From NCBI GenBank assembly GCA_047601445.1, contig JASGJH010000001.1, positions 2,592,001 through 2,656,000 of the forward strand: 64,000 bases of DNA. The letters are read 5' to 3'. Below are positions 1 to 64,000 of this stretch, piece by piece; positions within the stretch are counted from its first letter, which is position 1; every line of letters starts with the position of its first letter. The notes under the pieces were generated by a model. The model did no database searches, was not told where the DNA came from, and saw nothing but the letters and a program-made list of their open reading frames with translations. The stretch comes from Myxococcales bacterium. GTDB taxonomy: Bacteria > Myxococcota_A > Polyangia > Polyangiales > DASUME01. A program made the position numbers and the translations under genes.

Positions 1-199
1 CGCTGCGCTCGGGGTGAGCCTCGTCGATGGCCCCTGGAGGGCTGAGGTCGCCCCGCTTGACCTGCTCCAAATCGGGCGGGACGTAGCCGGGCTCGCCTTC
101 GGTGAGCTGCTGGGCTGGCTGGGCCGACCCGAATCCGGGCGAGGCAAACGCTCCGATGACGACGAGGATGGAGAACGCGAGATGGCGATAGGGCGTCAT
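1..199 (-). CDS. 5' part of a secreted protein (runs off the window edge)
   Basis: ATG at 199 with GGAG upstream; my translation MTPYRHLAFSILVVIGAFASPGFGSAQP... looks like a signal peptide; follows the 220..1449 gene in the same orientation. Confidence 0.55.
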   Translation of the reverse strand, partial: MTPYRHLAFSILVVIGAFASPGFGSAQPAQQLTEGEPGYVPPDLEQVKRGDLSPPGAIDEAHPERS

Positions 200-219
200 G
201 ACTTTCACTCCGGTCAGAC

Positions 220-1449
220 TCAGGGCATGCATTGCGGGTTGCAGTTCGCAGCGTCGCAGCTGGTGAGCGAGTAGGCCGCGCCCGACGGACGCGAGGGAGC
301 CGAGGCGCGCTTGAGAATCTCGGCCGTACCCGTGGAGATGGCTGCTTGGTTGCAAGCCGCCGAGGTAGCGCATACGCCGGTGGCCAGGGCCCACTGCGCG
401 CGGCAAGGTCCATCGGCATTGCCCGGCGTCTGACAGGCGGTCGACGGATCCTTGGTGCCGCAGAAGCTCTCGATGGGTCCGTTGGTGCCGTCGTAGCCGC
501 TCTTGTGCTCGAACATGCAGTTTCGAAGATCGACGCAGAGCTGGACCAGCGTGGCGTCCGTCTTGTCGAAGCACTCGCCGACCGCGTTGTACGTATCGAA
601 GTCCCGGCAGTTGTCTTCGCGGCACTGCTTGCAGGCCGCCTTCTGCTCAGGCTTGTCTCCGTAGACGACCCCTGCGTCGCTGCCGCCACCGCCAGCATCA
701 TGCTGGTGTCCAGCATCGGACCCGGAGCCACCCGCGTCCGCGTGGTGGCCAGCGTCATGTCCGGCGTCTGCGTGAGTGCCGCCGTCGTGAGTGCCAGCGT
801 CGTGACCGCCGCCCGCGTCGCTCGCTCCCGTGCCCGAATCCATCGAGCCGTCGTCCGTGCCCGAGTCCAGCGGATACGTGCAATCCGTCCGACACTCGTC
901 GGTATCCACGGCGTTACCGTCGTCACACTGCTCGCCCAAATCCAGCAGGCCGTTGCCGCACAGCGCAGGGGCCAGCGTGCAGTCGCTGCGACAGCTGTCA
1001 CCGTTGGCCTGATTGCCGTCGTCGCACTCCTCGGTGGGACTCTTGATGCGATCGCCACAGCGTACGAGGGTGCAGCGTGGCGTGCAGGTCGCACTGCCCT
1101 CGGCGCCGTCGTCGCACTCCTCGCCACCGTCAACTTGGCCGTTGCCGCAGCCGGCGGGGGTCTCCACCTTGCAGCGCGAGTCGCAGCCGTCGCCGTCGCG
1201 CTCGTTGCCGTCGTCACAGACCTCGTCGCCAACCAAACAGCTGTCCCCGCAGGCATTGGCGATGCACGCCCCGTAGACGCAGTGGCTCAAGCCCTCGCCG
1301 CAGGGTGTGCAGTCGGGTGCCTGGTCACAGCTGGCCTGTTTGGACTCTCCGCCCTGATCGGGCGCCGTGTGGAGCAGCTCGATCTTGCGATCGTCGCCGC
1401 AGCCGACCAGCGGTAGAGCGAGGCCCAGCAGATAGAATGCCCTTCGCAT
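220..1449 (-). CDS. Lipoprotein with four Myxococcus Cys-rich (DUF4215-type) repeats, His/DAG-rich linker and Cys-rich C-terminal domain
   Basis: Start moved to MRRAFYLLGLALPLVG-C (lipobox, GGGAG RBS); CGxGxxxxxEECDDGN-type repeats; HDAG linker. Confidence 0.85.
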   Translation of the reverse strand: MRRAFYLLGLALPLVGCGDDRKIELLHTAPDQGGESKQASCDQAPDCTPCGEGLSHCVYGACIANACGDSCLVGDEVCDDGNERDGDGCDSRCKVETPAGCGNGQVDGGEECDDGAEGSATCTPRCTLVRCGDRIKSPTEECDDGNQANGDSCRSDCTLAPALCGNGLLDLGEQCDDGNAVDTDECRTDCTYPLDSGTDDGSMDSGTGASDAGGGHDAGTHDGGTHADAGHDAGHHADAGGSGSDAGHQHDAGGGGSDAGVVYGDKPEQKAACKQCREDNCRDFDTYNAVGECFDKTDATLVQLCVDLRNCMFEHKSGYDGTNGPIESFCGTKDPSTACQTPGNADGPCRAQWALATGVCATSAACNQAAISTGTAEILKRASAPSRPSGAAYSLTSCDAANCNPQCMP

Positions 1450-1497
1450 GAGATCTCCCTCGTGCCTGGTTGACGGCGCGAGCATCTGCGGGACGGC

Positions 1498-2076
1498 TCA
1501 GAGCTTGGCCGTGCCTGGTTCCTTCTCGAGACAGACTTTGCAGAAGCGCGCTTCGCAAACTCGCAGCGCGTGGGCCACGCCGAGCGGACGCTGGACGTTG
1601 TCGTATTTGTGCATCATTTCAGTGAGCACGGTCTCGCGTGCGGCCGTCCAGAACACCTGCTGGCACGGGCCGTTGGGCGCCGTCTTGCCAAACACACAGG
1701 CCTCCGTCTCCACGGTGCCGCAGAAGCAATCGATGGTGCCCATGGGCCCGATGCCACAGTGATTCTCGGACATGCACTTCTTGGCGGCGGTGCACTGCTC
1801 GGTGAACAGGGGGTCCGCGTTCGCGAAGCAGTCCTTGATGGGATTGAAGTTCATGCCTTCGATGTTGCTGCACTGGCGCTGCCTGCAGGCGCGGCACGAG
1901 TTATCGGCCTGGGCGGCGTCTCCCGTGGTGATTTCGCCGGGAACGGCCTGGGCAGCCTGGGGAGGCTCGACCTTCGCGGCGCTCTCGGCGACCGCCGGAG
2001 CCTCGGCCTCGGGCTTGTTACACGCCACGGCCAGCGCGGCGAACGAGCAAACCAAGAGAACAGCTTTCCAGCGCAT
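1498..2076 (-). CDS. Small lipoprotein consisting mainly of the shared Cys-rich domain
   Basis: MRWKAVLLVCSFAALAVA-C lipobox; CRAC...FCGT...NGPC...RPLG motif order matches neighbours' C-termini. Confidence 0.8.
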   Translation of the reverse strand: MRWKAVLLVCSFAALAVACNKPEAEAPAVAESAAKVEPPQAAQAVPGEITTGDAAQADNSCRACRQRQCSNIEGMNFNPIKDCFANADPLFTEQCTAAKKCMSENHCGIGPMGTIDCFCGTVETEACVFGKTAPNGPCQQVFWTAARETVLTEMMHKYDNVQRPLGVAHALRVCEARFCKVCLEKEPGTAKL

Positions 2077-2145
2077 CACGGGAGGACTCCTGAGCTCGCG
2101 CGAGGGGGTCTCGCAGCACGAGCAGCCAGGCCTTCCTAGCTCGGA

Positions 2146-2178
2146 CATGAGGACGACTCGGTGACAACTCGGCGAACG
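2146..2178 (-). promoter_or_regulatory. Possible pho-box-like direct repeats upstream of the 1498..2076 gene
   Basis: Minus strand cgTTCGCcgag ttGTCACcgag tcGTCCTcatg, 11-bp period. Confidence 0.4.
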
Positions 2179-2266
2179 CATCGCAACGTTAGTTGCCCTG
2201 GGGGACGCCCCTACGGCTGGCTGCTCCACCTCATTAAAGGAGAGAGAGGGCGGACCCGGTTAAGAG

Positions 2267-2304
2267 ACAAACGGGAGACCAACCGAAGTTGGCCTCCCGT
2301 CTGT
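2267..2304 (-). terminator. Intrinsic terminator after the 2343..3977 gene
   Basis: Minus strand acagacgggaggccaac-TTCG-gttggtctcccgtttgt hairpin (cUUCGg tetraloop) running into a U-rich tail. Confidence 0.8.
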
Positions 2305-2342
2305 GGTTTCGAGCGCTTTGAGGAAACGCTCAGCTACTCAGC

Positions 2343-3977
2343 TCACTGGGGCTTGCAGACCGCGCAGTTGGCGGAGTCGCAGTTGGTGAGCGAGTAAGCA
2401 GCACCCGAGGGACGGCTGGGGCTGGAGGCGCGACCGAGGATGGTGGCCAAGCCGCCGTCGATGGCAGCCTGGTTGCAAGCCGCAGCGCTGGTGCAGACGG
2501 AGGTGGCAAGGGCCCACTCGACGCGGCAGGGGCCGTTGGCGCCGCCGGCGTTCTGGCAGGTGGTGGAGGGATCCGCGGTGCCGCAGAAGCTCTCGATGGC
2601 GCCGTTGGTCGGGTCGTAGCCGCTCTTGTGGTCGTACATGCAGTTACGCAGGTCGACGCAGAGCTGGACCTTGGCGGAGTCCGCGTCCTCGAAGCAGTGA
2701 CCGACGGCGTCGTAGCTGTCGAAGTCACGGCAGTTGGCCTGGCGGCAGGTCGCGCAAGCGGCGATCTTCTGGGCCTTATCGGTGACGGGGCTAAGCTTGC
2801 AGTTGGTCTCGCAGCCGTCGCCGTTCACGAGGTTGCCGTCGTCGCAAGCTTCGACGCCCGCCTGGACAACCGCGTCGCCGCACTTGGCATTCTGGCACTT
2901 GGGCGTGGTGGCGTCGTAGGTGCAGGTGTCGGTGTTGATCAGGTTGCCGTCGTCGCACTGCTCGTTGAGCGAGGCCTGGACGATGCCGTCGCCGCAGCCG
3001 GGGTTGCGGCAGCTGTTCGGGCAAGCGTCGGTGTTGACCTGGTTGCCGTCGTCGCAATCCTCGCCGGGATCGACGCGGGCATTGCCGCAGGCGATGGTCT
3101 TGCAGGTGGTGGCGCAGGTGTCGGCGTTGCTGCCGTTACCGTCGTCGCACTCTTCGACGCCCGTGAAGACGACGCCGTCGCCGCAGACGTTGTTCTTGCA
3201 GTTGTCCGTGCAGGCGTCGTTGGGCGTGTTGGGGGTGTCGCACTCTTCGACGCCGCTGACCGCTCCGTCGCCACAGGCGATGGACTGGGTGCACTCGACG
3301 GTCATGGTGAGCGCGTCGTGGCAATCGCCAAGGTTCGCGATCGTGGCCGTGATGGTCTTGATGCCGGGGGTGGCGCAGGTGTAGACCGTGTCGTAGCCGG
3401 TGCCGACGGTGAAGGTGCCGTCCGTGGCCGTCCACTTCACATCGCTGTCACCGTGCGAGATGCCAGCCGTGAAGGCCATGGTCGCGCCGGTGAACGCCTC
3501 GGCGGGAATCGCCTGGAGGGTGGTGACGAGCGGACAGGACTTGAACTGACCGTCGACGATGAGGTCGGCCTTGTCGTCCGTGGCCTGGCAGGTAAGGACC
3601 ACCGTCACGGAGGTGGTCTGGTTGTTGATGATGTTGAACATCTGCGAGCCCTGGCAGGGCTGGTTGAAGCTGGTGGTCGCGCCGAGCGCGATGGTGTAGC
3701 CGTTCTGGATCGGGAGGTTGCCGACGCGGAAGGCGAGCTTGGAGCTGTTGCCCACCGGAACCACGCCGTTGCGGATGAAGCCGCCGGGGCCGGTGATGCT
3801 GTAGTTCACGCTGGTGACTTCGCTGTCGTCGGGCAGCGTAAGGGCCATGCCGAGCTCACCGACTTCGTGATTGCTCGCGCCGATCTTTCCGTTGTCCTTG
3901 GTGGACTCGGTTCCACACCCGCCAACGGCCACGGAGCCGATAGCGAGCGCGGCAAGTACGCTCTTGTAGAGTTGCAT
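2343..3977 (-). CDS. Lipoprotein: beta-rich N-terminal region, five Myxococcus Cys-rich (DUF4215-type) repeats, shared Cys-rich C-terminal domain
   Basis: MQLYKSVLAALAIGSVAVGG-C lipobox with AGGAGG RBS; five CGDG..E.CDDGN-type repeats; strongly GC3-biased codons. Confidence 0.9.
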   Translation of the reverse strand: MQLYKSVLAALAIGSVAVGGCGTESTKDNGKIGASNHEVGELGMALTLPDDSEVTSVNYSITGPGGFIRNGVVPVGNSSKLAFRVGNLPIQNGYTIALGATTSFNQPCQGSQMFNIINNQTTSVTVVLTCQATDDKADLIVDGQFKSCPLVTTLQAIPAEAFTGATMAFTAGISHGDSDVKWTATDGTFTVGTGYDTVYTCATPGIKTITATIANLGDCHDALTMTVECTQSIACGDGAVSGVEECDTPNTPNDACTDNCKNNVCGDGVVFTGVEECDDGNGSNADTCATTCKTIACGNARVDPGEDCDDGNQVNTDACPNSCRNPGCGDGIVQASLNEQCDDGNLINTDTCTYDATTPKCQNAKCGDAVVQAGVEACDDGNLVNGDGCETNCKLSPVTDKAQKIAACATCRQANCRDFDSYDAVGHCFEDADSAKVQLCVDLRNCMYDHKSGYDPTNGAIESFCGTADPSTTCQNAGGANGPCRVEWALATSVCTSAAACNQAAIDGGLATILGRASSPSRPSGAAYSLTNCDSANCAVCKPQ

Positions 3978-4021
3978 CGTGATCAATCCTCCTGCCGCTG
4001 TTCGTTCCAGCAGCCCGAGGT

Positions 4022-4055
4022 TGGATAGACGCACTCGGTTACGATTGGGTGCGCA
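4022..4055 (-). promoter_or_regulatory. Pho-box-like promoter for the 2343..3977 gene
   Basis: Minus strand tgCGCACccaa tcGTAACcgag tgcgtc TATCCA (GTAAC-N10-TA). Confidence 0.5.
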
Positions 4056-4279
4056 ACACGCAACTAATTGAGGTTCGTCTCGTACATCTCTGGGCACGGA
4101 CAGCTTGCGTCGCTGAAGGTTACCGGCCGCGGAGCGTGAAGACCCTTTGCGCGGTTAATCGTGCACTCAGCTCGTCCTGAGCATTCGCAGTCTGCGAGAT
4201 CTGAAGGTCGCGTCTGCACTCAACACTACGCGAGCGAGTTCATTCGCGCATCCACAGGTCCATACGAAGAAGTTCCGTG

Positions 4280-4335
4280 AAATCACTGTTAGGCCATCTG
4301 AGAGCCGCAACTCCGTAACAAGGAGGGTCTACGAG
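4280..4335 (+). promoter_or_regulatory. Pho-box-like promoter for PstS-fold copy 1
   Basis: Four 11-bp units aaATCACtgtt agGCCATctga gaGCCGCaact ccGTAACaagg, then agggtc TACGAG. Confidence 0.6.
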
Positions 4336-4375
4336 GGTCATCGGTTGCCCAGATCGGCAGCAGGAGGAAAGTCAC

Positions 4376-6310
4376 ATGAACAAGAAAGCTATCGCATCCG
4401 CGCTAGCGCTCGGCCTGGCGAGCACCGCCAGCGCTCAGCTTAAGTTGAAGGGCTCGGACACGCTCTTCGAGATGACCCAGGAGATGCTGACGCTCTGTCA
4501 GATCAGCCCCACCGACCTCACCTATGATGGTGGCGGTTCGGGCGGCGGTCAGGCCGCGATGGCCGCGGGCACGCAGCGCGTTGCTCCCATGTCGCGCTTC
4601 ATCAACGCCGCGGGTTGCAGCGGTGCCGGCCCCGGCGACACGACCACGCGCTCCGGCTACGCCCACTCGCTCGACGCGATCGGCCTCTTCTCCGACAACA
4701 AGGAAGACACCACCTGCGACGACCTCGTCCACGACGCCGTCCTCACGATTGACCCGGCGGCCAACGGCAACGCCGGCGGCGACCCTGCCACCGAGTGCCC
4801 CAACTGCTCCGGCAACCAGTACACCATCAGCCAGTGGCAGCAGGTCCTCCGCATCGTCTACACCGGCCGTCACGACAACGTCCCCGGCTACAACGAGTGT
4901 TCGTTCGACCCGCCCGGCGCCACCGCCGGCGCGCGCAACTGCAGCAGCGACGTCCGCTACACGCTGGTGAACAACTGGGGCAACCTTTTCCAGGGCGGCT
5001 GCACCAATCCCGAGTGCACCACCCTCAAGCACGCTTTCCGCCGCGACGACATCTCCGGCACCACCGACACCTTCCTCGCCTTGATCTCCGTCAAGACCAT
5101 GTTCGCCAGCAACAGCGAATACCAGGGCGCTGACATCTTCTGCAACGGCAGCGAGTTCGAGGACAAGGACCCGATCCGTCGTACCTGCAGCGGCAACGGC
5201 GGCACCGGCGGTGAAGACGTCTGCCAGCGCACGACCTTCGCCCGCGAAGTTCCCTCGGTCGGCGTCCGCGTCGGCACCCTCTACCCGCAGCTCGAGAACG
5301 TGTGGCCGGCCGTCACCGCCGCCATCGTGCCCCCCGCGGCTGCCCCCGGCGACCTCGGTCTCGTGCTCCCGATCGTGATGCCCACGGATCCGGCCCAGCA
5401 CTACCCGAACAACAACGCCTGCAACGGCGACTACAAGCTTGCCTCCATGCCCACCTCGACCAACGGCGAAGAGCGCTGCCCGAACGGCGACTTCAAGAAC
5501 GGCGGTCTTTGCTACTGGCCCGTCGACGACGCGGGTAACTTCGGCTGCGTCGTGCAGTCGAACTTCCGCCCCGGCACCGGCGCGCTCGGCTTCAACAGCA
5601 AGATGGACGCCCGCGTGTACAACCTGACCACGCGCCTCCTCAACGGTCAGATCCCCACCGTCTCGCGCAAGCCCTCGGCGGCGCAGAACCCCGCCAACCG
5701 CACGTTCATCAACGGCGCCTTCTACCGCATCCATCAGAAGACCGCGGAGACCCAGGCCACCGCCGGCACCTTCTGCCGCGAGACCAACGACACCGCCCAG
5801 ATCGGCTGCCTCGTGCAGGCCAGCCCCTGCTCGCTCGGCTACGCCGGCCTCGCCGCCCAGACCAGCGACGCCAACGGTGACCCCATCGCCAACACCAACA
5901 AGTCCCTCGGTATCCGCGCGCCGCTCGCCAGCGCCGGCATCCAGTACCCCAGCAAGACCACCGCTCGTCGCCTGCTCTCCACGCCGGCTGGCGGCGCCAC
6001 GGGCACCTGCTCGGACTTCGGCTCGCGCTACCCGCTGTCCCGCAAGCTCTGGTTCAACACCTTCGTGGGCTTCAATAACCTGGCCGCCGGTGGCGCCACG
6101 GCCGCCGAGCAGCAGCTCGCTCGCTGCTTCGGCGACCGTCGCTTCACGGACCGCGCTGCCAAGCACGCCGGCTTCATCCTCCTCACGGACAACACCTGCT
6201 TGACCGACACCCTCCCCAACCCCGCGACCGTGTTCTCGCCGGACCCCACCTGCACGCTCACGGACGACAACCCCAGCTACGAGTTCTCGACCTGCGCCGT
6301 CAACCCCTGA
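4376..6310 (+). CDS. Secreted Cys-rich PstS-fold (phosphate-binding-protein-like) protein, copy 1
   Basis: Signal peptide ending ASA-Q; PstS-like motifs KGSDT, GGGSGGG, PMSR, RRDDISGTTDTF, LGYAG, YPLSRKLW; 24 Cys; AGGAGG RBS. Confidence 0.85.
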   Translation: MNKKAIASALALGLASTASAQLKLKGSDTLFEMTQEMLTLCQISPTDLTYDGGGSGGGQAAMAAGTQRVAPMSRFINAAGCSGAGPGDTTTRSGYAHSLDAIGLFSDNKEDTTCDDLVHDAVLTIDPAANGNAGGDPATECPNCSGNQYTISQWQQVLRIVYTGRHDNVPGYNECSFDPPGATAGARNCSSDVRYTLVNNWGNLFQGGCTNPECTTLKHAFRRDDISGTTDTFLALISVKTMFASNSEYQGADIFCNGSEFEDKDPIRRTCSGNGGTGGEDVCQRTTFAREVPSVGVRVGTLYPQLENVWPAVTAAIVPPAAAPGDLGLVLPIVMPTDPAQHYPNNNACNGDYKLASMPTSTNGEERCPNGDFKNGGLCYWPVDDAGNFGCVVQSNFRPGTGALGFNSKMDARVYNLTTRLLNGQIPTVSRKPSAAQNPANRTFINGAFYRIHQKTAETQATAGTFCRETNDTAQIGCLVQASPCSLGYAGLAAQTSDANGDPIANTNKSLGIRAPLASAGIQYPSKTTARRLLSTPAGGATGTCSDFGSRYPLSRKLWFNTFVGFNNLAAGGATAAEQQLARCFGDRRFTDRAAKHAGFILLTDNTCLTDTLPNPATVFSPDPTCTLTDDNPSYEFSTCAVNP

Positions 6311-6339
6311 ACGCGCTGTACGCCTAGAGCGTAGTGGAC

Positions 6340-6379
6340 GAGCCGGCCTCCGTGATGGGGGTCGGCTCGACTGCTTTTA
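6340..6379 (+). terminator. Hairpin/terminator after copy 1
   Basis: gagccggcctcc...gggggtcggctc followed by gactgctttt. Confidence 0.6.
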
Positions 6380-6469
6380 GCCGCGCGAAGCATCGCCCAT
6401 CCTCGTTACTTCCCGCGCGGACTCCTCGTGCTGCGCACGCTGCGGACCTCCGAAGGGTGAGAGTTTCGA

Positions 6470-6514
6470 CAATCACTCCGCTGACAACACGTCGTCACAA
6501 CAGGTGTTTACCAG
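6470..6514 (+). promoter_or_regulatory. Pho-box-like promoter for PstS-fold copy 2
   Basis: caATCACtccg ctGACAAcacg tcGTCACaaca ggtgtt TACCAG. Confidence 0.6.
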
Positions 6515-6552
6515 GGTTTCGATGCCCTGTTGGGCAGCAGGAGGAAAGTCAC

Positions 6553-8487
6553 ATGAACAAGAAAGCTATCGCATCCGCGCTAGCGCTCGGCCTGGCGAGC
6601 ACCGCCAGCGCTCAGCTCAAGCTGAAGGGCTCCGACACGCTCTTCGAGATGACCCAGGAGATGCTGACGCTCTGTCAGATCAGCCCTACCGATCTCACCT
6701 ATGATGGTGGCGGTTCGAGCGGTGGTCAGTCCGCGATGGCCGCAGGCACCCAGCGCGTGGCTCCGATGTCGCGCTTCATCAACGCCGCCGGCTGCACCGG
6801 CGCCGGCCCCGGCGACACCACCACCCGCTCCGGCTACGCCCACTCGCTCGACGCGATCGGCCTCTTCTCCGACAACACCGAAGACACCACCTGCGACGAC
6901 CTCGTCCACGACGCCGTCCTCACGATTGACCCAGCGGCCAACGGCAACGCCGGCGGCGACCCCGCCACCGAGTGCCCGAACTGCACTGGCAACCAGTACG
7001 TCATCAGCCAGTGGCAGCAGGTCCTTCGCATCGTCTACACCGGTCGTCACGACGTGGTCCCCGGCTACAACGAGTGCTCCTTCGACGCGCCCGGTGCCAC
7101 CGTTGGCGCGCGCCTCTGCAATAGTGACGTACGCAATACCCTGGTGAACAACTGGGGCAACCTCTTCCAGGGCGGCTGCACGGATCCCGAATGCACCAGC
7201 CTCCGGCACGCCTTCCGCCGCGACGACATCTCCGGCACCACCGACACCTTCCTTGCTCTGATCTCGGTCAAGGGCATGTTCGCGAGTAACGGCGACTATC
7301 AGGGCGCCGACATTTTCTGCAACGGCAGCGAGTTCGAGGATAAGGATCCCATCCGTCGCTTCTGCAGCGGCAACGGCGGCACCAGCGGTGAGAACGTCTG
7401 CCAGCGCCTCGTCTATGCTCGCGAGGTTCCCTCGGTCGGCGTCCGCGTCGGCACCCTCTACCCGCAACTCGAGAACGTATGGCCAGCGATCATCGCCGCC
7501 GTCGTGCCTCCTGGGCCCGCGGCAGGCGATTTGGGCCTCGTGCTCCCGATCGTGATGCCCACGGATCCCGCCCAGCACTACCCGAACAACAACGCCTGCA
7601 ACGGCGACTACAAGCTCGCGCCCATGCCCACATCGACGAACGCGGAAGAGCGCTGCCCGAACGGAGACTTCAAGTACGGCGGCCTCTGCTACTGGCCCGT
7701 CGACGCCGCAGGTAACTTCGGCTGCCTGGTGCAATCGAACTTCCGCCCCGGCACCGGTGCCATTGGCTTCAACAGCAAAATGGACGCCCGCGTGTACAAT
7801 CTCACCACGCGTCTCCCCAGCGGTGTGATCCCGACCATCTCGCGCAAGCCCTCGGCCGCGCAGAACCCAGTCAACCGCACGTTCATCAACGGCGCGTTCT
7901 ACCGCATCCACCAGCGCACCGCGGAGACCCTGGCCACCGCGGGCACTGTGTGCCGCGAGAGCAACGACACTGCGCAGATTGGCTGCCTCGTGCAGGCCAG
8001 TCCGTGCTCCATCGGCTACGCGGGTCTCGCGGCGCAGACCAGCGACGCCAACGGTGACCCCGTCGCCAACACCAACAAGTCCCTCGGTATCCGCGCGCCG
8101 CTTGCCACGGCGGGTATTCAGTATCCCAGCAAGACCACCGTTCGTCGCTTCCTCGCGACGCCGGCTGGCGGCGCCACCGGCACCTGCGCCGACTACGGCT
8201 CGCGCTATCCGCTGTCGCGCAAGCTCTGGTTCAACACCTTCGTGGGCTTCAACAACCTCGCCGCCGCTGGCGCTACGGCCGCCGAGCAGCAGCTCGCGCG
8301 TTGCTTCTCTGATCGGCGCTTCGTCGACCGCGCTGCCAAGCACGTCGGCTTCGTCACGCTGACGGACAACACGTGCGTGAGCGACGCGCTGCCGAACCCC
8401 GCGACTGCGTTCTCGCCGGACCCCACCTGCACGCTCACGGACGACAACCCGAGCTACGAGTTCTCGAGCTGCGCTGTGAATCCCTGA
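6553..8487 (+). CDS. Secreted Cys-rich PstS-fold protein, copy 2 (tandem paralog)
   Basis: Same 644-aa length as copy 1 and colinear with it; identical RBS region ggcagcaggaggaaagtcacATG. Confidence 0.85.
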   Translation: MNKKAIASALALGLASTASAQLKLKGSDTLFEMTQEMLTLCQISPTDLTYDGGGSSGGQSAMAAGTQRVAPMSRFINAAGCTGAGPGDTTTRSGYAHSLDAIGLFSDNTEDTTCDDLVHDAVLTIDPAANGNAGGDPATECPNCTGNQYVISQWQQVLRIVYTGRHDVVPGYNECSFDAPGATVGARLCNSDVRNTLVNNWGNLFQGGCTDPECTSLRHAFRRDDISGTTDTFLALISVKGMFASNGDYQGADIFCNGSEFEDKDPIRRFCSGNGGTSGENVCQRLVYAREVPSVGVRVGTLYPQLENVWPAIIAAVVPPGPAAGDLGLVLPIVMPTDPAQHYPNNNACNGDYKLAPMPTSTNAEERCPNGDFKYGGLCYWPVDAAGNFGCLVQSNFRPGTGAIGFNSKMDARVYNLTTRLPSGVIPTISRKPSAAQNPVNRTFINGAFYRIHQRTAETLATAGTVCRESNDTAQIGCLVQASPCSIGYAGLAAQTSDANGDPVANTNKSLGIRAPLATAGIQYPSKTTVRRFLATPAGGATGTCADYGSRYPLSRKLWFNTFVGFNNLAAAGATAAEQQLARCFSDRRFVDRAAKHVGFVTLTDNTCVSDALPNPATAFSPDPTCTLTDDNPSYEFSSCAVNP

Positions 8488-8517
8488 ACGCGCTGCATGC
8501 TTAGGGCGTAGTGGATT

Positions 8518-8552
8518 AGCCGATCCCCGAGAGGGATTGGCTCGACTGCTCT
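8518..8552 (+). terminator. Hairpin/terminator after copy 2
   Basis: agccgatccc-cgaga-gggattggct, same position as the copy 1 hairpin with changed but still pairing bases. Confidence 0.55.
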
Positions 8553-8634
8553 AGCCGCGCGAACGCATCGTCCTTCGCGCGTAGCTTCACCCCAACGACG
8601 CGCGCGATGTCGGTGTCACGTGTTACTCCGCGGC

Positions 8635-8782
8635 GCGGCCAAGCACAACGGGTTCATGCTCATCTCGGACAACAGCTGCTTGACCGACGCCCTCCCGAAC
8701 TAATTTCGCGCCCGACCCCACGTGCACGCTCACCGACGACAACCCCGGCTACGAGTCCTCGACCTGCACCACCAACCCCTGA
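8635..8782 (+). pseudogene. Decayed 3' remnant of a third PstS-fold copy
   Basis: Translates as AAKHNGFMLISDNSCLTDALPN* then, after a frameshift, FAPDPTCTLTDDNPGYESSTCTTNP*, matching the C-termini of copies 1 and 2. Confidence 0.85.
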
Positions 8783-8860
8783 CCCAACGCACGCTTCGAG
8801 CGTCATCGACGAGCCGGCCTACGCTAGGGAGCCACCTCTCGTCCGCGTTTGGACGCACGA

Positions 8861-8882
8861 GCGGCACGGAGTTGTCACCAAT
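8861..8882 (+). promoter_or_regulatory. Pho-box-like repeat pair upstream of the cytochrome gene
   Basis: gcGGCACggag ttGTCACcaat, 11-bp spacing. Confidence 0.5.
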
Positions 8883-8959
8883 CCGCGTTTCTTCGCCTGC
8901 TAGTTTCCCTGCGCCGCGCCCCCCGCGGGGTGGCGGCACTTTCATGTGTGGAGCTTCCG

Positions 8960-11900
8960 ATGGTAACTGGCCTACGCCGAATTCGGCTCCTGGCGCTGGC
9001 ACTCGCCTGTGCAGAGCTCGCCGCCTGCGGCGACAATCTCGCTGACAAGACGCAAGGTGAGCTCGCCGCTCCAGACGCGGCCGCAGACGTAGAGGACGCC
9101 CAAGTTCCCGAGCAAGTCACCGATCTCTCGTGCACGCCCGTAGTCACCTCGGACAACCTCCCAGCGCGCACGGCCGCCATGTCCGAGCGCGGCGGCGGTG
9201 GCGGCGGTTCTGCGGCCGTGACCACCGAGCAGCTCTTCCAGGCCTTCAAGGGGCGCTGCGGCAACTGCCACTCGAGCGGCTCGAATTCAGGCAATTTTGC
9301 GATTCCTCTGGCCTCCAATTTCGCGACCACCTTCGATTCGGTCGTACTTTCGTATATCCAATCGAACGATCCCGACAAGGTGATGCCCCCAATCGACTCA
9401 CCCGAGGGCAAGCTCTACCAGGACCGTGCCGCGGACGACCCTGTGCGCAAATTCGCCGAGCTCACCCAGGCGTGGATCGCTGCGGGCAAGCCTGCCGACG
9501 CCTTCTTCCCACCCGCCGAAGCAACGCCCGTGGGGGTCGGCTTCACTTTGCCGCGCCGCGTGGGTCTGGCCCTGACCAACCTGGGCAATTGCATTCCGAG
9601 CCCGGACCTGGTGGGCACCGAGACCCAGGAGAGCCAAAAGCTCGACGACATGTTCGCGGGTTTGAAGAGCTCCGACGAACTGCCCGATCGCCTCGAAGCA
9701 ACGGATCTCGTCAGCCTCGACTCCGCGGTGCTCGCAAGCCACGGCGTGATCGGCTTTGCCCCCGCCTACACCCTTTGGGCCGACAACGCCAAGAAGATGC
9801 GCGCGGTGCGCGTGCCGCGCGGCAAATCCATCGAATTCGACGCGGCCACGCAGAGCTTCAAAATCCCGGACAACACCCGCTTCTACAAGACCTTCATGCG
9901 CGAGGTCGTGGATCACCGCGGCAACAAGAGCTACCGCAAGGTCGAGACCCGGCTCATCGTCGCGCGCGCGGACATCGAGAAAGAAGGCTGCGATCCGGAG
10001 CCGCAAGCGCTGTTCGGAACCTACGTGTGGAACGAAGCCGAGACCGAGGCCGTGCTCAACAAGGACCGCTTGCGCAACGGCAGCGGCTTCCGCGACCGCC
10101 TCATCACGTACATCACGGACGAGCAAAAGGCCGACGAGCTGATCGCCGAGGGCCCCGAAAACATCCAAGCTGCTCTCGCCGATGCGCACCTTAGCCGCCA
10201 CTACGGCTTGCCCGGAAGTGAGCGTTGCAATCATTGCCACATGGGCTCCGGATCCAAGAGCTTCATCCTTGGCTTCACGCCGCTCCAGATCAATCGACGC
10301 CCGCTGGACCAGGGCGGCGTCATCGAGCCGGCCGAGCGCGATGAACTCAACCAGCTCCAGCGCCTGATCAGCTACGGCGTGATCACCGGGATCGACCCAG
10401 CGCACCTCGATCAAGTCAACCTACTGGAGAACTCCCAGGGCGATCGCAAGCCGCGCAATGACTATGAGCTCAGGGCCCAGGGCTACATGGTCGGCAACTG
10501 CGCCCACTGCCACAACCCGCGCGGTTATCCCTCACGCCTCGCACGCGAGCTGCGGGACGGCCTCATCTTCGCACCCAGCGCCGAGGACGGGCACGGCATC
10601 TTCCAGTTCCCGCTCGACAAGGTCAGCCCACGCATACGCCGCGGCTCCAAGCTCGACCACTCGATCCCGTACCTCTCGCCCTCGCTGTATGACCTCGCTG
10701 GCCAAGGCTACTCGTACAAACTCCACGATGAACTGACCAAGAATCCTGACCATACGGTCGACGCTCCTTGGCGCAGCCTGATCTACCGCAACGTGGACGC
10801 GCCGTTCTCGTACTCGGCCGATTTCGCCATCTTCCCGCACATGCCCATGGACACGCCCGGTTACGACTGCCGCGCCCGTCGCATTCTAGGCTCGTGGATG
10901 GTGAGCATCCCGGCCAAGTTCAAGTACGGGGCACTCGGTTGCGTGGACGCATCGGTCAACCCAAATCGCAACACCATCGACCACCACCTTGGCGAGACGG
11001 AAGTCATCATTCGCACGAGTGACAAGGAGTGGACCTATGGCGAGGCCGTGGGCGGCACTCGGCTCACTTCCGATGAGCTTGACGCCATCGAGCACGATCC
11101 ACAGCAGTACGCAGAGGTCAAACCCAGCGACTCGGACTTCTTGGTGGAGAACCTGCGCGCCCAAGGACGCGTCAAGCAGTTCACGATTAGCTCACGCTAC
11201 AACGACTGCCAGGACCCTAGCGTCGACATGGTCGACCCGGATATTCTGGCGGGCAAGCGTGTGACCCCGTCCAGCGTGCAAGCCTGGCCCCTGCGCGATG
11301 CCGATGGCAAGCCAATGATTGAAGCTGCCCCCGACGCAGGTGTCGATGCTGGGACCTACTATGCCACCTACGACTTCGGCAGCCCGAACGACATAGAGCT
11401 CGGCACCACGGGCATGCCTAGCCACTCGCACTGGTCCGAAACCGACCTCACGGAGACCACATCCAAGTGGGAGCCGCGGCGCTCCGATTGGCAGGACCCC
11501 GTGGTGGACAAGAAGAAGTCTGCCTGGACCGGACACGACGACGACACCTGGGAGTACTCGGCCATCGACTTGCTCGAGAAACTGCCCAAGGTCGCCGACT
11601 ACCGTACGTTTGCCACCACCGATCTGCCGGTCACGCACTGGCTCGCGAAGCCCGAGTGCGATCTCTCAGCGCAGCCCAAGGACTCGACGTTCACGGGCGC
11701 GCAACGGATGCGCTGGATGGGCGCGGAAGGCTCCTCCGACACCCCCGTGTACATGCAGTCGCCAGGCGCCTTCGTGTTCGGCCAGGTTTGTTCGAGCTGT
11801 CATGGCCCGAAGGCAGACTCCAAGGGCCGCCAGGCCGCGACCATCGCCGACATGACGGCGGGCGAGACGCGCGTCGCGAACCTGCGCGACGGTTTGCTCG

Positions 11901-12862
11901 GACCACCCGGAGCAGCCGGCGGCAACATTGCGCGCATCTTCGATGTGGGCAGCGGCGTAGCCGCCGAAGACTGGGCCGCGCGCTACGTGGTGTGGATGGG
12001 CTTGGGTGGAACGACACGAACCATCCCAGCACCGGTGTTGGGTCTCGTGTTCAACAACAACGTCTTCGGCGAGCCCCGCGGTGGCGGCACCACGATTGCG
12101 GCTACTGACGCCAACATGCTCACCGTGCCACGCAAGCTGTGTCAGAATTTGCTCGACGCGAGCGAGGGCCTCACCTCCTCAGGCTTCACTCTGAGCGGAG
12201 ATCCCAACTCAGATGCCGTGTGGGGCGTACGCGATCCTTATGCCCATGGAAGCGCCAAAGATGTGCTGCTCTCCACGAGCGGCGATCGCGAGATGTGGGA
12301 GCGCATTTGCTCCTTCCAGAATCTAAAGCCTCTGATCGTCGTGGAGCCGGTCTACGGCAAGGATGAAGCCAAGAACCTCATCGTGAGCTCGCTGAAAGTG
12401 AACTTTGCGCCCCGCGAGTCCTATGGGAGCACTCGTGCCGTGGGCGATCCACGCCGCGTCGATGCCTCTGGGCAACCCCTCAACGGCATTTCAGCCGGTA
12501 TCCACGACGACAATCCCGAGCCCTGGTGCATCGTCAATCCCACGGGTGCTCAAGCAGACGCGCTCAATGCGTACCTGGCGGCCCTTGATGCCTCGAAGGC
12601 CCCCCTCTGCCCCCCCGAGCTGCAACCCGGTACGACTGCGATGCTGAACTACGACCTTCCTTCGGTGGCAGAGAACCCAGACCAAAAGACAGGCCGCGCG
12701 TCGATGGAAATCTGGAGCATCCGTGGCGCCATGAACGCGGGCCTCGCCGTGTACCTCTATCTCGAAGCGCTCACGCACGGGAAGCCCGCGGCGGTGCCCT
12801 ACGACCACTGCGAAGAGCTCAACGTCACCGACACGGGCGCTGAAGTGATGTGCGGGCCCTGA
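8960..12862 (+). CDS. Large multiheme (4x CxxCH) cytochrome c lipoprotein; central part resembles SO2930-family diheme cytochromes
   Basis: Lipobox LAA-C; CGNCH, CNHCH, CAHCH, CSSCH; motifs LWADNAKK, FYKTF, VETRLIV, YVWN, NCAHCHNPRG. Confidence 0.8.
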   Translation: MVTGLRRIRLLALALACAELAACGDNLADKTQGELAAPDAAADVEDAQVPEQVTDLSCTPVVTSDNLPARTAAMSERGGGGGGSAAVTTEQLFQAFKGRCGNCHSSGSNSGNFAIPLASNFATTFDSVVLSYIQSNDPDKVMPPIDSPEGKLYQDRAADDPVRKFAELTQAWIAAGKPADAFFPPAEATPVGVGFTLPRRVGLALTNLGNCIPSPDLVGTETQESQKLDDMFAGLKSSDELPDRLEATDLVSLDSAVLASHGVIGFAPAYTLWADNAKKMRAVRVPRGKSIEFDAATQSFKIPDNTRFYKTFMREVVDHRGNKSYRKVETRLIVARADIEKEGCDPEPQALFGTYVWNEAETEAVLNKDRLRNGSGFRDRLITYITDEQKADELIAEGPENIQAALADAHLSRHYGLPGSERCNHCHMGSGSKSFILGFTPLQINRRPLDQGGVIEPAERDELNQLQRLISYGVITGIDPAHLDQVNLLENSQGDRKPRNDYELRAQGYMVGNCAHCHNPRGYPSRLARELRDGLIFAPSAEDGHGIFQFPLDKVSPRIRRGSKLDHSIPYLSPSLYDLAGQGYSYKLHDELTKNPDHTVDAPWRSLIYRNVDAPFSYSADFAIFPHMPMDTPGYDCRARRILGSWMVSIPAKFKYGALGCVDASVNPNRNTIDHHLGETEVIIRTSDKEWTYGEAVGGTRLTSDELDAIEHDPQQYAEVKPSDSDFLVENLRAQGRVKQFTISSRYNDCQDPSVDMVDPDILAGKRVTPSSVQAWPLRDADGKPMIEAAPDAGVDAGTYYATYDFGSPNDIELGTTGMPSHSHWSETDLTETTSKWEPRRSDWQDPVVDKKKSAWTGHDDDTWEYSAIDLLEKLPKVADYRTFATTDLPVTHWLAKPECDLSAQPKDSTFTGAQRMRWMGAEGSSDTPVYMQSPGAFVFGQVCSSCHGPKADSKGRQAATIADMTAGETRVANLRDGLLGPPGAAGGNIARIFDVGSGVAAEDWAARYVVWMGLGGTTRTIPAPVLGLVFNNNVFGEPRGGGTTIAATDANMLTVPRKLCQNLLDASEGLTSSGFTLSGDPNSDAVWGVRDPYAHGSAKDVLLSTSGDREMWERICSFQNLKPLIVVEPVYGKDEAKNLIVSSLKVNFAPRESYGSTRAVGDPRRVDASGQPLNGISAGIHDDNPEPWCIVNPTGAQADALNAYLAALDASKAPLCPPELQPGTTAMLNYDLPSVAENPDQKTGRASMEIWSIRGAMNAGLAVYLYLEALTHGKPAAVPYDHCEELNVTDTGAEVMCGP

Positions 12863-12890
12863 GCGCCGCGGGTCCACGCGAGGAGCAACC

Positions 12891-14858
12891 ATGGCGATCT
12901 CTCAAACCGCCGATCAGCTCCTGGCGACGGGCCTCGCGCACCATCGCCAGGGAGATCACAAGGCAGCCGAGCGTTGCTATCGCGCCGTCTTGCAGGACCG
13001 GCCGACGCACACACAGGCGCTCTACCTGAGCAGCGTGATCGCGCTCGAATCAGGGCGCTTCGACGACGCAGTCGCCTTGTTGGAATCGGCCGTCGCTCAA
13101 GCGCCCAAACAGGTCGTGCTGTGGTGCAACTTGGGAGAGGCCCTGCGGCGCTCCGGCCGCCTGGAGAGCGCAACGGCTAGCCTGGAACGCGCAGTCGAGT
13201 TGGGCCCGGAGCACGCGGAGGCCCACGCCAACCTGGGTCTGACCTTCTTTCAGCGTCGCAAGTGGGCCCAGGCCGCTGCCTGCTGTCAGCTCGCGCTGAG
13301 CTTGAATCCGGCGCTGTCCATGTGCAGCGAGCTGCTGATCGACTCCTTGCGTGAGCTCGGAGAGCACACACGCGCGTGCGCTGCCTACGAACGCTTCGCT
13401 GCGGCCAACCGCGGTAGCAGCGGAGTCCATGTGGCCATTGCACGGGTCCTGCTCGCGCTGGGTCGGGTAGACGCAGCCGTGACGCATTGCGAAGCAGCGC
13501 TTACCGCGGGTCCCCGCAGCGCCCACGCGCTGAGTGTCCAGGCGCTCGCCGTGAGTGCTCGCGGAGAGGCCACGCGCGCCACGCGTCTGCTGCGCGAAGC
13601 CATCGCGCTCGAACCTGCGAACGCCCCGATCCACAGCCACCTCGTGTTTTCCCTGATGTACGACCCTGCGGTCGAGTCCGACGAGATCGCCCAGGAAGCC
13701 CGCAGCTACCAGGCTCGCCATCTGCGCGCGATTCCGCGCGTCGAGCACTCTCGCGCCCAAGACCCCGAGCGACGACTGCGCATTGGCTACGTTTCGGGTG
13801 ACTTCAAGCTGCACGCGGCGACGATGTTCATGTTGCCCCTGCTGCGGCACCATGATCGTTCGGAGTTCGACTTCCACTGCTACGCCAACGTGAGCCAGCC
13901 CGACGCGGTGACCGAGGACTTCCAGGCGCTGGCCGACGTGTACCGCGACATCGTCGCCCTCGATGACGCCTCCGCGGCACGCCTGATCCGCGACGACCGC
14001 GTCGACATCCTCGTCGATCTCAGCATGCACTCGGAGGGCCACCGCCTGGGGGTCTTCGCCCACAAGCCCGCGCCCGTTCAGGTCTCCTGGCTGGCGTATC
14101 CGGGCACCACCGGGGTCTCGGCCATCGACTATCGGCTGACCGATCTGCAGCTCGATCCCGCAGGAGCAGTCGAGCAGGAATCCTACACCGAGCGCCCCTG
14201 GCATTTGCCGCACAGCTTCTGGTGCTACGACCCGCTGGTCGAAGGCATCTTCCCGAATGCACCGCCGGCCCTCACGGCTGGTCACGTCACGTTCGGCAGC
14301 CTGAACAATCACCGCAAGGTCAACGACCTCACGCTCACGCTCTGGGCGCGTGTGTTGGCCGCCGTGCCCGGCTCTCGCTTCCTGATGCTGGCGCCGGAAG
14401 GTGAAGCGCGCGTGCGCGCACTCTCGACCTTCGCGCGCTTCGGGGTCGAAGAAGATCGCGTGACGTTCGTGGCAGCGGGCATGCGACGCGACGTCTACCT
14501 GCGGACCTATCATCGCATCGACTGCTGTCTCGACGCGCTGCCCTTTCATGGCGGAACCACGAGCTTCGACGCCTGGTGGATGGGCGTGCCCGTGATCAGC
14601 TTGGTCGGGAAGACGGTGGTCGGTCGCATGGGCGCAAGCATCGCTTGCAACCTTCGTGTGACGAACCTCGTCGCGCACTCTTCCGAGGAATACGTGGCCT
14701 GCGCAGCCTCGTTAGCGCGTGACCTCGGTGAGCTCGCAACGCTTCGAAAAGAATTGCGAACTCGCATGGAATCCTCGGTATTGATGGACGCTTCGCGTTT
14801 CGCGCGGGAGCTCGAGGTCAGCTATCGCGAGATGTGGCGACAATGGTGTCTGGGCTAG
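12891..14858 (+). CDS. TPR-containing GT41 (SPINDLY/O-GlcNAc transferase-like) glycosyltransferase
   Basis: N-terminal TPRs; LRIGYVSGDF..H, DILVDLSMH, PAPVQVSWLAYPGTTG, TFGSLNN..K, D..PFHGGTTS, WMGVPV. Confidence 0.9.
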   Translation: MAISQTADQLLATGLAHHRQGDHKAAERCYRAVLQDRPTHTQALYLSSVIALESGRFDDAVALLESAVAQAPKQVVLWCNLGEALRRSGRLESATASLERAVELGPEHAEAHANLGLTFFQRRKWAQAAACCQLALSLNPALSMCSELLIDSLRELGEHTRACAAYERFAAANRGSSGVHVAIARVLLALGRVDAAVTHCEAALTAGPRSAHALSVQALAVSARGEATRATRLLREAIALEPANAPIHSHLVFSLMYDPAVESDEIAQEARSYQARHLRAIPRVEHSRAQDPERRLRIGYVSGDFKLHAATMFMLPLLRHHDRSEFDFHCYANVSQPDAVTEDFQALADVYRDIVALDDASAARLIRDDRVDILVDLSMHSEGHRLGVFAHKPAPVQVSWLAYPGTTGVSAIDYRLTDLQLDPAGAVEQESYTERPWHLPHSFWCYDPLVEGIFPNAPPALTAGHVTFGSLNNHRKVNDLTLTLWARVLAAVPGSRFLMLAPEGEARVRALSTFARFGVEEDRVTFVAAGMRRDVYLRTYHRIDCCLDALPFHGGTTSFDAWWMGVPVISLVGKTVVGRMGASIACNLRVTNLVAHSSEEYVACAASLARDLGELATLRKELRTRMESSVLMDASRFARELEVSYREMWRQWCLG

Positions 14859-14907
14859 CTTTGGGGATCACCCCCAGACGGGGAAACGTTGCGCGTTTCA
14901 CCCACTC

Positions 14908-14941
14908 TTGGCACCAAACCGTCACAAACCATCACTACTTC
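14908..14941 (+). promoter_or_regulatory. Pho-box-like promoter for the 14983 lipoprotein gene
   Basis: ttGGCACcaaa ccGTCACaaac catcac TACTTC. Confidence 0.7.
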
Positions 14942-14982
14942 AGGGGCACACAAACTCTCGAACCTAGACGGAGTCGATACGA

Positions 14983-16461
14983 ATGACGATGCTCAAGCGC
15001 ACCCTCCTGGCTCTCACGCTGGCGAGCTCCACCGCACAACTCGCCGCTTGCGGCAGCGATGAACCTTCGGACGGCCCTTCGCACCAGGGCGACGGCGACG
15101 GCGACGGCGATGCCAGCATCCCGACGGGCGACGGCGACGCTGGCAACCAGGGCGACGGTGGGACGACCCCCGAAGGCGAGAAGGGCCCCGAGCTTCCCTC
15201 CTGCCCCTCCGATCCTCACATCACGGCCGACGCCACCAACAAGGTCTGCCTGATCAGCGCGCCCAAGGGCAACGAGATCAAGACCAACCTCACGCTCAGC
15301 CGCGTGAAGGACTACAAGGGCTACGTGTTCCAGGGTGTCGTGTACGTCGGTGAAGACGTCGGCCACGACGCGACCCCGGCCGCTGGCAAGGCCCAGGCGA
15401 CCCTCACCATCACGCCCGGCACCGACCTGGCCGGCCTCGACAACACCTCCGGTCTCGCCATCAACCGCGGCTCCAAGCTGATCGCCGAAGGCCTCAAGAC
15501 CGCGCCCATCACCTTCACCAGCGTCAACGCGCTGCTCGGCACCGGCGTCGCGGCGCCCACCGACTGGGGTGGCGTCGTGCTGATGGGCCGCGCCACGCAG
15601 AACGTCGGCGTGGACCCCGTCACCGAGCTCGACACCGGCTCCTACGGCGGCGCTGACGACCACGACAACAGCGGCTCGCTCAAGTACGTCCGCGTGATGT
15701 TCTCCGGCGCGCGCAGCTCCAAGGAGAAGGAGTTCAACGGCATCACGCTCTACGCGGTCGGCGACGCCACCAAGATCGAGTACGTGCAGGTCCACGCGGG
15801 CAGCGACGACGGCATCGAGTTCTTCGGCGGCACGGTGAACGTCAAGCACGTCGTGATCAGCGGCGGCGGCGACGACAACCTCGACTGGACCGATGGCTGG
15901 CGCGGCAAGGCCCAGTTCGTGCTCGCCAAGCAGGTCCCGAACTTCGGTGACAACGGCCTCGAGGCCGACAACCAGAAGACCAACAACTCCCTCATCCCCG
16001 TGTCCGAGCCCACGCTGGCCAACCTGACCTTCCTGGGCCAGGTCACGGCCCCCGGCGAGAGCGGTCCCAACGGCTTCCTGCTGCGCGCCGGAACCAAGGG
16101 CCACATCTACAGCGCCGTGGCCACCAACTTCAAGAACAGCTGCGTCAACGTCGACGGCGACGTGAGCCAGGCTTTCGTGGGCACCGACGCCCTCACGATG
16201 GTGTCCAGCCGCATCTCCTGCTCCGTGAGCTACCTCGGCAAGGGCGAGCAGCTCTTCACGGGCTCTGCCACCAACCAGGTGCTGCCCTCGGCCGACGTGT
16301 TCGACAACGCCTACATGCCCAAGGCCGACTCCGGCCTGCTCACCGGCGGCACCGTCCCGGCCAACGATCCCTTCTTCGAGAACGTGCCCTACATCGGCGC
16401 GTTCGGCACCGAAGACTGGACCGCCGGCTGGACCGCGTACCCCGACTTCCAGCCCAAGTGA
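14983..16461 (+). CDS. Surface lipoprotein, probable beta-helix fold, of a type found next to TonB-dependent receptors
   Basis: Lipobox LAA-C; motifs DWGGVVLMG, DNSGSLKYVRV, NGITL, DDGIEFFGGTVN, GDDNLDWTDGWRG, GAFGTEDWTAGWT; GDGDGD linker. Confidence 0.8.
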   Translation: MTMLKRTLLALTLASSTAQLAACGSDEPSDGPSHQGDGDGDGDASIPTGDGDAGNQGDGGTTPEGEKGPELPSCPSDPHITADATNKVCLISAPKGNEIKTNLTLSRVKDYKGYVFQGVVYVGEDVGHDATPAAGKAQATLTITPGTDLAGLDNTSGLAINRGSKLIAEGLKTAPITFTSVNALLGTGVAAPTDWGGVVLMGRATQNVGVDPVTELDTGSYGGADDHDNSGSLKYVRVMFSGARSSKEKEFNGITLYAVGDATKIEYVQVHAGSDDGIEFFGGTVNVKHVVISGGGDDNLDWTDGWRGKAQFVLAKQVPNFGDNGLEADNQKTNNSLIPVSEPTLANLTFLGQVTAPGESGPNGFLLRAGTKGHIYSAVATNFKNSCVNVDGDVSQAFVGTDALTMVSSRISCSVSYLGKGEQLFTGSATNQVLPSADVFDNAYMPKADSGLLTGGTVPANDPFFENVPYIGAFGTEDWTAGWTAYPDFQPK

Positions 16462-16510
16462 CCTGACCTCGTGAGAGCCCCCAAAGGCCCCTCACGCGCA
16501 GGTTGAACCC

Positions 16511-16550
16511 GAAGCGGCCGCCATTTCATGGCAGGCCGCTTCTTCGTTTT
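16511..16550 (+). terminator. Intrinsic terminator
   Basis: gaagcggccgccat-ttc-atggcaggccgcttc followed by ttcgtttt. Confidence 0.75.
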
Positions 16551-16683
16551 GTGACGAAACGAAGGCAACGCGGAGATCGCGCCCCGGCCCCGCGATCACG
16601 CCGGAAAAGCCCTGCTTATTCGAATGACTCCCGTGGCACAGACATTTCGGAGTCGGTCGAAACGTTGCTGCCATTCCGCCATT

Positions 16684-16717
16684 TAGCAACACAGTTGTCA
16701 CAAAGCGGCCTTAGAAG
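16684..16717 (+). promoter_or_regulatory. Pho-box-like promoter for the TonB-dependent receptor
   Basis: taGCAACacag ttGTCACaaag cggcct TAGAAG. Confidence 0.6.
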
Positions 16718-16756
16718 CTGGCCTGCACCCCACATCGGGTACGGCTCAATCCTCGC

Positions 16757-19700
16757 GTGGAGCCCCCGCTGCGCGAGGTGACCCCGCCCGTGCTGGGCAT
16801 GAGGAGGCTCGCTTTGTCTGCCCTACGATCGTTGTCTGCTGCGCTGCTGATTTTGTGTGGGTCTTTACTGGGTGCACAGCACGTCCGTGCTCAGCCCACC
16901 GTCGAAGCAGCCCAGCAAGAACAAGGTGCCGTGCACCTGGTGCTCTTCGGCACCTCCGACCAGCTCCTCGCGGGAGTCACCGTCGAGATCGATGGCCAGA
17001 GCGCCCAGACGGCTCAGGACGGCAGCGTCACCGCGACGCCGACGCCTGGTACGCACAAGCTTCGCCTGCGCGTGCCGCACGCTCTGGTGCCCGAGGCGCC
17101 CACGCAGGATGCCGAGTGGGTCGTCGACGTGTCCGACGTTGCCGTGCTGGCCAATCAGACCACCGAGGTGATGGTCACGTTGAGCCCCTCGGGCGGCATC
17201 GCCGGCCTCGACATCCAGGCGCCCGAGGCCGCTGGCGGCAGCCACAGCCTGCAGCGCGAGTTCCAGGAGAAGGTCGCCGAGCAACCGGCCGGCACCATCC
17301 AGGGCACCGTGACGGCCAAGGAAGATGGCAGCCCCGTGGCGGGCGCGCGTGTCTACGTGCGCGGCGCGCCCGTGGAGACCGCGACCGATGACAACGGCTT
17401 TTTCACGCTCACCATGCCGGCGGGCAAGTGTCAGCTCGCGGTGGTGCATCCCTCGTATGCGACGCAATCGGTGCCCGACGTGGAAGTGCGCGGCGGTAAG
17501 GTCAACGCGGTCACGGCGCAGCTGAGCCCTGCCTCGATGGAAATCGACGAGTTCCTGGTCACCGCGCCGCACATCGAGGGCGGTATCGCGAGCTTGATCT
17601 CCGAGCGACGCGAGAGCTCCAACGTGGCCGACGTGATCGGCGCCGAGCAGATGTCCCGCTCGGGTGCCACCAACGCCGCCTCCGCGCTGTCGCGCGTCAC
17701 GGGCCTCACCGTGGTCGACGGCAAGTTCGTGGTCGTGCGCGGTATGGGCGAGCGCTACTCGAGCATGCTCGTGAACAACATGTTCGTGCCGAGCCCCGAG
17801 CCCACCCGTCGCGTGGTGCCGCTCGATCTGTTCCCGGCCGGCATCCTCGATAGCGTGGTCGTGCAGAAGACCTTCTCGCCCGACGCACCGGCGGAGTTCG
17901 GCGGCGGCGTGATCCAGCTGCGTACCCGCAGCTATCCGGACCGCTTCATGGCCAACGTCTCGGTGGGTGGCGGCGTCAACTCGCAGTCCACCTTCCGCAA
18001 CAACCTCAACTACAGCGGCGGCAAGCGCGACTACCTCGGCATCGACGACGGCAATCGCGCGCTGCCGGGACCCATCGATCACTCCAAGAAGATCACCAAG
18101 TTCAACGCGCTGACGGGCGGCTACACGGACGAGGAGCGCGCCAAGTACGGCAAGATGCTGCGCAACGATCTGCAGGAGAAGCGCGAGCGCACGCTGCCCG
18201 ACCTCACGCTGACGGGCTCCATCGGCAACCGCTGGAACCTGCGCCACGCCAAGATCGGCTTCGTGGCGGCGCTCGGCTACCGCAGCCAGACGCGCGCCCT
18301 GCGCGACAGCCTGCTGCGCAGCGTGACCAACACCGGCTCCAAGCTGCAGATCGACAACGACCTGCGCGTGAACAACACGGAGCGCCAGATCTCCACCAGC
18401 GGCTTCCTGGACTGGGGCGTCGAGTTCTCGGAGCGCAACAAGCTCAAGTTCACCAGCATGCTGCTGCGTCAGACCGACGACACCACCACGCAGCTGAGCG
18501 GCAAGTTCGGCACCGGCGGCGGCAGCACCACGCCCGACAGCGTGCAGACCCGGCTCGGCTGGATCGAGCGTCAGCTCTTCGATCAGCAGATCTCCGGCAA
18601 GCACATCATCCCCAAGCTGAACGACTTCCAGCTCGACTGGCGCTACTCGTTCGCTCAGGCCAACCGCAACGAGCCCGACCGCCGCGACTACTTCTACAGC
18701 GACAATGGCTCGGGCAGCTTCGAGCTGTCGCAGGCCGCCGGCGACTACGAGCGCCAGTGGGGCACGCTCACGGACCGCACCTATCAGGTGGGCCTCGACC
18801 TCACCCAGCCCATCAACATCTGGTCGCAGCTCAAGGCCAAGGCCAAGGTGGGCGGCCTAGTGTACTGGCGCAACCGCGACTCGCACGTGCGCCGCTTCGA
18901 GTTCCAGGGCGGGCTCGACCCGATGACCCTGGCCAAGCCCATCAACCAGATCTACACGCCCCAGCGCATCGACTCGGGCGCCGTGAACCTGATCGAGACC
19001 ACCTTCGCCCAGGACTCCTATACCGCCAAGATGCAGCTCAACGCGGCCTACGCGATGCTCGAGCTGCCGCTGCTGAAGAACCTCGACATCATGGGCGGCG
19101 CCCGAGTGGAGCAGGCCATCATCTCGGTGACCAGCTTCGACCAGTTCAACCCGCTGGCCGGCGCCGAAAAGGCCGAGCTCAGCAAGACGCCCGACGTGCT
19201 GCCCGCCATCACGGCCACCTGGCGCTTCGCCGAAGACTTCCAGCTGCGCGCTGGCTACGGCAAGACCGTGAACCGCCCCGATCTGCGCGAGCTCTCGACG
19301 TCGTCCTACTACGACATCGAGACCGCCAGCACCTTCGCCGGTGTGCCCACGCTCAAGCGCGCCTTGATCGACAACGTGGACGGCCGCCTCGAGTACTACT
19401 TCAGCAGCGACGAAGTGTTCTCGGTGGGTGCCTTCTACAAGCGCTTCAAGGACCCGATCGAGACCGTGTTCCGCAACTCGGCGGACGTGCTGTACACGTT
19501 GCAGAACTCGGACAAGGCGCGCCTGTTCGGCCTCGAGATCGAAGGTCGCAAGCGCCTGGGCTTCCTCGCCGAAGCGCTCGACACCCTGTTCATCGCGGGC
19601 AACTTCTCCTGGATCGACTCCGAGGTGACCTACACCCCGGACGGCCTCAAGAAGACCTCGCGCCCGCTGCAGAGCCAGAGCCCCTGGGTCGTGAACGCCC

Positions 19701-20002
19701 AGCTCGGCTACGACGACGACGTCGAAGGCGGCAGCGGCACCGCGGTCTCGCTGCTCTACAACATCAGCGGTCCGCGCCTGCGCGCCATCGGTAACGCGAT
19801 GGCCGGCATCCCGGATCAGTACGAGCAGCCTTTCCACCAGCTGGACCTGGTGGCGAGCCAGCGCCTGCCGCACAACCTGCAGCTCGGCCTGCGCGGACAG
19901 AACCTGCTCAACGCCACCCAGCGCTGGACCCAGGGCCACATCACCACGCGCGAGTTCAAGCGCGGTGTCTACATCGTGGCCAACCTGGCCTGGAGCTACT
20001 GA
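16757..20002 (+). CDS. TonB-dependent receptor with N-terminal carboxypeptidase-regulatory-like domains (start may be ATG 16799)
   Basis: Plug motifs ASALSRVTG, VRGMGERY, VPLDLFP, EFGGG.I; beta-barrel ending GQNLLN...ANLAWSY. Confidence 0.9.
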   Translation: MEPPLREVTPPVLGMRRLALSALRSLSAALLILCGSLLGAQHVRAQPTVEAAQQEQGAVHLVLFGTSDQLLAGVTVEIDGQSAQTAQDGSVTATPTPGTHKLRLRVPHALVPEAPTQDAEWVVDVSDVAVLANQTTEVMVTLSPSGGIAGLDIQAPEAAGGSHSLQREFQEKVAEQPAGTIQGTVTAKEDGSPVAGARVYVRGAPVETATDDNGFFTLTMPAGKCQLAVVHPSYATQSVPDVEVRGGKVNAVTAQLSPASMEIDEFLVTAPHIEGGIASLISERRESSNVADVIGAEQMSRSGATNAASALSRVTGLTVVDGKFVVVRGMGERYSSMLVNNMFVPSPEPTRRVVPLDLFPAGILDSVVVQKTFSPDAPAEFGGGVIQLRTRSYPDRFMANVSVGGGVNSQSTFRNNLNYSGGKRDYLGIDDGNRALPGPIDHSKKITKFNALTGGYTDEERAKYGKMLRNDLQEKRERTLPDLTLTGSIGNRWNLRHAKIGFVAALGYRSQTRALRDSLLRSVTNTGSKLQIDNDLRVNNTERQISTSGFLDWGVEFSERNKLKFTSMLLRQTDDTTTQLSGKFGTGGGSTTPDSVQTRLGWIERQLFDQQISGKHIIPKLNDFQLDWRYSFAQANRNEPDRRDYFYSDNGSGSFELSQAAGDYERQWGTLTDRTYQVGLDLTQPINIWSQLKAKAKVGGLVYWRNRDSHVRRFEFQGGLDPMTLAKPINQIYTPQRIDSGAVNLIETTFAQDSYTAKMQLNAAYAMLELPLLKNLDIMGGARVEQAIISVTSFDQFNPLAGAEKAELSKTPDVLPAITATWRFAEDFQLRAGYGKTVNRPDLRELSTSSYYDIETASTFAGVPTLKRALIDNVDGRLEYYFSSDEVFSVGAFYKRFKDPIETVFRNSADVLYTLQNSDKARLFGLEIEGRKRLGFLAEALDTLFIAGNFSWIDSEVTYTPDGLKKTSRPLQSQSPWVVNAQLGYDDDVEGGSGTAVSLLYNISGPRLRAIGNAMAGIPDQYEQPFHQLDLVASQRLPHNLQLGLRGQNLLNATQRWTQGHITTREFKRGVYIVANLAWSY

Positions 20003-20061
20003 TACGCTAGGGCTACTGGTTGTCCGAGCTGCTCATTCTTGTGAGAATGGAGACGTAAACG

Positions 20062-20538
20062 ATGCGAACCCTGCTCGTGCTTTCGTTGTGTGTGCTCTGC
20101 GGCTGCGCCTCGGCGCCGAAAAAAGAAGGCTATTCGAAGGTGATTTCGCCGGCTCAGTCCGGCAATCCCACCTCCTGGGACGAGAACGAGATGCGGGCCC
20201 CGGTGGCCATCCGCACGCTGCGGCGCACCCCCGAAGCGAGCTTCCATCTGGCGCGCATCAAGGCCGAGCTCGGACGTCGCCTGCACGAGAAGTCGGATCT
20301 CACGCTGGTGGTCGTGAATGGCCAGCTGGAGCTCTCGCTGGGCGACGAGACGGTCCAGGCCGGCGCCGGCGACGTGGTGGAGATCCCGCGCGGCACGCCC
20401 TACGCAGTGCTCAACAAGGGCCGCGACGCGGGCGTCCTGTACCTGGTGTTCACGCCCGGCCTGGCCGATGACGACACGCGCAACCGTCCGGTCGCGACCA
20501 GCGAAAGCTCCTGGCGCTGGAACCTCTGGCTGCAGTGA
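20062..20538 (+). CDS. Cupin-domain lipoprotein
   Basis: Lipobox LCG-C; H.KSD..LVVVNG...AGDVVEIPRGTP cupin motifs. Confidence 0.75.
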   Translation: MRTLLVLSLCVLCGCASAPKKEGYSKVISPAQSGNPTSWDENEMRAPVAIRTLRRTPEASFHLARIKAELGRRLHEKSDLTLVVVNGQLELSLGDETVQAGAGDVVEIPRGTPYAVLNKGRDAGVLYLVFTPGLADDDTRNRPVATSESSWRWNLWLQ

Positions 20539-20571
20539 GCCGCGCTGTGCGCCGAGCGCGGCGTGCGGAAA

Positions 20572-21858
20572 CTAGAACTTGTGCCTGAATCCGGCGCTCA
20601 GCGCGTACTCCACCGCGCCGATGCCGCGCACCGACGTGAACGTGCTGCCTAGATCGCTCTGCACCAGCAGATCGAAGCTGTGGCTCACCGGCAGCGCGAA
20701 CGTGAGCAGGCCGCGCAGGTAAGGACGGACCTCGGTGCTGCTCGACGCATGGGTGGCGACGAGGACGCCGAAGCTGAGACCAAGGTCGAGTTCGAAGTCG
20801 GGAGAGACGAAGCGCCGCTGGAGCATCGCGAGCGCAGCACGGCGCGCCTTCTGGAACGGCTCGGGCTGTCCTCGCGCGCCCAGGTAGCTGAGCCCAAAGT
20901 CGAAGCGAGGGTAGCGGCGCAGGAGGTTCACCTCGTAGCGCAGGAACGCGCCCCCCTTGGTGACACCACCTCCCGCCAACAGGCCGAGCGCCACGTCCTG
21001 GCGACGCCGTTCGATCGCGGGCTCGGGCGCTGTCGGCCAGGCCGGGATTGGCGCGGGGCGATAGCTACGCTGCGCATACGGCGGTGCCCAGGGGTTGATG
21101 GGACTGCCCGGATTGAAATAGGGGTCCCAGGCTCCGAAGCGACGGTAGGTGGTGTCCCACGGGTCGAGCACCTCGAGCTCGGGCCGGCTGGGCCAGCCAG
21201 CCTGGTGCCGCGGGTCGACGCAGATCATGCCGGAGGGGCAAAATGGATCTTGGACCTCGCCCACGTCGAGTCGCGCGAAGGCATCGGCCCACAACATCTC
21301 CAGAATGGCTTTCACCATCACTGCGACGGGGTCCGCGCCCAACTCGCTGCGTGAGAGCTGCCGCCAGACCTCGGCCCTCTGCAGCGGGGTCACGCGCAAC
21401 ACCAGGCTGTGCTCGTCGAGGCCGGCAAAGATGCTCGCGTGGACACGGCGAGCCCGCGGATCCATCAGGGGCACCACGTCGCGTGCCAGCGCCTCGCTCA
21501 AGCGCCGACGCAGCTCGTTGGCCAGAAGCTCATCCAGGCCCTGGGTCAAGAGCAACACCGGAGACAGCATCGAGCTTGGGTGACTCTCGGGCGTGGCGAC
21601 GGGCGGGCGCGCGCCAGTGGAAGCCGGCGGCACGTCGGTCGCGGGCTCGGAAGCCTGGGCAGGCTGGGCTTGGTCCTGCGTCGGTGCGGTCTGCGTGGGT
21701 GTCGGTGAGGGCTCCTGGGCCCGCGCGCGAGCGAAGCAACCACCCGCGATTAACCAGAGCGTGAGCAGCGCGACGGAGACCCCCCGTCCGCCCGCACTGT
21801 TCGACCTTTTCTCACGCGCGCGTCCAAACCGCGCCCCCGCTTGCCTCGTCCTGGTCAT
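20572..21858 (-). CDS. Hypothetical exported protein, possible C-terminal beta-barrel
   Basis: Signal-like segment ending ARA-Q, Pro/Gln-rich linker, alternating strands ending in F. Confidence 0.6.
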   Translation of the reverse strand: MTRTRQAGARFGRAREKRSNSAGGRGVSVALLTLWLIAGGCFARARAQEPSPTPTQTAPTQDQAQPAQASEPATDVPPASTGARPPVATPESHPSSMLSPVLLLTQGLDELLANELRRRLSEALARDVVPLMDPRARRVHASIFAGLDEHSLVLRVTPLQRAEVWRQLSRSELGADPVAVMVKAILEMLWADAFARLDVGEVQDPFCPSGMICVDPRHQAGWPSRPELEVLDPWDTTYRRFGAWDPYFNPGSPINPWAPPYAQRSYRPAPIPAWPTAPEPAIERRRQDVALGLLAGGGVTKGGAFLRYEVNLLRRYPRFDFGLSYLGARGQPEPFQKARRAALAMLQRRFVSPDFELDLGLSFGVLVATHASSSTEVRPYLRGLLTFALPVSHSFDLLVQSDLGSTFTSVRGIGAVEYALSAGFRHKF

Positions 21859-21924
21859 CGACTGGCGATGCTAACGCGAAAGTCCTCGGGCTTGCCGGCC
21901 TCCGGCGACCTGGCCGCGAGCGAA

Positions 21925-23988
21925 CTAGGCCGCGTCCTCGAGCAACCCTGCGCGCTTGAGCAGGGCCTTGGGACTCGGCTCGCGCCCCATGAAGGCCGTG
22001 TAGAGCTCCATCGGATCGGCTTCGTTCCCGCGAGAAAGCACACGCGAGCGGAATTCCTCGCCGACCTCCCGGCTCAGCACCCCGGCGTCGGCGAAGCGCG
22101 AGAACGCGTCGGCCTCCAGTACCTCGGCCCATTTGTAACTGTAATAACCAGCGGCGTAGCCCACGGGCGAAGCGAACAGGTGAGTGAAGCCCGCGATCAT
22201 CGCGTAGTCCTCGGGCAGCACACTGGGGGCGTGAGCCTGGAAAATGCCTCGCGCGTACTCGATCACATCCCCGTCCCGCGCCGGCTCGTACTCGATGTGC
22301 ATACGTAGATCGGCAGCGCCGAGCCCGAGCTGCCGCATCTGCGCGTTGGCGGCGCGGAAGGTCCGGGTGCGGGCGAGCTTGGTCAATAGCTCGTCCGGAA
22401 TGGGAGCCTTGGTCTGGTAGTGGCGCGCGAACGAGTCGAGCACCGCACGCTCCCAGCAGAAGTTCTCCATGATCATCGAGGGCAACTCGACGAAGTCCCA
22501 GGCCACGCGCGTACCGGCGAGGGATCGCACCTTGGGCCTGCCGAGCAAGTGGTGCAGCAGGTGACCGAACTCGTGGAACAGGGTCTCCACGTCCTGGTGG
22601 GTCAGGAGCGCCGGCTTGTCACCCACGGGCGGGCTCGCATTGGCGCACATCACACCGAGGTGCTTGCTATGGCGGCTGCCGGGCAAGCCCGTAATGAAGT
22701 CGGCCATCCAGGCGCCGCCGCGCTTGGACTCACGCGGATAGAGGTCCGCGTAGAACGCGCCGATCTCGTGCTCAGGGCCCTCCCCCTTGCCGTTGAGGAC
22801 CACGTAGTAGCGAACGTCCGGGTGGTAGGTCGGCACGTTCTTGCGCTGACGGACCTGAATCCCGTAGATGCGCTCGACCAGCGAAAACAGCCCCTCGAGC
22901 ACCGCGTCCACCGAGAAATAGGGGCGCAACAGCTCCTCGTCGAAGTCGTAGCGACTCTTGCGCAGCTTCTCCGCGTAGTAGCTGACGTCCCAGGGCTCCA
23001 ACGCCTTCGCCTGCGGCCCCTCGAGCTCGCGTCGGAACTCCAGGAGTTCTTGATTCTCGCGCTCGAAGTGCTGCTCCGTGGCGGCGCGCAGCTCGTCCAG
23101 GAAGGACACGGCCTTGGCTCCGGTCTTGGCCATGCGATCCTCGAGGTTGAGGTCAGCGAAGTTCGCGAACCCCAGCAGCCGCGCCTTCTCCTTCCGCAGC
23201 CGCAGGATGTCCTTGATGAGAGCCCGATTGTCGTGGGGTGCCTTGGTGGCCCGGGTGTTGAAGCCCCGGTAGAACTGCTCGCGCAGCCCCGCGTCGTCCG
23301 CGTAGCTCATGATCGCGACGTAGCTCGGCTGTTGCAGCGTGAAGCGGTAGCTGCCGGCCTTTCCGCGCGCCTTGGCGCTCTCGGCCGCCGCGTCCAGGGC
23401 GCTCTCGGGCAGGCCCCCGAGCCGCGACGTGTCGGGCAGGATGAGCTCGAAGGCGTTGGTGGCGTCGAGCAGGTTCTGTGAGTACTGCGTGGTGAGCTTG
23501 GATAGCTCCACGCTGAGCTGCGACAGCTGCTTCTTACGATCGTCGTCGAGCTCGGCCCCGTGGCGCTTGAAGTCGTCCAGGGTCTGGCTCAAGAACCGCG
23601 CCTTGGCCGTCTCGAGCCCCTTGGCGTCGGCGGTGGCGGCGTAGGCCTTGAGGGCAGCGTAGAGGTCCGCGTCGAGCGGGATGCTCGCGTAGAACTCGCT
23701 GATCTTGGGCTGCACCGCGTTGTAGGCCTCGCGCAGGGCGGGGGTGGTGGCCACGGCCTCCAGGTGCCCCACGATGGCCATCGCGTGTTCCAGCTCCTCG
23801 GTCGCTCCGTCGAGCACGCCGAGCGTGTTCTCGTACGTGCGGGGCCCGCTTACCTGGGTGATGGCTTTCAAACGCGCACGGGATCGCGTGAGCAGGGCGT
23901 CGACGGCTTCTTCCACGTGTTCGGCCGCGATGGCATCGAACGGGACGTCGAAATCGTAGGCAAGCAGAGGATTTGCGGCTTCAGGCAT
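21925..23988 (-). CDS. prlC: M3A family oligopeptidase A
   Basis: ANPLL start; KRGGAWM, TLFHEFGH zinc motif, WDFVELPS, YAAGYYSYKWAEVL. Confidence 0.9.
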   Translation of the reverse strand: MPEAANPLLAYDFDVPFDAIAAEHVEEAVDALLTRSRARLKAITQVSGPRTYENTLGVLDGATEELEHAMAIVGHLEAVATTPALREAYNAVQPKISEFYASIPLDADLYAALKAYAATADAKGLETAKARFLSQTLDDFKRHGAELDDDRKKQLSQLSVELSKLTTQYSQNLLDATNAFELILPDTSRLGGLPESALDAAAESAKARGKAGSYRFTLQQPSYVAIMSYADDAGLREQFYRGFNTRATKAPHDNRALIKDILRLRKEKARLLGFANFADLNLEDRMAKTGAKAVSFLDELRAATEQHFERENQELLEFRRELEGPQAKALEPWDVSYYAEKLRKSRYDFDEELLRPYFSVDAVLEGLFSLVERIYGIQVRQRKNVPTYHPDVRYYVVLNGKGEGPEHEIGAFYADLYPRESKRGGAWMADFITGLPGSRHSKHLGVMCANASPPVGDKPALLTHQDVETLFHEFGHLLHHLLGRPKVRSLAGTRVAWDFVELPSMIMENFCWERAVLDSFARHYQTKAPIPDELLTKLARTRTFRAANAQMRQLGLGAADLRMHIEYEPARDGDVIEYARGIFQAHAPSVLPEDYAMIAGFTHLFASPVGYAAGYYSYKWAEVLEADAFSRFADAGVLSREVGEEFRSRVLSRGNEADPMELYTAFMGREPSPKALLKRAGLLEDAA

Positions 23989-24133
23989 GTTTGGAGTGTA
24001 GCCCAGGGCAAAAATCAGGTGGCGAGCAGGTTTCAGCCCGGGAGAAACGTCCATTTCCCCGCAGTTTAAGCGAGCCCAGTCGGCCGCCCTCGGGTTGCCG
24101 AGGGGGGGTACCCGTGTCAAACACGGCGGCTTT

Positions 24134-25945
24134 ATGACCACGCCGACTCGCCCCGATCTGCGCAACATCGCCATCATCGCTCACGTTGACCACGGGAAAA
24201 CCACCCTCGTCGACGCCATGCTCAAGCAGACCGGCACGTTCAGAGAGAACGAGGCCGTGGCTGACCGCGTGATGGACTCGAACGACCTCGAGCGCGAGCG
24301 CGGCATCACCATCCTCGCCAAGAACGCCTCCTGCTCCTACAAGGGCGTGCGCATCAACATCATCGACACCCCCGGCCACGCCGACTTCGGTGGTGAGGTG
24401 GAGCGCACCATCAGCATGGCGGACGGCGTGCTCCTGCTGGTGGACGCCGCCGAGGGCCCGCTGCCGCAGACGCGCTTCGTGCTCAGCAAGGCGCTCGAGC
24501 TGGGCATCCCGGTGGTGGTCGTGATCAACAAGATCGACCGTCCCGACGCGCGTCCCGACGAAGTGCTCACCGAGACCTTCGACCTGTTCTGCGAGCTCGA
24601 GGCGAGCGAGGAGCAGCTCGACTTCGGCACCGTGTACACCATCGCGAAGCACGGCCTGGCCAAGCTCGCCCTCACGGACGAAACGAACGATCTTTCGCCG
24701 CTCCTCGAGACCATCCTGACGCGCGTGCACCCGCCCAAGGCCGACGTGGAGGGTGGGCTCCAGATGCTCGTCACCAACGTCGAGTACGACGAGTACGTGG
24801 GTCGTTTGGCCGTGGGCAAGATCCGCCGCGGCAAGGTCAAAGCCGGCGACCAAGTCCTACGCATGACCGACGCGGGCAATACGCAGCACAAGGTCAGCAT
24901 GCTGTACGGCATGCGCGGCGTGAAGCGCACCTCGCTCGATGAGGCCAGCGCCGGCGACATCGTGATGATCGCTGGCATGGACGAGGTGAACATCGGCGAC
25001 ACCATCGCCTCGCCGACCGTGCCCGAGGCGCTGCCGCGCATCGTGGTCGAGGAGCCCACGATCAAGGTGCGTTTCCACGTGAACAGCTCTCCGTTCGCCG
25101 GCAAGAGCGGCAAGTGGGTCACCTCGCGCCACCTGCGCGACCGCCTCGAGCGCGAGATGCGCAAGAACCTGGCGATGAAGATGGAAGAGACGGACACCCC
25201 CGACGCCTTCACGGTGTACGGCCGCGGTGAGCTGATGATCGCCATCTTGCTCGAGAACATGCGCCGCGAGGGCTACGAGGTCGCGGTCTCCATGCCCGAG
25301 GTCGTCACCAAGGAGATCGACGGCGTGCTCAGCGAGCCCGTGGAGCGCGTCATCGTCGACGTGCCCGACGAGTACGTGGGCGCCATCACGCAGCGTCTCG
25401 GCGAGCGCCGTGGCCGCATGGACAAGATGATGAACCTGGGCTTCGGGCGTTCACGCGTGGAGTTCGTGGTGCCTTCGCGTGGCCTCATCGGCTTCCGCGG
25501 CATGTTCCTCACGGACACGCGCGGCACCGGCCTCCTCAACACCCAGTTCCACGGCTGGCAGGCCTTCAGCGGTTCCATGCAGCTGCGTCCCAACGGCGCC
25601 ATGGTGAGCGACCGTCAGGGCACCGCCATCCCCTACGCTCTGTTCAACCTGCAGCCCCGCGGCATCATGTTCGTTCCGCCGGGTGTGGACGTCTACGAGG
25701 GCATGATCATCGGCGAGCACAATCGCGAGAACGACCTCGACGTGAACGCCTGCCGCGAGAAGAAGCTCACCAACATCCGTGCGGCCGGCCGCGATGAGAA
25801 CATCATCCTCACGCCGCCGCGCAACATGACCATCGAGCTCGCGATGGAGTGGATCGACGGCGACGAGCTGGTGGAGATCACCCCCGACGCCGTGCGCGTG
25901 CGCAAGAAGATCCTCGAGTGTAGCCGCCGCCCCAAGCGCACCTGA
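24134..25945 (+). CDS. typA: Translational GTPase TypA/BipA
   Basis: [52 protein letters not shown]. Confidence 0.97.
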
Positions 25946-25947
25946 TC

Positions 25948-26058
25948 GCCGCGACGGCTGGGAGGGCGCGTGCCCTCCCGTGAGCGCAGCGAACCTCGCG
26001 GATGGATGGGTTCCGGCGCGGCGTTGCCGCGACGGGCGGGAGGGAGCGTGCCCTCCCG
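25948..26058. repeat. Two direct 33-bp REP-like palindromic units (25948-25980, 26026-26058)
   Basis: gccgcgacggNNgggagggNgcgtgccctcccg twice; each has a gggaggg/ccctccc stem. Confidence 0.75.
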
Positions 26059-26079
26059 CAAACAAGCTATCCTTGTCCC

Positions 26080-26907
26080 ATGGCACTCGATCCCATCCTG
26101 GCGCCTGAAGCGCTCTCTCACCTGGAACAACCCGTTCTGCTCGACTGTCGGGCTGGAGCCAAGGCTCGAGCGGACTTCGAGAGCGGGCACCTACGCGGAG
26201 CCATCTTCGCGGATCTCGAGCGGGACCTCGCGCACCCCCAGGCCCCCGAGCACGGTGGGCGCCACCCCCTGCCCGACGTGTCCACCTTCGCAGCCACGCT
26301 GGGCAGGTGGGGCATCACGCCCGAGTCCCACGTAGTCGCCTACGACGACCAGGCGGGCGCCAACGCCGCAGCCCGACTGTGGTGGATGTTGCGGGCGCTG
26401 GGCCACGCCAAGGTGCAGATCCTGGACGGCGGATTGCCGGCCGCCGTCGCAGCGGGCCACGCGCTCACCGACGAGCGCCCTAGTGTCGCGCCCAAGCCGC
26501 CCTACCCCACGCTCGGCTTTGGGCTTCCCGTGGCGGATATCACCGAGGTCGATCGGGTGCGCACCGCGCGGGATCATCGCGTGCTCGATGTGCGCGCGGC
26601 GTTTCGCTACCGCGGCGAGAGCGAGCCCATCGATCCCGTGGCAGGCCACATCCCGGGTGCGCAGAACCTGCCGTTCGGAGAGAACCTGCTCGACGGTCGG
26701 TTTCGCTCCGCCAAGGAGCTGCGCGCACTCTACCGCGAACTGCTGGGGGATGTACCGAGTGAGAACCTGATCGTGCACTGCGGCTCGGGCGTCACCGCTT
26801 GTCACACGCTGGCAGCGCTCGAACGGGCAGGCATCCAGGGCGCGAAGCTCTACGTGGGCTCCTGGAGCGAGTGGTGCCGCGACCCGGCGCGCCCACGCGA
26901 GCCCTGA
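26080..26907 (+). CDS. Tandem-rhodanese sulfurtransferase (SseA-like)
   Basis: GRHPLP, AARLWWML, LDGG, GHIPGA, active-site CGSGVTAC, YVGSWSEW. Confidence 0.92.
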   Translation: MALDPILAPEALSHLEQPVLLDCRAGAKARADFESGHLRGAIFADLERDLAHPQAPEHGGRHPLPDVSTFAATLGRWGITPESHVVAYDDQAGANAAARLWWMLRALGHAKVQILDGGLPAAVAAGHALTDERPSVAPKPPYPTLGFGLPVADITEVDRVRTARDHRVLDVRAAFRYRGESEPIDPVAGHIPGAQNLPFGENLLDGRFRSAKELRALYRELLGDVPSENLIVHCGSGVTACHTLAALERAGIQGAKLYVGSWSEWCRDPARPREP

Positions 26908-26928
26908 TCCCAGCCTGGACGCAGCGAG

Positions 26929-28749
26929 CTACTCGCCCGTGTGATCGAGCGGCTCGGGGTCAGCATCCCCCGTCGGCTCCACGGCCGAAGCGCGAGCGGG
27001 CGCGGCCGGAAGCTTGACCCAGAACACGCTGCCGCCGCGCTCGCGGGGTCGCATGTTGACGGTGCCGTGCATGGCTTCCACCAGGTGCTTGACGATGGAG
27101 AGTCCGAGGCCGGTGCCGCCCATGTCGCGCGATCGGCCTGGATCCACACGATAGAAGCGCTCGAAGAGCCGCGCACGGTGCGATTCGGGCACCCCCGGGC
27201 CGGTATCCCAGACTTCGAAGATCGCACAATCGTGGTCGCGCCTGGCCTCGAGCCCGATCACGCCGCCCTTCGGGGTGTACTTGATGGCGTTGTCGACCAA
27301 GTTCACCAGCACGTGCTCCAGCGAGCGGGCATCGGCGACGAACTCGAGGTCGTCCTCCACCTGCACCTCGAAGGTGAGGCCACGACCGAGGGCGCGCGTC
27401 TCGAGCAGGTCGAGCACTGCGCCCACCGGGCCTTCGGCCGTCATGGGCTTGAGGTCGACCTCGTAGCTGCCCGCCTCGATGCGCGATAGATCGAGCAGCT
27501 CGTTGACCAAGCGCGACAGGCGCTCGGCGTTGCGCTGTACGGCCCCAAGGAACTCCTGGCTGCGCAGCGGGTCCGACAGCGCCCCCCCTGCCAGCGTCTC
27601 CACGTTGGCGCTGATGATGCTCACGGGCGTGCGCAGCTCGTGGGAGACGTTGGCTACGAAGTCGCGGCGCATGGTCTCCAGCTTGCGCAGCTCGGTCACG
27701 TCGCGCAGCACGAGCACGCTCTGCTTGCGTGAGCCCTCCGGCGCGGCCGTGGCGGAGAGCGTGCGGCGGGGCGGTCCTTGCCAGGTAAACTCCGCGTGCG
27801 CGGTCTCGCCCGCCTTGGCGCGCTCCACGATCTCGAGCAGCGCCGGCACCCGAATGACCTCGATCAACGGCGTCCCAGTGGGCGCGCGCGGGAGTCCAAG
27901 CAGGCGCAGCGCGGAGCGGTTGATCTCGGTGACCTGGAGCTTGTTGTCGATGGCGAGCACTGCGTCCGTCAAGCTCTCCAGGATGGCACCGATGCGGTCA
28001 CGCTCGACGCTCAGGGTGCGCATGGTGCGCTCGAGCTCGTCCGCCATGTGATTGAAGGATCCCGCCAACCCTCCGAGCTCGTCTCCGGGTTCCACGGAGA
28101 GCCGCTCGCCGCCCGCACCGCTAGCCAGCACACGCGCGCGCGACACCAGACGCATCAAGCTGCGAGAGGCGAAGTAGGAGGCAAGTCCGCCCATCATGGC
28201 GGCCACGGCCAAGCCGAGCAGCACGGCGCCCGTGATGAGCCAGCGCATCTGCGAGATCAGGGCATCGACGTAGGCCAGCGACATGGCCACACGCACCACA
28301 CCATCACCGTCGGCACGCTTGAAGGGCACGGCCAGATACATCATCTGCGCGCGCACCGTGTTGCTGTAGCGCGAGGAGAGACCACGCCCGTCTTGCTTGG
28401 CGTGCATCACCTCTGGCCGGGTGCCGTGGTTGTCGAGCCCGGCGAGCTCCGACTCCGACAAGGACGAATCCGCGAGCACCGTGCCGCGGGCGTCGATCAC
28501 CGTGACGCGCGCCCGACTGGCCTTGCCGAGCTTGCGCACGAGGTTCTGGTGGCTGCCCAGGGACATCGCCCCCGGCGCCGTCTCCACGGACTCCGAGGTG
28601 ATCGCGGCTAGACGCTCGAGTTCCTCGCTGACCTGGTCGGACAGCAGTTTGCGCATCACCGTCTCGAGCAAGACGCCACTGGTGATCGCGGCCAGCGCGA
28701 TCAGGCCCAGCGAGATGACGAAGAGCTTACCGCGTATCCCGAGCTTCAA
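26929..28749 (-). CDS. phoR: PhoR-like sensor histidine kinase (TM-periplasmic-TM-HAMP-PAS-HisKA-HATPase)
   Basis: LDNH..RPEV, LETMRRDFVANVSHELRTP, NLVDNAIKY, FERFYRVD..RSR..GGTGLGLSIVKH; overlaps the regulator stop codon. Confidence 0.85.
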   Translation of the reverse strand: MKLGIRGKLFVISLGLIALAAITSGVLLETVMRKLLSDQVSEELERLAAITSESVETAPGAMSLGSHQNLVRKLGKASRARVTVIDARGTVLADSSLSESELAGLDNHGTRPEVMHAKQDGRGLSSRYSNTVRAQMMYLAVPFKRADGDGVVRVAMSLAYVDALISQMRWLITGAVLLGLAVAAMMGGLASYFASRSLMRLVSRARVLASGAGGERLSVEPGDELGGLAGSFNHMADELERTMRTLSVERDRIGAILESLTDAVLAIDNKLQVTEINRSALRLLGLPRAPTGTPLIEVIRVPALLEIVERAKAGETAHAEFTWQGPPRRTLSATAAPEGSRKQSVLVLRDVTELRKLETMRRDFVANVSHELRTPVSIISANVETLAGGALSDPLRSQEFLGAVQRNAERLSRLVNELLDLSRIEAGSYEVDLKPMTAEGPVGAVLDLLETRALGRGLTFEVQVEDDLEFVADARSLEHVLVNLVDNAIKYTPKGGVIGLEARRDHDCAIFEVWDTGPGVPESHRARLFERFYRVDPGRSRDMGGTGLGLSIVKHLVEAMHGTVNMRPRERGGSVFWVKLPAAPARASAVEPTGDADPEPLDHTGE

Positions 28750-29483
28750 GCGGCGTCCGAAGGGTGTGCGCGCAGGCGATAGCCCACGCCGCGGATGGTC
28801 TCGACGTACTCACCGGCAGCGCCGAGCTTCTCCCGCAGACGCTTCACGTGCGTGTCCACGGTGCGCGTGGTGATATCGGCGTGGATGCCCCAGACGTCCT
28901 CGAGCAACGTGGTGCGGGTCTGCACGCGACCGCGCCGGTCGAGCAAGGTCGTGAGCAACCGGAACTCGAGCGCCGTGAGCACGATCTCCTCACGCTGCAC
29001 CCAGACCTGGTGGGCATCCGGATCCAAATGGAGCAGGCCGAACTCGACCTTCTTGGCGGTGGGCGTGGCGGGTGCGTCGCGCGAACGGCGCAGCACGGCA
29101 CGGATGCGCAACATCAGCTCGCGCACGCTGAACGGCTTGGTCACATAGTCGTCGGCTCCGACCTCGAAGCCCACCACACGGTCGATCTCGTCGTCCTTGG
29201 CGGTCAGCATGACCACCGGCACCCGCCGCAAGCTCTCGTCCCCGCGCAGCTGGCGGCACAGCTCCGTGCCCGACATGTCCGGCAGCATCAGATCGAGCAA
29301 GATGAGATCCGGCACGGGCTTCTCGCGGGCGGCGCGCAAGGCCTCGACGCCATGCTTGGCCGTGCGCGTGCGGTAGCCCTCCTGCTGCAGGTTGTAGGCC
29401 AAGGTGTCGACGATATCGGACTCGTCGTCGACCACGAGGATCAGGGGGCGTTTGACTGGTTCGGCCGTGCTGTCTGAAACCAC
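28746..29483 (-). CDS. phoB: PhoB-like OmpR-family response regulator
   Basis: ILVVDDE, DLMLP, MLTAK, GADDYVTKPFS, RTVDTHVKRLREKL, ETIRGVGY; GTG start at 29483 chosen from GAGG RBS. Confidence 0.85.
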   Translation of the reverse strand: MVSDSTAEPVKRPLILVVDDESDIVDTLAYNLQQEGYRTRTAKHGVEALRAAREKPVPDLILLDLMLPDMSGTELCRQLRGDESLRRVPVVMLTAKDDEIDRVVGFEVGADDYVTKPFSVRELMLRIRAVLRRSRDAPATPTAKKVEFGLLHLDPDAHQVWVQREEIVLTALEFRLLTTLLDRRGRVQTRTTLLEDVWGIHADITTRTVDTHVKRLREKLGAAGEYVETIRGVGYRLRAHPSDAA

Positions 29484-29605
29484 TGGTTGCCTCGCCGCTA
29501 AAGCCAACAAACAGGGGCGAATTACCATATCTCGGGCGGAATCGCTGTGACGTTCGCGCAAAGACGTGCCCCCGTCCCCGGGGATGATAGGATGGCCATT
29601 GGCGC

Positions 29606-31580
29606 ATGGCTCGCCCGACGCCCCTATCGATTCGCCTACATGCGAGCACGCCCGCGCCCAGCTGGGAGGCGGGGCGAACCGAGCTGTCCGGCGAAGAGCT
29701 GGCGAGCGTGCTCACGTCCGTGCCGGCGCTCATCTTGGTCGCCGACCGGGAAAACCGTGTGATCGCCTGCACCGGCAGCCCCGGCGTGCAGGTGGCGCCG
29801 GGCTGCGATTTGTTCGATTTCGTGCCGATCCGCCACAGCGCCTTCTACCGAGAGCAGCTCAAGCGGGCGCTAACCGGCGGCGAGACGGTGGTATTCGACG
29901 TGGAGGGCCCGGGCTTCGAGTTCGACGCCCCCGACGTGAGCACGCCATGGCGGCGCTGGACGCGTGTGCGGCTCACACCGTTCGCAGTGGGCGGCGACAT
30001 CCGCGGGGCGATCGCTTTGGCCCAGGACGTCGATCGCGAGCTCTCCCTGGAGCGCCGAGAGAATCGCATCCGCGAGACGCTGGACCATGTCGGCGAGGGC
30101 ATGTTGGTGGTGGATCTGGTCACGGGCGCGGTGCTCGAGTGCAACGAGGCCGCGGCGCGCCTGTTCGGCATCGCGGCCGACGAGCTGCGCGACACCACGC
30201 CTGCCTGGCTACAGATCGCCCCCGAGGGGGGCGCGCGGCTCGGCTGGGGTGCTCTGCTCGACGAGCTGATGGAGGGGCAGGCGCTGCGAGGGCAAGCCAT
30301 CCTGCGTGAAGGCGAGGAAGTCAGCATCGAGCTGCGCGCCACCTCTCGCAAGCTGGAGGACGGCCACTTCGCCTTCGTGCTGTGTCGCAACATCACCCAG
30401 GACTTGGCCCTCGAGCGCGAGCGGGCCAACCAGGAGCGCCTGGCCACCGTGGGTTCGCTAGCCGCCGGTGTGGCGCACGAGATCAACAATCCGCTCGCCT
30501 ACGTGATCGCCAACGTCCAGTACGCGCTCGACGCCATCAACCAGTGGCAGATGCGCGAGGCCGACCCCAGCGCCGATCCCGAACGACGTCGCGCGCAGAT
30601 CAAGGAAGCACTCTACGAAGCTAACGAGGGCGCGCGGCGCGTGCAGCGCATCGTCTCGGACCTCAAGGCGTTGGCTCGTCAGGGGGAAGATCGGGTGGAG
30701 CCGATCGACGTGGAGAACACGCTGCAGTGGGCGATCGGCGTGAGCATGCCGGAGATCCGCCTGCGGGCGCGGCTGGTGCGCGACTTCGATCCGATGCCCA
30801 TGGTGCGCGGTGACGAGGCGCGCCTCGGCCAGGTGTTCGTGAACATTTTGCTCAACGCAGCCCAGGCCATCCCGGCGGGGCGCCCGCAGGATCACGAGAT
30901 CCGCATCCGCGCCGGCACCCGCAACCGCCGGGTGTTCATCGACGTCCTCGACACCGGCCCGGGCATCCGTGAAGAGCACCTGCGCCGGATCTTCGATCCG
31001 TTCTTCACCACCAAACCGCGCGGCATCGGCACCGGTCTGGGGCTCAGCATCTGCCACGAGATCGTGGCCTCCATGCGCGGTTCGCTCACGGCAGAGAACC
31101 GACCAGGAGGCGGCGCCGAAATTCGCGGTCGAGCTGCCTGCGCACATCGCTGCGCCCGACGCGCCCGCACCGCCGCGCAGCCGCCCGCCCGTAGCCAACC
31201 AGGCCCAGAGCGCGCGCATCCTCATCATCGACGACGAGATGCTGGCGGCCAAGGCCCTGGCCCGCATCCTGCGCGACCACAAGGTCGAGATCTCCGATCA
31301 CGCCCCCACCGGGCTGTCGCTCGCGCTCGAGAACCGCTTCGACGTGATCTTCTGCGACCTGATGATGCCCGACCTCACCGGCATGGCCGTGCACGAGGCC
31401 GTCTCCCAGCAATGTCCCGACGTCGCCAAGCGCATGATCTTCGTCACCGGCGGCACCTTCACCGACGAGGCCCGCAGCTTCGCCGCGCGGCACGCGACGC
31501 GCTGCCTGTTCAAGCCGTTCGACACGTCCCTGGTGCGAAACGCCATCGCGCACATGCTCTCGGAACAAGGGGCAGCCTGA
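29606..31580 (+). CDS. PAS-PAS-histidine kinase-receiver hybrid, split by a 1-base insertion at ~31119-31121
   Basis: AHEINNPL, QVFVNILLNA, FFTTKPRGIGTGLGL in ORF 29606; receiver RILIIDDE...CDLMMPD...KPF in ORF ending 31580; removing one A gives GGGAEFAVELP. Confidence 0.85.
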
Positions 31581-31607
31581 CGCGAATCGTGCTAGCCATG
31601 CCTTGTT

Positions 31608-32753
31608 TTGCCCGCAGGAACTGCACCCACCCCGTCCGACGCTGAGCTCGTCGAGCGCTCTGACACGCAGGCCTCCGTCGTCGTGATCGGAGGAGGCATG
31701 GCCGGACTCGCGAGCGCCTGGCAGCTCGTGGCACTCGGCGTGCCCGACGTGCTGGTGGTCGAGCAGGAGAGCATGCTCGGCGTCCATGCCAGCGGGCGCA
31801 ATGCCGCCATCTTTCTACCGCTGGAAGAGAGCACCGACGCCGTCTGGCTGGCCGCGAGGTCCCGCGAGATCCTGGACGCACGTCTCGGCACGTCGTGGTT
31901 GTCTGCCCAGGGAGTGCTGCTGGCGGCCGCCGATCCGGACGGTCTCGACGAGCTGCGCTTCGCGGCGCGCCGACTCGACGTCTTCCACGAACGCTGGGGC
32001 GCTCCGCAGCTCCACACGCGCTTGCCGATCCTGCGCGAAGGGCCCCTCACCCAGGCGCTCTTCCTGCCACTCGGGGGCGTGATCGACGTTCACATGGTGC
32101 AGACGGCCATCCGGCGTAGGGCCGTGGCGCGCGGGGTTCGCATCCGCACAGGGACCCGGGTGGCCTCCATCGCCACCGAAGGAAAGCGGGTCTCCGGGGT
32201 CACCCTGACCGACGGTAGTGTGATCCGCGCCGAGCGCGTGGTCTTGGCTGCGGGGGCCTTTGCCGAGCAACTGGCCAGCGAGGTCGGCGCAGGTCTCGAT
32301 TTGGTCCCGCTGCGACGTCACCTGGTCTATCTCGAGGGCGACGACCTCCCCACGTGGAAGGCCCCGGCTCTCTGGCGCGTTGATTCGCCCGTGTACTTTC
32401 GCCCCGAAGCGGGCGGAATTCTCGCGAGTCCTTGCGATGAGACCCCCTGGGAGCCGGGCATCCCCGAGACCAGCCCTGCGGCCCTGGAGAGCCTTGCGAG
32501 CAAGCTCAGCGAGCTCGCGCCGCCGCTTGCCGAGGCACGCGTGCGTCGAGCCTGGGCCTGCCTGCGCACCATGGCGGAGGATCGCGAACCTGTGATCGGC
32601 TCCGATCCGCGCCTCCCGGGCTTGTACTGGTTGGCGGGCTTGGGTGGTCGCGGCATGACCTGCGGCGTGGCCGCCGGAGAGATGCTCGCGCGCGGCCTGA
32701 TCGGCTTGCCTCATCCGCTTGCCCGGCGCCTCTGCGTCGAGCGCCTGCTCTGA
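31608..32753 (+). CDS. FAD-dependent oxidoreductase (DAO/glycine oxidase-like)
   Basis: VVIGGGMAG, HASGRNAA, VVLAAGA, WACLRT, GLGGRG; exact start uncertain. Confidence 0.88.
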   Translation: MPAGTAPTPSDAELVERSDTQASVVVIGGGMAGLASAWQLVALGVPDVLVVEQESMLGVHASGRNAAIFLPLEESTDAVWLAARSREILDARLGTSWLSAQGVLLAAADPDGLDELRFAARRLDVFHERWGAPQLHTRLPILREGPLTQALFLPLGGVIDVHMVQTAIRRRAVARGVRIRTGTRVASIATEGKRVSGVTLTDGSVIRAERVVLAAGAFAEQLASEVGAGLDLVPLRRHLVYLEGDDLPTWKAPALWRVDSPVYFRPEAGGILASPCDETPWEPGIPETSPAALESLASKLSELAPPLAEARVRRAWACLRTMAEDREPVIGSDPRLPGLYWLAGLGGRGMTCGVAAGEMLARGLIGLPHPLARRLCVERLL

Positions 32754-32776
32754 GGCCTCAAAACTCCGCGCCGCGC

Positions 32777-33691
32777 TCAGCGCGTCCGACGCGAGGACTT
32801 GCCGCGACCCGTGCCCGGGCGCACCCGGGAGGGGTCGCGCAAGGGCTTGGCGCTCCCCTCGAGGACCTGCTTGAGCTGCTCGGCGACGACGCCCTGACTA
32901 CGTCCGCTGGTACGCAGGTGCTCGGCGGCCATCGAGAGGGCACGACGCACGTCAGGATGCTTGGCGCTCTCACACTCGGCGGTGAGCCACGCGATGCCCT
33001 GCTCGCCCGCCCGTAGCCCGGTGGCGAGATTGGTCAGCGTACGCGGCAACGACAGCAAGAGCCGACGCCGCCCCTCCGAGCGCTCCGCGGAGCGCGGCGC
33101 GTCGGCCACCGCGGCGATGGCAGCCGAGACGTAGGCCAACAAGGGCTCCGGATCGGCGAACATGGCGATGATGCGCGGCTCGCCCACCACTTCGAGCGCG
33201 AGACCGGTGGAGCCGAAGCGGATCTCGCGGTCCTCCAGTTCCAGCCAGCCCTGCGCCTCGGCCACCAGCTGCTCGGCGAACCCCTCGCGCAGGGCCAGGT
33301 TCACCAGGGCGTCCAAGGTGCCGATACGCACGGGCGCCCGCTCGTCGGCAGCCAGCTCCGCCAGTGCGGCCCAGGCCTGCGCGGTGTGCTTGAGCTTTCC
33401 CTCGCGCAACAGGGCCGTCCAGCCATGGGCGGCCGCCACGGGCAAGAAGGCCTCCGGGGTATCGGGGGCCGCGTCGTTGCCGCCGAGCTTCAGCAGGAGG
33501 CGCTCGGCCGGGTTCGTGAGCTGCGCCACCTCCACGCCGAACGCCGCCGCCAGCGTCAGGTTCGGCCGGGCGCTGGGGAGCGCCCCGTGTCGAGCCAGCA
33601 AATCTTCGAGCCGCTGCGAGCTCCCCTGCAGCGCGTTCGCCAGTGCGACGCGCAGCGCTTCGTTCCTCAAGCCTTCTTCCGTACGGGCCAT
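32777..33691 (-). CDS. Hypothetical alpha-helical (HEAT-like) protein
   Basis: Ala/Leu-rich helical ORF with coding-like codon bias, filling the gap between neighbours. Confidence 0.7.
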   Translation of the reverse strand: MARTEEGLRNEALRVALANALQGSSQRLEDLLARHGALPSARPNLTLAAAFGVEVAQLTNPAERLLLKLGGNDAAPDTPEAFLPVAAAHGWTALLREGKLKHTAQAWAALAELAADERAPVRIGTLDALVNLALREGFAEQLVAEAQGWLELEDREIRFGSTGLALEVVGEPRIIAMFADPEPLLAYVSAAIAAVADAPRSAERSEGRRRLLLSLPRTLTNLATGLRAGEQGIAWLTAECESAKHPDVRRALSMAAEHLRTSGRSQGVVAEQLKQVLEGSAKPLRDPSRVRPGTGRGKSSRRTR

Positions 33692-33707
33692 GACGCCCGA
33701 GCATAGC

Positions 33708-33743
33708 AAAACGCCCCCGTTCGCAGCTGGCAACGGGGGCGTT
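33708..33743 (-). terminator. Intrinsic terminator after the FadL-like gene
   Basis: Minus strand aacgcccccgtt...aacgggggcgtt followed by tt. Confidence 0.7.
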
Positions 33744-33763
33744 CGGGTGCCGATGAGAGGCGC

Positions 33764-35191
33764 TCAGTTGAAATAGAACTCTGCGATTCCGTTGAGCATG
33801 CTGAACGCCTGGGTGTAATCGCCCGCGCCGGTGGGCAGACGGCTGATGCCATCCAACTCGTCGAGCTTGCTGTTTTTCACCGTGCGCTTGAGCGTCTGCA
33901 TGTACGTGTACTGCAGCAGCAGGCCAACGTGGTCCCCGATCGTGATGCGACCGCCGAGCGATCCCGAGAGGGTCTGGCCGTCGATCGTACCGGGCTCGAG
34001 ATAACCGGCCGGGATGGCGTTGCTCCCGTAACCGAAGCCGACGAAGCCCTCGAGGTTCTCCATGAACCAATAGCTCGCGCCCGCTCGGATGCTGAAGCTG
34101 TTGTTCCAGTTGCGGATCTGGCTGCTGACGATGTGCGTGTTGGGCGCCGCCGCCCCGCTGGGCTCCAGGTCGCACTTGGTGCCCTTGTCCACCAGGCACT
34201 GCTTGTCCACCACGCTCCAGCGCGTCACGTCGCCGAACAGGCGCAGCTCGTAGCGCGGCTCGCGGAAGCGCAAGCCCCAGCGGATGATGTCCGGCAGCTT
34301 TTGCTGCAGCTCGACGTCCTCGGTCCCGGGCGTGCCCGTGTGCAGCCAGCTCTCGAGGGTGCCCTGGAGCTTCATGCCGCCGTACATGCCCGGCGGGGCC
34401 TGGTAAGAAAGGCCGATCCACAGCTTGTCCTTCAAAGCCTCCCACTGCGTTCCCAGCGAGAAGCTCGCGGATAGGCCCGACACGTCCATGTTGATGCGTC
34501 CCTCTTGGGGCAGGGCATCGTCGCCGCGGCCGGTGCGGGCGCGCAAGAGGCGCACGCTCTGGTAGATCAGGTTCACACCCGCGCCGAAGCTCAAGCGCAG
34601 CTTCGGGATGGTGTACGAGGCAGCGAGCGCGGTGTAGAGCACGATCTGATCGCCCTGGATCATCTGCCAGCGCGCCGTGCCGTCCTGGGCGCCCGGGTAC
34701 ATCGTGTTGCCGTCGAACTTGCTGTTGCCGTTCCAGGCCTGCGAGCCCGACATCGGCGCCAGGAGCATCAAGCCCACCGCGAAGTCACCGAACTTCATGC
34801 TGCCGGCCAGCGAGGGCGCGACCAGGACGTCGTTGAGCGTGGCCTTGCCCGTGTTGGCGCCCTGCGCATCGGCCGGCTCCGGCACGGTGCTCTGCGTGCG
34901 ATCGTAGGTGGAGTTGTGGAAGACCAACGTCAGATCACCGGCGATGTGGATCTTCTTGGTGTTCGCCAGAGCTGCTGGGTTGAAATACGCCGCAAACGGG
35001 GTCGGCGTCGTGGCGTGGCCACGCTCACCACCGATACGAGTGAAGTCGAAGCCGGAGGCTTGCGCGCGCTCGGGCAACGCGGTCATGGCCAACACGGGCG
35101 CCAGCGCCGCTGCCAGCCAGGCCCCGAAGCGGGCTTTCATCGAAGCGCGCCCTCGGGCGTGCGAGCGGAAAGAAATGGACTGATTGCGCAT
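33764..35191 (-). CDS. OmpP1/FadL-family outer membrane transporter (start may be 35140)
   Basis: AQA-SGF N-terminus, AAYFNPAAL motif, beta-strand pattern, C-terminal FYFN. Confidence 0.82.
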   Translation of the reverse strand: MRNQSISFRSHARGRASMKARFGAWLAAALAPVLAMTALPERAQASGFDFTRIGGERGHATTPTPFAAYFNPAALANTKKIHIAGDLTLVFHNSTYDRTQSTVPEPADAQGANTGKATLNDVLVAPSLAGSMKFGDFAVGLMLLAPMSGSQAWNGNSKFDGNTMYPGAQDGTARWQMIQGDQIVLYTALAASYTIPKLRLSFGAGVNLIYQSVRLLRARTGRGDDALPQEGRINMDVSGLSASFSLGTQWEALKDKLWIGLSYQAPPGMYGGMKLQGTLESWLHTGTPGTEDVELQQKLPDIIRWGLRFREPRYELRLFGDVTRWSVVDKQCLVDKGTKCDLEPSGAAAPNTHIVSSQIRNWNNSFSIRAGASYWFMENLEGFVGFGYGSNAIPAGYLEPGTIDGQTLSGSLGGRITIGDHVGLLLQYTYMQTLKRTVKNSKLDELDGISRLPTGAGDYTQAFSMLNGIAEFYFN

Positions 35192-35193
35192 GA

Positions 35194-35895
35194 TCAAGGT
35201 GCCCCTGCGGGAGTCATCGCGCAGTCAATGACTGGCGTTGCCGGAAAGGTGCTCGGGTTATTGGGATCGACGCGGGTCGCGGTGAACGTGCCGCCCGTGT
35301 CCTGTGCGATGGGGGCCGTGACGACGCCCGTGACCGTGCCGCAGAAGAACTTGACCGGCGTGCCGGGGCCGCTCTCGTACATGGCCTGGCCCACGTTGCC
35401 CGAGAAGTCCAAGGTCGTGCTCACGTCGAAGGTGAGCACGTTGGCGTTGCCGGGTGTGACCGTCATCTGGTCCGCGAGCGTATAACAGCCTTGCGGCGAC
35501 ACCGTGGTGGTGGACCACTCGCTGAACTCGCCAGTCGGCGTCTTGCGGTCGGCGTACAAGAGCGGGCGGTTGCGCATCATGATCGTGTAGTCGCCGCCGG
35601 CGTCGCGCGCGGCCATGACCTCGAGCAAGTAGATCGTGGGCTGCGTCGTGTAGGGGGTCAGCGAGACCACGTAGTAGTAGGTGCCCGAGAGCTGCGCCGG
35701 GTCGGGCAGAGGCGTATCGCCGAGCGGCGGGCACTCGCCGGCGGGGCCGGCATCCATCACTTCATTGGCGCCAGCGCGCTCGAGGAAGTCGTTGTACTCC
35801 CCCTCGGGGTCGATACAGGCCGATAGGCCAACGGCCAGCGCCGCGACCGTGACCCAGCGTTTCCAGCCGGGTGGAGTGCGATTGGATCGGAGCAT
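35194..35895 (-). CDS. Hypothetical lipoprotein
   Basis: LAVGLSA-C lipobox; directly upstream of the FadL-like gene. Confidence 0.75.
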   Translation of the reverse strand: MLRSNRTPPGWKRWVTVAALAVGLSACIDPEGEYNDFLERAGANEVMDAGPAGECPPLGDTPLPDPAQLSGTYYYVVSLTPYTTQPTIYLLEVMAARDAGGDYTIMMRNRPLLYADRKTPTGEFSEWSTTTVSPQGCYTLADQMTVTPGNANVLTFDVSTTLDFSGNVGQAMYESGPGTPVKFFCGTVTGVVTAPIAQDTGGTFTATRVDPNNPSTFPATPVIDCAMTPAGAP

Positions 35896-35965
35896 AGTGC
35901 GCCGGATAAAAGCACAGACCCGTGGAACATAGCCAGTACCCATGCGCACGATCTATTGATGCGGA

Positions 35966-36955
35966 ATGCAAGCTCGTGACACCGCCAACGCCTTCCGTTT
36001 CACAGGGGACGATCGAGGCCACTACGAGAGTTATTTCCAGCGTGCAAACCACCCCACACGCCCGCTGGCTTTCTGGATCCGCTACACGATCTTTTCGCCC
36101 CGCGCGCGCACCGATGCCACGGTGGGCGAGCTCTGGGCCGTGTATTTTGACGGGGAATTAGGGCAGATCTCGGCCGCCAAGCAGGTCGTACCGTGGCAGC
36201 TTTGCCAGTTCTCGCACAGCGGTCTCGCCGCGCGCGTCGGGGACTCAAGTCTGAGTCCGGAAGCGTTGTCAGGATCGGTCCAAGGGTCCAATCATCAGCT
36301 CTCCTGGCAGCTCGATTACACGTCGCCCCAGCGTCCGCTCTTGCTCCTGCCCGAGCGCCTCTACTCGGCAGGGTTCCCCAAGGCCAAGGCCCTCGTGGGC
36401 AGTCCGCAGGCGCGTTTCCGCGGCAGGCTCCAGGTAGACGCGCGCACGATCGAAGTCGATGACTGGGTGGGCAGCCAGAACCACAACTGGGGCGAGCGAC
36501 ACACCGACCGCTATGCATGGGGCCAGGTGGCGGGCTTCGATGGGGCCCCTGAGGTGTTCCTGGAGTGCGCCACCGCGAGCGTGCGGCTGGGTCCGTTCTA
36601 CACGCCTCCGATGTCGCCCGTGGTCCTGCGGCTGGGCGAAGAAGAACTGCGCTTCTCGGGCGTGCGCAGGGCGCTCCGCGCGAAGGCCCGCTACGCCCCA
36701 TTTTCATGGCAGATCCGCACCTCGAACGAAGACAGCGAGCTGCAGCTCGAGCTGTCGGCCGACGCGCAAAAGTTCGTGGCCCTCCCCTATGACAACCCGC
36801 CAGGGGGCCAGAAGATCTGCCTAAACAGTAAGCTCGCCGCGTGCCGTCTGCGGCTCTCGCGCAAGGGCCGTGCGCCGCTCGAGCTCTCGACTCGGCGCCG
36901 GGCTGCCTTCGAGATCCTCACCGATCGCAGCGTGCCGGGGGTGGTCACAATGTGA
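35966..36955 (+). CDS. Hypothetical protein, tocopherol cyclase-like beta fold
   Basis: HYESYF, FWIRYTI, GSQNHNWG..H..RYAWGQ. Confidence 0.65.
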   Translation: MQARDTANAFRFTGDDRGHYESYFQRANHPTRPLAFWIRYTIFSPRARTDATVGELWAVYFDGELGQISAAKQVVPWQLCQFSHSGLAARVGDSSLSPEALSGSVQGSNHQLSWQLDYTSPQRPLLLLPERLYSAGFPKAKALVGSPQARFRGRLQVDARTIEVDDWVGSQNHNWGERHTDRYAWGQVAGFDGAPEVFLECATASVRLGPFYTPPMSPVVLRLGEEELRFSGVRRALRAKARYAPFSWQIRTSNEDSELQLELSADAQKFVALPYDNPPGGQKICLNSKLAACRLRLSRKGRAPLELSTRRRAAFEILTDRSVPGVVTM

Positions 36956-37001
36956 GCGAGGTCGTGGGTCGAGAGCGCCGCGGACTCAGGCTCCCGTAGG
37001 T

Positions 37002-38039
37002 TCAGGGAGTGGCGGGCGGCAGGACCCAGGCAACCTTGGGCTCGGGCGTGCCGTCCGGGAAGGCCGCACCGAGCAAGGAGAGCACGTGGATGGTGCTGCT
37101 GATGCCCTCGGCGTCGAGCACCACCGGGCAAGTCGTGCTGCCGCAGACCGGCTTGGTGATGCCGCTGATGGGAGAAGGCACCGCGGTGGCCTGGTCGGCG
37201 CGCAGGGTGAACACGTGCTCGGTGGCCGGTTCCGGAGGAGTCTCCTCGGCCGGCGCCGCACCCCCCTTGATGCCGTCCAGCATCTCGGCGCGCGCCTTCT
37301 TCGGCTTGGCTTCCGCTGGCGCTGCTTCGGGTGCGCCCGCCTGGCGCATGCGCACCGCGATGCCCGAGCCGCGCACGCGCAACATCATGTCGAGCTGGCC
37401 GCCCTCGGCCTTGGCGATGGGGCTGTAGCCGCAGTCGGCGCGACCCGAGGCCTGACATCCGCTCAGGGACTCTTCCCACACCTTGGCGAACGAGCCCCAG
37501 GGCAAGAGCTCGCCGGCGGGGAACTTGCCGTCTTCGGGCGTGTCCGTGAAATGACTATCGCGGATGGTGAGCCAACCCGTGTCCTTGGTGGTGTTGGGCT
37601 TGCGCACCTGGAACGCGAGCTCCTTGGCGCCAGCCTCGAAGCCCGTGTCGATGACGCGTGCCAACGTAGCGTAGGGCACCGCGGCGTGAGCGGTGATCGC
37701 CAGTCCACCCTTCCCGTTGAGCTTCGCCTTGAGCTTCGGCAACACGTAGCCCACGGCTTCGCCCGCGGGCACCTTGCCGTTCTGCAGAGTCAGCACAGGC
37801 TCACCGTCCACCCGCAGCTCGCTCGGGCTAATCTCGATCTTGGCCGCGGTCGCCACCGGGTTGCCGGCGGTGCGCTGCACGATCGGCAGCTCCAGCACGC
37901 CCACGATGGGCGCAGCTTCCGTCTTGGTTTCGGTGCTCTCGCATCCGGCTTGCGCCAGGACGCCTGAAAGACACGCGCTTACGAGCCATCCGCGCGCGAC
38001 CGAGCGCACGCGGGGAGAATGGTGGGGGCCTTGCAACAT
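37002..38039 (-). CDS. Lipoprotein with ExbD/TolR-like domain
   Basis: LAQAG-C; I.ISPSELRVDG...AITAHAAVPYATLARVIDT. Confidence 0.6.
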   Translation of the reverse strand: MLQGPHHSPRVRSVARGWLVSACLSGVLAQAGCESTETKTEAAPIVGVLELPIVQRTAGNPVATAAKIEISPSELRVDGEPVLTLQNGKVPAGEAVGYVLPKLKAKLNGKGGLAITAHAAVPYATLARVIDTGFEAGAKELAFQVRKPNTTKDTGWLTIRDSHFTDTPEDGKFPAGELLPWGSFAKVWEESLSGCQASGRADCGYSPIAKAEGGQLDMMLRVRGSGIAVRMRQAGAPEAAPAEAKPKKARAEMLDGIKGGAAPAEETPPEPATEHVFTLRADQATAVPSPISGITKPVCGSTTCPVVLDAEGISSTIHVLSLLGAAFPDGTPEPKVAWVLPPATP

Positions 38040-38087
38040 GGGCGCGGACTATAAGCTCGGTCCGAGCGCGCCGTATACTCCTTCTGC

Positions 38088-39260
38088 ATGCCGCAGCCGC
38101 CCGCCCTCTCGCGCGCCACCGAAGGCCTTTCCTCGAGTGTCTACACCAGCCTGCTCGCGCTGGCGCAGACCCATGCAGCCGAGATTTTCCCCCTGAATGT
38201 GGGAGATACGTATCTGCTGCCCCCGGAGTGCGCTCGCTCCGAGCACCTGCACACGAAAGATCTGCCAGGCCTTCACAACTACGCCGCGGTCCAGGGCGAG
38301 CCTGCACTGTTCGACGCCATCGTCGACGACTTCACGAGCCGCGGCCTTCCGCTCGAACGGCGCCAGATCCAGGTCACCGCGGGCGCCACGAGCGGGCTCG
38401 ACATCGTCTGCCGGACACTGTTCGAGCCCGGCGACGAGGTGATCGTGCTGACCCCTTACTGGCCCTTGATCCGCGGCATCGTGCGCGGGTCGGGCGCCAG
38501 CATGGTGGAGCTCCCGTGCTTCACCGAGCTGCGCAAGCCCGGGTTCGATCTCGCGGCCGCCCTGGCCTCGGTTGTCAGCGAGCGCACAGCCGGCATCTAC
38601 GTGAACCATCCGAACAACCCCACCGGCGTGGTGCTGGACGCCCGCGAGATCGCCGTGCTGGCCGACTTTACCGAGGCGCACAACCTGTGGTTGATCAACG
38701 ACGCGGCTTACGAGCAGCTGAGCTTCGAGGACACGCCGCCCATCCCGCTGTGGACGCAGCCTGCGCTGCGCGAACGGACCGTGACGGCTCACACCTTCTC
38801 CAAATGCTTCGGCATGGCGGGCGCGCGCGTGGGCTTCGTGCACGGCCCCGAGCGGCCGATGGCGGCGATCGGTGGATTGCAGACCTTCGCGACCTATTGC
38901 GCCCCGAAGCCCATGCAGCACGCCATGGCGCGCGCGCTGCGCTCCTCGGAGGGCGCGAGCTGGACCGAAAGCGCCCGTAGCGCCTACGCGGAGGCCGCCT
39001 TGCGCACGAGTCGCGTGCTGGGCCTTCCGCGTCCCCAAAGCGGGACGTTTGCATTCTTCGATACGGGTCCGTTTCTGCGAGCAGGAGAGACGCCGGTGAC
39101 ATGGCTCGAACGCTGCGCCCGGGCGGGCATCGTCCTGACCCCCGGGGCCGCAACCGGCGAGGCCTACGCCAGCTGGGCACGCCTGTGCTTTACGAGCGTA
39201 CCCCTCAACACACTCGACCGCGCGCTGACCGTCCTGAACCGAGCCTTACGCGAAACCTAG
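38088..39260 (+). CDS. PLP-dependent aminotransferase class I/II
   Basis: TAGAT, PGDEV, NHPNNPTG, DAAY, TFSKCFGMAGARVG. Confidence 0.92.
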   Translation: MPQPPALSRATEGLSSSVYTSLLALAQTHAAEIFPLNVGDTYLLPPECARSEHLHTKDLPGLHNYAAVQGEPALFDAIVDDFTSRGLPLERRQIQVTAGATSGLDIVCRTLFEPGDEVIVLTPYWPLIRGIVRGSGASMVELPCFTELRKPGFDLAAALASVVSERTAGIYVNHPNNPTGVVLDAREIAVLADFTEAHNLWLINDAAYEQLSFEDTPPIPLWTQPALRERTVTAHTFSKCFGMAGARVGFVHGPERPMAAIGGLQTFATYCAPKPMQHAMARALRSSEGASWTESARSAYAEAALRTSRVLGLPRPQSGTFAFFDTGPFLRAGETPVTWLERCARAGIVLTPGAATGEAYASWARLCFTSVPLNTLDRALTVLNRALRET

Positions 39261-39307
39261 GAGAAAGTCGTCGAAGCGGACCCGCTTTCCACGTTGTAGG
39301 CTCAACG

Positions 39308-40585
39308 ATGATGAAGCGCCGCCATTTCTTGGCCGCAGGTTCCGCCGCCGCGCTCAGCACGGGTCTCGCCCTGTGGTTTCGCGCGCGTGGCAAGGCCCCC
39401 CAGGAACTGCCCGCTGACCTCGCCTTGGTACGCGACCCCGCGCGTACGCTCGACCTGCCCAAGGGCTTCTCCTACCGCGTCATCGAGCGCGTCGGTGAGC
39501 CCATGAGCGACGGCTATCGCGTGCCCGGTCGCCCCGACGCCATGGCGTGCTTTCCGCTCGAGGCCGGCGGCTTCGCTCTGATGCGCAACCACGAGCTCGA
39601 TCCGAGCCTCGGCTCCATGAGTGCCTACAAGGTCGGCACCAAGGCCCCCGCCCAGGCCTACGACCCACGCAGCTACGGCGGCGTGAGCCGCGTGGTGTTC
39701 GACGCCCAGGGCCGCAAGGTCGGCAGCAACCTGGTCTTGACCGGCACGGCGCGTAACTGCGCGGGCGGCGTGAGCCCATGGGGTTGGCTCTCCTGCGAGG
39801 AGAACGTCGACTTCGGTCACGGCTACGTCTTCCTGTGCTCGCCCGAAGCCGACAGCGTGCGCGCGCCGCACCGCATCGATGCCTACCGCCGCTTCCTCCA
39901 CGAAGCCGTGGCCATCGATCCCACGGACAACGCGGCCTACCTCACCGAGGACCGCATGGACGGCTGCCTCTACCGCTTCGTCCCTAGCAAGCCGAGCGAG
40001 CCGTTCGGGGCGGGCAAATTCCAGGCGCTCGCCGTGGCCGACGTGGCGCGCTTCGATCTCGGCGCCGATCTGCCCGAGAAATCCAGGTTCAAGGTGCGCT
40101 GGGTCGATCTGCCCGCACGCGCTGGCGTGCACGCCGACGATCTGCGCTATGCGGCGCAGGAGCACGGGGCAGCCATCCTCAAGCGTGGCGAGGGCATCTG
40201 GCGCATGGCCGACGGCTTCGCGTTCACGTGCACCGAGGGCGGTGGTATTTCGTGCGGTCAAATCTTCCACCTACGGCCCACGGCCACGGGCGGCACGCTG
40301 GAGCTCATCGCCCAATCCCGCAACGACGCCGCGCTCGACATGCCCGACAACATCACGCTCACGCCGTGGGGCGATCTGATGGTCTGCGAAGACAACCATC
40401 GCGTGGTTCATCTGCGGCTGGTCACGCCGCAGGGCCAGGTCGTGCCCTTCGCGCGCAACCGGCTGAGCCGCAGCGAGTTCTCGGGCGTGTGCTTCTCGCC
40501 CGACGGACGCACCCTGTTCGTGAACATCCAGGAAAACGGGCTCACCCTGGCCGTGGACGGCGACTGGGCGAGCCTGCGCGTCTGA
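39308..40585 (+). CDS. phoX: Tat-exported PhoX-like (DUF839) alkaline phosphatase
   Basis: KRRHFL Tat signal; LMRNHE, NCAGGVSPWG.WLSCEE, HEA, YLTED, RGEG, PDN, CED, EFSG.CFSPDG.TLFVNIQ. Confidence 0.85.
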   Translation: MMKRRHFLAAGSAAALSTGLALWFRARGKAPQELPADLALVRDPARTLDLPKGFSYRVIERVGEPMSDGYRVPGRPDAMACFPLEAGGFALMRNHELDPSLGSMSAYKVGTKAPAQAYDPRSYGGVSRVVFDAQGRKVGSNLVLTGTARNCAGGVSPWGWLSCEENVDFGHGYVFLCSPEADSVRAPHRIDAYRRFLHEAVAIDPTDNAAYLTEDRMDGCLYRFVPSKPSEPFGAGKFQALAVADVARFDLGADLPEKSRFKVRWVDLPARAGVHADDLRYAAQEHGAAILKRGEGIWRMADGFAFTCTEGGGISCGQIFHLRPTATGGTLELIAQSRNDAALDMPDNITLTPWGDLMVCEDNHRVVHLRLVTPQGQVVPFARNRLSRSEFSGVCFSPDGRTLFVNIQENGLTLAVDGDWASLRV

Positions 40586-40667
40586 CCCCACGTACCGGGC
40601 GACTCCGGTGAGCGCAGCTGTCTTCTCGCTGCGGGTGCGGCCCTCAGCCCGTGGAACGGAGCGCGCG

Positions 40668-40991
40668 TCAGACCTTCTTGGCCCAGGCGGTACAGTAGCC
40701 GTTCGGGTGGATGGGCCCCTTGACCACCTGACAGCTCCCACACTGACTCGGCGCGGGCGCCGCCACAAAGAGGTGGCAGTCCCGGCAGTGTTTGTCTGGC
40801 TGCGGCGATTGGTCCGCGTACTGCAGGGCCGAACGGGCCATCTTCTCGGGCTCACTCAGGCCACCTACGTCCGAACAACTCTCGGGCTCGCTCTTGCCGC
40901 CGCCGCAGGCCGAAAACAGCGCTGCGAGCGCGGGCGCCGCACCCAGGATTTGCAGCGTGGCCCTGCGCGAAAGCTTGGTTCCTTCAGCCAT
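40668..40991 (-). CDS. HiPIP-like [4Fe-4S] protein with Tat lipoprotein signal
   Basis: SRR..L signal, FSA-C lipobox; LQY...CRDC..F...CGSC.VVKG.I.PNGYC.AW. Confidence 0.85.
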   Translation of the reverse strand: MAEGTKLSRRATLQILGAAPALAALFSACGGGKSEPESCSDVGGLSEPEKMARSALQYADQSPQPDKHCRDCHLFVAAPAPSQCGSCQVVKGPIHPNGYCTAWAKKV

Positions 40992-41063
40992 CCTTCACCT
41001 CTCAGGGAACCTATCTTGGTCCCTTCGCTTTCCGAGGCAACCGCGTGCTATGGTCGCGCCGCA

Positions 41064-42278
41064 ATGGCTACCGACGTGGAGCGCGCAGACGACGCCATCC
41101 GCATCACGTTCACCGGGGTCGATCGACCGGGCATTACCGCCGAACTGGCAGGCTTGCTCGCCGAGGCGGGGGCAACTCTGCTCGACATCGAACAAGTGGT
41201 GGTGGAAGAACGGCTCAACCTCAATTTCCTGGTCGCCCTCGAGGGCGGTGAAAACGGCTCACGCCCGGTCCTCAAGGAGGTCCTGTGGAAGGCCCGCGAA
41301 CTGGGCCTGCACGTGGACTTCGACCTGGCCCCGCGCGTGCGTCAGCGCAGCGCGGACAAGCCCGTCTGGGCGCTCACGGTCATCGCCAACCCCATCGACG
41401 TCAGGCTCCTGGCCACGCTCTCGCAGACCACCGCGCGGGCCGGCTTCAACATCGAGCGCATCCATCGCCTGAGCCACAAGACGCTCACCTCGGCGGAGTT
41501 CTCGCTGAGCGGTGAGTGCGGCGAGCCGGAGCGCGCCCTGCGGGCAGGGCTCATGAAGCTGCGCGCGGAGTTTCAGTGCGACCTGGCGTTGCAGCGCGAG
41601 ACGCTGACCCGCCGCAGCAAGCGCCTCATCGTGATGGACATGGACTCCACGCTCATCCAGCAGGAGGTCATCGACGAGTTGGCCGTCTCGCTCGGGGTCC
41701 AGGACAAGGTGAGCGCCATCACCCACCGCGCCATGAACGGCGAGCTCGACTTCGACCAGAGCCTGCGCGAGCGCGTCCGCCTGTTGAAGGGCACCCCCGA
41801 AAGCGCGCTCGTACAGGTGCTCGAGCGCATTCATCTGACGCCTGGAGCCGAGGAATTGGTGCGCGTGCTGAAGCGCCTCGGCTACCGCACGGCGGTGATC
41901 TCGGGCGGGTTCATCGAGGTGGTGGAGCCCATTCAGAAGCGACTCGGGCTCGACTACGCCTATGCCAATCGACTCGAGGTCAAGGACGGGCTGCTCACCG
42001 GCGAGGTCCTGGGCACCATCGTCAACCGCCAGCGCAAGGCCGAGCTCCTGGTCTCCATCGCGCAGACCGAACGCATCGGTATCGACCAGGTCATCGCCGT
42101 CGGCGACGGCGCCAACGACCTCGACATGCTGCACCGCGCCGGCCTCGGTATCGCCTTCAACGCCAAGCGCACCGTGCAGGAACAGGCACAGGCGGCCATC
42201 AACCAAACCAGCTTGATGTCCATTCTGTACCTGCTCGGCATCCGGGACATCGACACGCTCTCGATCGGAGAGCACTGA
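41064..42278 (+). CDS. serB: Phosphoserine phosphatase with ACT domains
   Basis: G.DRPGI, MDMDSTLIQQEVIDELA, AMNGELDF, SGGF, GDGANDL. Confidence 0.93.
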   Translation: MATDVERADDAIRITFTGVDRPGITAELAGLLAEAGATLLDIEQVVVEERLNLNFLVALEGGENGSRPVLKEVLWKARELGLHVDFDLAPRVRQRSADKPVWALTVIANPIDVRLLATLSQTTARAGFNIERIHRLSHKTLTSAEFSLSGECGEPERALRAGLMKLRAEFQCDLALQRETLTRRSKRLIVMDMDSTLIQQEVIDELAVSLGVQDKVSAITHRAMNGELDFDQSLRERVRLLKGTPESALVQVLERIHLTPGAEELVRVLKRLGYRTAVISGGFIEVVEPIQKRLGLDYAYANRLEVKDGLLTGEVLGTIVNRQRKAELLVSIAQTERIGIDQVIAVGDGANDLDMLHRAGLGIAFNAKRTVQEQAQAAINQTSLMSILYLLGIRDIDTLSIGEH

Positions 42279-42281
42279 TCC

Positions 42282-43202
42282 ATGCGGCAGCTGCGCGAAG
42301 TCCCCGACGAGCGCACGGGCCGCATGTTGGTCGACGCGCTCGATGACGCGGGGATCGAGAGCGAGCTGAAGGTGGGCGGGGCCGGCTCCAGCGTGGTCTG
42401 GGTGCTCGACGAGACCCAGCTGCCGCGCGCCAAAGAGCTGACCGCCGGCTGGCTCGACGCCGGGGAAATCGGCGAGAACTTCCAGCGTGCGTCCGCCCGC
42501 GGTCGCGGCGCGCGCGAGCTCAAGGAGCGCACCGATCAGCGGCGACGCGAACAGGCGGAGGCCGCCTCTCGCGAATTCGAAGCACTGACCAAGCCGAGGC
42601 CCACGCCACTCACCTGGGGACTCATCGCTCTCTGCGTGGGCATCGCCATCCTTGGCCAAGTTGGCGATCACCGCCAGGTCTTCGCCGCCCTCGGCATGAC
42701 CGATCCACGCGAGCCGATCCACGTCACCGTCTTCACGGCGTTCGGTCAGCGCATCGAGTGGCTCGCCCTGCCCTGGCGCGAACCCTGGCGCATGATCACG
42801 CCCATCCTCGTGCACGTCACGGGTTGGCACATTCTGTTCAACATGCTCTGGCTGCGCGACCTCGGACGGCTCGTCGAGGCCCGCCACGGCGCGCGCTACC
42901 TGCTGGCGTTCGTGCTGGTCAGCGGCGTGCTCTCCAACATCGCGCAGTACCAGCTGGGCCAGGGCGTCGCCTTCGCGGGCATGTCCGGCGTGGTCTACGG
43001 CCTCCTGGGCTTGATCTGGATCCGCGGGCGCCTGGACCCGAACGCGGGCTACGGCCTCTCGCGCTTCACCGTTCAGTTCATGTTGATCTGGCTGGTGGTC
43101 GGCTTCATCGGCGATTTGCGCATGGCCAACTGGTGCCACCTGTTCGGCCTGCTCATCGGCGCGGCCTGGGGCTTCATCAGCGCACAACCCGCACGTCGCT
43201 AG
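42282..43202 (+). CDS. Rhomboid intramembrane serine protease (GlpG-like)
   Basis: EPWR, HILFNMLW, GMSGVVYG, AN.CH. Confidence 0.9.
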   Translation: MRQLREVPDERTGRMLVDALDDAGIESELKVGGAGSSVVWVLDETQLPRAKELTAGWLDAGEIGENFQRASARGRGARELKERTDQRRREQAEAASREFEALTKPRPTPLTWGLIALCVGIAILGQVGDHRQVFAALGMTDPREPIHVTVFTAFGQRIEWLALPWREPWRMITPILVHVTGWHILFNMLWLRDLGRLVEARHGARYLLAFVLVSGVLSNIAQYQLGQGVAFAGMSGVVYGLLGLIWIRGRLDPNAGYGLSRFTVQFMLIWLVVGFIGDLRMANWCHLFGLLIGAAWGFISAQPARR

Positions 43203-43793
43203 CTAGGCCGCGTTGCGATCGATGGGCGAAGGCGGCACCGACGGGGTCGGCGGCACCGAGGGAGTCTGCACGGGCGCGGCCACGGGCTGCGCGACCGTCT
43301 TGGGCTCGAGCTTGATGGGCCGGCCGTGCTCGTCGTACTGGTAGTCGATACGCGTGCCCAGGAGCCAATCGAACCACGGGCGCGTGACGCACCAGTTGGC
43401 GTCTTGCTCGATGCCCATGTGATGATCGTAGTGGTGCTTGAGGTGCTGCTTGGCCCACTCCGGATCGAGGTGCGCGCGCTTGTGCTTGAAGTAGTAGTCG
43501 AGGGCCGAGTAGCAGACGGTGGCCGTGAAATAGGGGGCCACGGGGAAGAGCGGGAGGTGGAGCGCCACCAAGCCTGCCAGGCTCAACGCTTCCTTGCCCT
43601 GGGCGTGCAGACCGAACACCGGGCGTTCGTAGTCCGGGTCATAGAAGGCGTGTTTGCGCGAGGCGCGGTGATGCTCGCTCCAGTGGAAGCTCCAAAAGCT
43701 CTTCTTTTTTTTGCCGATCCCGTGGAGAACGTACTTGTGGATGAGCCACTCGCCCGCGTTGGCGTACAGAAGTCCAAGTGGAATGCCGAGCAT
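43203..43793 (-). CDS. Sterol desaturase/fatty acid hydroxylase-like His-box membrane protein
   Basis: EWLIHKYVLH, HWSEHH, HKRAH, HHYDHH, NW.VT.PW.D; GGAGG RBS. Confidence 0.78.
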   Translation of the reverse strand: MLGIPLGLLYANAGEWLIHKYVLHGIGKKKKSFWSFHWSEHHRASRKHAFYDPDYERPVFGLHAQGKEALSLAGLVALHLPLFPVAPYFTATVCYSALDYYFKHKRAHLDPEWAKQHLKHHYDHHMGIEQDANWCVTRPWFDWLLGTRIDYQYDEHGRPIKLEPKTVAQPVAAPVQTPSVPPTPSVPPSPIDRNAA

Positions 43794-43865
43794 GGGTACA
43801 ACCTCCGGCAAGGGACCGCGCGTACCCGCGCGGTCAAAGCCCCGGCCCCGCTCTCCAAAAAAAAC

Positions 43866-43934
43866 GTGACCGATTAGTCATTATATGACCTGGCGCACCC
43901 CCTCTTGTCGAGATCAAAGTGACCGAATGGTCAT
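43866..43934. promoter_or_regulatory. Two TetR-type operators TGACC-N4-(G/A)GTCA
   Basis: gTGACCgattAGTCAt (43866-43881) and gTGACCgaatGGTCAt (43919-43934) between divergent genes. Confidence 0.75.
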
Positions 43935-43960
43935 CCTTTCTACTTGTGCGGAGGTAAGTC

Positions 43961-44656
43961 GTGCCCACTAAGGGGGCGGGACGCCTACCTCCCCAGGTAC
44001 CAGGGGAACGACCGGGGCCCGTCGGCGGCAAGCGAGACGCCAACCGCCGCGCGCGCACCGAGGGGCTGCTCGACGCGGCCAAGAAGCTGTTTCTCGAGCA
44101 CGGCCTCGAGAGCGTGAGCATCGACGACATCACGCGCGAGGCGGGTGTCGCGAAGGGCAGCTTCTACCGCTACTTCGCGGACAAGGAGGACCTCTCGCGG
44201 GCCCTCTTGGCGCCCACCCGCGAGCGCGTATTGGGAGCGTTCGCGCGTGCTCAGCGCAAGCTCTCGCAGGCCACCGAGCCTGGCCAGGCACGCTCGGCGT
44301 ATCTGCGCCTCGGTCGCGAGCTCGCCGCGGCCTTGATGGGGGATCCGGCCATCGCGCGCCTCTACCTGCAGGAGAGCCGCGCCCCCGGCGTCGCAGCCCG
44401 CTTGCCCGTGCGGGAGCTCGAGCGCGAGGTCGTGCAGGCCGCGCGCAGCCTGACCGAGGTGGCCTTTGCCCACGGGCTCTTGCGAGGCGCCCATCCGCAG
44501 GTGAGCACCCTCAGCGTAATCGGCGCCGCCGAGCGCTTGCTGCACGCGTTCTTCAACGGTGAGCTCGAGGTCGACCCGGTGTCTGCGATGCAGGACCTGG
44601 TGATGATCGTGCTCGATGGCATCCGCGACAGCGGCCCCAAGCGCCCCAGCAAGTAG
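43961..44656 (+). CDS. TetR/AcrR family regulator
   Basis: LLDAAKKLFLEHG...SIDDITREAGVAKGSFYRYF.DKEDL. Confidence 0.92.
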   Translation: MPTKGAGRLPPQVPGERPGPVGGKRDANRRARTEGLLDAAKKLFLEHGLESVSIDDITREAGVAKGSFYRYFADKEDLSRALLAPTRERVLGAFARAQRKLSQATEPGQARSAYLRLGRELAAALMGDPAIARLYLQESRAPGVAARLPVRELEREVVQAARSLTEVAFAHGLLRGAHPQVSTLSVIGAAERLLHAFFNGELEVDPVSAMQDLVMIVLDGIRDSGPKRPSK

Positions 44657-44693
44657 CGAACATGCCGCAAGCGCTCGCGCGAACCGCGGCCCA

Positions 44694-45704
44694 CTAGGGC
44701 GTCGCGGACTCGGCGAGCAACTTGTCGAGCCAGCTCCCGAACGCGTCGGACGCGGCCAAGGTCTTCACGCCGGGTGCCACGGCACGCACGGTGAGCGCGC
44801 GCGCCTCGTCGAGCAGCCCCGCCTCCCGAAGCAGCTCGGCCAGCGATTGCCCTCCGACGATCTTCAGGGCTTCGGCGACTTCGTTCTCGATGATTGCGCG
44901 GAACCACGCTTGCTTCGGCAAGTGGTCGAGCACCTTGGCGACGACTCCGGCAATCTCGTGCTCGGGCAGGTGGCGGAAGTCGGCGATCACGTCGCTCAGC
45001 TTGCCGGCGATTACGCGATCGACCACGCGCTCACGGATGCGCAGCACGATCTTCTGCCCTTCGTCGCTCTTCATGCGCACGCCCAGCGCCGTGCGGAACT
45101 CGGTAATGGCAGTCTGCGAGAAATCCCGGGCCACGCTGTTCATCACGGTCTTGCCCGCTTCGGCGAGCTGACCTGCGCTCTTCTGGACTTGCTTGCCGAT
45201 CATGCCGACCAGGCCGCCGAGCCCGCTGCCGCCGCCAGCGCCACCGCCGCTGCCTCCGCCCACGCCTCCCAGGCCCGGAATGGGAAGCTTCGAGGCAAAC
45301 TGGATCAGCACCTGCTGCACCACGGGCGCCACCAGCTGCCGAATGTCGTCCGGATCGACGGCCCCCTTGAGCCAGCCGAGGCGCGGCCCCTTGCCGCTCG
45401 CCACGATCGCCCGCAGCTGCTTCTCGCCTTCCTCGCCGAGTCCGTCCTTGAGGCGCTCGGGCTTGCCCGCGAAGGCAGCATCCACGCGCGCGATGATCGG
45501 CAGCACATGGCGTTCGGCGATGCGCTCGGCGTTGTCGGCGGTCAACGCCTTGAAGATCAACGGGGCCAGGCCCGGATCGGACAGGAGCACCGACAAGGGC
45601 TGCGCCGTGATGGCGTCGAAGGTGAGAGTGAGGAGGTCATCGCGGAGAGGGCTTTCGTCCGCGGAAAGCAAGGATTGGATCTTCGTGCGCTGCGCCTGAG
45701 ACAT
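44694..45704 (-). CDS. Hypothetical helical protein with Gly-rich linker
   Basis: 336-aa ORF with coding-like codon bias. Confidence 0.7.
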   Translation of the reverse strand: MSQAQRTKIQSLLSADESPLRDDLLTLTFDAITAQPLSVLLSDPGLAPLIFKALTADNAERIAERHVLPIIARVDAAFAGKPERLKDGLGEEGEKQLRAIVASGKGPRLGWLKGAVDPDDIRQLVAPVVQQVLIQFASKLPIPGLGGVGGGSGGGAGGGSGLGGLVGMIGKQVQKSAGQLAEAGKTVMNSVARDFSQTAITEFRTALGVRMKSDEGQKIVLRIRERVVDRVIAGKLSDVIADFRHLPEHEIAGVVAKVLDHLPKQAWFRAIIENEVAEALKIVGGQSLAELLREAGLLDEARALTVRAVAPGVKTLAASDAFGSWLDKLLAESATP

Positions 45705-45833
45705 GCCCCGACAGTGCGAAGAAACCGGCGACCAGTCAACCGTCTCCGCCGCGCTCCGCGGGCTCTATCGCAACAAGACTCACCGCCCTGACACGAACGG
45801 ATGGTAATGTCTGCGCGCAACGAGGGGAGCCGG

Positions 45834-46778
45834 ATGAGGAAGCGCGTTTCAACTGTGTTGGGGGCCACGATGTTGATGGCTTGTGCCGGTGGCCCGAAGC
45901 CGGCCCAGGTCCCCCCGAGCGACCTGGTCTCGAAGACCACCGGCGACACCGAAACCGTGGTCCCTCCGGCCCCGGGCTTCGGCGGACGCCTGTTCGACAA
46001 CTGGATCAAAGAGCTGCACTCCGACTTCCTCCCCGACAATCCGGATACCCCCGAGGCCGACGGTCGAGGCGGCCCGTTCGGCAATGGCACCCTGCCTGGC
46101 CACGACGGCAACCCCATGCTCAACAGCGGGCACAACTACCGCATCAAGAACCTGTTCGGCTGGGACCTGCGCGGCGCCGACGGCATCTACGGCCCCCGCT
46201 ACGCCAACAAGTCCCACGTGCTGTTGCCCGATCTGCTCAAGAACACCGACAGCCGCGAGGATTGGATCATCCGGCTCGACGAAGGTGAAGACGCCATCCC
46301 GGCCTTCGGCAAGGTGCTCACGCGACCGCAGATCGAAGCCGTCGTGGACTTCTTGCTCGGCATCCGCGATGGCACGCTGCCGCGCCCCGAGGACCTGTTC
46401 GCGCTCTCCGAGAATACCCCTGGGAATTATCAGCTCACACCGGGTGGCGACGCCGAACGCGGACAGATCTACTTCACGCAGACCTGCAGCCACTGCCACG
46501 GCGCCGACGGGGCGTCCTTTCTGCTCGACGACGGCAAGCTTTCGCTCGGCATGTTGATGCGCACCGAGGGCTACGAGACCTGGGCCAAGATCCTCAGCGG
46601 CCAGCCGGGCACCGGCATGCACTCGCAGCTTCCCCAGGGCGCCCCGCGTGAGGAGCTCACTCAGATCCTGCGCGATCTCAACGCGGCCACCTGTGACCGC
46701 ACGCGCTACCCCAAGGGCGCCGCCACGGGCGACGACGTGCCTGACGGCGATCTCCGCTGCGGCTCGTACCTCAAGTAG
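45834..46778 (+). CDS. c-type cytochrome lipoprotein
   Basis: LMA-C lipobox; CSHCHG.DG and GQPGTGM distal ligand region. Confidence 0.82.
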   Translation: MRKRVSTVLGATMLMACAGGPKPAQVPPSDLVSKTTGDTETVVPPAPGFGGRLFDNWIKELHSDFLPDNPDTPEADGRGGPFGNGTLPGHDGNPMLNSGHNYRIKNLFGWDLRGADGIYGPRYANKSHVLLPDLLKNTDSREDWIIRLDEGEDAIPAFGKVLTRPQIEAVVDFLLGIRDGTLPRPEDLFALSENTPGNYQLTPGGDAERGQIYFTQTCSHCHGADGASFLLDDGKLSLGMLMRTEGYETWAKILSGQPGTGMHSQLPQGAPREELTQILRDLNAATCDRTRYPKGAATGDDVPDGDLRCGSYLK

Positions 46779-46783
46779 CAGCC

Positions 46784-47728
46784 ATGTCCTTCGACAGCTT
46801 TCCCGTCCTCGACCTGCACGGCGCGGCAGAGGGTTCGCACTCCGCAGCGCTCGCGGCAGAGCTCGGAGCTGCCCTGCGCGAGTTCGGCTTCGTGGGCGTG
46901 ATAGGGCACTCCGTGAGCATGGAGCTGCGGGCCCGCGCCTACGCTGCGACCAACGCCTTCTTCGCCTTGCCGGAGGCGCAGAAGGGCGCCTATCACCAGG
47001 CAGGTCGCGGCGGCGAGCGCGGTTACACGCCCTTTCGCGTGGAGACCGCGAAGGATCAGACCGATCCCGACCTGAAAGAGTTCTGGCACGTGGGCCGCGA
47101 GCTGCCCGAGCACGAGCTCGCGCGCGCGCGCTTGCCGGCGAACGTGTGGCCCATGGAGGTCCCGGACTTTCGCGAGAGCATGCTGGCGCTCTATGCCGCG
47201 CTGGACTCCCTGGGCAAGACGCTGCTCTCGCTCGTCGCCACGCATCTCGGGCTCGCCCCCGACTGGTTCGATGCCGCCGTCGATCACGGCAACAGCATCC
47301 TGCGACCTCTGCACTACCCGCCGCTCGCCGCCGATTGGCGCGGTGTGCGCTCGGCGCCCCACGAGGACATCAACCTGATCACGCTGCTGATCGGATCGGG
47401 TGAACCCGGGCTCGAGATCTTGCGCCCCGACGGCAGCTGGCTCCCCATCGAAACCCCACGCGATCAGATCGTCGTCAACGTGGGTGACATGTTGCAGCGA
47501 CTCACGAACCACGTGCTGCCCTCCACCACTCACCGCGTAGTGAACCCGCCCGCACCTTGGAACACGCGATCGCGCTACTCGCTGCCCTTCTTCCTGCACT
47601 TCAATCCCGAATTCGAGATCGTCACGTTGCCTAGTTGCGTGAGCGAAACGCGCCCCGATCGTTATCCACAATCCATCACCGCCGACGCCTACCTGCAGCA
47701 GCGCTTGCGCGAGATCGGGCTGCTCTGA
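46784..47728 (+). CDS. Isopenicillin N synthase-family 2OG-Fe(II) oxygenase
   Basis: FFALP, RGY, DLKE, LHYPP, HED, NVGDMLQ, HRV, RYS. Confidence 0.92.
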   Translation: MSFDSFPVLDLHGAAEGSHSAALAAELGAALREFGFVGVIGHSVSMELRARAYAATNAFFALPEAQKGAYHQAGRGGERGYTPFRVETAKDQTDPDLKEFWHVGRELPEHELARARLPANVWPMEVPDFRESMLALYAALDSLGKTLLSLVATHLGLAPDWFDAAVDHGNSILRPLHYPPLAADWRGVRSAPHEDINLITLLIGSGEPGLEILRPDGSWLPIETPRDQIVVNVGDMLQRLTNHVLPSTTHRVVNPPAPWNTRSRYSLPFFLHFNPEFEIVTLPSCVSETRPDRYPQSITADAYLQQRLREIGLL

Positions 47729-47837
47729 GCGCGTGCGCAACGCGCGTGGTGCAACGCGCGCGCCACGACTCATCGACGATCCGCGCACGATTTGGGATCG
47801 ACAAGTGCGCGCCAGGATGATCTAACTGCGTCTACCG

Positions 47838-50177
<2,340 letters not shown>

Positions 50178-50229
50178 TCGCGAAGGGATTTTGGTGGCAC
50201 CCGAGATCGCGAGACGGCACCATGCGCCC

Positions 50230-51045
50230 ATGAGCCGCGACGCGATTCCCTACGAGCTCGAAGGCATGGTGTCCACGGTCACCGTGCTGCGCCTGCTGAC
50301 CGACGATCTGGCCTCCGTGCAGAAGGCACTGCGCAACAAAATCGAGCAGATGCCCGGCTTCTTCCAGGACGCCGCGGTCGCCGTGGACCTCTCGGTACTC
50401 GAGGGAACAGACGACGACGCGGAGGAAGATCCGCCGCGCGCGCGCCGCGAGATCCCGCTGCAGAAGATCGTCACCATGCTGCGGGAGCTCAAGCTGGTGC
50501 CGGTGGGCATTCGCTACTTGCGGGAGGCGCGGCGCGCCGAAGCACGTGCCGCGGGCCTGGGCATGCTGCGGGGCTCGAGCCGCAAGCCCACCAGGAGCGT
50601 CCCCAAGGATCCGAACGTCGCCGCCAAGCCGGTCGACGACGCGCGAGCCCAGGACGAGCGCCGCAGCGGCAACGAACGACGGGTCGACGGTCCCATGCCG
50701 GCTCCCATCGTGGTCCCGCCCTCCACGCTCATCCTGCGTACGCCCCTGCGCTCCGGGCAGGTGGTCTACGCCGAACAGTGCGACGCCGTGGTGCTCTCCC
50801 ACGTCAATGCCGGCGCCGAGCTCATCGCCGACGGCAACATTCACGTGTACGCCTCGCTGCGCGGACGAGCCTTGGCTGGAGCGCACGGCAACGAAGAGGC
50901 GCGCATCTTCTGCAAGAGCCTCGAGGCCGACCTGGTGGCCATCGCTGGTTGCTATCTTCGCTCCGACGAAATTCCCGAAAATCGGCGCGGAAAACCCGCG
51001 CAGATCTATCTCGAGAAGGGCCAGCTGGTCATCGCAGATCTGTAA
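50230..51045 (+). CDS. minC: Septum site-determining protein MinC
   Basis: PGFF, PLRSGQ, VNAGAELIADGNIHVY..LRGRALAG. Confidence 0.92.
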   Translation: MSRDAIPYELEGMVSTVTVLRLLTDDLASVQKALRNKIEQMPGFFQDAAVAVDLSVLEGTDDDAEEDPPRARREIPLQKIVTMLRELKLVPVGIRYLREARRAEARAAGLGMLRGSSRKPTRSVPKDPNVAAKPVDDARAQDERRSGNERRVDGPMPAPIVVPPSTLILRTPLRSGQVVYAEQCDAVVLSHVNAGAELIADGNIHVYASLRGRALAGAHGNEEARIFCKSLEADLVAIAGCYLRSDEIPENRRGKPAQIYLEKGQLVIADL

Positions 51046-51070
51046 GCGCAGCCACAGCATTCGGCATGAA

Positions 51071-51095
51071 ATGGGGCCTGCCTGCGAGGCCCCAT
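51071..51095 (+). terminator. Hairpin between minC and minD
   Basis: atggggcct-gcctgcg-aggccccat; weak U tail. Confidence 0.45.
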
Positions 51096-51336
51096 ACGTG
51101 TTTCCAGCTCACGTTTGCCTACATTAGATCACACGCCAACCATCCGAAATCGTTGCCGAAAATTTGTCCTCGCTCGCGTTTTCGCGGTTCATGGGCAAAC
51201 GCGCACGCATCCACACGGATCCGAGCGCCCAAGACAGCAGTTTCAGACGCGACGAGGAGCTCGGGTAATCCGGGCGGGTGATCGAGCAGGGCATGGCGAG
51301 ATCGCGCGTAGCTCCGAGAACGCGGGGAGGTCCGAA

Positions 51337-52164
51337 ATGGCAAAAGTGATCGTCGTGACGTCCGGCAAGGGCGGAGTCGGAAAAACCACCACCAGCGCGA
51401 GCATCGCGGCCGGCATGGCCATGCAGGGGTTCAAGACCGTGGCGATCGACTTCGACGTCGGTCTGCGCAACCTCGACCTGATCATGGGTTGCGAGCGGCG
51501 CGTCGTGTACGACCTGGTCAACGTGGTGAAGGGCGAAGCGACCCTGCGTCAGGCCCTCATCCGCGACAAGCGCATCGAGAATCTGTTCGTGCTCCCGGCC
51601 TCGCAGACGCGCGACAAGGACGCGCTCGACTTCGAAGGCGTCGGCCGCGTGATCGACGAGCTCAAGGACCTCGGCTTCGACTACATCCTTTGCGACTCCC
51701 CGGCGGGCATCGAGAAGGGCGCCCAGATGGCCATGTACTACGCGGACGAGGCCATCGTGGTGACCAACCCCGAGGTGTCCAGCGTGCGCGACAGCGACCG
51801 CGTGCTCGGCCTGCTCGACGCCAAGACCCGCAAGGCGGAGCTCGGCGTGCCCATGAAGACGCACCTGCTCGTGACCCGCTACTCGGCCGAGCGCGCGCTC
51901 AAGGGCGAGATGCTCAAGGTCGACGACATCATCGAGCTGCTCGGCATCCCCTTCCTCGGCGTGATCCCCGAGAGCAAGGCCGTGCTGAACAACTCCAACC
52001 AGGGCACACCCGTGGTGATGGACCAGGAGTGCGACGCGGCCGTGGCTTACGCGGATGCCATCAAGCGCTTCCTCGGTGAGGAACAGCCCCACCGCTTCCT
52101 CACCGCTGAAAAGCGCGGCTTCTTCTCTCGCCTGTTCTCCCCCTCCAACGCCTACGCGGGGTGA
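51337..52164 (+). CDS. minD: Septum site-determining ATPase MinD
   Basis: TSGKGGVGKTT, DFDVGLRNLDL, ERRVVYD, DSPAGIE, PEVSSVRDSDR, C-terminal GFFSRLF amphipathic helix. Confidence 0.96.
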   Translation: MAKVIVVTSGKGGVGKTTTSASIAAGMAMQGFKTVAIDFDVGLRNLDLIMGCERRVVYDLVNVVKGEATLRQALIRDKRIENLFVLPASQTRDKDALDFEGVGRVIDELKDLGFDYILCDSPAGIEKGAQMAMYYADEAIVVTNPEVSSVRDSDRVLGLLDAKTRKAELGVPMKTHLLVTRYSAERALKGEMLKVDDIIELLGIPFLGVIPESKAVLNNSNQGTPVVMDQECDAAVAYADAIKRFLGEEQPHRFLTAEKRGFFSRLFSPSNAYAG

Positions 52165-52169
52165 GCGCC

Positions 52170-52475
52170 ATGAACAGCTGGCTCAAGTTCTTCAACAAAA
52201 AACCCGAGAATTCGGCCCAAACGGCCAAGGACCGTCTGCAGATCATCGTGGCGCGCGAGCGCACGGCCTGCGGCGGCGCGCCCGGTTACTTGCCCCAGCT
52301 CCAGCAGGAGCTCATGCAGGTCATCGCCAAGTACGAGCGTGTGGATCTCGACCGCGTGCAGGTGAACATCGACCGCAAGGGCGATACCGAGGTTCTCGAG
52401 CTGTGCATCATGCTGCCCGAGGGCCAGGAAGCTCCCGTCCAGGCGCCTCTGCGCGGGCGCCCGCTGTTCGCGTGA
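52170..52475 (+). CDS. minE: Topological specificity factor MinE
   Basis: SAQTAKDRLQIIVARER...LQQELMQVIAKY...VLEL. Confidence 0.92.
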   Translation: MNSWLKFFNKKPENSAQTAKDRLQIIVARERTACGGAPGYLPQLQQELMQVIAKYERVDLDRVQVNIDRKGDTEVLELCIMLPEGQEAPVQAPLRGRPLFA

Positions 52476-52587
52476 TCGCATAGAGATCGCGCGAGGGCCC
52501 ACAATGAGCAAAGGCGAGTCCGTGAGGGCTCGCCTTTCTAGTTTCTGCTTCTGGGTCGTACCTGTGCCGGGCACGCGTACGTTTTCG

Positions 52588-53304
52588 TTACTGATTGACC
52601 TTGCGAGCGTTCTTCGGCGGCTGCCACTCGAAGGTCTTGGCGTCGAGCTTGCGGTTGAACTTGGGCGACTTGAAGTCGATGCGGTTGCGGTTGCCGCTGG
52701 CGTCCAGGATCAGCACGCGATGCACGAGGCCCGCGCGGTCGGCCTGACCGTCCACGTAGAACAAGATGCGCTCGTAGTGAGGACTCTTCACCTTGGGCAT
52801 CAGCTCGAGCACGTAGCCCCCGGGGAAACCCTGCTGAGCCGAGTCGAGCAGACGGAACGTGAAGTCGTTCTCGAGCTTGCCTGTGCCGGTGAGGAAGGCG
52901 AGCGCTTGAGGTAGCTCCGATTCGCTGATCGGTCGCTCGAAGACCTGACCAGGCTCCTTGTCTTCCCCGGGCTCGTAGACGATCAAGCGCGACCCGTTGC
53001 TGACGATGACCTTGCCGTTCGGCGCCGCGTAGTTCCAGCGCATCCTGCCGGGCTTCTGGAAGGCCACGGTGCCCGAGGACTTGTCGTATTTGTCGTAGAG
53101 CCGGTGGAAGTAGGTCTGGTAGAAGCCCGCTTCGACCGACGTGGTCTGGTCGTAGAAGGCCTGGACCTGCGCAGCGACTTGTTGAGGTGTCACGCCTGCA
53201 ACGGAACTTTCCGCCGCGGCCAAACCTGAGACGAGGCTGACGACAACACACGCCAAGATCGAAAGAAAACGTACAGAACGGAACTTGGTCTCGGCAGGAT
53301 TCAC
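52588..53304 (-). CDS. lolA: Outer membrane lipoprotein carrier LolA family
   Basis: A.FYQ, SSG.VAFQKPGRMRWNY..P...IVSNG; signal peptide. Confidence 0.85.
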   Translation of the reverse strand: MNPAETKFRSVRFLSILACVVVSLVSGLAAAESSVAGVTPQQVAAQVQAFYDQTTSVEAGFYQTYFHRLYDKYDKSSGTVAFQKPGRMRWNYAAPNGKVIVSNGSRLIVYEPGEDKEPGQVFERPISESELPQALAFLTGTGKLENDFTFRLLDSAQQGFPGGYVLELMPKVKSPHYERILFYVDGQADRAGLVHRVLILDASGNRNRIDFKSPKFNRKLDAKTFEWQPPKNARKVNQ

Positions 53305-53617
53305 GATTTTTCCCCGCGCTCGTTGTGAAGGGCCGTACTCGTTGGTTGTGGCCCCTGCTACGAGACAGGTCAATCGGCCCCCCGATTCAAAGCGAAATCG
53401 CCGAGAAACTCGCTGTTTCCGCGCGCCAACGCGTCCAATACTCCAGAACCACGGGCGAATTTCCAAAGCCTTGATCTGCGCGCAAACGCTTGCCTAGGAT
53501 GGCCGACGTGGCGATTTGAGCACGGTGCGAGAACGCCTTTGTGACGAGGGAGACAGGCCCAAAGCCGGGGAACGCGAGACGTGACGCGCCTCGAGCTGTT
53601 AGCTGGGAGGGATCGAC

Positions 53618-53815
53618 ATGGCCAAACAAACGTTCGATTCGCGGATGACGCTCGCAAACCTCGAAGAGCAGCATCGAACGCTGAAACGACAGGTGGCTTA
53701 CCTGGAACGTCGTGCCTTTCTAACTCCCACCGAACAGCGCGAAGCCACGGACCTCAAGAAGAAGAAGCTCGCGACCAAAGATGCCATCGCCGCACTGCGC
53801 GCCGGCATGAACTAG
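53618..53815 (+). CDS. Small coiled-coil protein, DUF465/YdcH-like
   Basis: L..EH..L...V..LE...LKKKKLATKD.I; GGAGGG RBS. Confidence 0.75.
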   Translation: MAKQTFDSRMTLANLEEQHRTLKRQVAYLERRAFLTPTEQREATDLKKKKLATKDAIAALRAGMN

Positions 53816-53865
53816 TAGCGACGTAATCTCTCGAGCGGTCGTCGACGTCGGACGCCGCACCTTCC

Positions 53866-53900
53866 GGAACCCCGCCCGCCCATGAGCGCGCGGGGTTTCT
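53866..53900. terminator. Hairpin between convergent genes
   Basis: ggaaccccgc...gcggggtttc. Confidence 0.5.
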
Positions 53901-53939
53901 CCGCTTCTATGCCGGGCGTTCACGAGCCGCAGGAACGTC

Positions 53940-54314
53940 TCACGAGCCTGAAGAGGCCGGAGCTTCCTCGCCGCCGGCAGCGCCCAGGTCGCGCAGGGTG
54001 ACGGCCAGGTTGGTGCGCCAGTCGGGCGTCAGACCCACGCCAGCATCGCCGGCTTCCTCGCGACAGAGGGCCAGGTAGTGCTTGGCGCGCGCACGCTCGC
54101 CGGTGCGGAAAGCCGTCATGCCGGAGAGGTAATAGAAGCGCGACCGCAGCTCGCGATCCATCTCGGGAACGTTCGGCTCGAGGTCGGTCAACCACGTCTG
54201 TGCGTTCTCGTAGCGGGCCTCGCTGAAGGCCTGCTCGGCGTGCCTCAAGTCATCGCGCAAGGCCGCGCAGCCGAAGAACAAGACACCAACCAGGCCCAAC
54301 CAAACGATGCGCAT
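53940..54314 (-). CDS. Small TPR-like lipoprotein
   Basis: MRIVWLGLVGVLFFG-C lipobox; YYLSGMTAFR.G...A.HYL. Confidence 0.75.
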   Translation of the reverse strand: MRIVWLGLVGVLFFGCAALRDDLRHAEQAFSEARYENAQTWLTDLEPNVPEMDRELRSRFYYLSGMTAFRTGERARAKHYLALCREEAGDAGVGLTPDWRTNLAVTLRDLGAAGGEEAPASSGS

Positions 54315-54395
54315 CGTGCGGCGCACAATACCTGCACCGAGGTTACGGCGACAAGCGAGCGACTCACTCACGGACAAGGCCGCGCCCATGCAGGC

Positions 54396-54434
54396 AAAAA
54401 AAAGCGCTCGCGGGGACCGCCACCCAGCGAGCGC
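54396..54434 (-). terminator. Strong intrinsic terminator
   Basis: Minus strand gcgctcgc...gcgagcgc followed by 8 T. Confidence 0.85.
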
Positions 54435-54532
54435 CAAGCTTTGTATGGAAGCGCGAAGCGATCTGAAAAGCGAAGGGAGGAAAGGATAAGCAAGCCAAGG
54501 TGGGCCTTGGGGCCCTCACACCAACCAACCGA
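54396..54532 (-). ncRNA. Candidate sigma54-dependent small RNA (~135 nt)
   Basis: Lies between a sigma54 -24/-12 element and a strong terminator; internal hairpins and a CU-rich stretch; no credible ORF. Confidence 0.6.
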
Positions 54533-54542
54533 GGTGATACCT

Positions 54543-54559
54543 AGCAACGCTGATGCCAA
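54543..54559 (-). promoter_or_regulatory. Sigma54 promoter
   Basis: Minus strand TTGGCATCAGCGTTGCT matches TGGCAC-N5-TTGCW with exact GG-N10-GC spacing. Confidence 0.7.
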
Positions 54560-54607
54560 GCCTTCTGGCGCGCGTGGGTGATGCACTAAATCGCATGTGA
54601 TCGCAGG

Positions 54608-54650
54608 TGGTTACACGAGTTTCACAGCGGTTTCATATTGTGTTTCAACG
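54608..54650. promoter_or_regulatory. Tandem AT-rich repeats, candidate activator binding sites
   Basis: GTTACA/GTTTCA units at 11-12 bp intervals (minus strand TGAAAC x3, TGTAAC). Confidence 0.5.
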
Positions 54651-54828
54651 CACCAAAGCCGGCATCGGTTATGACATCTATGTCTGTCCCTAGAATAGGG
54701 TTCAGGCGACCGGCCAACATTCGAAACAGGTGGCCTACAAATTTTTGGTCGCCTTGCGACTTGCGGCACCCGATTGGGCCGATCTAGGCCCAGTCCCGGT
54801 TAGACCGGTGTGTCGGAGCTGTCACACC

Positions 54829-56166
54829 TCAGCCTGCGACGTCGAGCTCGATATCGATGGCGAAGTCGTCGTCGCTGGCAGAGGTCCCCGTGTTGTCGAG
54901 CCACATGCGCGTATCGAGAGCGCGCTCGTCGCCGAGCGAACCGAGATACGAAGCAAGCTCGGGCACGCTCTCCATGAGCCGCTCGACGTATTCGCGTGCG
55001 AGGAACAAGACGGTCGAGCGCTGCGCCGCGGTGACGGTGGCGGTGGCGGGGGCGCCGTTCAAGAGCGCCATTTCGCCGAACACGTCGCTCGAGCCGAGGG
55101 TCGCTAGCAGGACCTTCTCGTCGCCGGCTCGCTTCCAGACATCCACGCTGCCTTGCAGGATCACGTAGAGCCCCCTACCCGGCTCGCCCTCGCGGATCAG
55201 GTCGGTCTGTGCCGCGACCTCGTGGGCCACGAAACGTCGCACGAGATCGATGCGCTGCTCGCGACTCAGCGGGCGGAACAACCGCGACGTGTTGATCAGG
55301 TTGGTCACCAGGCGCTCGCGCGTGAACTTGGCGAGCGCGCGCGCGATGGCAGCCGCTCCGTCGGACAGCTGCCCGAGCGCCGCGACGTGCAGCTCCAGTA
55401 GGTCCGCGTCGCTCGTGGCCACCACGTGCGCGCTGCGGGGCGTGCGTGAAAGCAAGGCCATTTCCCCGAACAGAGCACCTTCGTGCAGCGAGGTGAGGTG
55501 GGTCTGTGAGCCGTCCTGTTCGTCGCGGGAGATATCGAAGTCGCCGCGCGCCGCCAGGAAGAAGCTCTGACCTTCTTCGCCCTGCGTGATCACGCGTTCG
55601 CCAGCGCCCTTGCGCACGAGCGTCATGGTCGCGAACACGGCGGTGAAGTCGTCGTTGCTGAGCTCGCTCAAGAGAGGAATGGGCGGCAGCGCGCCAGCGA
55701 ACCTGAGTGGCGGCGTCTCCTTGCCCAGCTGCTCCGCAGCTTGGAACAGCGCATCCCCCGTGAGCTGCAGGAACGCGAGGTCGCGGGCAGTCACGGACAG
55801 CTGCTCGTCGGCAGGCACAGGACGGGCGCCGCGGCCGATGCGCCCTTCGGCGCAGTAGAGCTCCGCCACGGCCGACACGAGCGGCGCCAGGCGCGGGTCG
55901 AGTGCGCTCAAGATCTTGATCGCGACCAGGGCACGCAGCGGGTGTCCCTCATTGGCAGCCTGGCGCGCGAAGGTCGTGTACACGACGGCCGCGGATTGGA
56001 CTTGTCCGAGCGCGAGCAAGCAGTCGGCCACGCGCAGGCGCGCGTCGAGGTGCGCAGGCTGCGCGGCCAGCGCGCAGAGATAGCCTGCGAGGGCCTGCGG
56101 GAACTGCCGTTGCGCGAACGCCTGGTCGGCGGCCGAACGAGCTTCGAACACGGTAGTGGGGATCAC
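54829..56166 (-). CDS. TPR + tandem cyclic-nucleotide-binding domain protein
   Basis: Two FGEMALL motifs (PRSAHVVA, PATATVTA); N-terminal TPR; GTG start inferred. Confidence 0.85.
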   Translation of the reverse strand: MIPTTVFEARSAADQAFAQRQFPQALAGYLCALAAQPAHLDARLRVADCLLALGQVQSAAVVYTTFARQAANEGHPLRALVAIKILSALDPRLAPLVSAVAELYCAEGRIGRGARPVPADEQLSVTARDLAFLQLTGDALFQAAEQLGKETPPLRFAGALPPIPLLSELSNDDFTAVFATMTLVRKGAGERVITQGEEGQSFFLAARGDFDISRDEQDGSQTHLTSLHEGALFGEMALLSRTPRSAHVVATSDADLLELHVAALGQLSDGAAAIARALAKFTRERLVTNLINTSRLFRPLSREQRIDLVRRFVAHEVAAQTDLIREGEPGRGLYVILQGSVDVWKRAGDEKVLLATLGSSDVFGEMALLNGAPATATVTAAQRSTVLFLAREYVERLMESVPELASYLGSLGDERALDTRMWLDNTGTSASDDDFAIDIELDVAG

Positions 56167-56267
56167 GCAGGCACTGTACCAGCGATGGTCTGGACCTCGG
56201 GGACCAAAAAAAAGCCGCCATCTGCCCTGGCGATTCCGTAATCGAGTACACTTGGTTCTCACGCCAG

Positions 56268-57599
56268 ATGAGCCTCGCGTGCACGACTTGTGGACACCCC
56301 ATCCCCGCCGGGCAATTTCGCTGCGGGAAATGCGGGGCCGTGCAGGAACGAGACCTGGAAGGGCCCGTCGAAAGCCCCGAGCGCGGGCCCTCGCGCCCAC
56401 GTTTGCGCACCCAGGCAGCCGATGGAGGTTCTCTGAACGTGGAGTCGAGCGCGAGCGACGACGAGCAGGCGCGCGACTTCGTGGTCCCGCGCGGTACCTT
56501 CGCGTCCGAGGTTCCGCCGCAGCCTAGCCAGGAGAGCCACGAGGCGGAGTCGAGCAGCCGGCGTGAAGAGGCAGAAGAGCGCCCGCTCGCGGCGCGTGGG
56601 CCGGAGGGGCGCCCCTCGGAAGCCCGTGCGGCAGAGGCGCGTTCGGTGGAGCTGCGCGCAGAGGCTCGCGAGGCACCGCACGCGGAGCACGCGCGCGAGT
56701 CGGCGACGTCGGAGGCACGCAGCTCGACCCGTGAAGCGCGCATCTCGGCCAACGAGTCGGGCCCCGTGAAGGTCAGCAAGTCCTCGCACTCGAGCCAGCG
56801 CCTGCGCGTGGCGCGCGCGCCGGAGCGCCCGCCCTATCTCGCTTCGGAGATCCTGCGGGAGGACATCGCGCCGCGCGAACCGGGCAGGAACATCCTCGCG
56901 GCGATCATCAGCGTGGCAGCCATCGCAGGCTTGATCGGTGTGCTGGTGGCGGGCTTGCATACGGTAGCAGCCATCGCGTTGGCGCTCCTGTTCATGGCCT
57001 TGTTCGGCGTGGGCCGCCTCAAGCTGGCTTACACCACCCGTGCGACGGCAGTCGCCGCGTTGTCGGGAGTCGCGCTGGTGGTCATTGCGTGGACACGCCA
57101 CGCGGGGGGCGGCAGCGCATCGGATCTACTGCTCGCGATCGGCACGCCGCTGTTGGCGGGTTCTCTCTACGTTCGCTCGTGGTACCGAGGTTCCATCGCG
57201 GCTCGGACACTGGTCGGGTTGTCGCTCGTGCCGAGCTGTCTGTGGGCGTTCTTGACGAGCCACCGCGAGCTGCTCTCGTTGGAGTTCATCTGGCAGTCGT
57301 GGCTGCCCGCTCTCACCTGGTACGTGTTCGTCATCCTGTGCCTGTTGGCGCTGCTCGCGTTCATGGGCGACGAGACCACGGGCGGCTGCACCGCCTGGGC
57401 GCTCGGACTCTGTGGCTGGTACGCGGGCTATGCGGGCGTGCGCTTCGCGCTGGAAGTCGATACGAGCGGCCCGCTGCGCACGCTCGGCTTGGCCGAACCC
57501 GCGCTCATCGCACCGCTTGCGGTGGCGCTGGCGCAGCTGGTCTCGCACGTGGTGGGTCGCCGAACACGGCGGCACACGCAGGTGCTGGCGAGCGGCTGA
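56268..57599 (+). CDS. Zinc-ribbon + multi-pass membrane protein
   Basis: CTTCG...CGKCG N-terminus, charged linker, multiple hydrophobic helices. Confidence 0.75.
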   Translation: MSLACTTCGHPIPAGQFRCGKCGAVQERDLEGPVESPERGPSRPRLRTQAADGGSLNVESSASDDEQARDFVVPRGTFASEVPPQPSQESHEAESSSRREEAEERPLAARGPEGRPSEARAAEARSVELRAEAREAPHAEHARESATSEARSSTREARISANESGPVKVSKSSHSSQRLRVARAPERPPYLASEILREDIAPREPGRNILAAIISVAAIAGLIGVLVAGLHTVAAIALALLFMALFGVGRLKLAYTTRATAVAALSGVALVVIAWTRHAGGGSASDLLLAIGTPLLAGSLYVRSWYRGSIAARTLVGLSLVPSCLWAFLTSHRELLSLEFIWQSWLPALTWYVFVILCLLALLAFMGDETTGGCTAWALGLCGWYAGYAGVRFALEVDTSGPLRTLGLAEPALIAPLAVALAQLVSHVVGRRTRRHTQVLASG

Positions 57600-57605
57600 A
57601 GAAGA

Positions 57606-58664
57606 TCAGGGAATCCGGCGCGGCCACGACGCCAGCAGCACCACCACGCAGGTGTGCCCTTTGGCATCTAGCGCCTGGCCGAGACCCGCGTCGGTAAAGC
57701 GACGATCGGTGACCGCGAGCCGGTGGGACGGGCTCTCGAACACCGCAGCGAGCGCGGCATCGGCCGATTCGGCACGCGCGATGGCTTCGCCCACGCCACG
57801 CGCTTCGATGTGTTCTTCGCGCAGGCGCGTCTCCGGATCCGCCCCTTGCAAGCGGTGACCGACCTGACCGAGCTCGCATACGCGCTGGGCGTGCCGTTGC
57901 GCGCTGCGCGAAAGCGCCGAGTTCGGCCGCAGCGTGCCGACCCCCGAGTTCGCCCGAAAGCCATCGAGGCGCGCGAAGAGTGCGTCGAGTGGGCGCGTGC
58001 GAGGCCCCTTGACCTGCTCCGCGACGCTCGCTGGCGCTGCCTGCGCGGGCAGCGCTGGTTCGGCGCCCAGGTTGAGCTCGGCCACAGGCCGTGGGCCACG
58101 GGGGCCGTCCGCCACGAGTTGTACACGCCGGGCCTCGAGCTCGGCAGGCAAGCGCACGCCCTGCTCGAGACGACTGATGCCGATGTCGATGCGCTGTACG
58201 CGACCGTCGGCGCTCTCGACCACCAGGTGGGGAGCGCGGAAGCCAGGCGCCAGGTGACCACGGATCACGTCACCGCTGCGCGCGAGCTCGCCCCCGCGCG
58301 CCGACACCAACACCAGACGACGCGTCTCCGAGCTCGCTTCGCCGCAGACCAGGGGTCCGTCCGCGCGCTCCGAGAGCGATGTGATCCAGGCGATGAGCGC
58401 AGCCTCGTCCTGGCCTTCGTGGGCGTGCACGGCCACTCCGTCGAAGCCCAACGAGCGTGCCTCCGGGAGCAGCTGGGACGGGTCGATGGCTCGTCCGCGC
58501 AGCAGCAGATTGGCGGCCACCTCCGCCAGCACGTCTTCGTGCTGGCACGGCAGCGTCAGGGCGCGTGCCTGGGGAGGTGCGCCAGCGAGCCAGGCGAGCG
58601 CCAGGAACAACCACCTGCCCCATGTGCGTGGGGCGCACGGGATCGCCCAGTTCGACTTCGGCAT
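57606..58664 (-). CDS. Secreted CAP (SCP) domain protein
   Basis: L...AQRHA...H...GEAIA.......ESPSHR......F..AGLG. Confidence 0.8.
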   Translation of the reverse strand: MPKSNWAIPCAPRTWGRWLFLALAWLAGAPPQARALTLPCQHEDVLAEVAANLLLRGRAIDPSQLLPEARSLGFDGVAVHAHEGQDEAALIAWITSLSERADGPLVCGEASSETRRLVLVSARGGELARSGDVIRGHLAPGFRAPHLVVESADGRVQRIDIGISRLEQGVRLPAELEARRVQLVADGPRGPRPVAELNLGAEPALPAQAAPASVAEQVKGPRTRPLDALFARLDGFRANSGVGTLRPNSALSRSAQRHAQRVCELGQVGHRLQGADPETRLREEHIEARGVGEAIARAESADAALAAVFESPSHRLAVTDRRFTDAGLGQALDAKGHTCVVVLLASWPRRIP

Positions 58665-58741
58665 GGGCTGGAGGCTAACTCGCAGGGTACCGACCCCGGA
58701 AATTTCGGGGTCCCTCGCGCAGCCACTGGCTCAGTGCCGGC

Positions 58742-62162
<3,421 letters not shown>

Positions 62163-62285
62163 TCGGCTTCCCTTCGAAAAGCGGACCGGGACGCGCAATC
62201 TAAGGCGTGCCCCCGGGCTCCGCAATCCCTAGACGGGCCACATTGAGACACGGCTCCGGCGCCAGGGTCGTTTTTCCATGCTGTC

Positions 62286-63854
62286 TCAAAACCACAACGG
62301 TTTCGCCACGATGAGCAACGCGCCCGCCAAGAAGGCGAGCACGACGGCCAAAACCAGCAAGATCACCCCCAAACGTGAGCCTTGGCTGGTCTCCGAGCTC
62401 ACTTCGCCAGTCTCCCCGATGCCGCGAGCCTGATCCAGGATAGCGCGCGCTTCCTCGGTTGCGGACAAGCCGCGCCGCATGAGCGAGATCGCGACCACAA
62501 TCGCCGCCAAAACCAATACCGCCGCGACTCCGAAACGCAGAAAAGCCCGCTTGCGCTCGAGCCGGGCGAGCAACACCGGACGCGCGCTGTGCGCGTCTGG
62601 CAAGGGCACCCGGAGGAGCTCGAGCGGGGCCATCAGGAACGCGGCCGCGCGCTGCGGTTCGGCCCCCGCGAACTCCGGCAAGACGCCCGACCAAGCCATG
62701 GTCTCCAGCTCCGGGATGAGGCTCGAGAGCCGCCTCAACGCCTGCTCTGGAGACTCGCCCTCGGCGCGCCGATAGAGCATGCGGCTACCCGCGCCCTCGC
62801 TCGAAAAGCGGTCGCTGCGCACCTGGATGCGGGTCAGCAGATCGACCCTGGCCCACTCGGACGGCAGCCTCGTCACGACCTCGGACTGGGCGAAGCTCCC
62901 GGAGGCCCGCCAGCGGCCGCCCGCGAAGGCGTCGACGATGGCCTGGCTGCGGCCAGGCGGCAGCGTGAACGACAGCTCGGGCGCCTGGAGCGGCTCCAAC
63001 AAGGGCGTGCGCACGGACACGCCCACCTCGCCGAGGGCCACGGGCAGCCGAATTTGGCGCTCCGCCACCAGCACGCCAGCGCGCCGCGCCTCGAGCGTGA
63101 GTTGGGCCTCGAGCCCATGGGGGATGACCTCCAGGGCGACGAAGCCGGCGGTCTCGACGCTCGGCGAACTCGGGCTGGGCACGCTCACCTGCGCGTTGAC
63201 GCGCGCGACGACGGCGCTCGCGGGCTCCCCTACCCAGACCAAGATCGTGCAACGCTCCTCGGGGGGACACGCCCCGCCGACGATACGCGGGAGGAAGGGT
63301 GTGGGCGGCGCGAGCGTGGCCTGGGTCGGCCGAGCGGGGCCGATGGCGAGCGTCTGCAAGGGCCCCGACATGCGCGGTTGCGCCACGAGCACCGGTGCAT
63401 CCCGCGCGATTTGCAGCGATCGCTGGCACTCCAGACGGGACCCGTTCTCGAGCTCGACGTTGGCCACCAGGCTCGCACGGCCCTCGAGGTTAGCCGGCAA
63501 GCGCAGCTCGCCTTCCATGCTGGAGGTGAGCGTCCGGGGCGTCAGTGTGGTCTGGGCCAGCACGCGCGAGTGCTCATCGAGCAAGCGCACCTCCACGGGC
63601 CGCAGGCCCAGGCCTGGTCCGCTCGGGTCGTCCACGTGTTCGAGCAACAACGCACGCACGGCGAGCGTCTCTCCAGGGCGCGCCACGGCCTCGGCAATCA
63701 GCTGTAGATCGTCGTCCAAACGATCCCTTTCACCTGACCACAGGGCGACCAGGGACGCGGCGGCGGCGAAGAGCGCGAGAACGCGCACCAGGCGCGCGAG
63801 AGGGCCATGGACTGGCGCTTCGGAATCAGCGTGCTTATCGTGCGCTGTCGACAA
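62286..63854 (-). CDS. Hypothetical membrane-anchored protein
   Basis: N-terminal TM helix, large soluble part, two C-terminal TM helices. Confidence 0.7.
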
Positions 63855-63916
63855 GCTAGAAATCCTAGCCTAGTCTGCGACTGCTGTAGGCGATTCTGAG
63901 GGAAGGAGGGGCACTC

Positions 63917-64000
63917 ATGGGACAGGCTGCCGAGCTGAGCGAGCAGACCATCAACGATCTGCACGATGCCCTCGCGGCCTACATGCTCAAGAAGGGCCTG
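63917..64000 (+). CDS. 5' end of a gene running off the window, possibly a Fur-family regulator
   Basis: AAGGAGG RBS; MGQAAELSEQTINDLHDALAAYMLKKGL resembles the lead-in to the Fur xxGLRxT motif; only 28 codons visible. Confidence 0.45.
   Translation, partial: MGQAAELSEQTINDLHDALAAYMLKKGL

Follow-up and report, generated by a model that had tools for sequence, protein, structure and literature searches.

Which function could unite about 20 kb of DNA that codes almost entirely for exported proteins and lipoproteins, lies upstream of phoB/phoR-like and phoX-like genes and contains no pstCAB genes is the question raised by this locus of a Myxococcales bacterium. The window, that is the whole stretch of 64,000 nucleotides that was analysed, holds ten genes (A to J) between positions 220 and 20538, and inspection of their N-termini finds a signal peptide or a lipobox in nine of them, the GT41 glycosyltransferase gene having neither. 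An initial annotation had described this segment as one co-regulated surface system for phosphorus capture, made up of Cys-rich PstS-fold proteins, a multiheme cytochrome, a GT41 enzyme and a lipoprotein with a TonB receptor. Its description of the genes agrees with our analysis, including the exported character of the products. Of its interpretation, what stands is a co-occurring, phosphate-linked envelope module with an intact phosphate site and pho-like boxes, while the 20 kb do not form one unit. The downstream genes are also present as described, namely a phoR-like gene (26929-28749), a phoB-like gene (28746-29561) and a PhoX gene (39101-40585). The PhoB and PhoR family models match the first two below their cut-offs, and a phoB paralog, 62% identical to the phoB-like gene of the window, is found elsewhere in the genome. 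Likewise, no pstCAB was found within the window, and two pstSCAB-type loci are located elsewhere in the same genome.

The functional core of the locus is the pair of genes D and F. Across 401 genomes of the order, D occurs in 42 and F in 43, both being present in 38, with D alone in four and F alone in five; a short PstS-like gene adjoins F in two of these five. The linkage is seen from both sides, as F lies next to D in 26 of the 27 D-centred loci that are at least 15 kb long, and D next to F in all 15 F-centred loci that extend 7 kb to either side. Moreover, four genomes carry a minimal pair free of processing genes: in G610, G611 and G633 the two genes are direct neighbours, whereas in G652 they are separated by 4.5 kb (G611, G633 and G652 are single-contig genomes). 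The co-occurrence on which the initial annotation had staked its reading is thus observed for D and F, and we hardly doubt that the D+F module is real. For the short pair of G610, a complex prediction (F residues 195-906 with D 24-304, each entered as an alignment, run without control folds) returned scores of 0.00, 0.72 and 0.00. Apart from these values, a direct contact between the two proteins may be supposed.

Gene D (4376..6310, plus strand) encodes a secreted protein of 644 amino acids with Cys-rich insertions, and is followed on the same strand by a tandem copy, gene E (6553..8487), 90% identical to it, and by the frameshifted 3' remnant of a third copy (8635..8781). D and E, with 24 Cys each, have the PstS fold, a class II binding-protein fold, as judged from the structural model of D, which aligns with PstS 1twy over 242 residues (Z 20.4, rmsd 2.6), and from a profile of D homologs that matches PstS structures (E 2.5e-13); a PDB search with the single sequence of D gave no significant match. 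All 11 phosphate-site residues tested are kept in both proteins, at positions that we take to be equivalent to those of PstS from known motifs and profile alignment. The site is intact in 91 of 107 D homologs; among 104 scored D open reading frames, 79 carry at most one change and 21 at least three. The protein is otherwise variable, its length ranging from about 300 to more than 900 amino acids, with large, variable, Cys-rich insertions, C-terminal repeats and frequent tandem copies. Relatives of D (E 1e-30 or better) fall into 655 clusters at 50% identity, and among viral contigs none of 25 pattern matches was confirmed. Tandem copies, together with strong ribosome-binding sites, suggest that D is an abundant protein.

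Neighbours were counted in two sets of related loci, one of 52 D-centred loci and one of 80. No adjacent pstC or pstA was found in any of the 52, and these genes are present in one of the 80; separately, locus L074 has a pstSCAB set about 7 kb away. A canonical PstS is encoded elsewhere in 33 of the 38 module genomes. The candidate identification of D as the transporter PstS of this genome was rejected.

Gene F (8960..12862, plus strand) encodes a lipoprotein of 1300 amino acids whose four CxxCH motifs (Cys100, Cys423, Cys514 and Cys944) occur without exception in the 119 sequences aligned. In order, it comprises an N-terminal cytochrome c domain, a beta-sheet domain resembling P460/c'-beta, a third heme domain and a C-terminal class I cytochrome c. 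Four Met candidates are invariant in both F alignments and at most three further His are conserved. Three of the hemes are likely His/Met-ligated. The remaining heme looks P460/c'-beta-like, with a conserved Lys, and reads as an open site. Specifically, five P460/c'-beta chains match the model of F at about residues 143-398 with Z 3.8-5.7, weak values (below 8) obtained with the whole model of 1200 residues. Lys310 is conserved in 118 of 119 F sequences and aligns to the P460 lysine only when an insertion is omitted (probability 42%, E 2.6e-4), the unedited profile comparison aligning just the CxxCH; an invariant Glu lies on the strand next after the lysine position. Foldseek with the F model gave nothing at E 0.001, a Pfam search gave no match even at E 10, and a single-sequence PDB search with a P460-like paralog returned nothing significant. 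The F profile matched nothing but CcoP and the fructose dehydrogenase cytochrome, and these at the level of CxxCH. Three hemes that are probably His/Met-ligated, plus one that resembles P460/c'-beta and has a conserved Lys, give F an anatomy more in keeping with an oxidative enzyme than with a reductase of Fe(III). A dense nanowire-type cytochrome was rejected as an identification for F, given four hemes over 1300 amino acids.

The link of the module to phosphate comes also from its promoters. Degenerate pho-box-like 11-bp repeats, already noticed in the initial annotation, are found in all six module intergenic regions longer than 100 bp: upstream of B (2149..2166, minus strand, score 14.6), in the divergent C/D region (4276..4293, minus, 14.9) and, on the plus strand, upstream of E (6482..6499, 14.6), F (8862..8879, 14.6), H (14909..14926, 15.6) and I (16685..16702, 14.9). 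These dimers score 14.6-15.6 of 19 against a threshold chosen after the scores were seen; the background of 0.146 sites per kb per strand would give about 0.27 per strand over the 1849 bp concerned. No module promoter reaches the 16.5 attained by pstS sites. In relatives, a prior matrix scores 11 of 70 D upstream regions at 14.5 or more versus 3.0 expected, leaving 59 of 70 without a box, and shows no enrichment upstream of F (3 of 34 versus 1.35 expected, 31 of 34 without). A de novo motif with an 11-bp period was recovered upstream of F (log-likelihood 125 vs 59 and 65 for shuffles); it lacks specificity over the genome, where 352 sites score at least 14 bits, and reaches only 5.3 bits at the F promoter of the window. 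Boxes of the same type precede pstS in relatives, as judged from individual boxes, since pstB coding sequence swamped a de novo search of the 29 regions upstream of pstS. Taken together, a role of the module in the phosphate-starvation response appears reasonably probable.

A second copy of the module in this genome is of a different kind. Its D protein has six of 11 phosphate-site residues changed, as part of the fifth of D homologs with an altered site, and it is preceded by a sigma-54-type promoter, with no pho-like site above 14.0. Its activator, presumably SfnR-like, matches in NCBIfam only a generic sigma-54 activator, below cut-off.

Around the core pair, three kinds of partner are common that had escaped the initial annotation: a TPR protein with a membrane anchor, lipoproteins that carry a 12-Cys domain, and a dedicated signal peptidase, which is seen in relatives (43 of 80 loci). 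The left edge of the window cuts through the module, as positions 1..199 are the 5' end of the TPR gene (minus strand, genome 2592199-2591240). It encodes an exported protein of 319 amino acids with a C-terminal membrane anchor and weak Pfam TPR matches, 39% identical to the TPR protein of the second copy, and its homologs are frequent (30/52 and 33/80 loci). Three lipoprotein genes follow on the minus strand: A (220..1449), with DUF4215 repeats and a C-terminal 12-Cys domain; B (1498..2076), small and with little besides this domain; and C (2343..3977), in which DUF4215 repeats and a 12-Cys domain come after a conserved N-terminal region with a weak PKD match, present in 20/52 and 22/80 loci. 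The 12-Cys domain matches no Pfam family in more than one of 92 members and no PDB sequence, and its Atlas matches are unnamed clusters only. A suspected resemblance to CFEM was unsupported. DsbA-like and exosortase-like genes are also found among the neighbours in relatives.

The genes to the right of F, all on the plus strand, are outside the core. The GT41 gene G (12891..14858), coding for a cytoplasmic TPR glycosyltransferase, starts 28 bp after F and recurs in eight of 52 and three of 80 loci. The pectate-lyase-like beta-helix lipoprotein H (14983..16461) and the TonB-dependent receptor I (16799..20002; PF07715, PF13715, PF14905) have counterparts in 3/52 and 7/80, and in 2/52 and 6/80 loci, respectively. 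The cupin lipoprotein J (20062..20538) has none in either set. It is on these counts that the single 20-kb module of the initial annotation was abandoned. H was assigned to PF28492 by features (0.97) and structure (TM 0.88), a single-sequence PDB search giving nothing significant. As for regulators, sensor-less sigma-54 activators adjoin the module in 11/52 and 13/80 loci, more often than phoB (3/52 and 5/80).

The best reading of these observations is Pho-linked phosphorus release and capture at the cell envelope. D/E, as a putative orphan PstS-fold phosphate binder, and F would be produced when the cell starves for phosphate and be located in the envelope, on either face of the outer membrane. 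F would there oxidise a phosphorus source that cannot be imported, either a reduced phosphorus compound or organically or mineral-complexed phosphorus, at its open P460/c'-beta-like heme, with electrons leaving through the three His/Met hemes. The phosphate set free would be trapped by D and enter by separately encoded routes, that is the H+I TonB pair or porins, and then canonical PstSCAB. Tasks in export, folding and display would fall to the TPR protein and the 12-Cys lipoproteins, and also to GT41, the signal peptidase and the DsbA-like protein. In its favour, a review (PMC11928373) describes the P460 heme as open to ligand binding, with phosphate seen at the distal face in one structure. 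Counting against the mechanism are the weak P460 match, the altered D sites, the boxes missing upstream of most relatives and the greater frequency of sigma-54 activators than of phoB among the neighbours, while the length variation of D, its tandem copies and the signal peptidase also suit a structural surface protein. In its full specific form, in which F oxidises the source and D traps the product, the mechanism is offered tentatively, as a possibility. It is unlikely, in turn, that F is the first of a class of heme-only envelope enzymes in which a Lys-cross-linked P460-type heme oxidises not hydroxylamine but a phosphorus compound, a dedicated PstS-fold protein trapping the product.

Among the alternatives, the one that survives best, with a small chance of being right, is that F is a maturation enzyme, by analogy with MauG or MbnH, whose oxidative action would cross-link or modify its targets, D or the 12-Cys lipoproteins, to build a phosphate-binding surface coat or fibre. 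The nearly one-to-one pairing of D and F, the much higher conservation of F than of the variable, multi-copy D, the seemingly open heme and the processing-enzyme neighbours (signal peptidase, DsbA-like, GT41, exosortase-like) would all suit such a maturase. However, the F profile has no MauG or peroxidase sequence match, the sole peroxidase row in the structure comparison is weak (Z 3.9), processing genes are absent from the minimal pairs and the phosphate site of D is mostly intact.

That D serves a periplasmic redox enzyme with a non-phosphorus substrate (hydroxylamine, NO or an oxyanion) as its ligand sensor or gate, phosphate binding or starvation merely tuning the activity of the enzyme, seems quite unlikely. 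P460/c'-beta proteins do bind or oxidise nitrogen ligands (PMC11928373, accessible text), one D subfamily has a changed site and sigma-54 activators are frequent neighbours; yet the neighbour clusters contain no conserved kinase or cytoplasmic output domain, and the inferred abundance of D is at odds with a sensor.

The reductive release of Fe-bound phosphate, put forward in the initial annotation, would have F reduce surface Fe(III) minerals or ferric phosphate and D capture the phosphate set free. F is indeed a multiheme lipoprotein, P460-type heme potentials are low (-340 to -424 mV, from the accessible text of PMC11928373), and a porin with an N-terminal CxxCH occurs in 11 of 80 loci. This reading is nevertheless disfavoured by the anatomy of F, with just four hemes in 1300 amino acids and invariant Met candidates, and tblastn found no match to the porin in this genome, so we consider it improbable. 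Equally doubtful is the idea that the module builds a variable layer of adhesins on the surface, in which D would bind phosphate groups of minerals, DNA or prey surfaces and F would be an electron-transfer or scaffold part that takes no part in phosphorus uptake. In its favour are the large, variable, Cys-rich insertions and the C-terminal repeats of D, and the 12-Cys domain, of which 117 loci yield 212 distinct copies, 161 lying at most 40 residues from the C-terminus. Against it stand the compact 304-aa D of G610, which retains a four-heme F partner, and the pho-like boxes.

Known tools against phosphate starvation are binders, transporters and hydrolases, and a conserved partnership between a phosphate binder and a heme redox enzyme would represent a new kind of phosphorus scavenging. 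The module may be a new redox route to environmental phosphorus in a group of myxobacteria, whose record titles indicate soil, peat and permafrost origins. If P460-type oxidation of phosphorus were true, Polyangia would gain a new acquisition route, and a P460-type active site could be assigned to the SO2930 family, which is large and uncharacterised. In any case, three unnamed families (D, F and the 12-Cys domain) come with testable leads, and the two-gene versions of G611, G633 and G652 are simple to express and assay.

Compared with PstS of PstSCAB (TIGR02136, PF12849; nearest structures 1twy, 4jwo and 4omb), D shares the fold and the phosphate-site motifs GSDT, S55, SR and RxDxSGT, whereas it is about double in size, rich in Cys, below the family cut-off (24 vs 206.6 bits; 82.8 for the short form) and partnered by a cytochrome instead of pstC/pstA. 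DING and the secreted PstS-type proteins of Pseudomonas are secreted PstS-fold proteins that act outside an ABC transporter. Their structural matches to D lie at Z about 11; D is nearer to ordinary PstS than to DING, and its mature start lacks DINGGG. Transporter-less binding proteins such as MxaJ/XoxJ and AioX are solute-binding folds whose genes accompany those of a redox system instead of a permease; they belong to other binding-protein families and serve other cofactors (PQQ, molybdenum), and none is known to us in which a heme-only enzyme is the partner of a PstS fold. On the side of F, the middle region matches the SO2930-family diheme cytochromes (TIGR03806; E 1.9e-28, 99.6 and 109.4 bits against a cut-off of 313.3), and three paralogs of this family in the genome share with F the motif FPxGTxxxK. 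F differs in having four hemes, with two extra heme domains, and a PstS-like partner; in the literature listings searched, the family had passing mentions and no study devoted to it. Cytochrome P460/c'-beta (PF16694) may share with a region of F a heme fold of beta-sheets that ends in CxxCH, and perhaps also the position of its cross-linking lysine; in F this region is embedded in a large tetraheme lipoprotein, whereas P460 is a small stand-alone monoheme protein. Mineral reductases of the MtrC/OmcS type have dense chains of bis-His hemes, an arrangement unlike that predicted for F. Finally, H and I have the architecture of ElpS with CCNA_00170, Fjoh_0545-0546 and BT4055-BT4056, a TonB receptor with a beta-helix lid lipoprotein, H being by analogy probably of the ElpS/Fjoh_0546/BT4056 lid type. 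In the accessible parts of the sources, the families of I are those listed for phosphate-induced Fjoh_0545, and in Flavobacterium the pair responds to phosphate depletion with strong induction (PMC8115612; 10.1101/2023.03.17.533168). These pairs parallel H and I only, which are accessory here. For the module as a whole, no description was found in literature consisting mostly of freely accessible text, and the initial annotation knew of none; the combination appears to be new, and each of its parts comes from a known fold.

The ten genes of the stretch lie on both strands: A, B and C are encoded by the minus strand and the other seven, D to J, by the plus strand. DUF4215 repeats are present in A and C, TPR and GT41 regions in G, a TonB receptor is encoded by I and a cupin by J, and no Pfam match was obtained for B, D, E and H. 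The host genome (G000) is a single contig of 9.5 Mb whose relatives, according to homolog names and record titles, are Polyangiales/Polyangia, and two pstSCAB-type loci lie elsewhere in it. Left of the window, at G000 2582131-2592199 (L006), the locus goes on with a matrixin-like protease, a DsbA-like protein, an EGF-repeat lipoprotein, a further lipoprotein bearing the 12-Cys domain that A, B and C share, and a tetraheme protein resembling c554; a similar DsbA/EGF/12-Cys arrangement is found at a relative's locus (L009/L071).

D and E, secreted PstS-like proteins, are 90% identical, and a frameshifted remnant of a third D copy is located at 8635-8781. The D profile matches seven phosphate-binding or ABC binding-protein structures and, in structure alignment, the D model (pLDDT 84.5) reaches Z 20.4 with PstS, against about 11 with DING and about 10 with ModA/TupA. 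Among 8000 scored candidates, 316 homologs were found. When D was aligned with 106 of the 120 listed homologs, leaving out mainly partial-coverage matches, all eleven phosphate-site residues were intact in 91 of 107 sequences. The fetched loci contain 126 distinct D ORFs, 104 of which could be scored for these residues: 79 carry at most one change, 4 carry two and 21 at least three. Shared binding-site substitutions (Gln, Thr, Ala/Asn) mark a subfamily made up of the second G000 copy and of L194, L172, L209, L228 and L155, and suggest that it may bind another ligand.

The gene for the four-heme lipoprotein F begins at 8960 and its product has a lipobox; the four CxxCH motifs are conserved in every one of the 119 aligned sequences. 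Foldseek returned no match for the F model (residues 87-1286, pLDDT 82.1); in a wide structural search the first and last domains match ordinary cytochromes c, while the middle domain aligns with five P460/c'-beta chains at Z 3.8-5.7, values so low that they may reflect a common arrangement. Lys310, kept in 118 of 119 sequences, lies in a motif spaced as the P460 lysine motif. Profile comparison aligned the two lysines only once an insertion was omitted. The motif is plainer in three SO2930-like paralogs (G000 348407-349870, 7323556-7324728 and 9436801-9438060), whose FPxGTxxxK resembles the surroundings of the P460 cross-linking lysine; hence the whole TIGR03806 family may, judging from sequence, adopt a P460/c'-beta fold. 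Four Met are invariant in long and short forms of F, and the predicted ligation is a three-heme His/Met relay plus one open heme.

D and F travel together. F is present in 39 of 52 D-centred loci and in 26 of the 27 that span at least 15 kb; reciprocally, D occurs in 40 of 80 F-centred metagenome loci (the best 80 out of 368) and in each of the 15 that have 7 kb to either side. A single sample comprising 401 genomes from the order gave 42 with D, 43 with F (counting the unpublished G565) and 38 with both; since these are kin genomes, and thus not independent, no p-value is given. Five of nine same-genus genomes, several of them fragmented, carry both and four carry neither. In one family that belongs to another order, 19 of the 46 genomes have F, and a phylum-wide sample of 301 genomes contains 2 with D. 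A minimal version in four genomes pairs a 304-398-aa PstS-like ORF with a 906-1024-aa four-heme F, with no TPR, signal peptidase or GT41 nearby.

The remaining parts are more variable. A homolog of the TPR protein, whose gene starts at window 199 and runs off the edge, is found in 30 of 52 D-centred and 33 of 80 F-centred loci. The 12-Cys domain occurs in 37 of the F-centred loci and in 48 of the 401 genomes (including the unpublished G565 and G648), 38 of these belonging to the set of 47 that have D or F. Signal peptidase I, absent from both G000 module loci, is encoded in 43 F-centred loci, mostly directly 3' of F; a sigma-54 activator is found in 13, a CxxCH porin in 11, the beta-helix lipoprotein H in 7, I in 6 and GT41 in 3. 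The porin-like protein, presumably Cyc2-like, carries an N-terminal CxxCH and matches Porin_O_P weakly (L033:13620-14813, L032:9343-10620); roughly every seventh related locus encodes it, and it has no match in G000. Exosortase H-like genes, possibly serving C-terminally anchored members, adjoin some loci (L023:15236-15817, L067:5404-6024).

The matrix used to score pho-like boxes, a GTCAY-N6 dimer set by hand, was drawn up once the intergenic sequences had been seen. Across G000, 37 sites score at least 16.5, two of them at pstS and one before a gene that we take to be ppk. Each of the module's six larger intergenic regions carries a weaker site (14.6-15.6; about 0.27 expected per strand). 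In relatives, the matrix finds boxes enriched upstream of D (11 of 70 regions, 3.0 expected) and not upstream of F (3 of 34, 1.35 expected); de novo motif discovery upstream of F, over 39 regions, recovered an 11-bp-period repeat, at 17 bits or more in 11. Pho control is likely for this module and for some members of the family. The highest score inside the ten-gene stretch, 17.0 at window 3435-3452, falls within the C coding sequence and is probably due to chance. A triple 11-bp pho-like repeat in an AT-rich intergenic region (window 54609-54637; 15.9 and 17.8) ranks among the genome's best, and a strong box at G000 2552480 belongs to a ppk-like gene adjoined by two more H-like beta-helix lipoprotein genes (G000 2554817-2557891, L007). 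A second phoB-like gene (G000 8714601-8713882) is 62% identical to that of the window, and either is a candidate for the boxes.

A second module copy (G000 7023987-7035600; L004, L229) comprises, all in one direction, sigma-54 activator, C-like, B-like, TPR, PstS-like and F-like genes. Its F-like protein is 38% identical to F, and six of the 11 binding-site positions of its PstS-like protein differ. The promoter is of sigma-54 type, and the regions that were scanned contain no pho-like site scoring above 14.0; the module can therefore be redirected to a different signal or ligand. The activator, perhaps SfnR-like, is sensorless, and its C-terminal helix-turn-helix appears in a different frame, through either a frameshift or an assembly error.

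No description of the module was found in searches of an open-access library. A putative phosphate binder that lacks a permease and is linked to pho boxes and an enzyme-like cytochrome would be read most simply as a release-and-capture device acting by substrate oxidation, a tentative proposal. The inferred open heme and His/Met relays would favour oxidation of a substrate by F over reduction of a mineral. Maturation of a surface coat is the best of the alternatives and rather unlikely; sensing or detoxification is less probable again. Fe(III) reduction ranks lower still, and adhesion is equally improbable.

D would work like PstS, yet departs from it in two of the features by which PstS membership is judged. 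F has SO2930-like parts and possibly P460-like ones, but belongs to neither family as these are defined. H and I, finally, are similar to a known phosphate-induced receptor-and-lid pair.

Follow-up and report, generated by a model that had tools for sequence, protein, structure and literature searches.

A predicted stand-alone small RNA gene with a sigma-54 promoter in Polyangiales myxobacteria

Small RNA (sRNA) genes that depend on sigma-54 have been described in several groups of bacteria. The Qrr RNAs of Vibrio are short, require LuxO and sigma-54, have activator sites upstream of their promoters, end at an intrinsic terminator and act by base pairing, and the GlmY/GlmZ genes of Enterobacteriaceae depend on GlrR and sigma-54 with activator-binding sites located far upstream. 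CrcZ is likewise sigma-54-dependent and serves as a sponge RNA; in known sponge RNAs the binding motifs are displayed in repeated hairpin loops. Other sRNAs, e.g. RsaE/RoxS of Firmicutes and sX13 of Xanthomonas, are not known to be driven by sigma-54; they are C/U-rich and independent of Hfq, and the C-rich motifs in their hairpin loops allow pairing to ribosome-binding regions that are rich in G.

Among myxobacteria, the closest described case is Pxr of Myxococcus xanthus and other Cystobacterineae. Pxr is an intergenic sRNA of ~100 nt with a predicted sigma-54 promoter and enhancer site, folds into several stem-loops with a terminator at the end and is found in a host without Hfq (PMC5568312); the same paper states that sequenced myxobacterial genomes revealed no homologue of Hfq, and that every pxr homologue examined is flanked by nla19, which encodes a sigma-54 activator, and by a NADH dehydrogenase gene (PMC5568312). 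The origin of Pxr is reported to lie within Cystobacterineae, and a 2021 review discusses it as the sole individually studied myxobacterial sRNA (PMC8538405). A search of openly accessible articles brought up no account of an sRNA from Polyangiales or Sorangium. Myxobacterial regulatory RNAs outside Myxococcus are almost unexplored.

The locus presented here lies on the minus strand of a 64,000-nt stretch of DNA (the window) from a Polyangiales genome of 9.5 Mb and 66% GC (G000). We consider it probable that it is an independent, non-coding sRNA gene of ~137 nt, driven by sigma-54 and an enhancer-binding protein, whose product most likely pairs in trans with ribosome-binding regions. Like Pxr, it would be a short myxobacterial intergenic sRNA with a sigma-54 promoter, an enhancer site and a fold of several stem-loops closed by a terminator, in an Hfq-less host. 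Unlike pxr, it is flanked by a TPR/cNMP-binding gene on one side and a lipoprotein gene on the other, no activator gene is close to it, and the genomes of its relatives are labelled Polyangiales; location and reported taxonomic range thus set it apart from Pxr. It shares with Qrr the short RNA, the sigma-54 promoter, the upstream site and the intrinsic terminator, but differs in having no Rfam match (E up to 10), a single copy, no Hfq and an unrelated sequence and host. The sigma-54 promoter and the candidate activator site far upstream resemble the arrangement of the GlmY/GlmZ genes, from which it is distinguished by the missing Rfam match, the lack of an overlapping sigma-70 promoter in our scan and a different fold and host. 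With RsaE/RoxS and sX13 it has in common the exposed pyrimidine motifs complementary to Shine-Dalgarno-like sequences and the independence from Hfq implied by its host; unlike in those RNAs, the motifs (CUUGGCUU and UCCU) lie mostly in linkers, and again there is no Rfam match. With it, myxobacteria would have a second sigma-54-driven sRNA, unrelated to the first. The gene introduces no new principle and is ready to become a new RNA family; with an Hfq-less host and presence or absence within a single genus, it would offer a clean system for asking how such RNAs arise, which of ~50 activators drives the sRNA gene and how RNAs rich in pyrimidines locate their targets when Hfq is missing.

We collected nine copies of the RNA and assigned them to groups A (G000, L009, G007, L008 and G004), B (G003 and G002) and C (G009 and G008). 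A DNA search with BLAST in 41 genomes found the RNA unit in three of nine same-genus genomes, whereas 31 further genomes were without it; G007 gave the best match (84% identity), which spans 54559-54398 and is bounded exactly by promoter and terminator. A covariance model (R1) built from the RNA part alone of six copies (alignment A3) added the copies in G002, G008 and G009, so that the RNA is present in 7 of 10 family genomes counting G000, i.e. in 6 of 9 same-genus Polyangiales metagenome-assembled genomes (MAGs). Searching with the exact terminator pattern yielded further copies on two metagenome contigs, and in a species-genome collection it hit three contigs whose names or ranges coincide with the three BLAST-positive same-genus genomes. 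There is one copy per genome in the covariance-model searches of the family genomes; in G000, the sole other match has E = 0.57. The RNA is absent from the same-genus genomes G001, G005 and G006. In an order-level sample of 151 genomes, 15 had a match at E <= 0.05, seven of them belonging to the same genus (g1) and including G000; in a class-level sample of 151 genomes, two had a match at E <= 0.01, and none was added after inspection. Eight matches outside the genus, mostly to the terminator part, were rejected because inspection of the 230 nt upstream showed a sigma-54-like box in none of them (0/8), and a T-tail was likewise missing. Outside the genus, the RNA was not found among the 41 genomes and the two samples of 151 genomes each. 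All counts of covariation given below are small, as they come from nine mutually related sequences of one genus.

The predicted gene begins with a sigma-54 -24/-12 promoter, TTGGCATCAGCGTTGCT, at 54559-54543 on the minus strand, with the GG at 54557-54556 and the GC at 54545-54544 (TGGCAT-N5-TTGCT, 54558-54543). The original prediction had named this exact element, and here it was right: the pattern TGGCAY-N5-TTGCW has this one match in the 64-kb window, against 0.10 expected, with at least one match in 10 of 100 shuffled sequences. In the whole 9.5-Mb genome there are 18 matches, of which only the box at the RNA locus is followed by a T-run (>=6 T within 200 nt). The box is retained in register and with the same spacing in all nine copies (TGGCA[CT]-N5-TTGC in eight, TGGCCT-N5-TTGC in one), at a distance of 146-172 nt from the end of the U-tail. 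It is also found in register in the three copies that were detected by the RNA-only model (G002, G008 and G009), with the caveat that the 5' end of this model aligned partly onto the boxes of those three copies. The host has the matching machinery, namely one rpoN gene and 53 matches above cut-off to the sigma-54 activator domain PF00158; none of these lies within the window, the closest being ~17.5 kb off and beyond it. No sigma-70 promoter was found by a scan of positions 53400-55400.

Upstream of the promoter, at 54685-54671 on the minus strand, we found the palindrome aGACA-TAGA-TGTCat with the core GACATAGATGTC (54684-54673). It is located ~150 nt before the predicted start, which is the usual place for an activator site, and is a candidate enhancer. 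All seven loci with upstream sequence have a palindrome of the form GAC[AG]-N4-[TC]GTC, which precedes the TGGCA box by 125-135 nt; in the remaining two of the nine copies the upstream region is lost at contig ends. Allowing at most one mismatch, TGACA-N4-TGTCA occurs at 33 sites in G000, and four of these are followed at a distance of 80-220 nt by a loose sigma-54 box, compared to 0.46 expected. Good boxes are seen at three of the four, i.e. at the RNA locus, at 8267209, where a gene for a 732-aa lipoprotein has one of the two perfect palindromes of the genome, and at 9394797, where an operon follows that encodes a secreted protein together with a terpene synthase. These palindromes upstream of sigma-54 boxes in G000 point to a putative small regulon of one activator. 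Among the ~49 activators of G000, one of the FHA type (9387706-9389445) is no more than a lead.

The predicted sRNA of ~137 nt extends from 54532 to 54396 on the minus strand, its start being set 12 nt after the -12 C and its end at the last U of the tail. All coordinates of the original prediction proved accurate, and the hairpin, the CU-rich stretch and the GC stem with 8 U that it had listed are present as described. At the 5' end, a UG-rich arm, GGUUGGUUGGUGUGA (54530-54516), is identical or nearly identical in the five copies of group A; in group B another sequence takes its place, and group C is without it. It is followed by hairpin 1, GGGCC-CCAA-GGCCC (54515-54502), which is GC-rich and directly precedes CUUGGCUU. 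Hairpin 1 is predicted in all seven copies of groups A and B with -9.4 to -14.0 kcal/mol in single-sequence folds, and its stems vary between GGGCC(C)/G(G)GCCC, GGGCG/CGCCC, GAGGAG/CUCCUC and GGCGG(G)/(C)CCGCC. The two copies of group C are without the 5' arm and hairpin 1, and their predicted 5' end lies near CUUGGCUU. RNAalifold on a MAFFT alignment misaligned hairpin 1 and proposed another weak helix instead, and the model-fitted alignments misalign it, too. Because the alignments misplace it, we judged hairpin 1 by the single-sequence folds and counted only the terminator formally.

The best-conserved motif between the hairpins is the candidate seed CUUGGCUUGCUU (54499-54488), which contains CUUGGCUU (54499-54492). 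The latter is found in eight of nine copies, and G003 reads CUUGUUUGCUU at this place. In five of the six copies folded over their first 62 nt (G000 is not one of the five), the 5' arm pairs weakly, with many G-U pairs, with CUUGGCUUGCUU. Further downstream lies the pyrimidine tract CCUUUCCUCCCUU (54485-54473, minus strand) with its anti-Shine-Dalgarno-like UCCU core. Such a CU-rich, anti-Shine-Dalgarno-like seed had been proposed, and the relatives bear it out in part: UCCU within a pyrimidine-rich stretch is present in all nine copies, the exact CCUCC in just three. A strict eight-pyrimidine UCCU pattern gives 8 tracts in six of the nine copies, with a mean unpaired probability of 0.63-1.0. 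Both CUUGGCUU and UCCU are mostly located in predicted linker regions; in the minimum-energy fold of G000, CUUGG is buried in an alternative hairpin.

The RNA is closed by an intrinsic terminator at 54434-54396 (minus strand) with the arms GCGCUCGC/GCGAGCGC and an inner GGG/CCC (8 + 3 bp), the loop UGGCGGU and a tail of 8 U (54403-54396). A simple terminator scan missed this terminator because its inner loop exceeds the limit of the scan. Over 12 pairs of the helix, 92.5% of 106 cells are paired, and both sides have changed at three pairs (7 cells: U-A to C-G in three copies, C-G to U-A in two and G-C to A-U in two). In 500 shuffled controls, neither the pairing nor the covariation score was ever as high as observed, and controls in which the helix was slid were 35-66% paired; as the rows are related and few, we take the covariation as supportive and not as statistical proof. 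The U-tail has 5-9 U in the copies of groups A and B except G002, and is interrupted in G002 and in group C. Both predicted hairpins, hairpin 1 and the terminator, show compensatory changes among the relatives, a check that the original prediction had called for. The folding energy of the whole RNA (-48.2 kcal/mol, z = -0.40 compared to shuffles) is not unusual, and hence the case rests on conservation and not on folding energy.

One might ask whether the conserved block is an expressed RNA gene at all or a DNA-level element, i.e. a regulatory region of the flanking genes together with a shared terminator, or else a decaying remnant. In group B a convergent gene ends, as judged by eye, near the terminator, which could therefore be shared by the two. 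However, downstream of the sigma-54 box there is a gene-free stretch that is closed by the terminator, and a remnant would not be expected to keep the box, a palindrome at fixed distance, two compensating hairpins and a U-tail, features which are kept although the flanking proteins are merely 52-60% identical. We therefore regard this explanation as very unlikely. A transcript that encodes a small protein has next to no chance of being the right reading. G000 does contain a frame of 54 codons with a TTG start (54528-54364), but this frame crosses the terminator and has no Shine-Dalgarno sequence; six of the nine copies lack ATG entirely, the longest frames of different copies differ in start and peptide, the alignment gaps are not multiples of three, and no ORF, frame or peptide is common to the copies, so that a coding function is already contradicted. 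In an Rfam 15 scan at the gathering threshold (including Qrr, GlmY/GlmZ, CrcZ and 6S), which had also been suggested, the window and the 8 homologous loci gave 0 matches; at E up to 10, there were merely chance matches to the terminator hairpin.

The RNA is followed on the same strand by a small lipoprotein gene, whose ATG at 54314 lies 81 nt past the terminator. The gene order of TPR/cNMP-binding gene, RNA, lipoprotein gene, DUF465 gene and lolA is kept in groups A and C. The original prediction had offered the alternative that the RNA could be an attenuated leader of the lipoprotein gene. In this case the sigma-54 promoter would serve the lipoprotein gene, and the terminator would be a regulated, cis-acting read-through point; RNA and gene are adjacent in seven of the nine copies. 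Against this, the lipoprotein gene has a promoter-like element of its own outside the RNA (TTGTCG at 54354-54349, 18 nt, TATTGT at 54330-54325, minus strand). TTGTCG-N18-TATYGT is found in all five loci of group A, and the two loci of group C have a TATCKT box, i.e. a -35/-10-like element is conserved in 7/7 loci. Since merely 8-10 nt separate the -10-like box from the ATG and contain no Shine-Dalgarno sequence (7/7 loci), the arrangement suggests that the lipoprotein mRNA is leaderless, and in a read-through transcript the start codon of the lipoprotein gene would be without a ribosome-binding site because no Shine-Dalgarno sequence precedes it.

RNA and lipoprotein gene also occur without each other. 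Both group-B copies keep the RNA without the gene: in G002, a cNMP-binding gene lies upstream of the RNA and no lipoprotein gene is present downstream within the locus, and in the G003 locus, which is cut at the contig start, none is seen downstream of the RNA. Conversely, G001, G005 and G006 all have the lipoprotein gene without the RNA, and the 560 nt upstream of it contain a sigma-54 box, the palindrome or a T-run in none of the three. In G001, the stop codon of the cNMP-binding gene is only 66 nt from the lipoprotein ATG, and the same promoter-like element is kept. Judging from these gene contents, the ~450-nt RNA module can be separated from its neighbours, and genomes of the genus differ in whether they have it. 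Neither obligate linkage nor a regulated gene devoid of its own promoter, as a leader would show, was found, and the terminator is strong and conserved. The leader explanation is thus largely refuted on the basis of the genomic comparison, and we rate it as highly improbable.

Instead, the data support a stand-alone, enhancer-dependent sRNA gene, as far as conserved sequence can tell. The locus combines a sigma-54 box facing a gene-free stretch closed by a terminator, an upstream site, rpoN and activators in the host and a terminator without coding potential, and the main claim of the original prediction, a sigma-54-dependent sRNA gene separate from its neighbours, has held up: promoter and terminator are kept in nine copies, the palindrome is conserved, and compensatory changes are accompanied by the absence of a conserved ORF. 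We infer that the RNA would be transcribed in an rpoN-dependent manner and would act in trans, pairing with ribosome-binding sites. In the mechanism that we propose, RNA polymerase with sigma-54 would bind the -24/-12 box at 54559-54543, and an enhancer-binding protein encoded away from the locus would bind GACA-N4-TGTC ~150 nt upstream; only when a signal switches this protein on could transcription start, and it would end at the strong intrinsic terminator. The A-poor, CU-rich sRNA would then most likely act in trans by base pairing without Hfq, with CUUGGCUU and the UCCU tract pairing with purine-rich regions around the ribosome-binding sites of target mRNAs and thereby lowering their translation.

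Pairing through CUUGGCUU and/or the UCCU tract would fit the composition of the RNA, the predicted accessibility of the motifs and the absence of Hfq, for which no gene was found in G000. The longest perfect complement elsewhere is 15 nt long, which is within chance. Among 5764 crudely predicted start regions (from a rough ORF and GC3 caller with 5801 ORFs, 78% of the genome; a weak test), motif complements showed no clear enrichment, with permutations being at least as good in fractions of 0.048-0.75. Duplexes of the whole core with these 5764 start regions had a mean energy of -28.7 kcal/mol, scored without an accessibility term, and were uninformative as to targets.

The main rival to pairing with mRNAs is a sigma-54-driven RNA that acts as a decoy or sponge, its repeated CUU, GCUU and UCCU motifs titrating an RNA-binding protein or mimicking the 3' end of 16S rRNA. 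We consider this unlikely. The strong compositional skew of the RNA would agree with it (8-14% A and 25-37% U in a genome of 66% GC), as would the fact that no single seed has a clear target enrichment. Furthermore, the nine RNA bodies contain 71 CUU (~8 each) and ~4 GCUU each, in every copy, and in divergent copies it is their number that recurs and not a fixed position. The host is also without Hfq, because of which another RNA-binding protein would be expected. However, no candidate binding protein was found, the RNA is short, with ~90 nt outside the terminator, and the motifs are not arranged in repeated hairpin loops as in known sponges; moreover, one well-conserved 8-mer, CUUGGCUU, is what a seed would look like rather than a repeat. 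In its more specific form, the decoy would be an A-depleted, CUU-rich RNA made on an enhancer-dependent signal, which soaks up a pyrimidine-binding chaperone that replaces Hfq in myxobacteria, or occupies Shine-Dalgarno sequences in competition with the tail of 16S rRNA, and in this way retunes translation globally; we see this as unlikely.

Returning to the region between the palindrome and the promoter, the original prediction had emphasized tandem TGAAAC repeats. There are indeed three exact copies (54647-54642, 54635-54630 and 54624-54619, minus strand, spaced by 12 and 11 nt) and one degenerate copy, TGTAAC (54615-54610), so that the motif covers 54647-54610; a longer array is not present, and Tandem Repeats Finder did not report the repeats. 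In the whole window TGAAAC occurs 12 times, 3 of them at the RNA locus. The relatives have merely loose GAAA(C/T) copies at this position, and the repeats make a poorer enhancer candidate than the palindrome at 54684-54673; it is likely, from this pattern of conservation, that the palindrome GACA-N4-TGTC is the activator site rather than the TGAAAC repeats. Given their spacing of 11-12 nt, the repeats possibly represent a bend or a secondary site. By eye, no good match to the consensus of an IHF site was seen between enhancer and promoter. Still further upstream on the minus strand, an inverted repeat lies directly after the stop codon of the TPR/cNMP-binding gene (54829-56400).

The predicted sigma-54-driven RNA is present in some genomes of a single genus and absent from others, namely at the loci L030 (genome G001), L031 (G006) and L032 (G005). 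In G001, the gap between the cNMP-binding gene and the lipoprotein gene, which flank the RNA in the window, spans only 66 nt and the RNA module is absent; in G005 and G006 a different, membrane-protein-like gene precedes the lipoprotein gene.

The small lipoprotein itself (ATG at 54314, minus strand; lipobox LFFGC) has no Pfam match. Its gene is preceded by a conserved -35/-10-like pair (within 54314–54354, minus strand), which is also found at seven further loci (L002, L003, L008, L009, L017, L018 and L030). Both in the window and at these seven loci the -10 box ends 8–10 nt 5' of the ATG, and no Shine-Dalgarno sequence lies between the two. The lipoprotein mRNA is probably leaderless and translated as such.

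Two repeats were found on the other side of the RNA. An inverted repeat, GGTGTG...CACACC (54807–54828, minus strand), stands directly 3' of the stop codon of the cNMP-binding gene; at the equivalent position, L009 and L003 carry a GACAG-N4-TGTC palindrome, located ~267 nt 5' of the sigma-54 box. The repeat past this stop codon could either terminate transcription of the cNMP-binding gene or serve the activator as a second site. In the interval from the TGAAAC copies to the sigma-54 box, a 10-nt direct repeat (54590–54609; score 33 in Tandem Repeats Finder) consists of two copies of ATCGCAGGTG as read on the plus strand.

An upstream palindrome of the TGACA-N4-TGTCA type, like that of the RNA, occurs at two further sigma-54-type promoters of the same genome (G000), and the three promoters may form a common regulon. 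The first, at 8267209 (minus strand; about 5179–5380 of the stretch L029), drives the gene of a 732-aa lipoprotein without a Pfam match, and the second, at 9394797 (minus strand; about 9770–9910 of L028), that of a 218-aa secreted protein, next after which comes a terpene synthase gene. An FHA-domain sigma-54 activator of 579 aa is encoded ~5 kb away from the latter promoter.

As a candidate target lead for the RNA, we note from sequence complementarity a predicted 265-aa gene at G000 5546967 (minus strand), whose start region contains, inside 35 nt, complements to three parts of the RNA (GAAGCGA, GAAGCCAAG and AAAGGAGG). As their order is not collinear with the RNA, these complements may be due to chance. 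The neighbourhood at 50158–53466 of the window is ordinary: the plus strand carries minC, minD and minE, and the minus strand lolA. A small DUF465 gene lies at 53618–53815.
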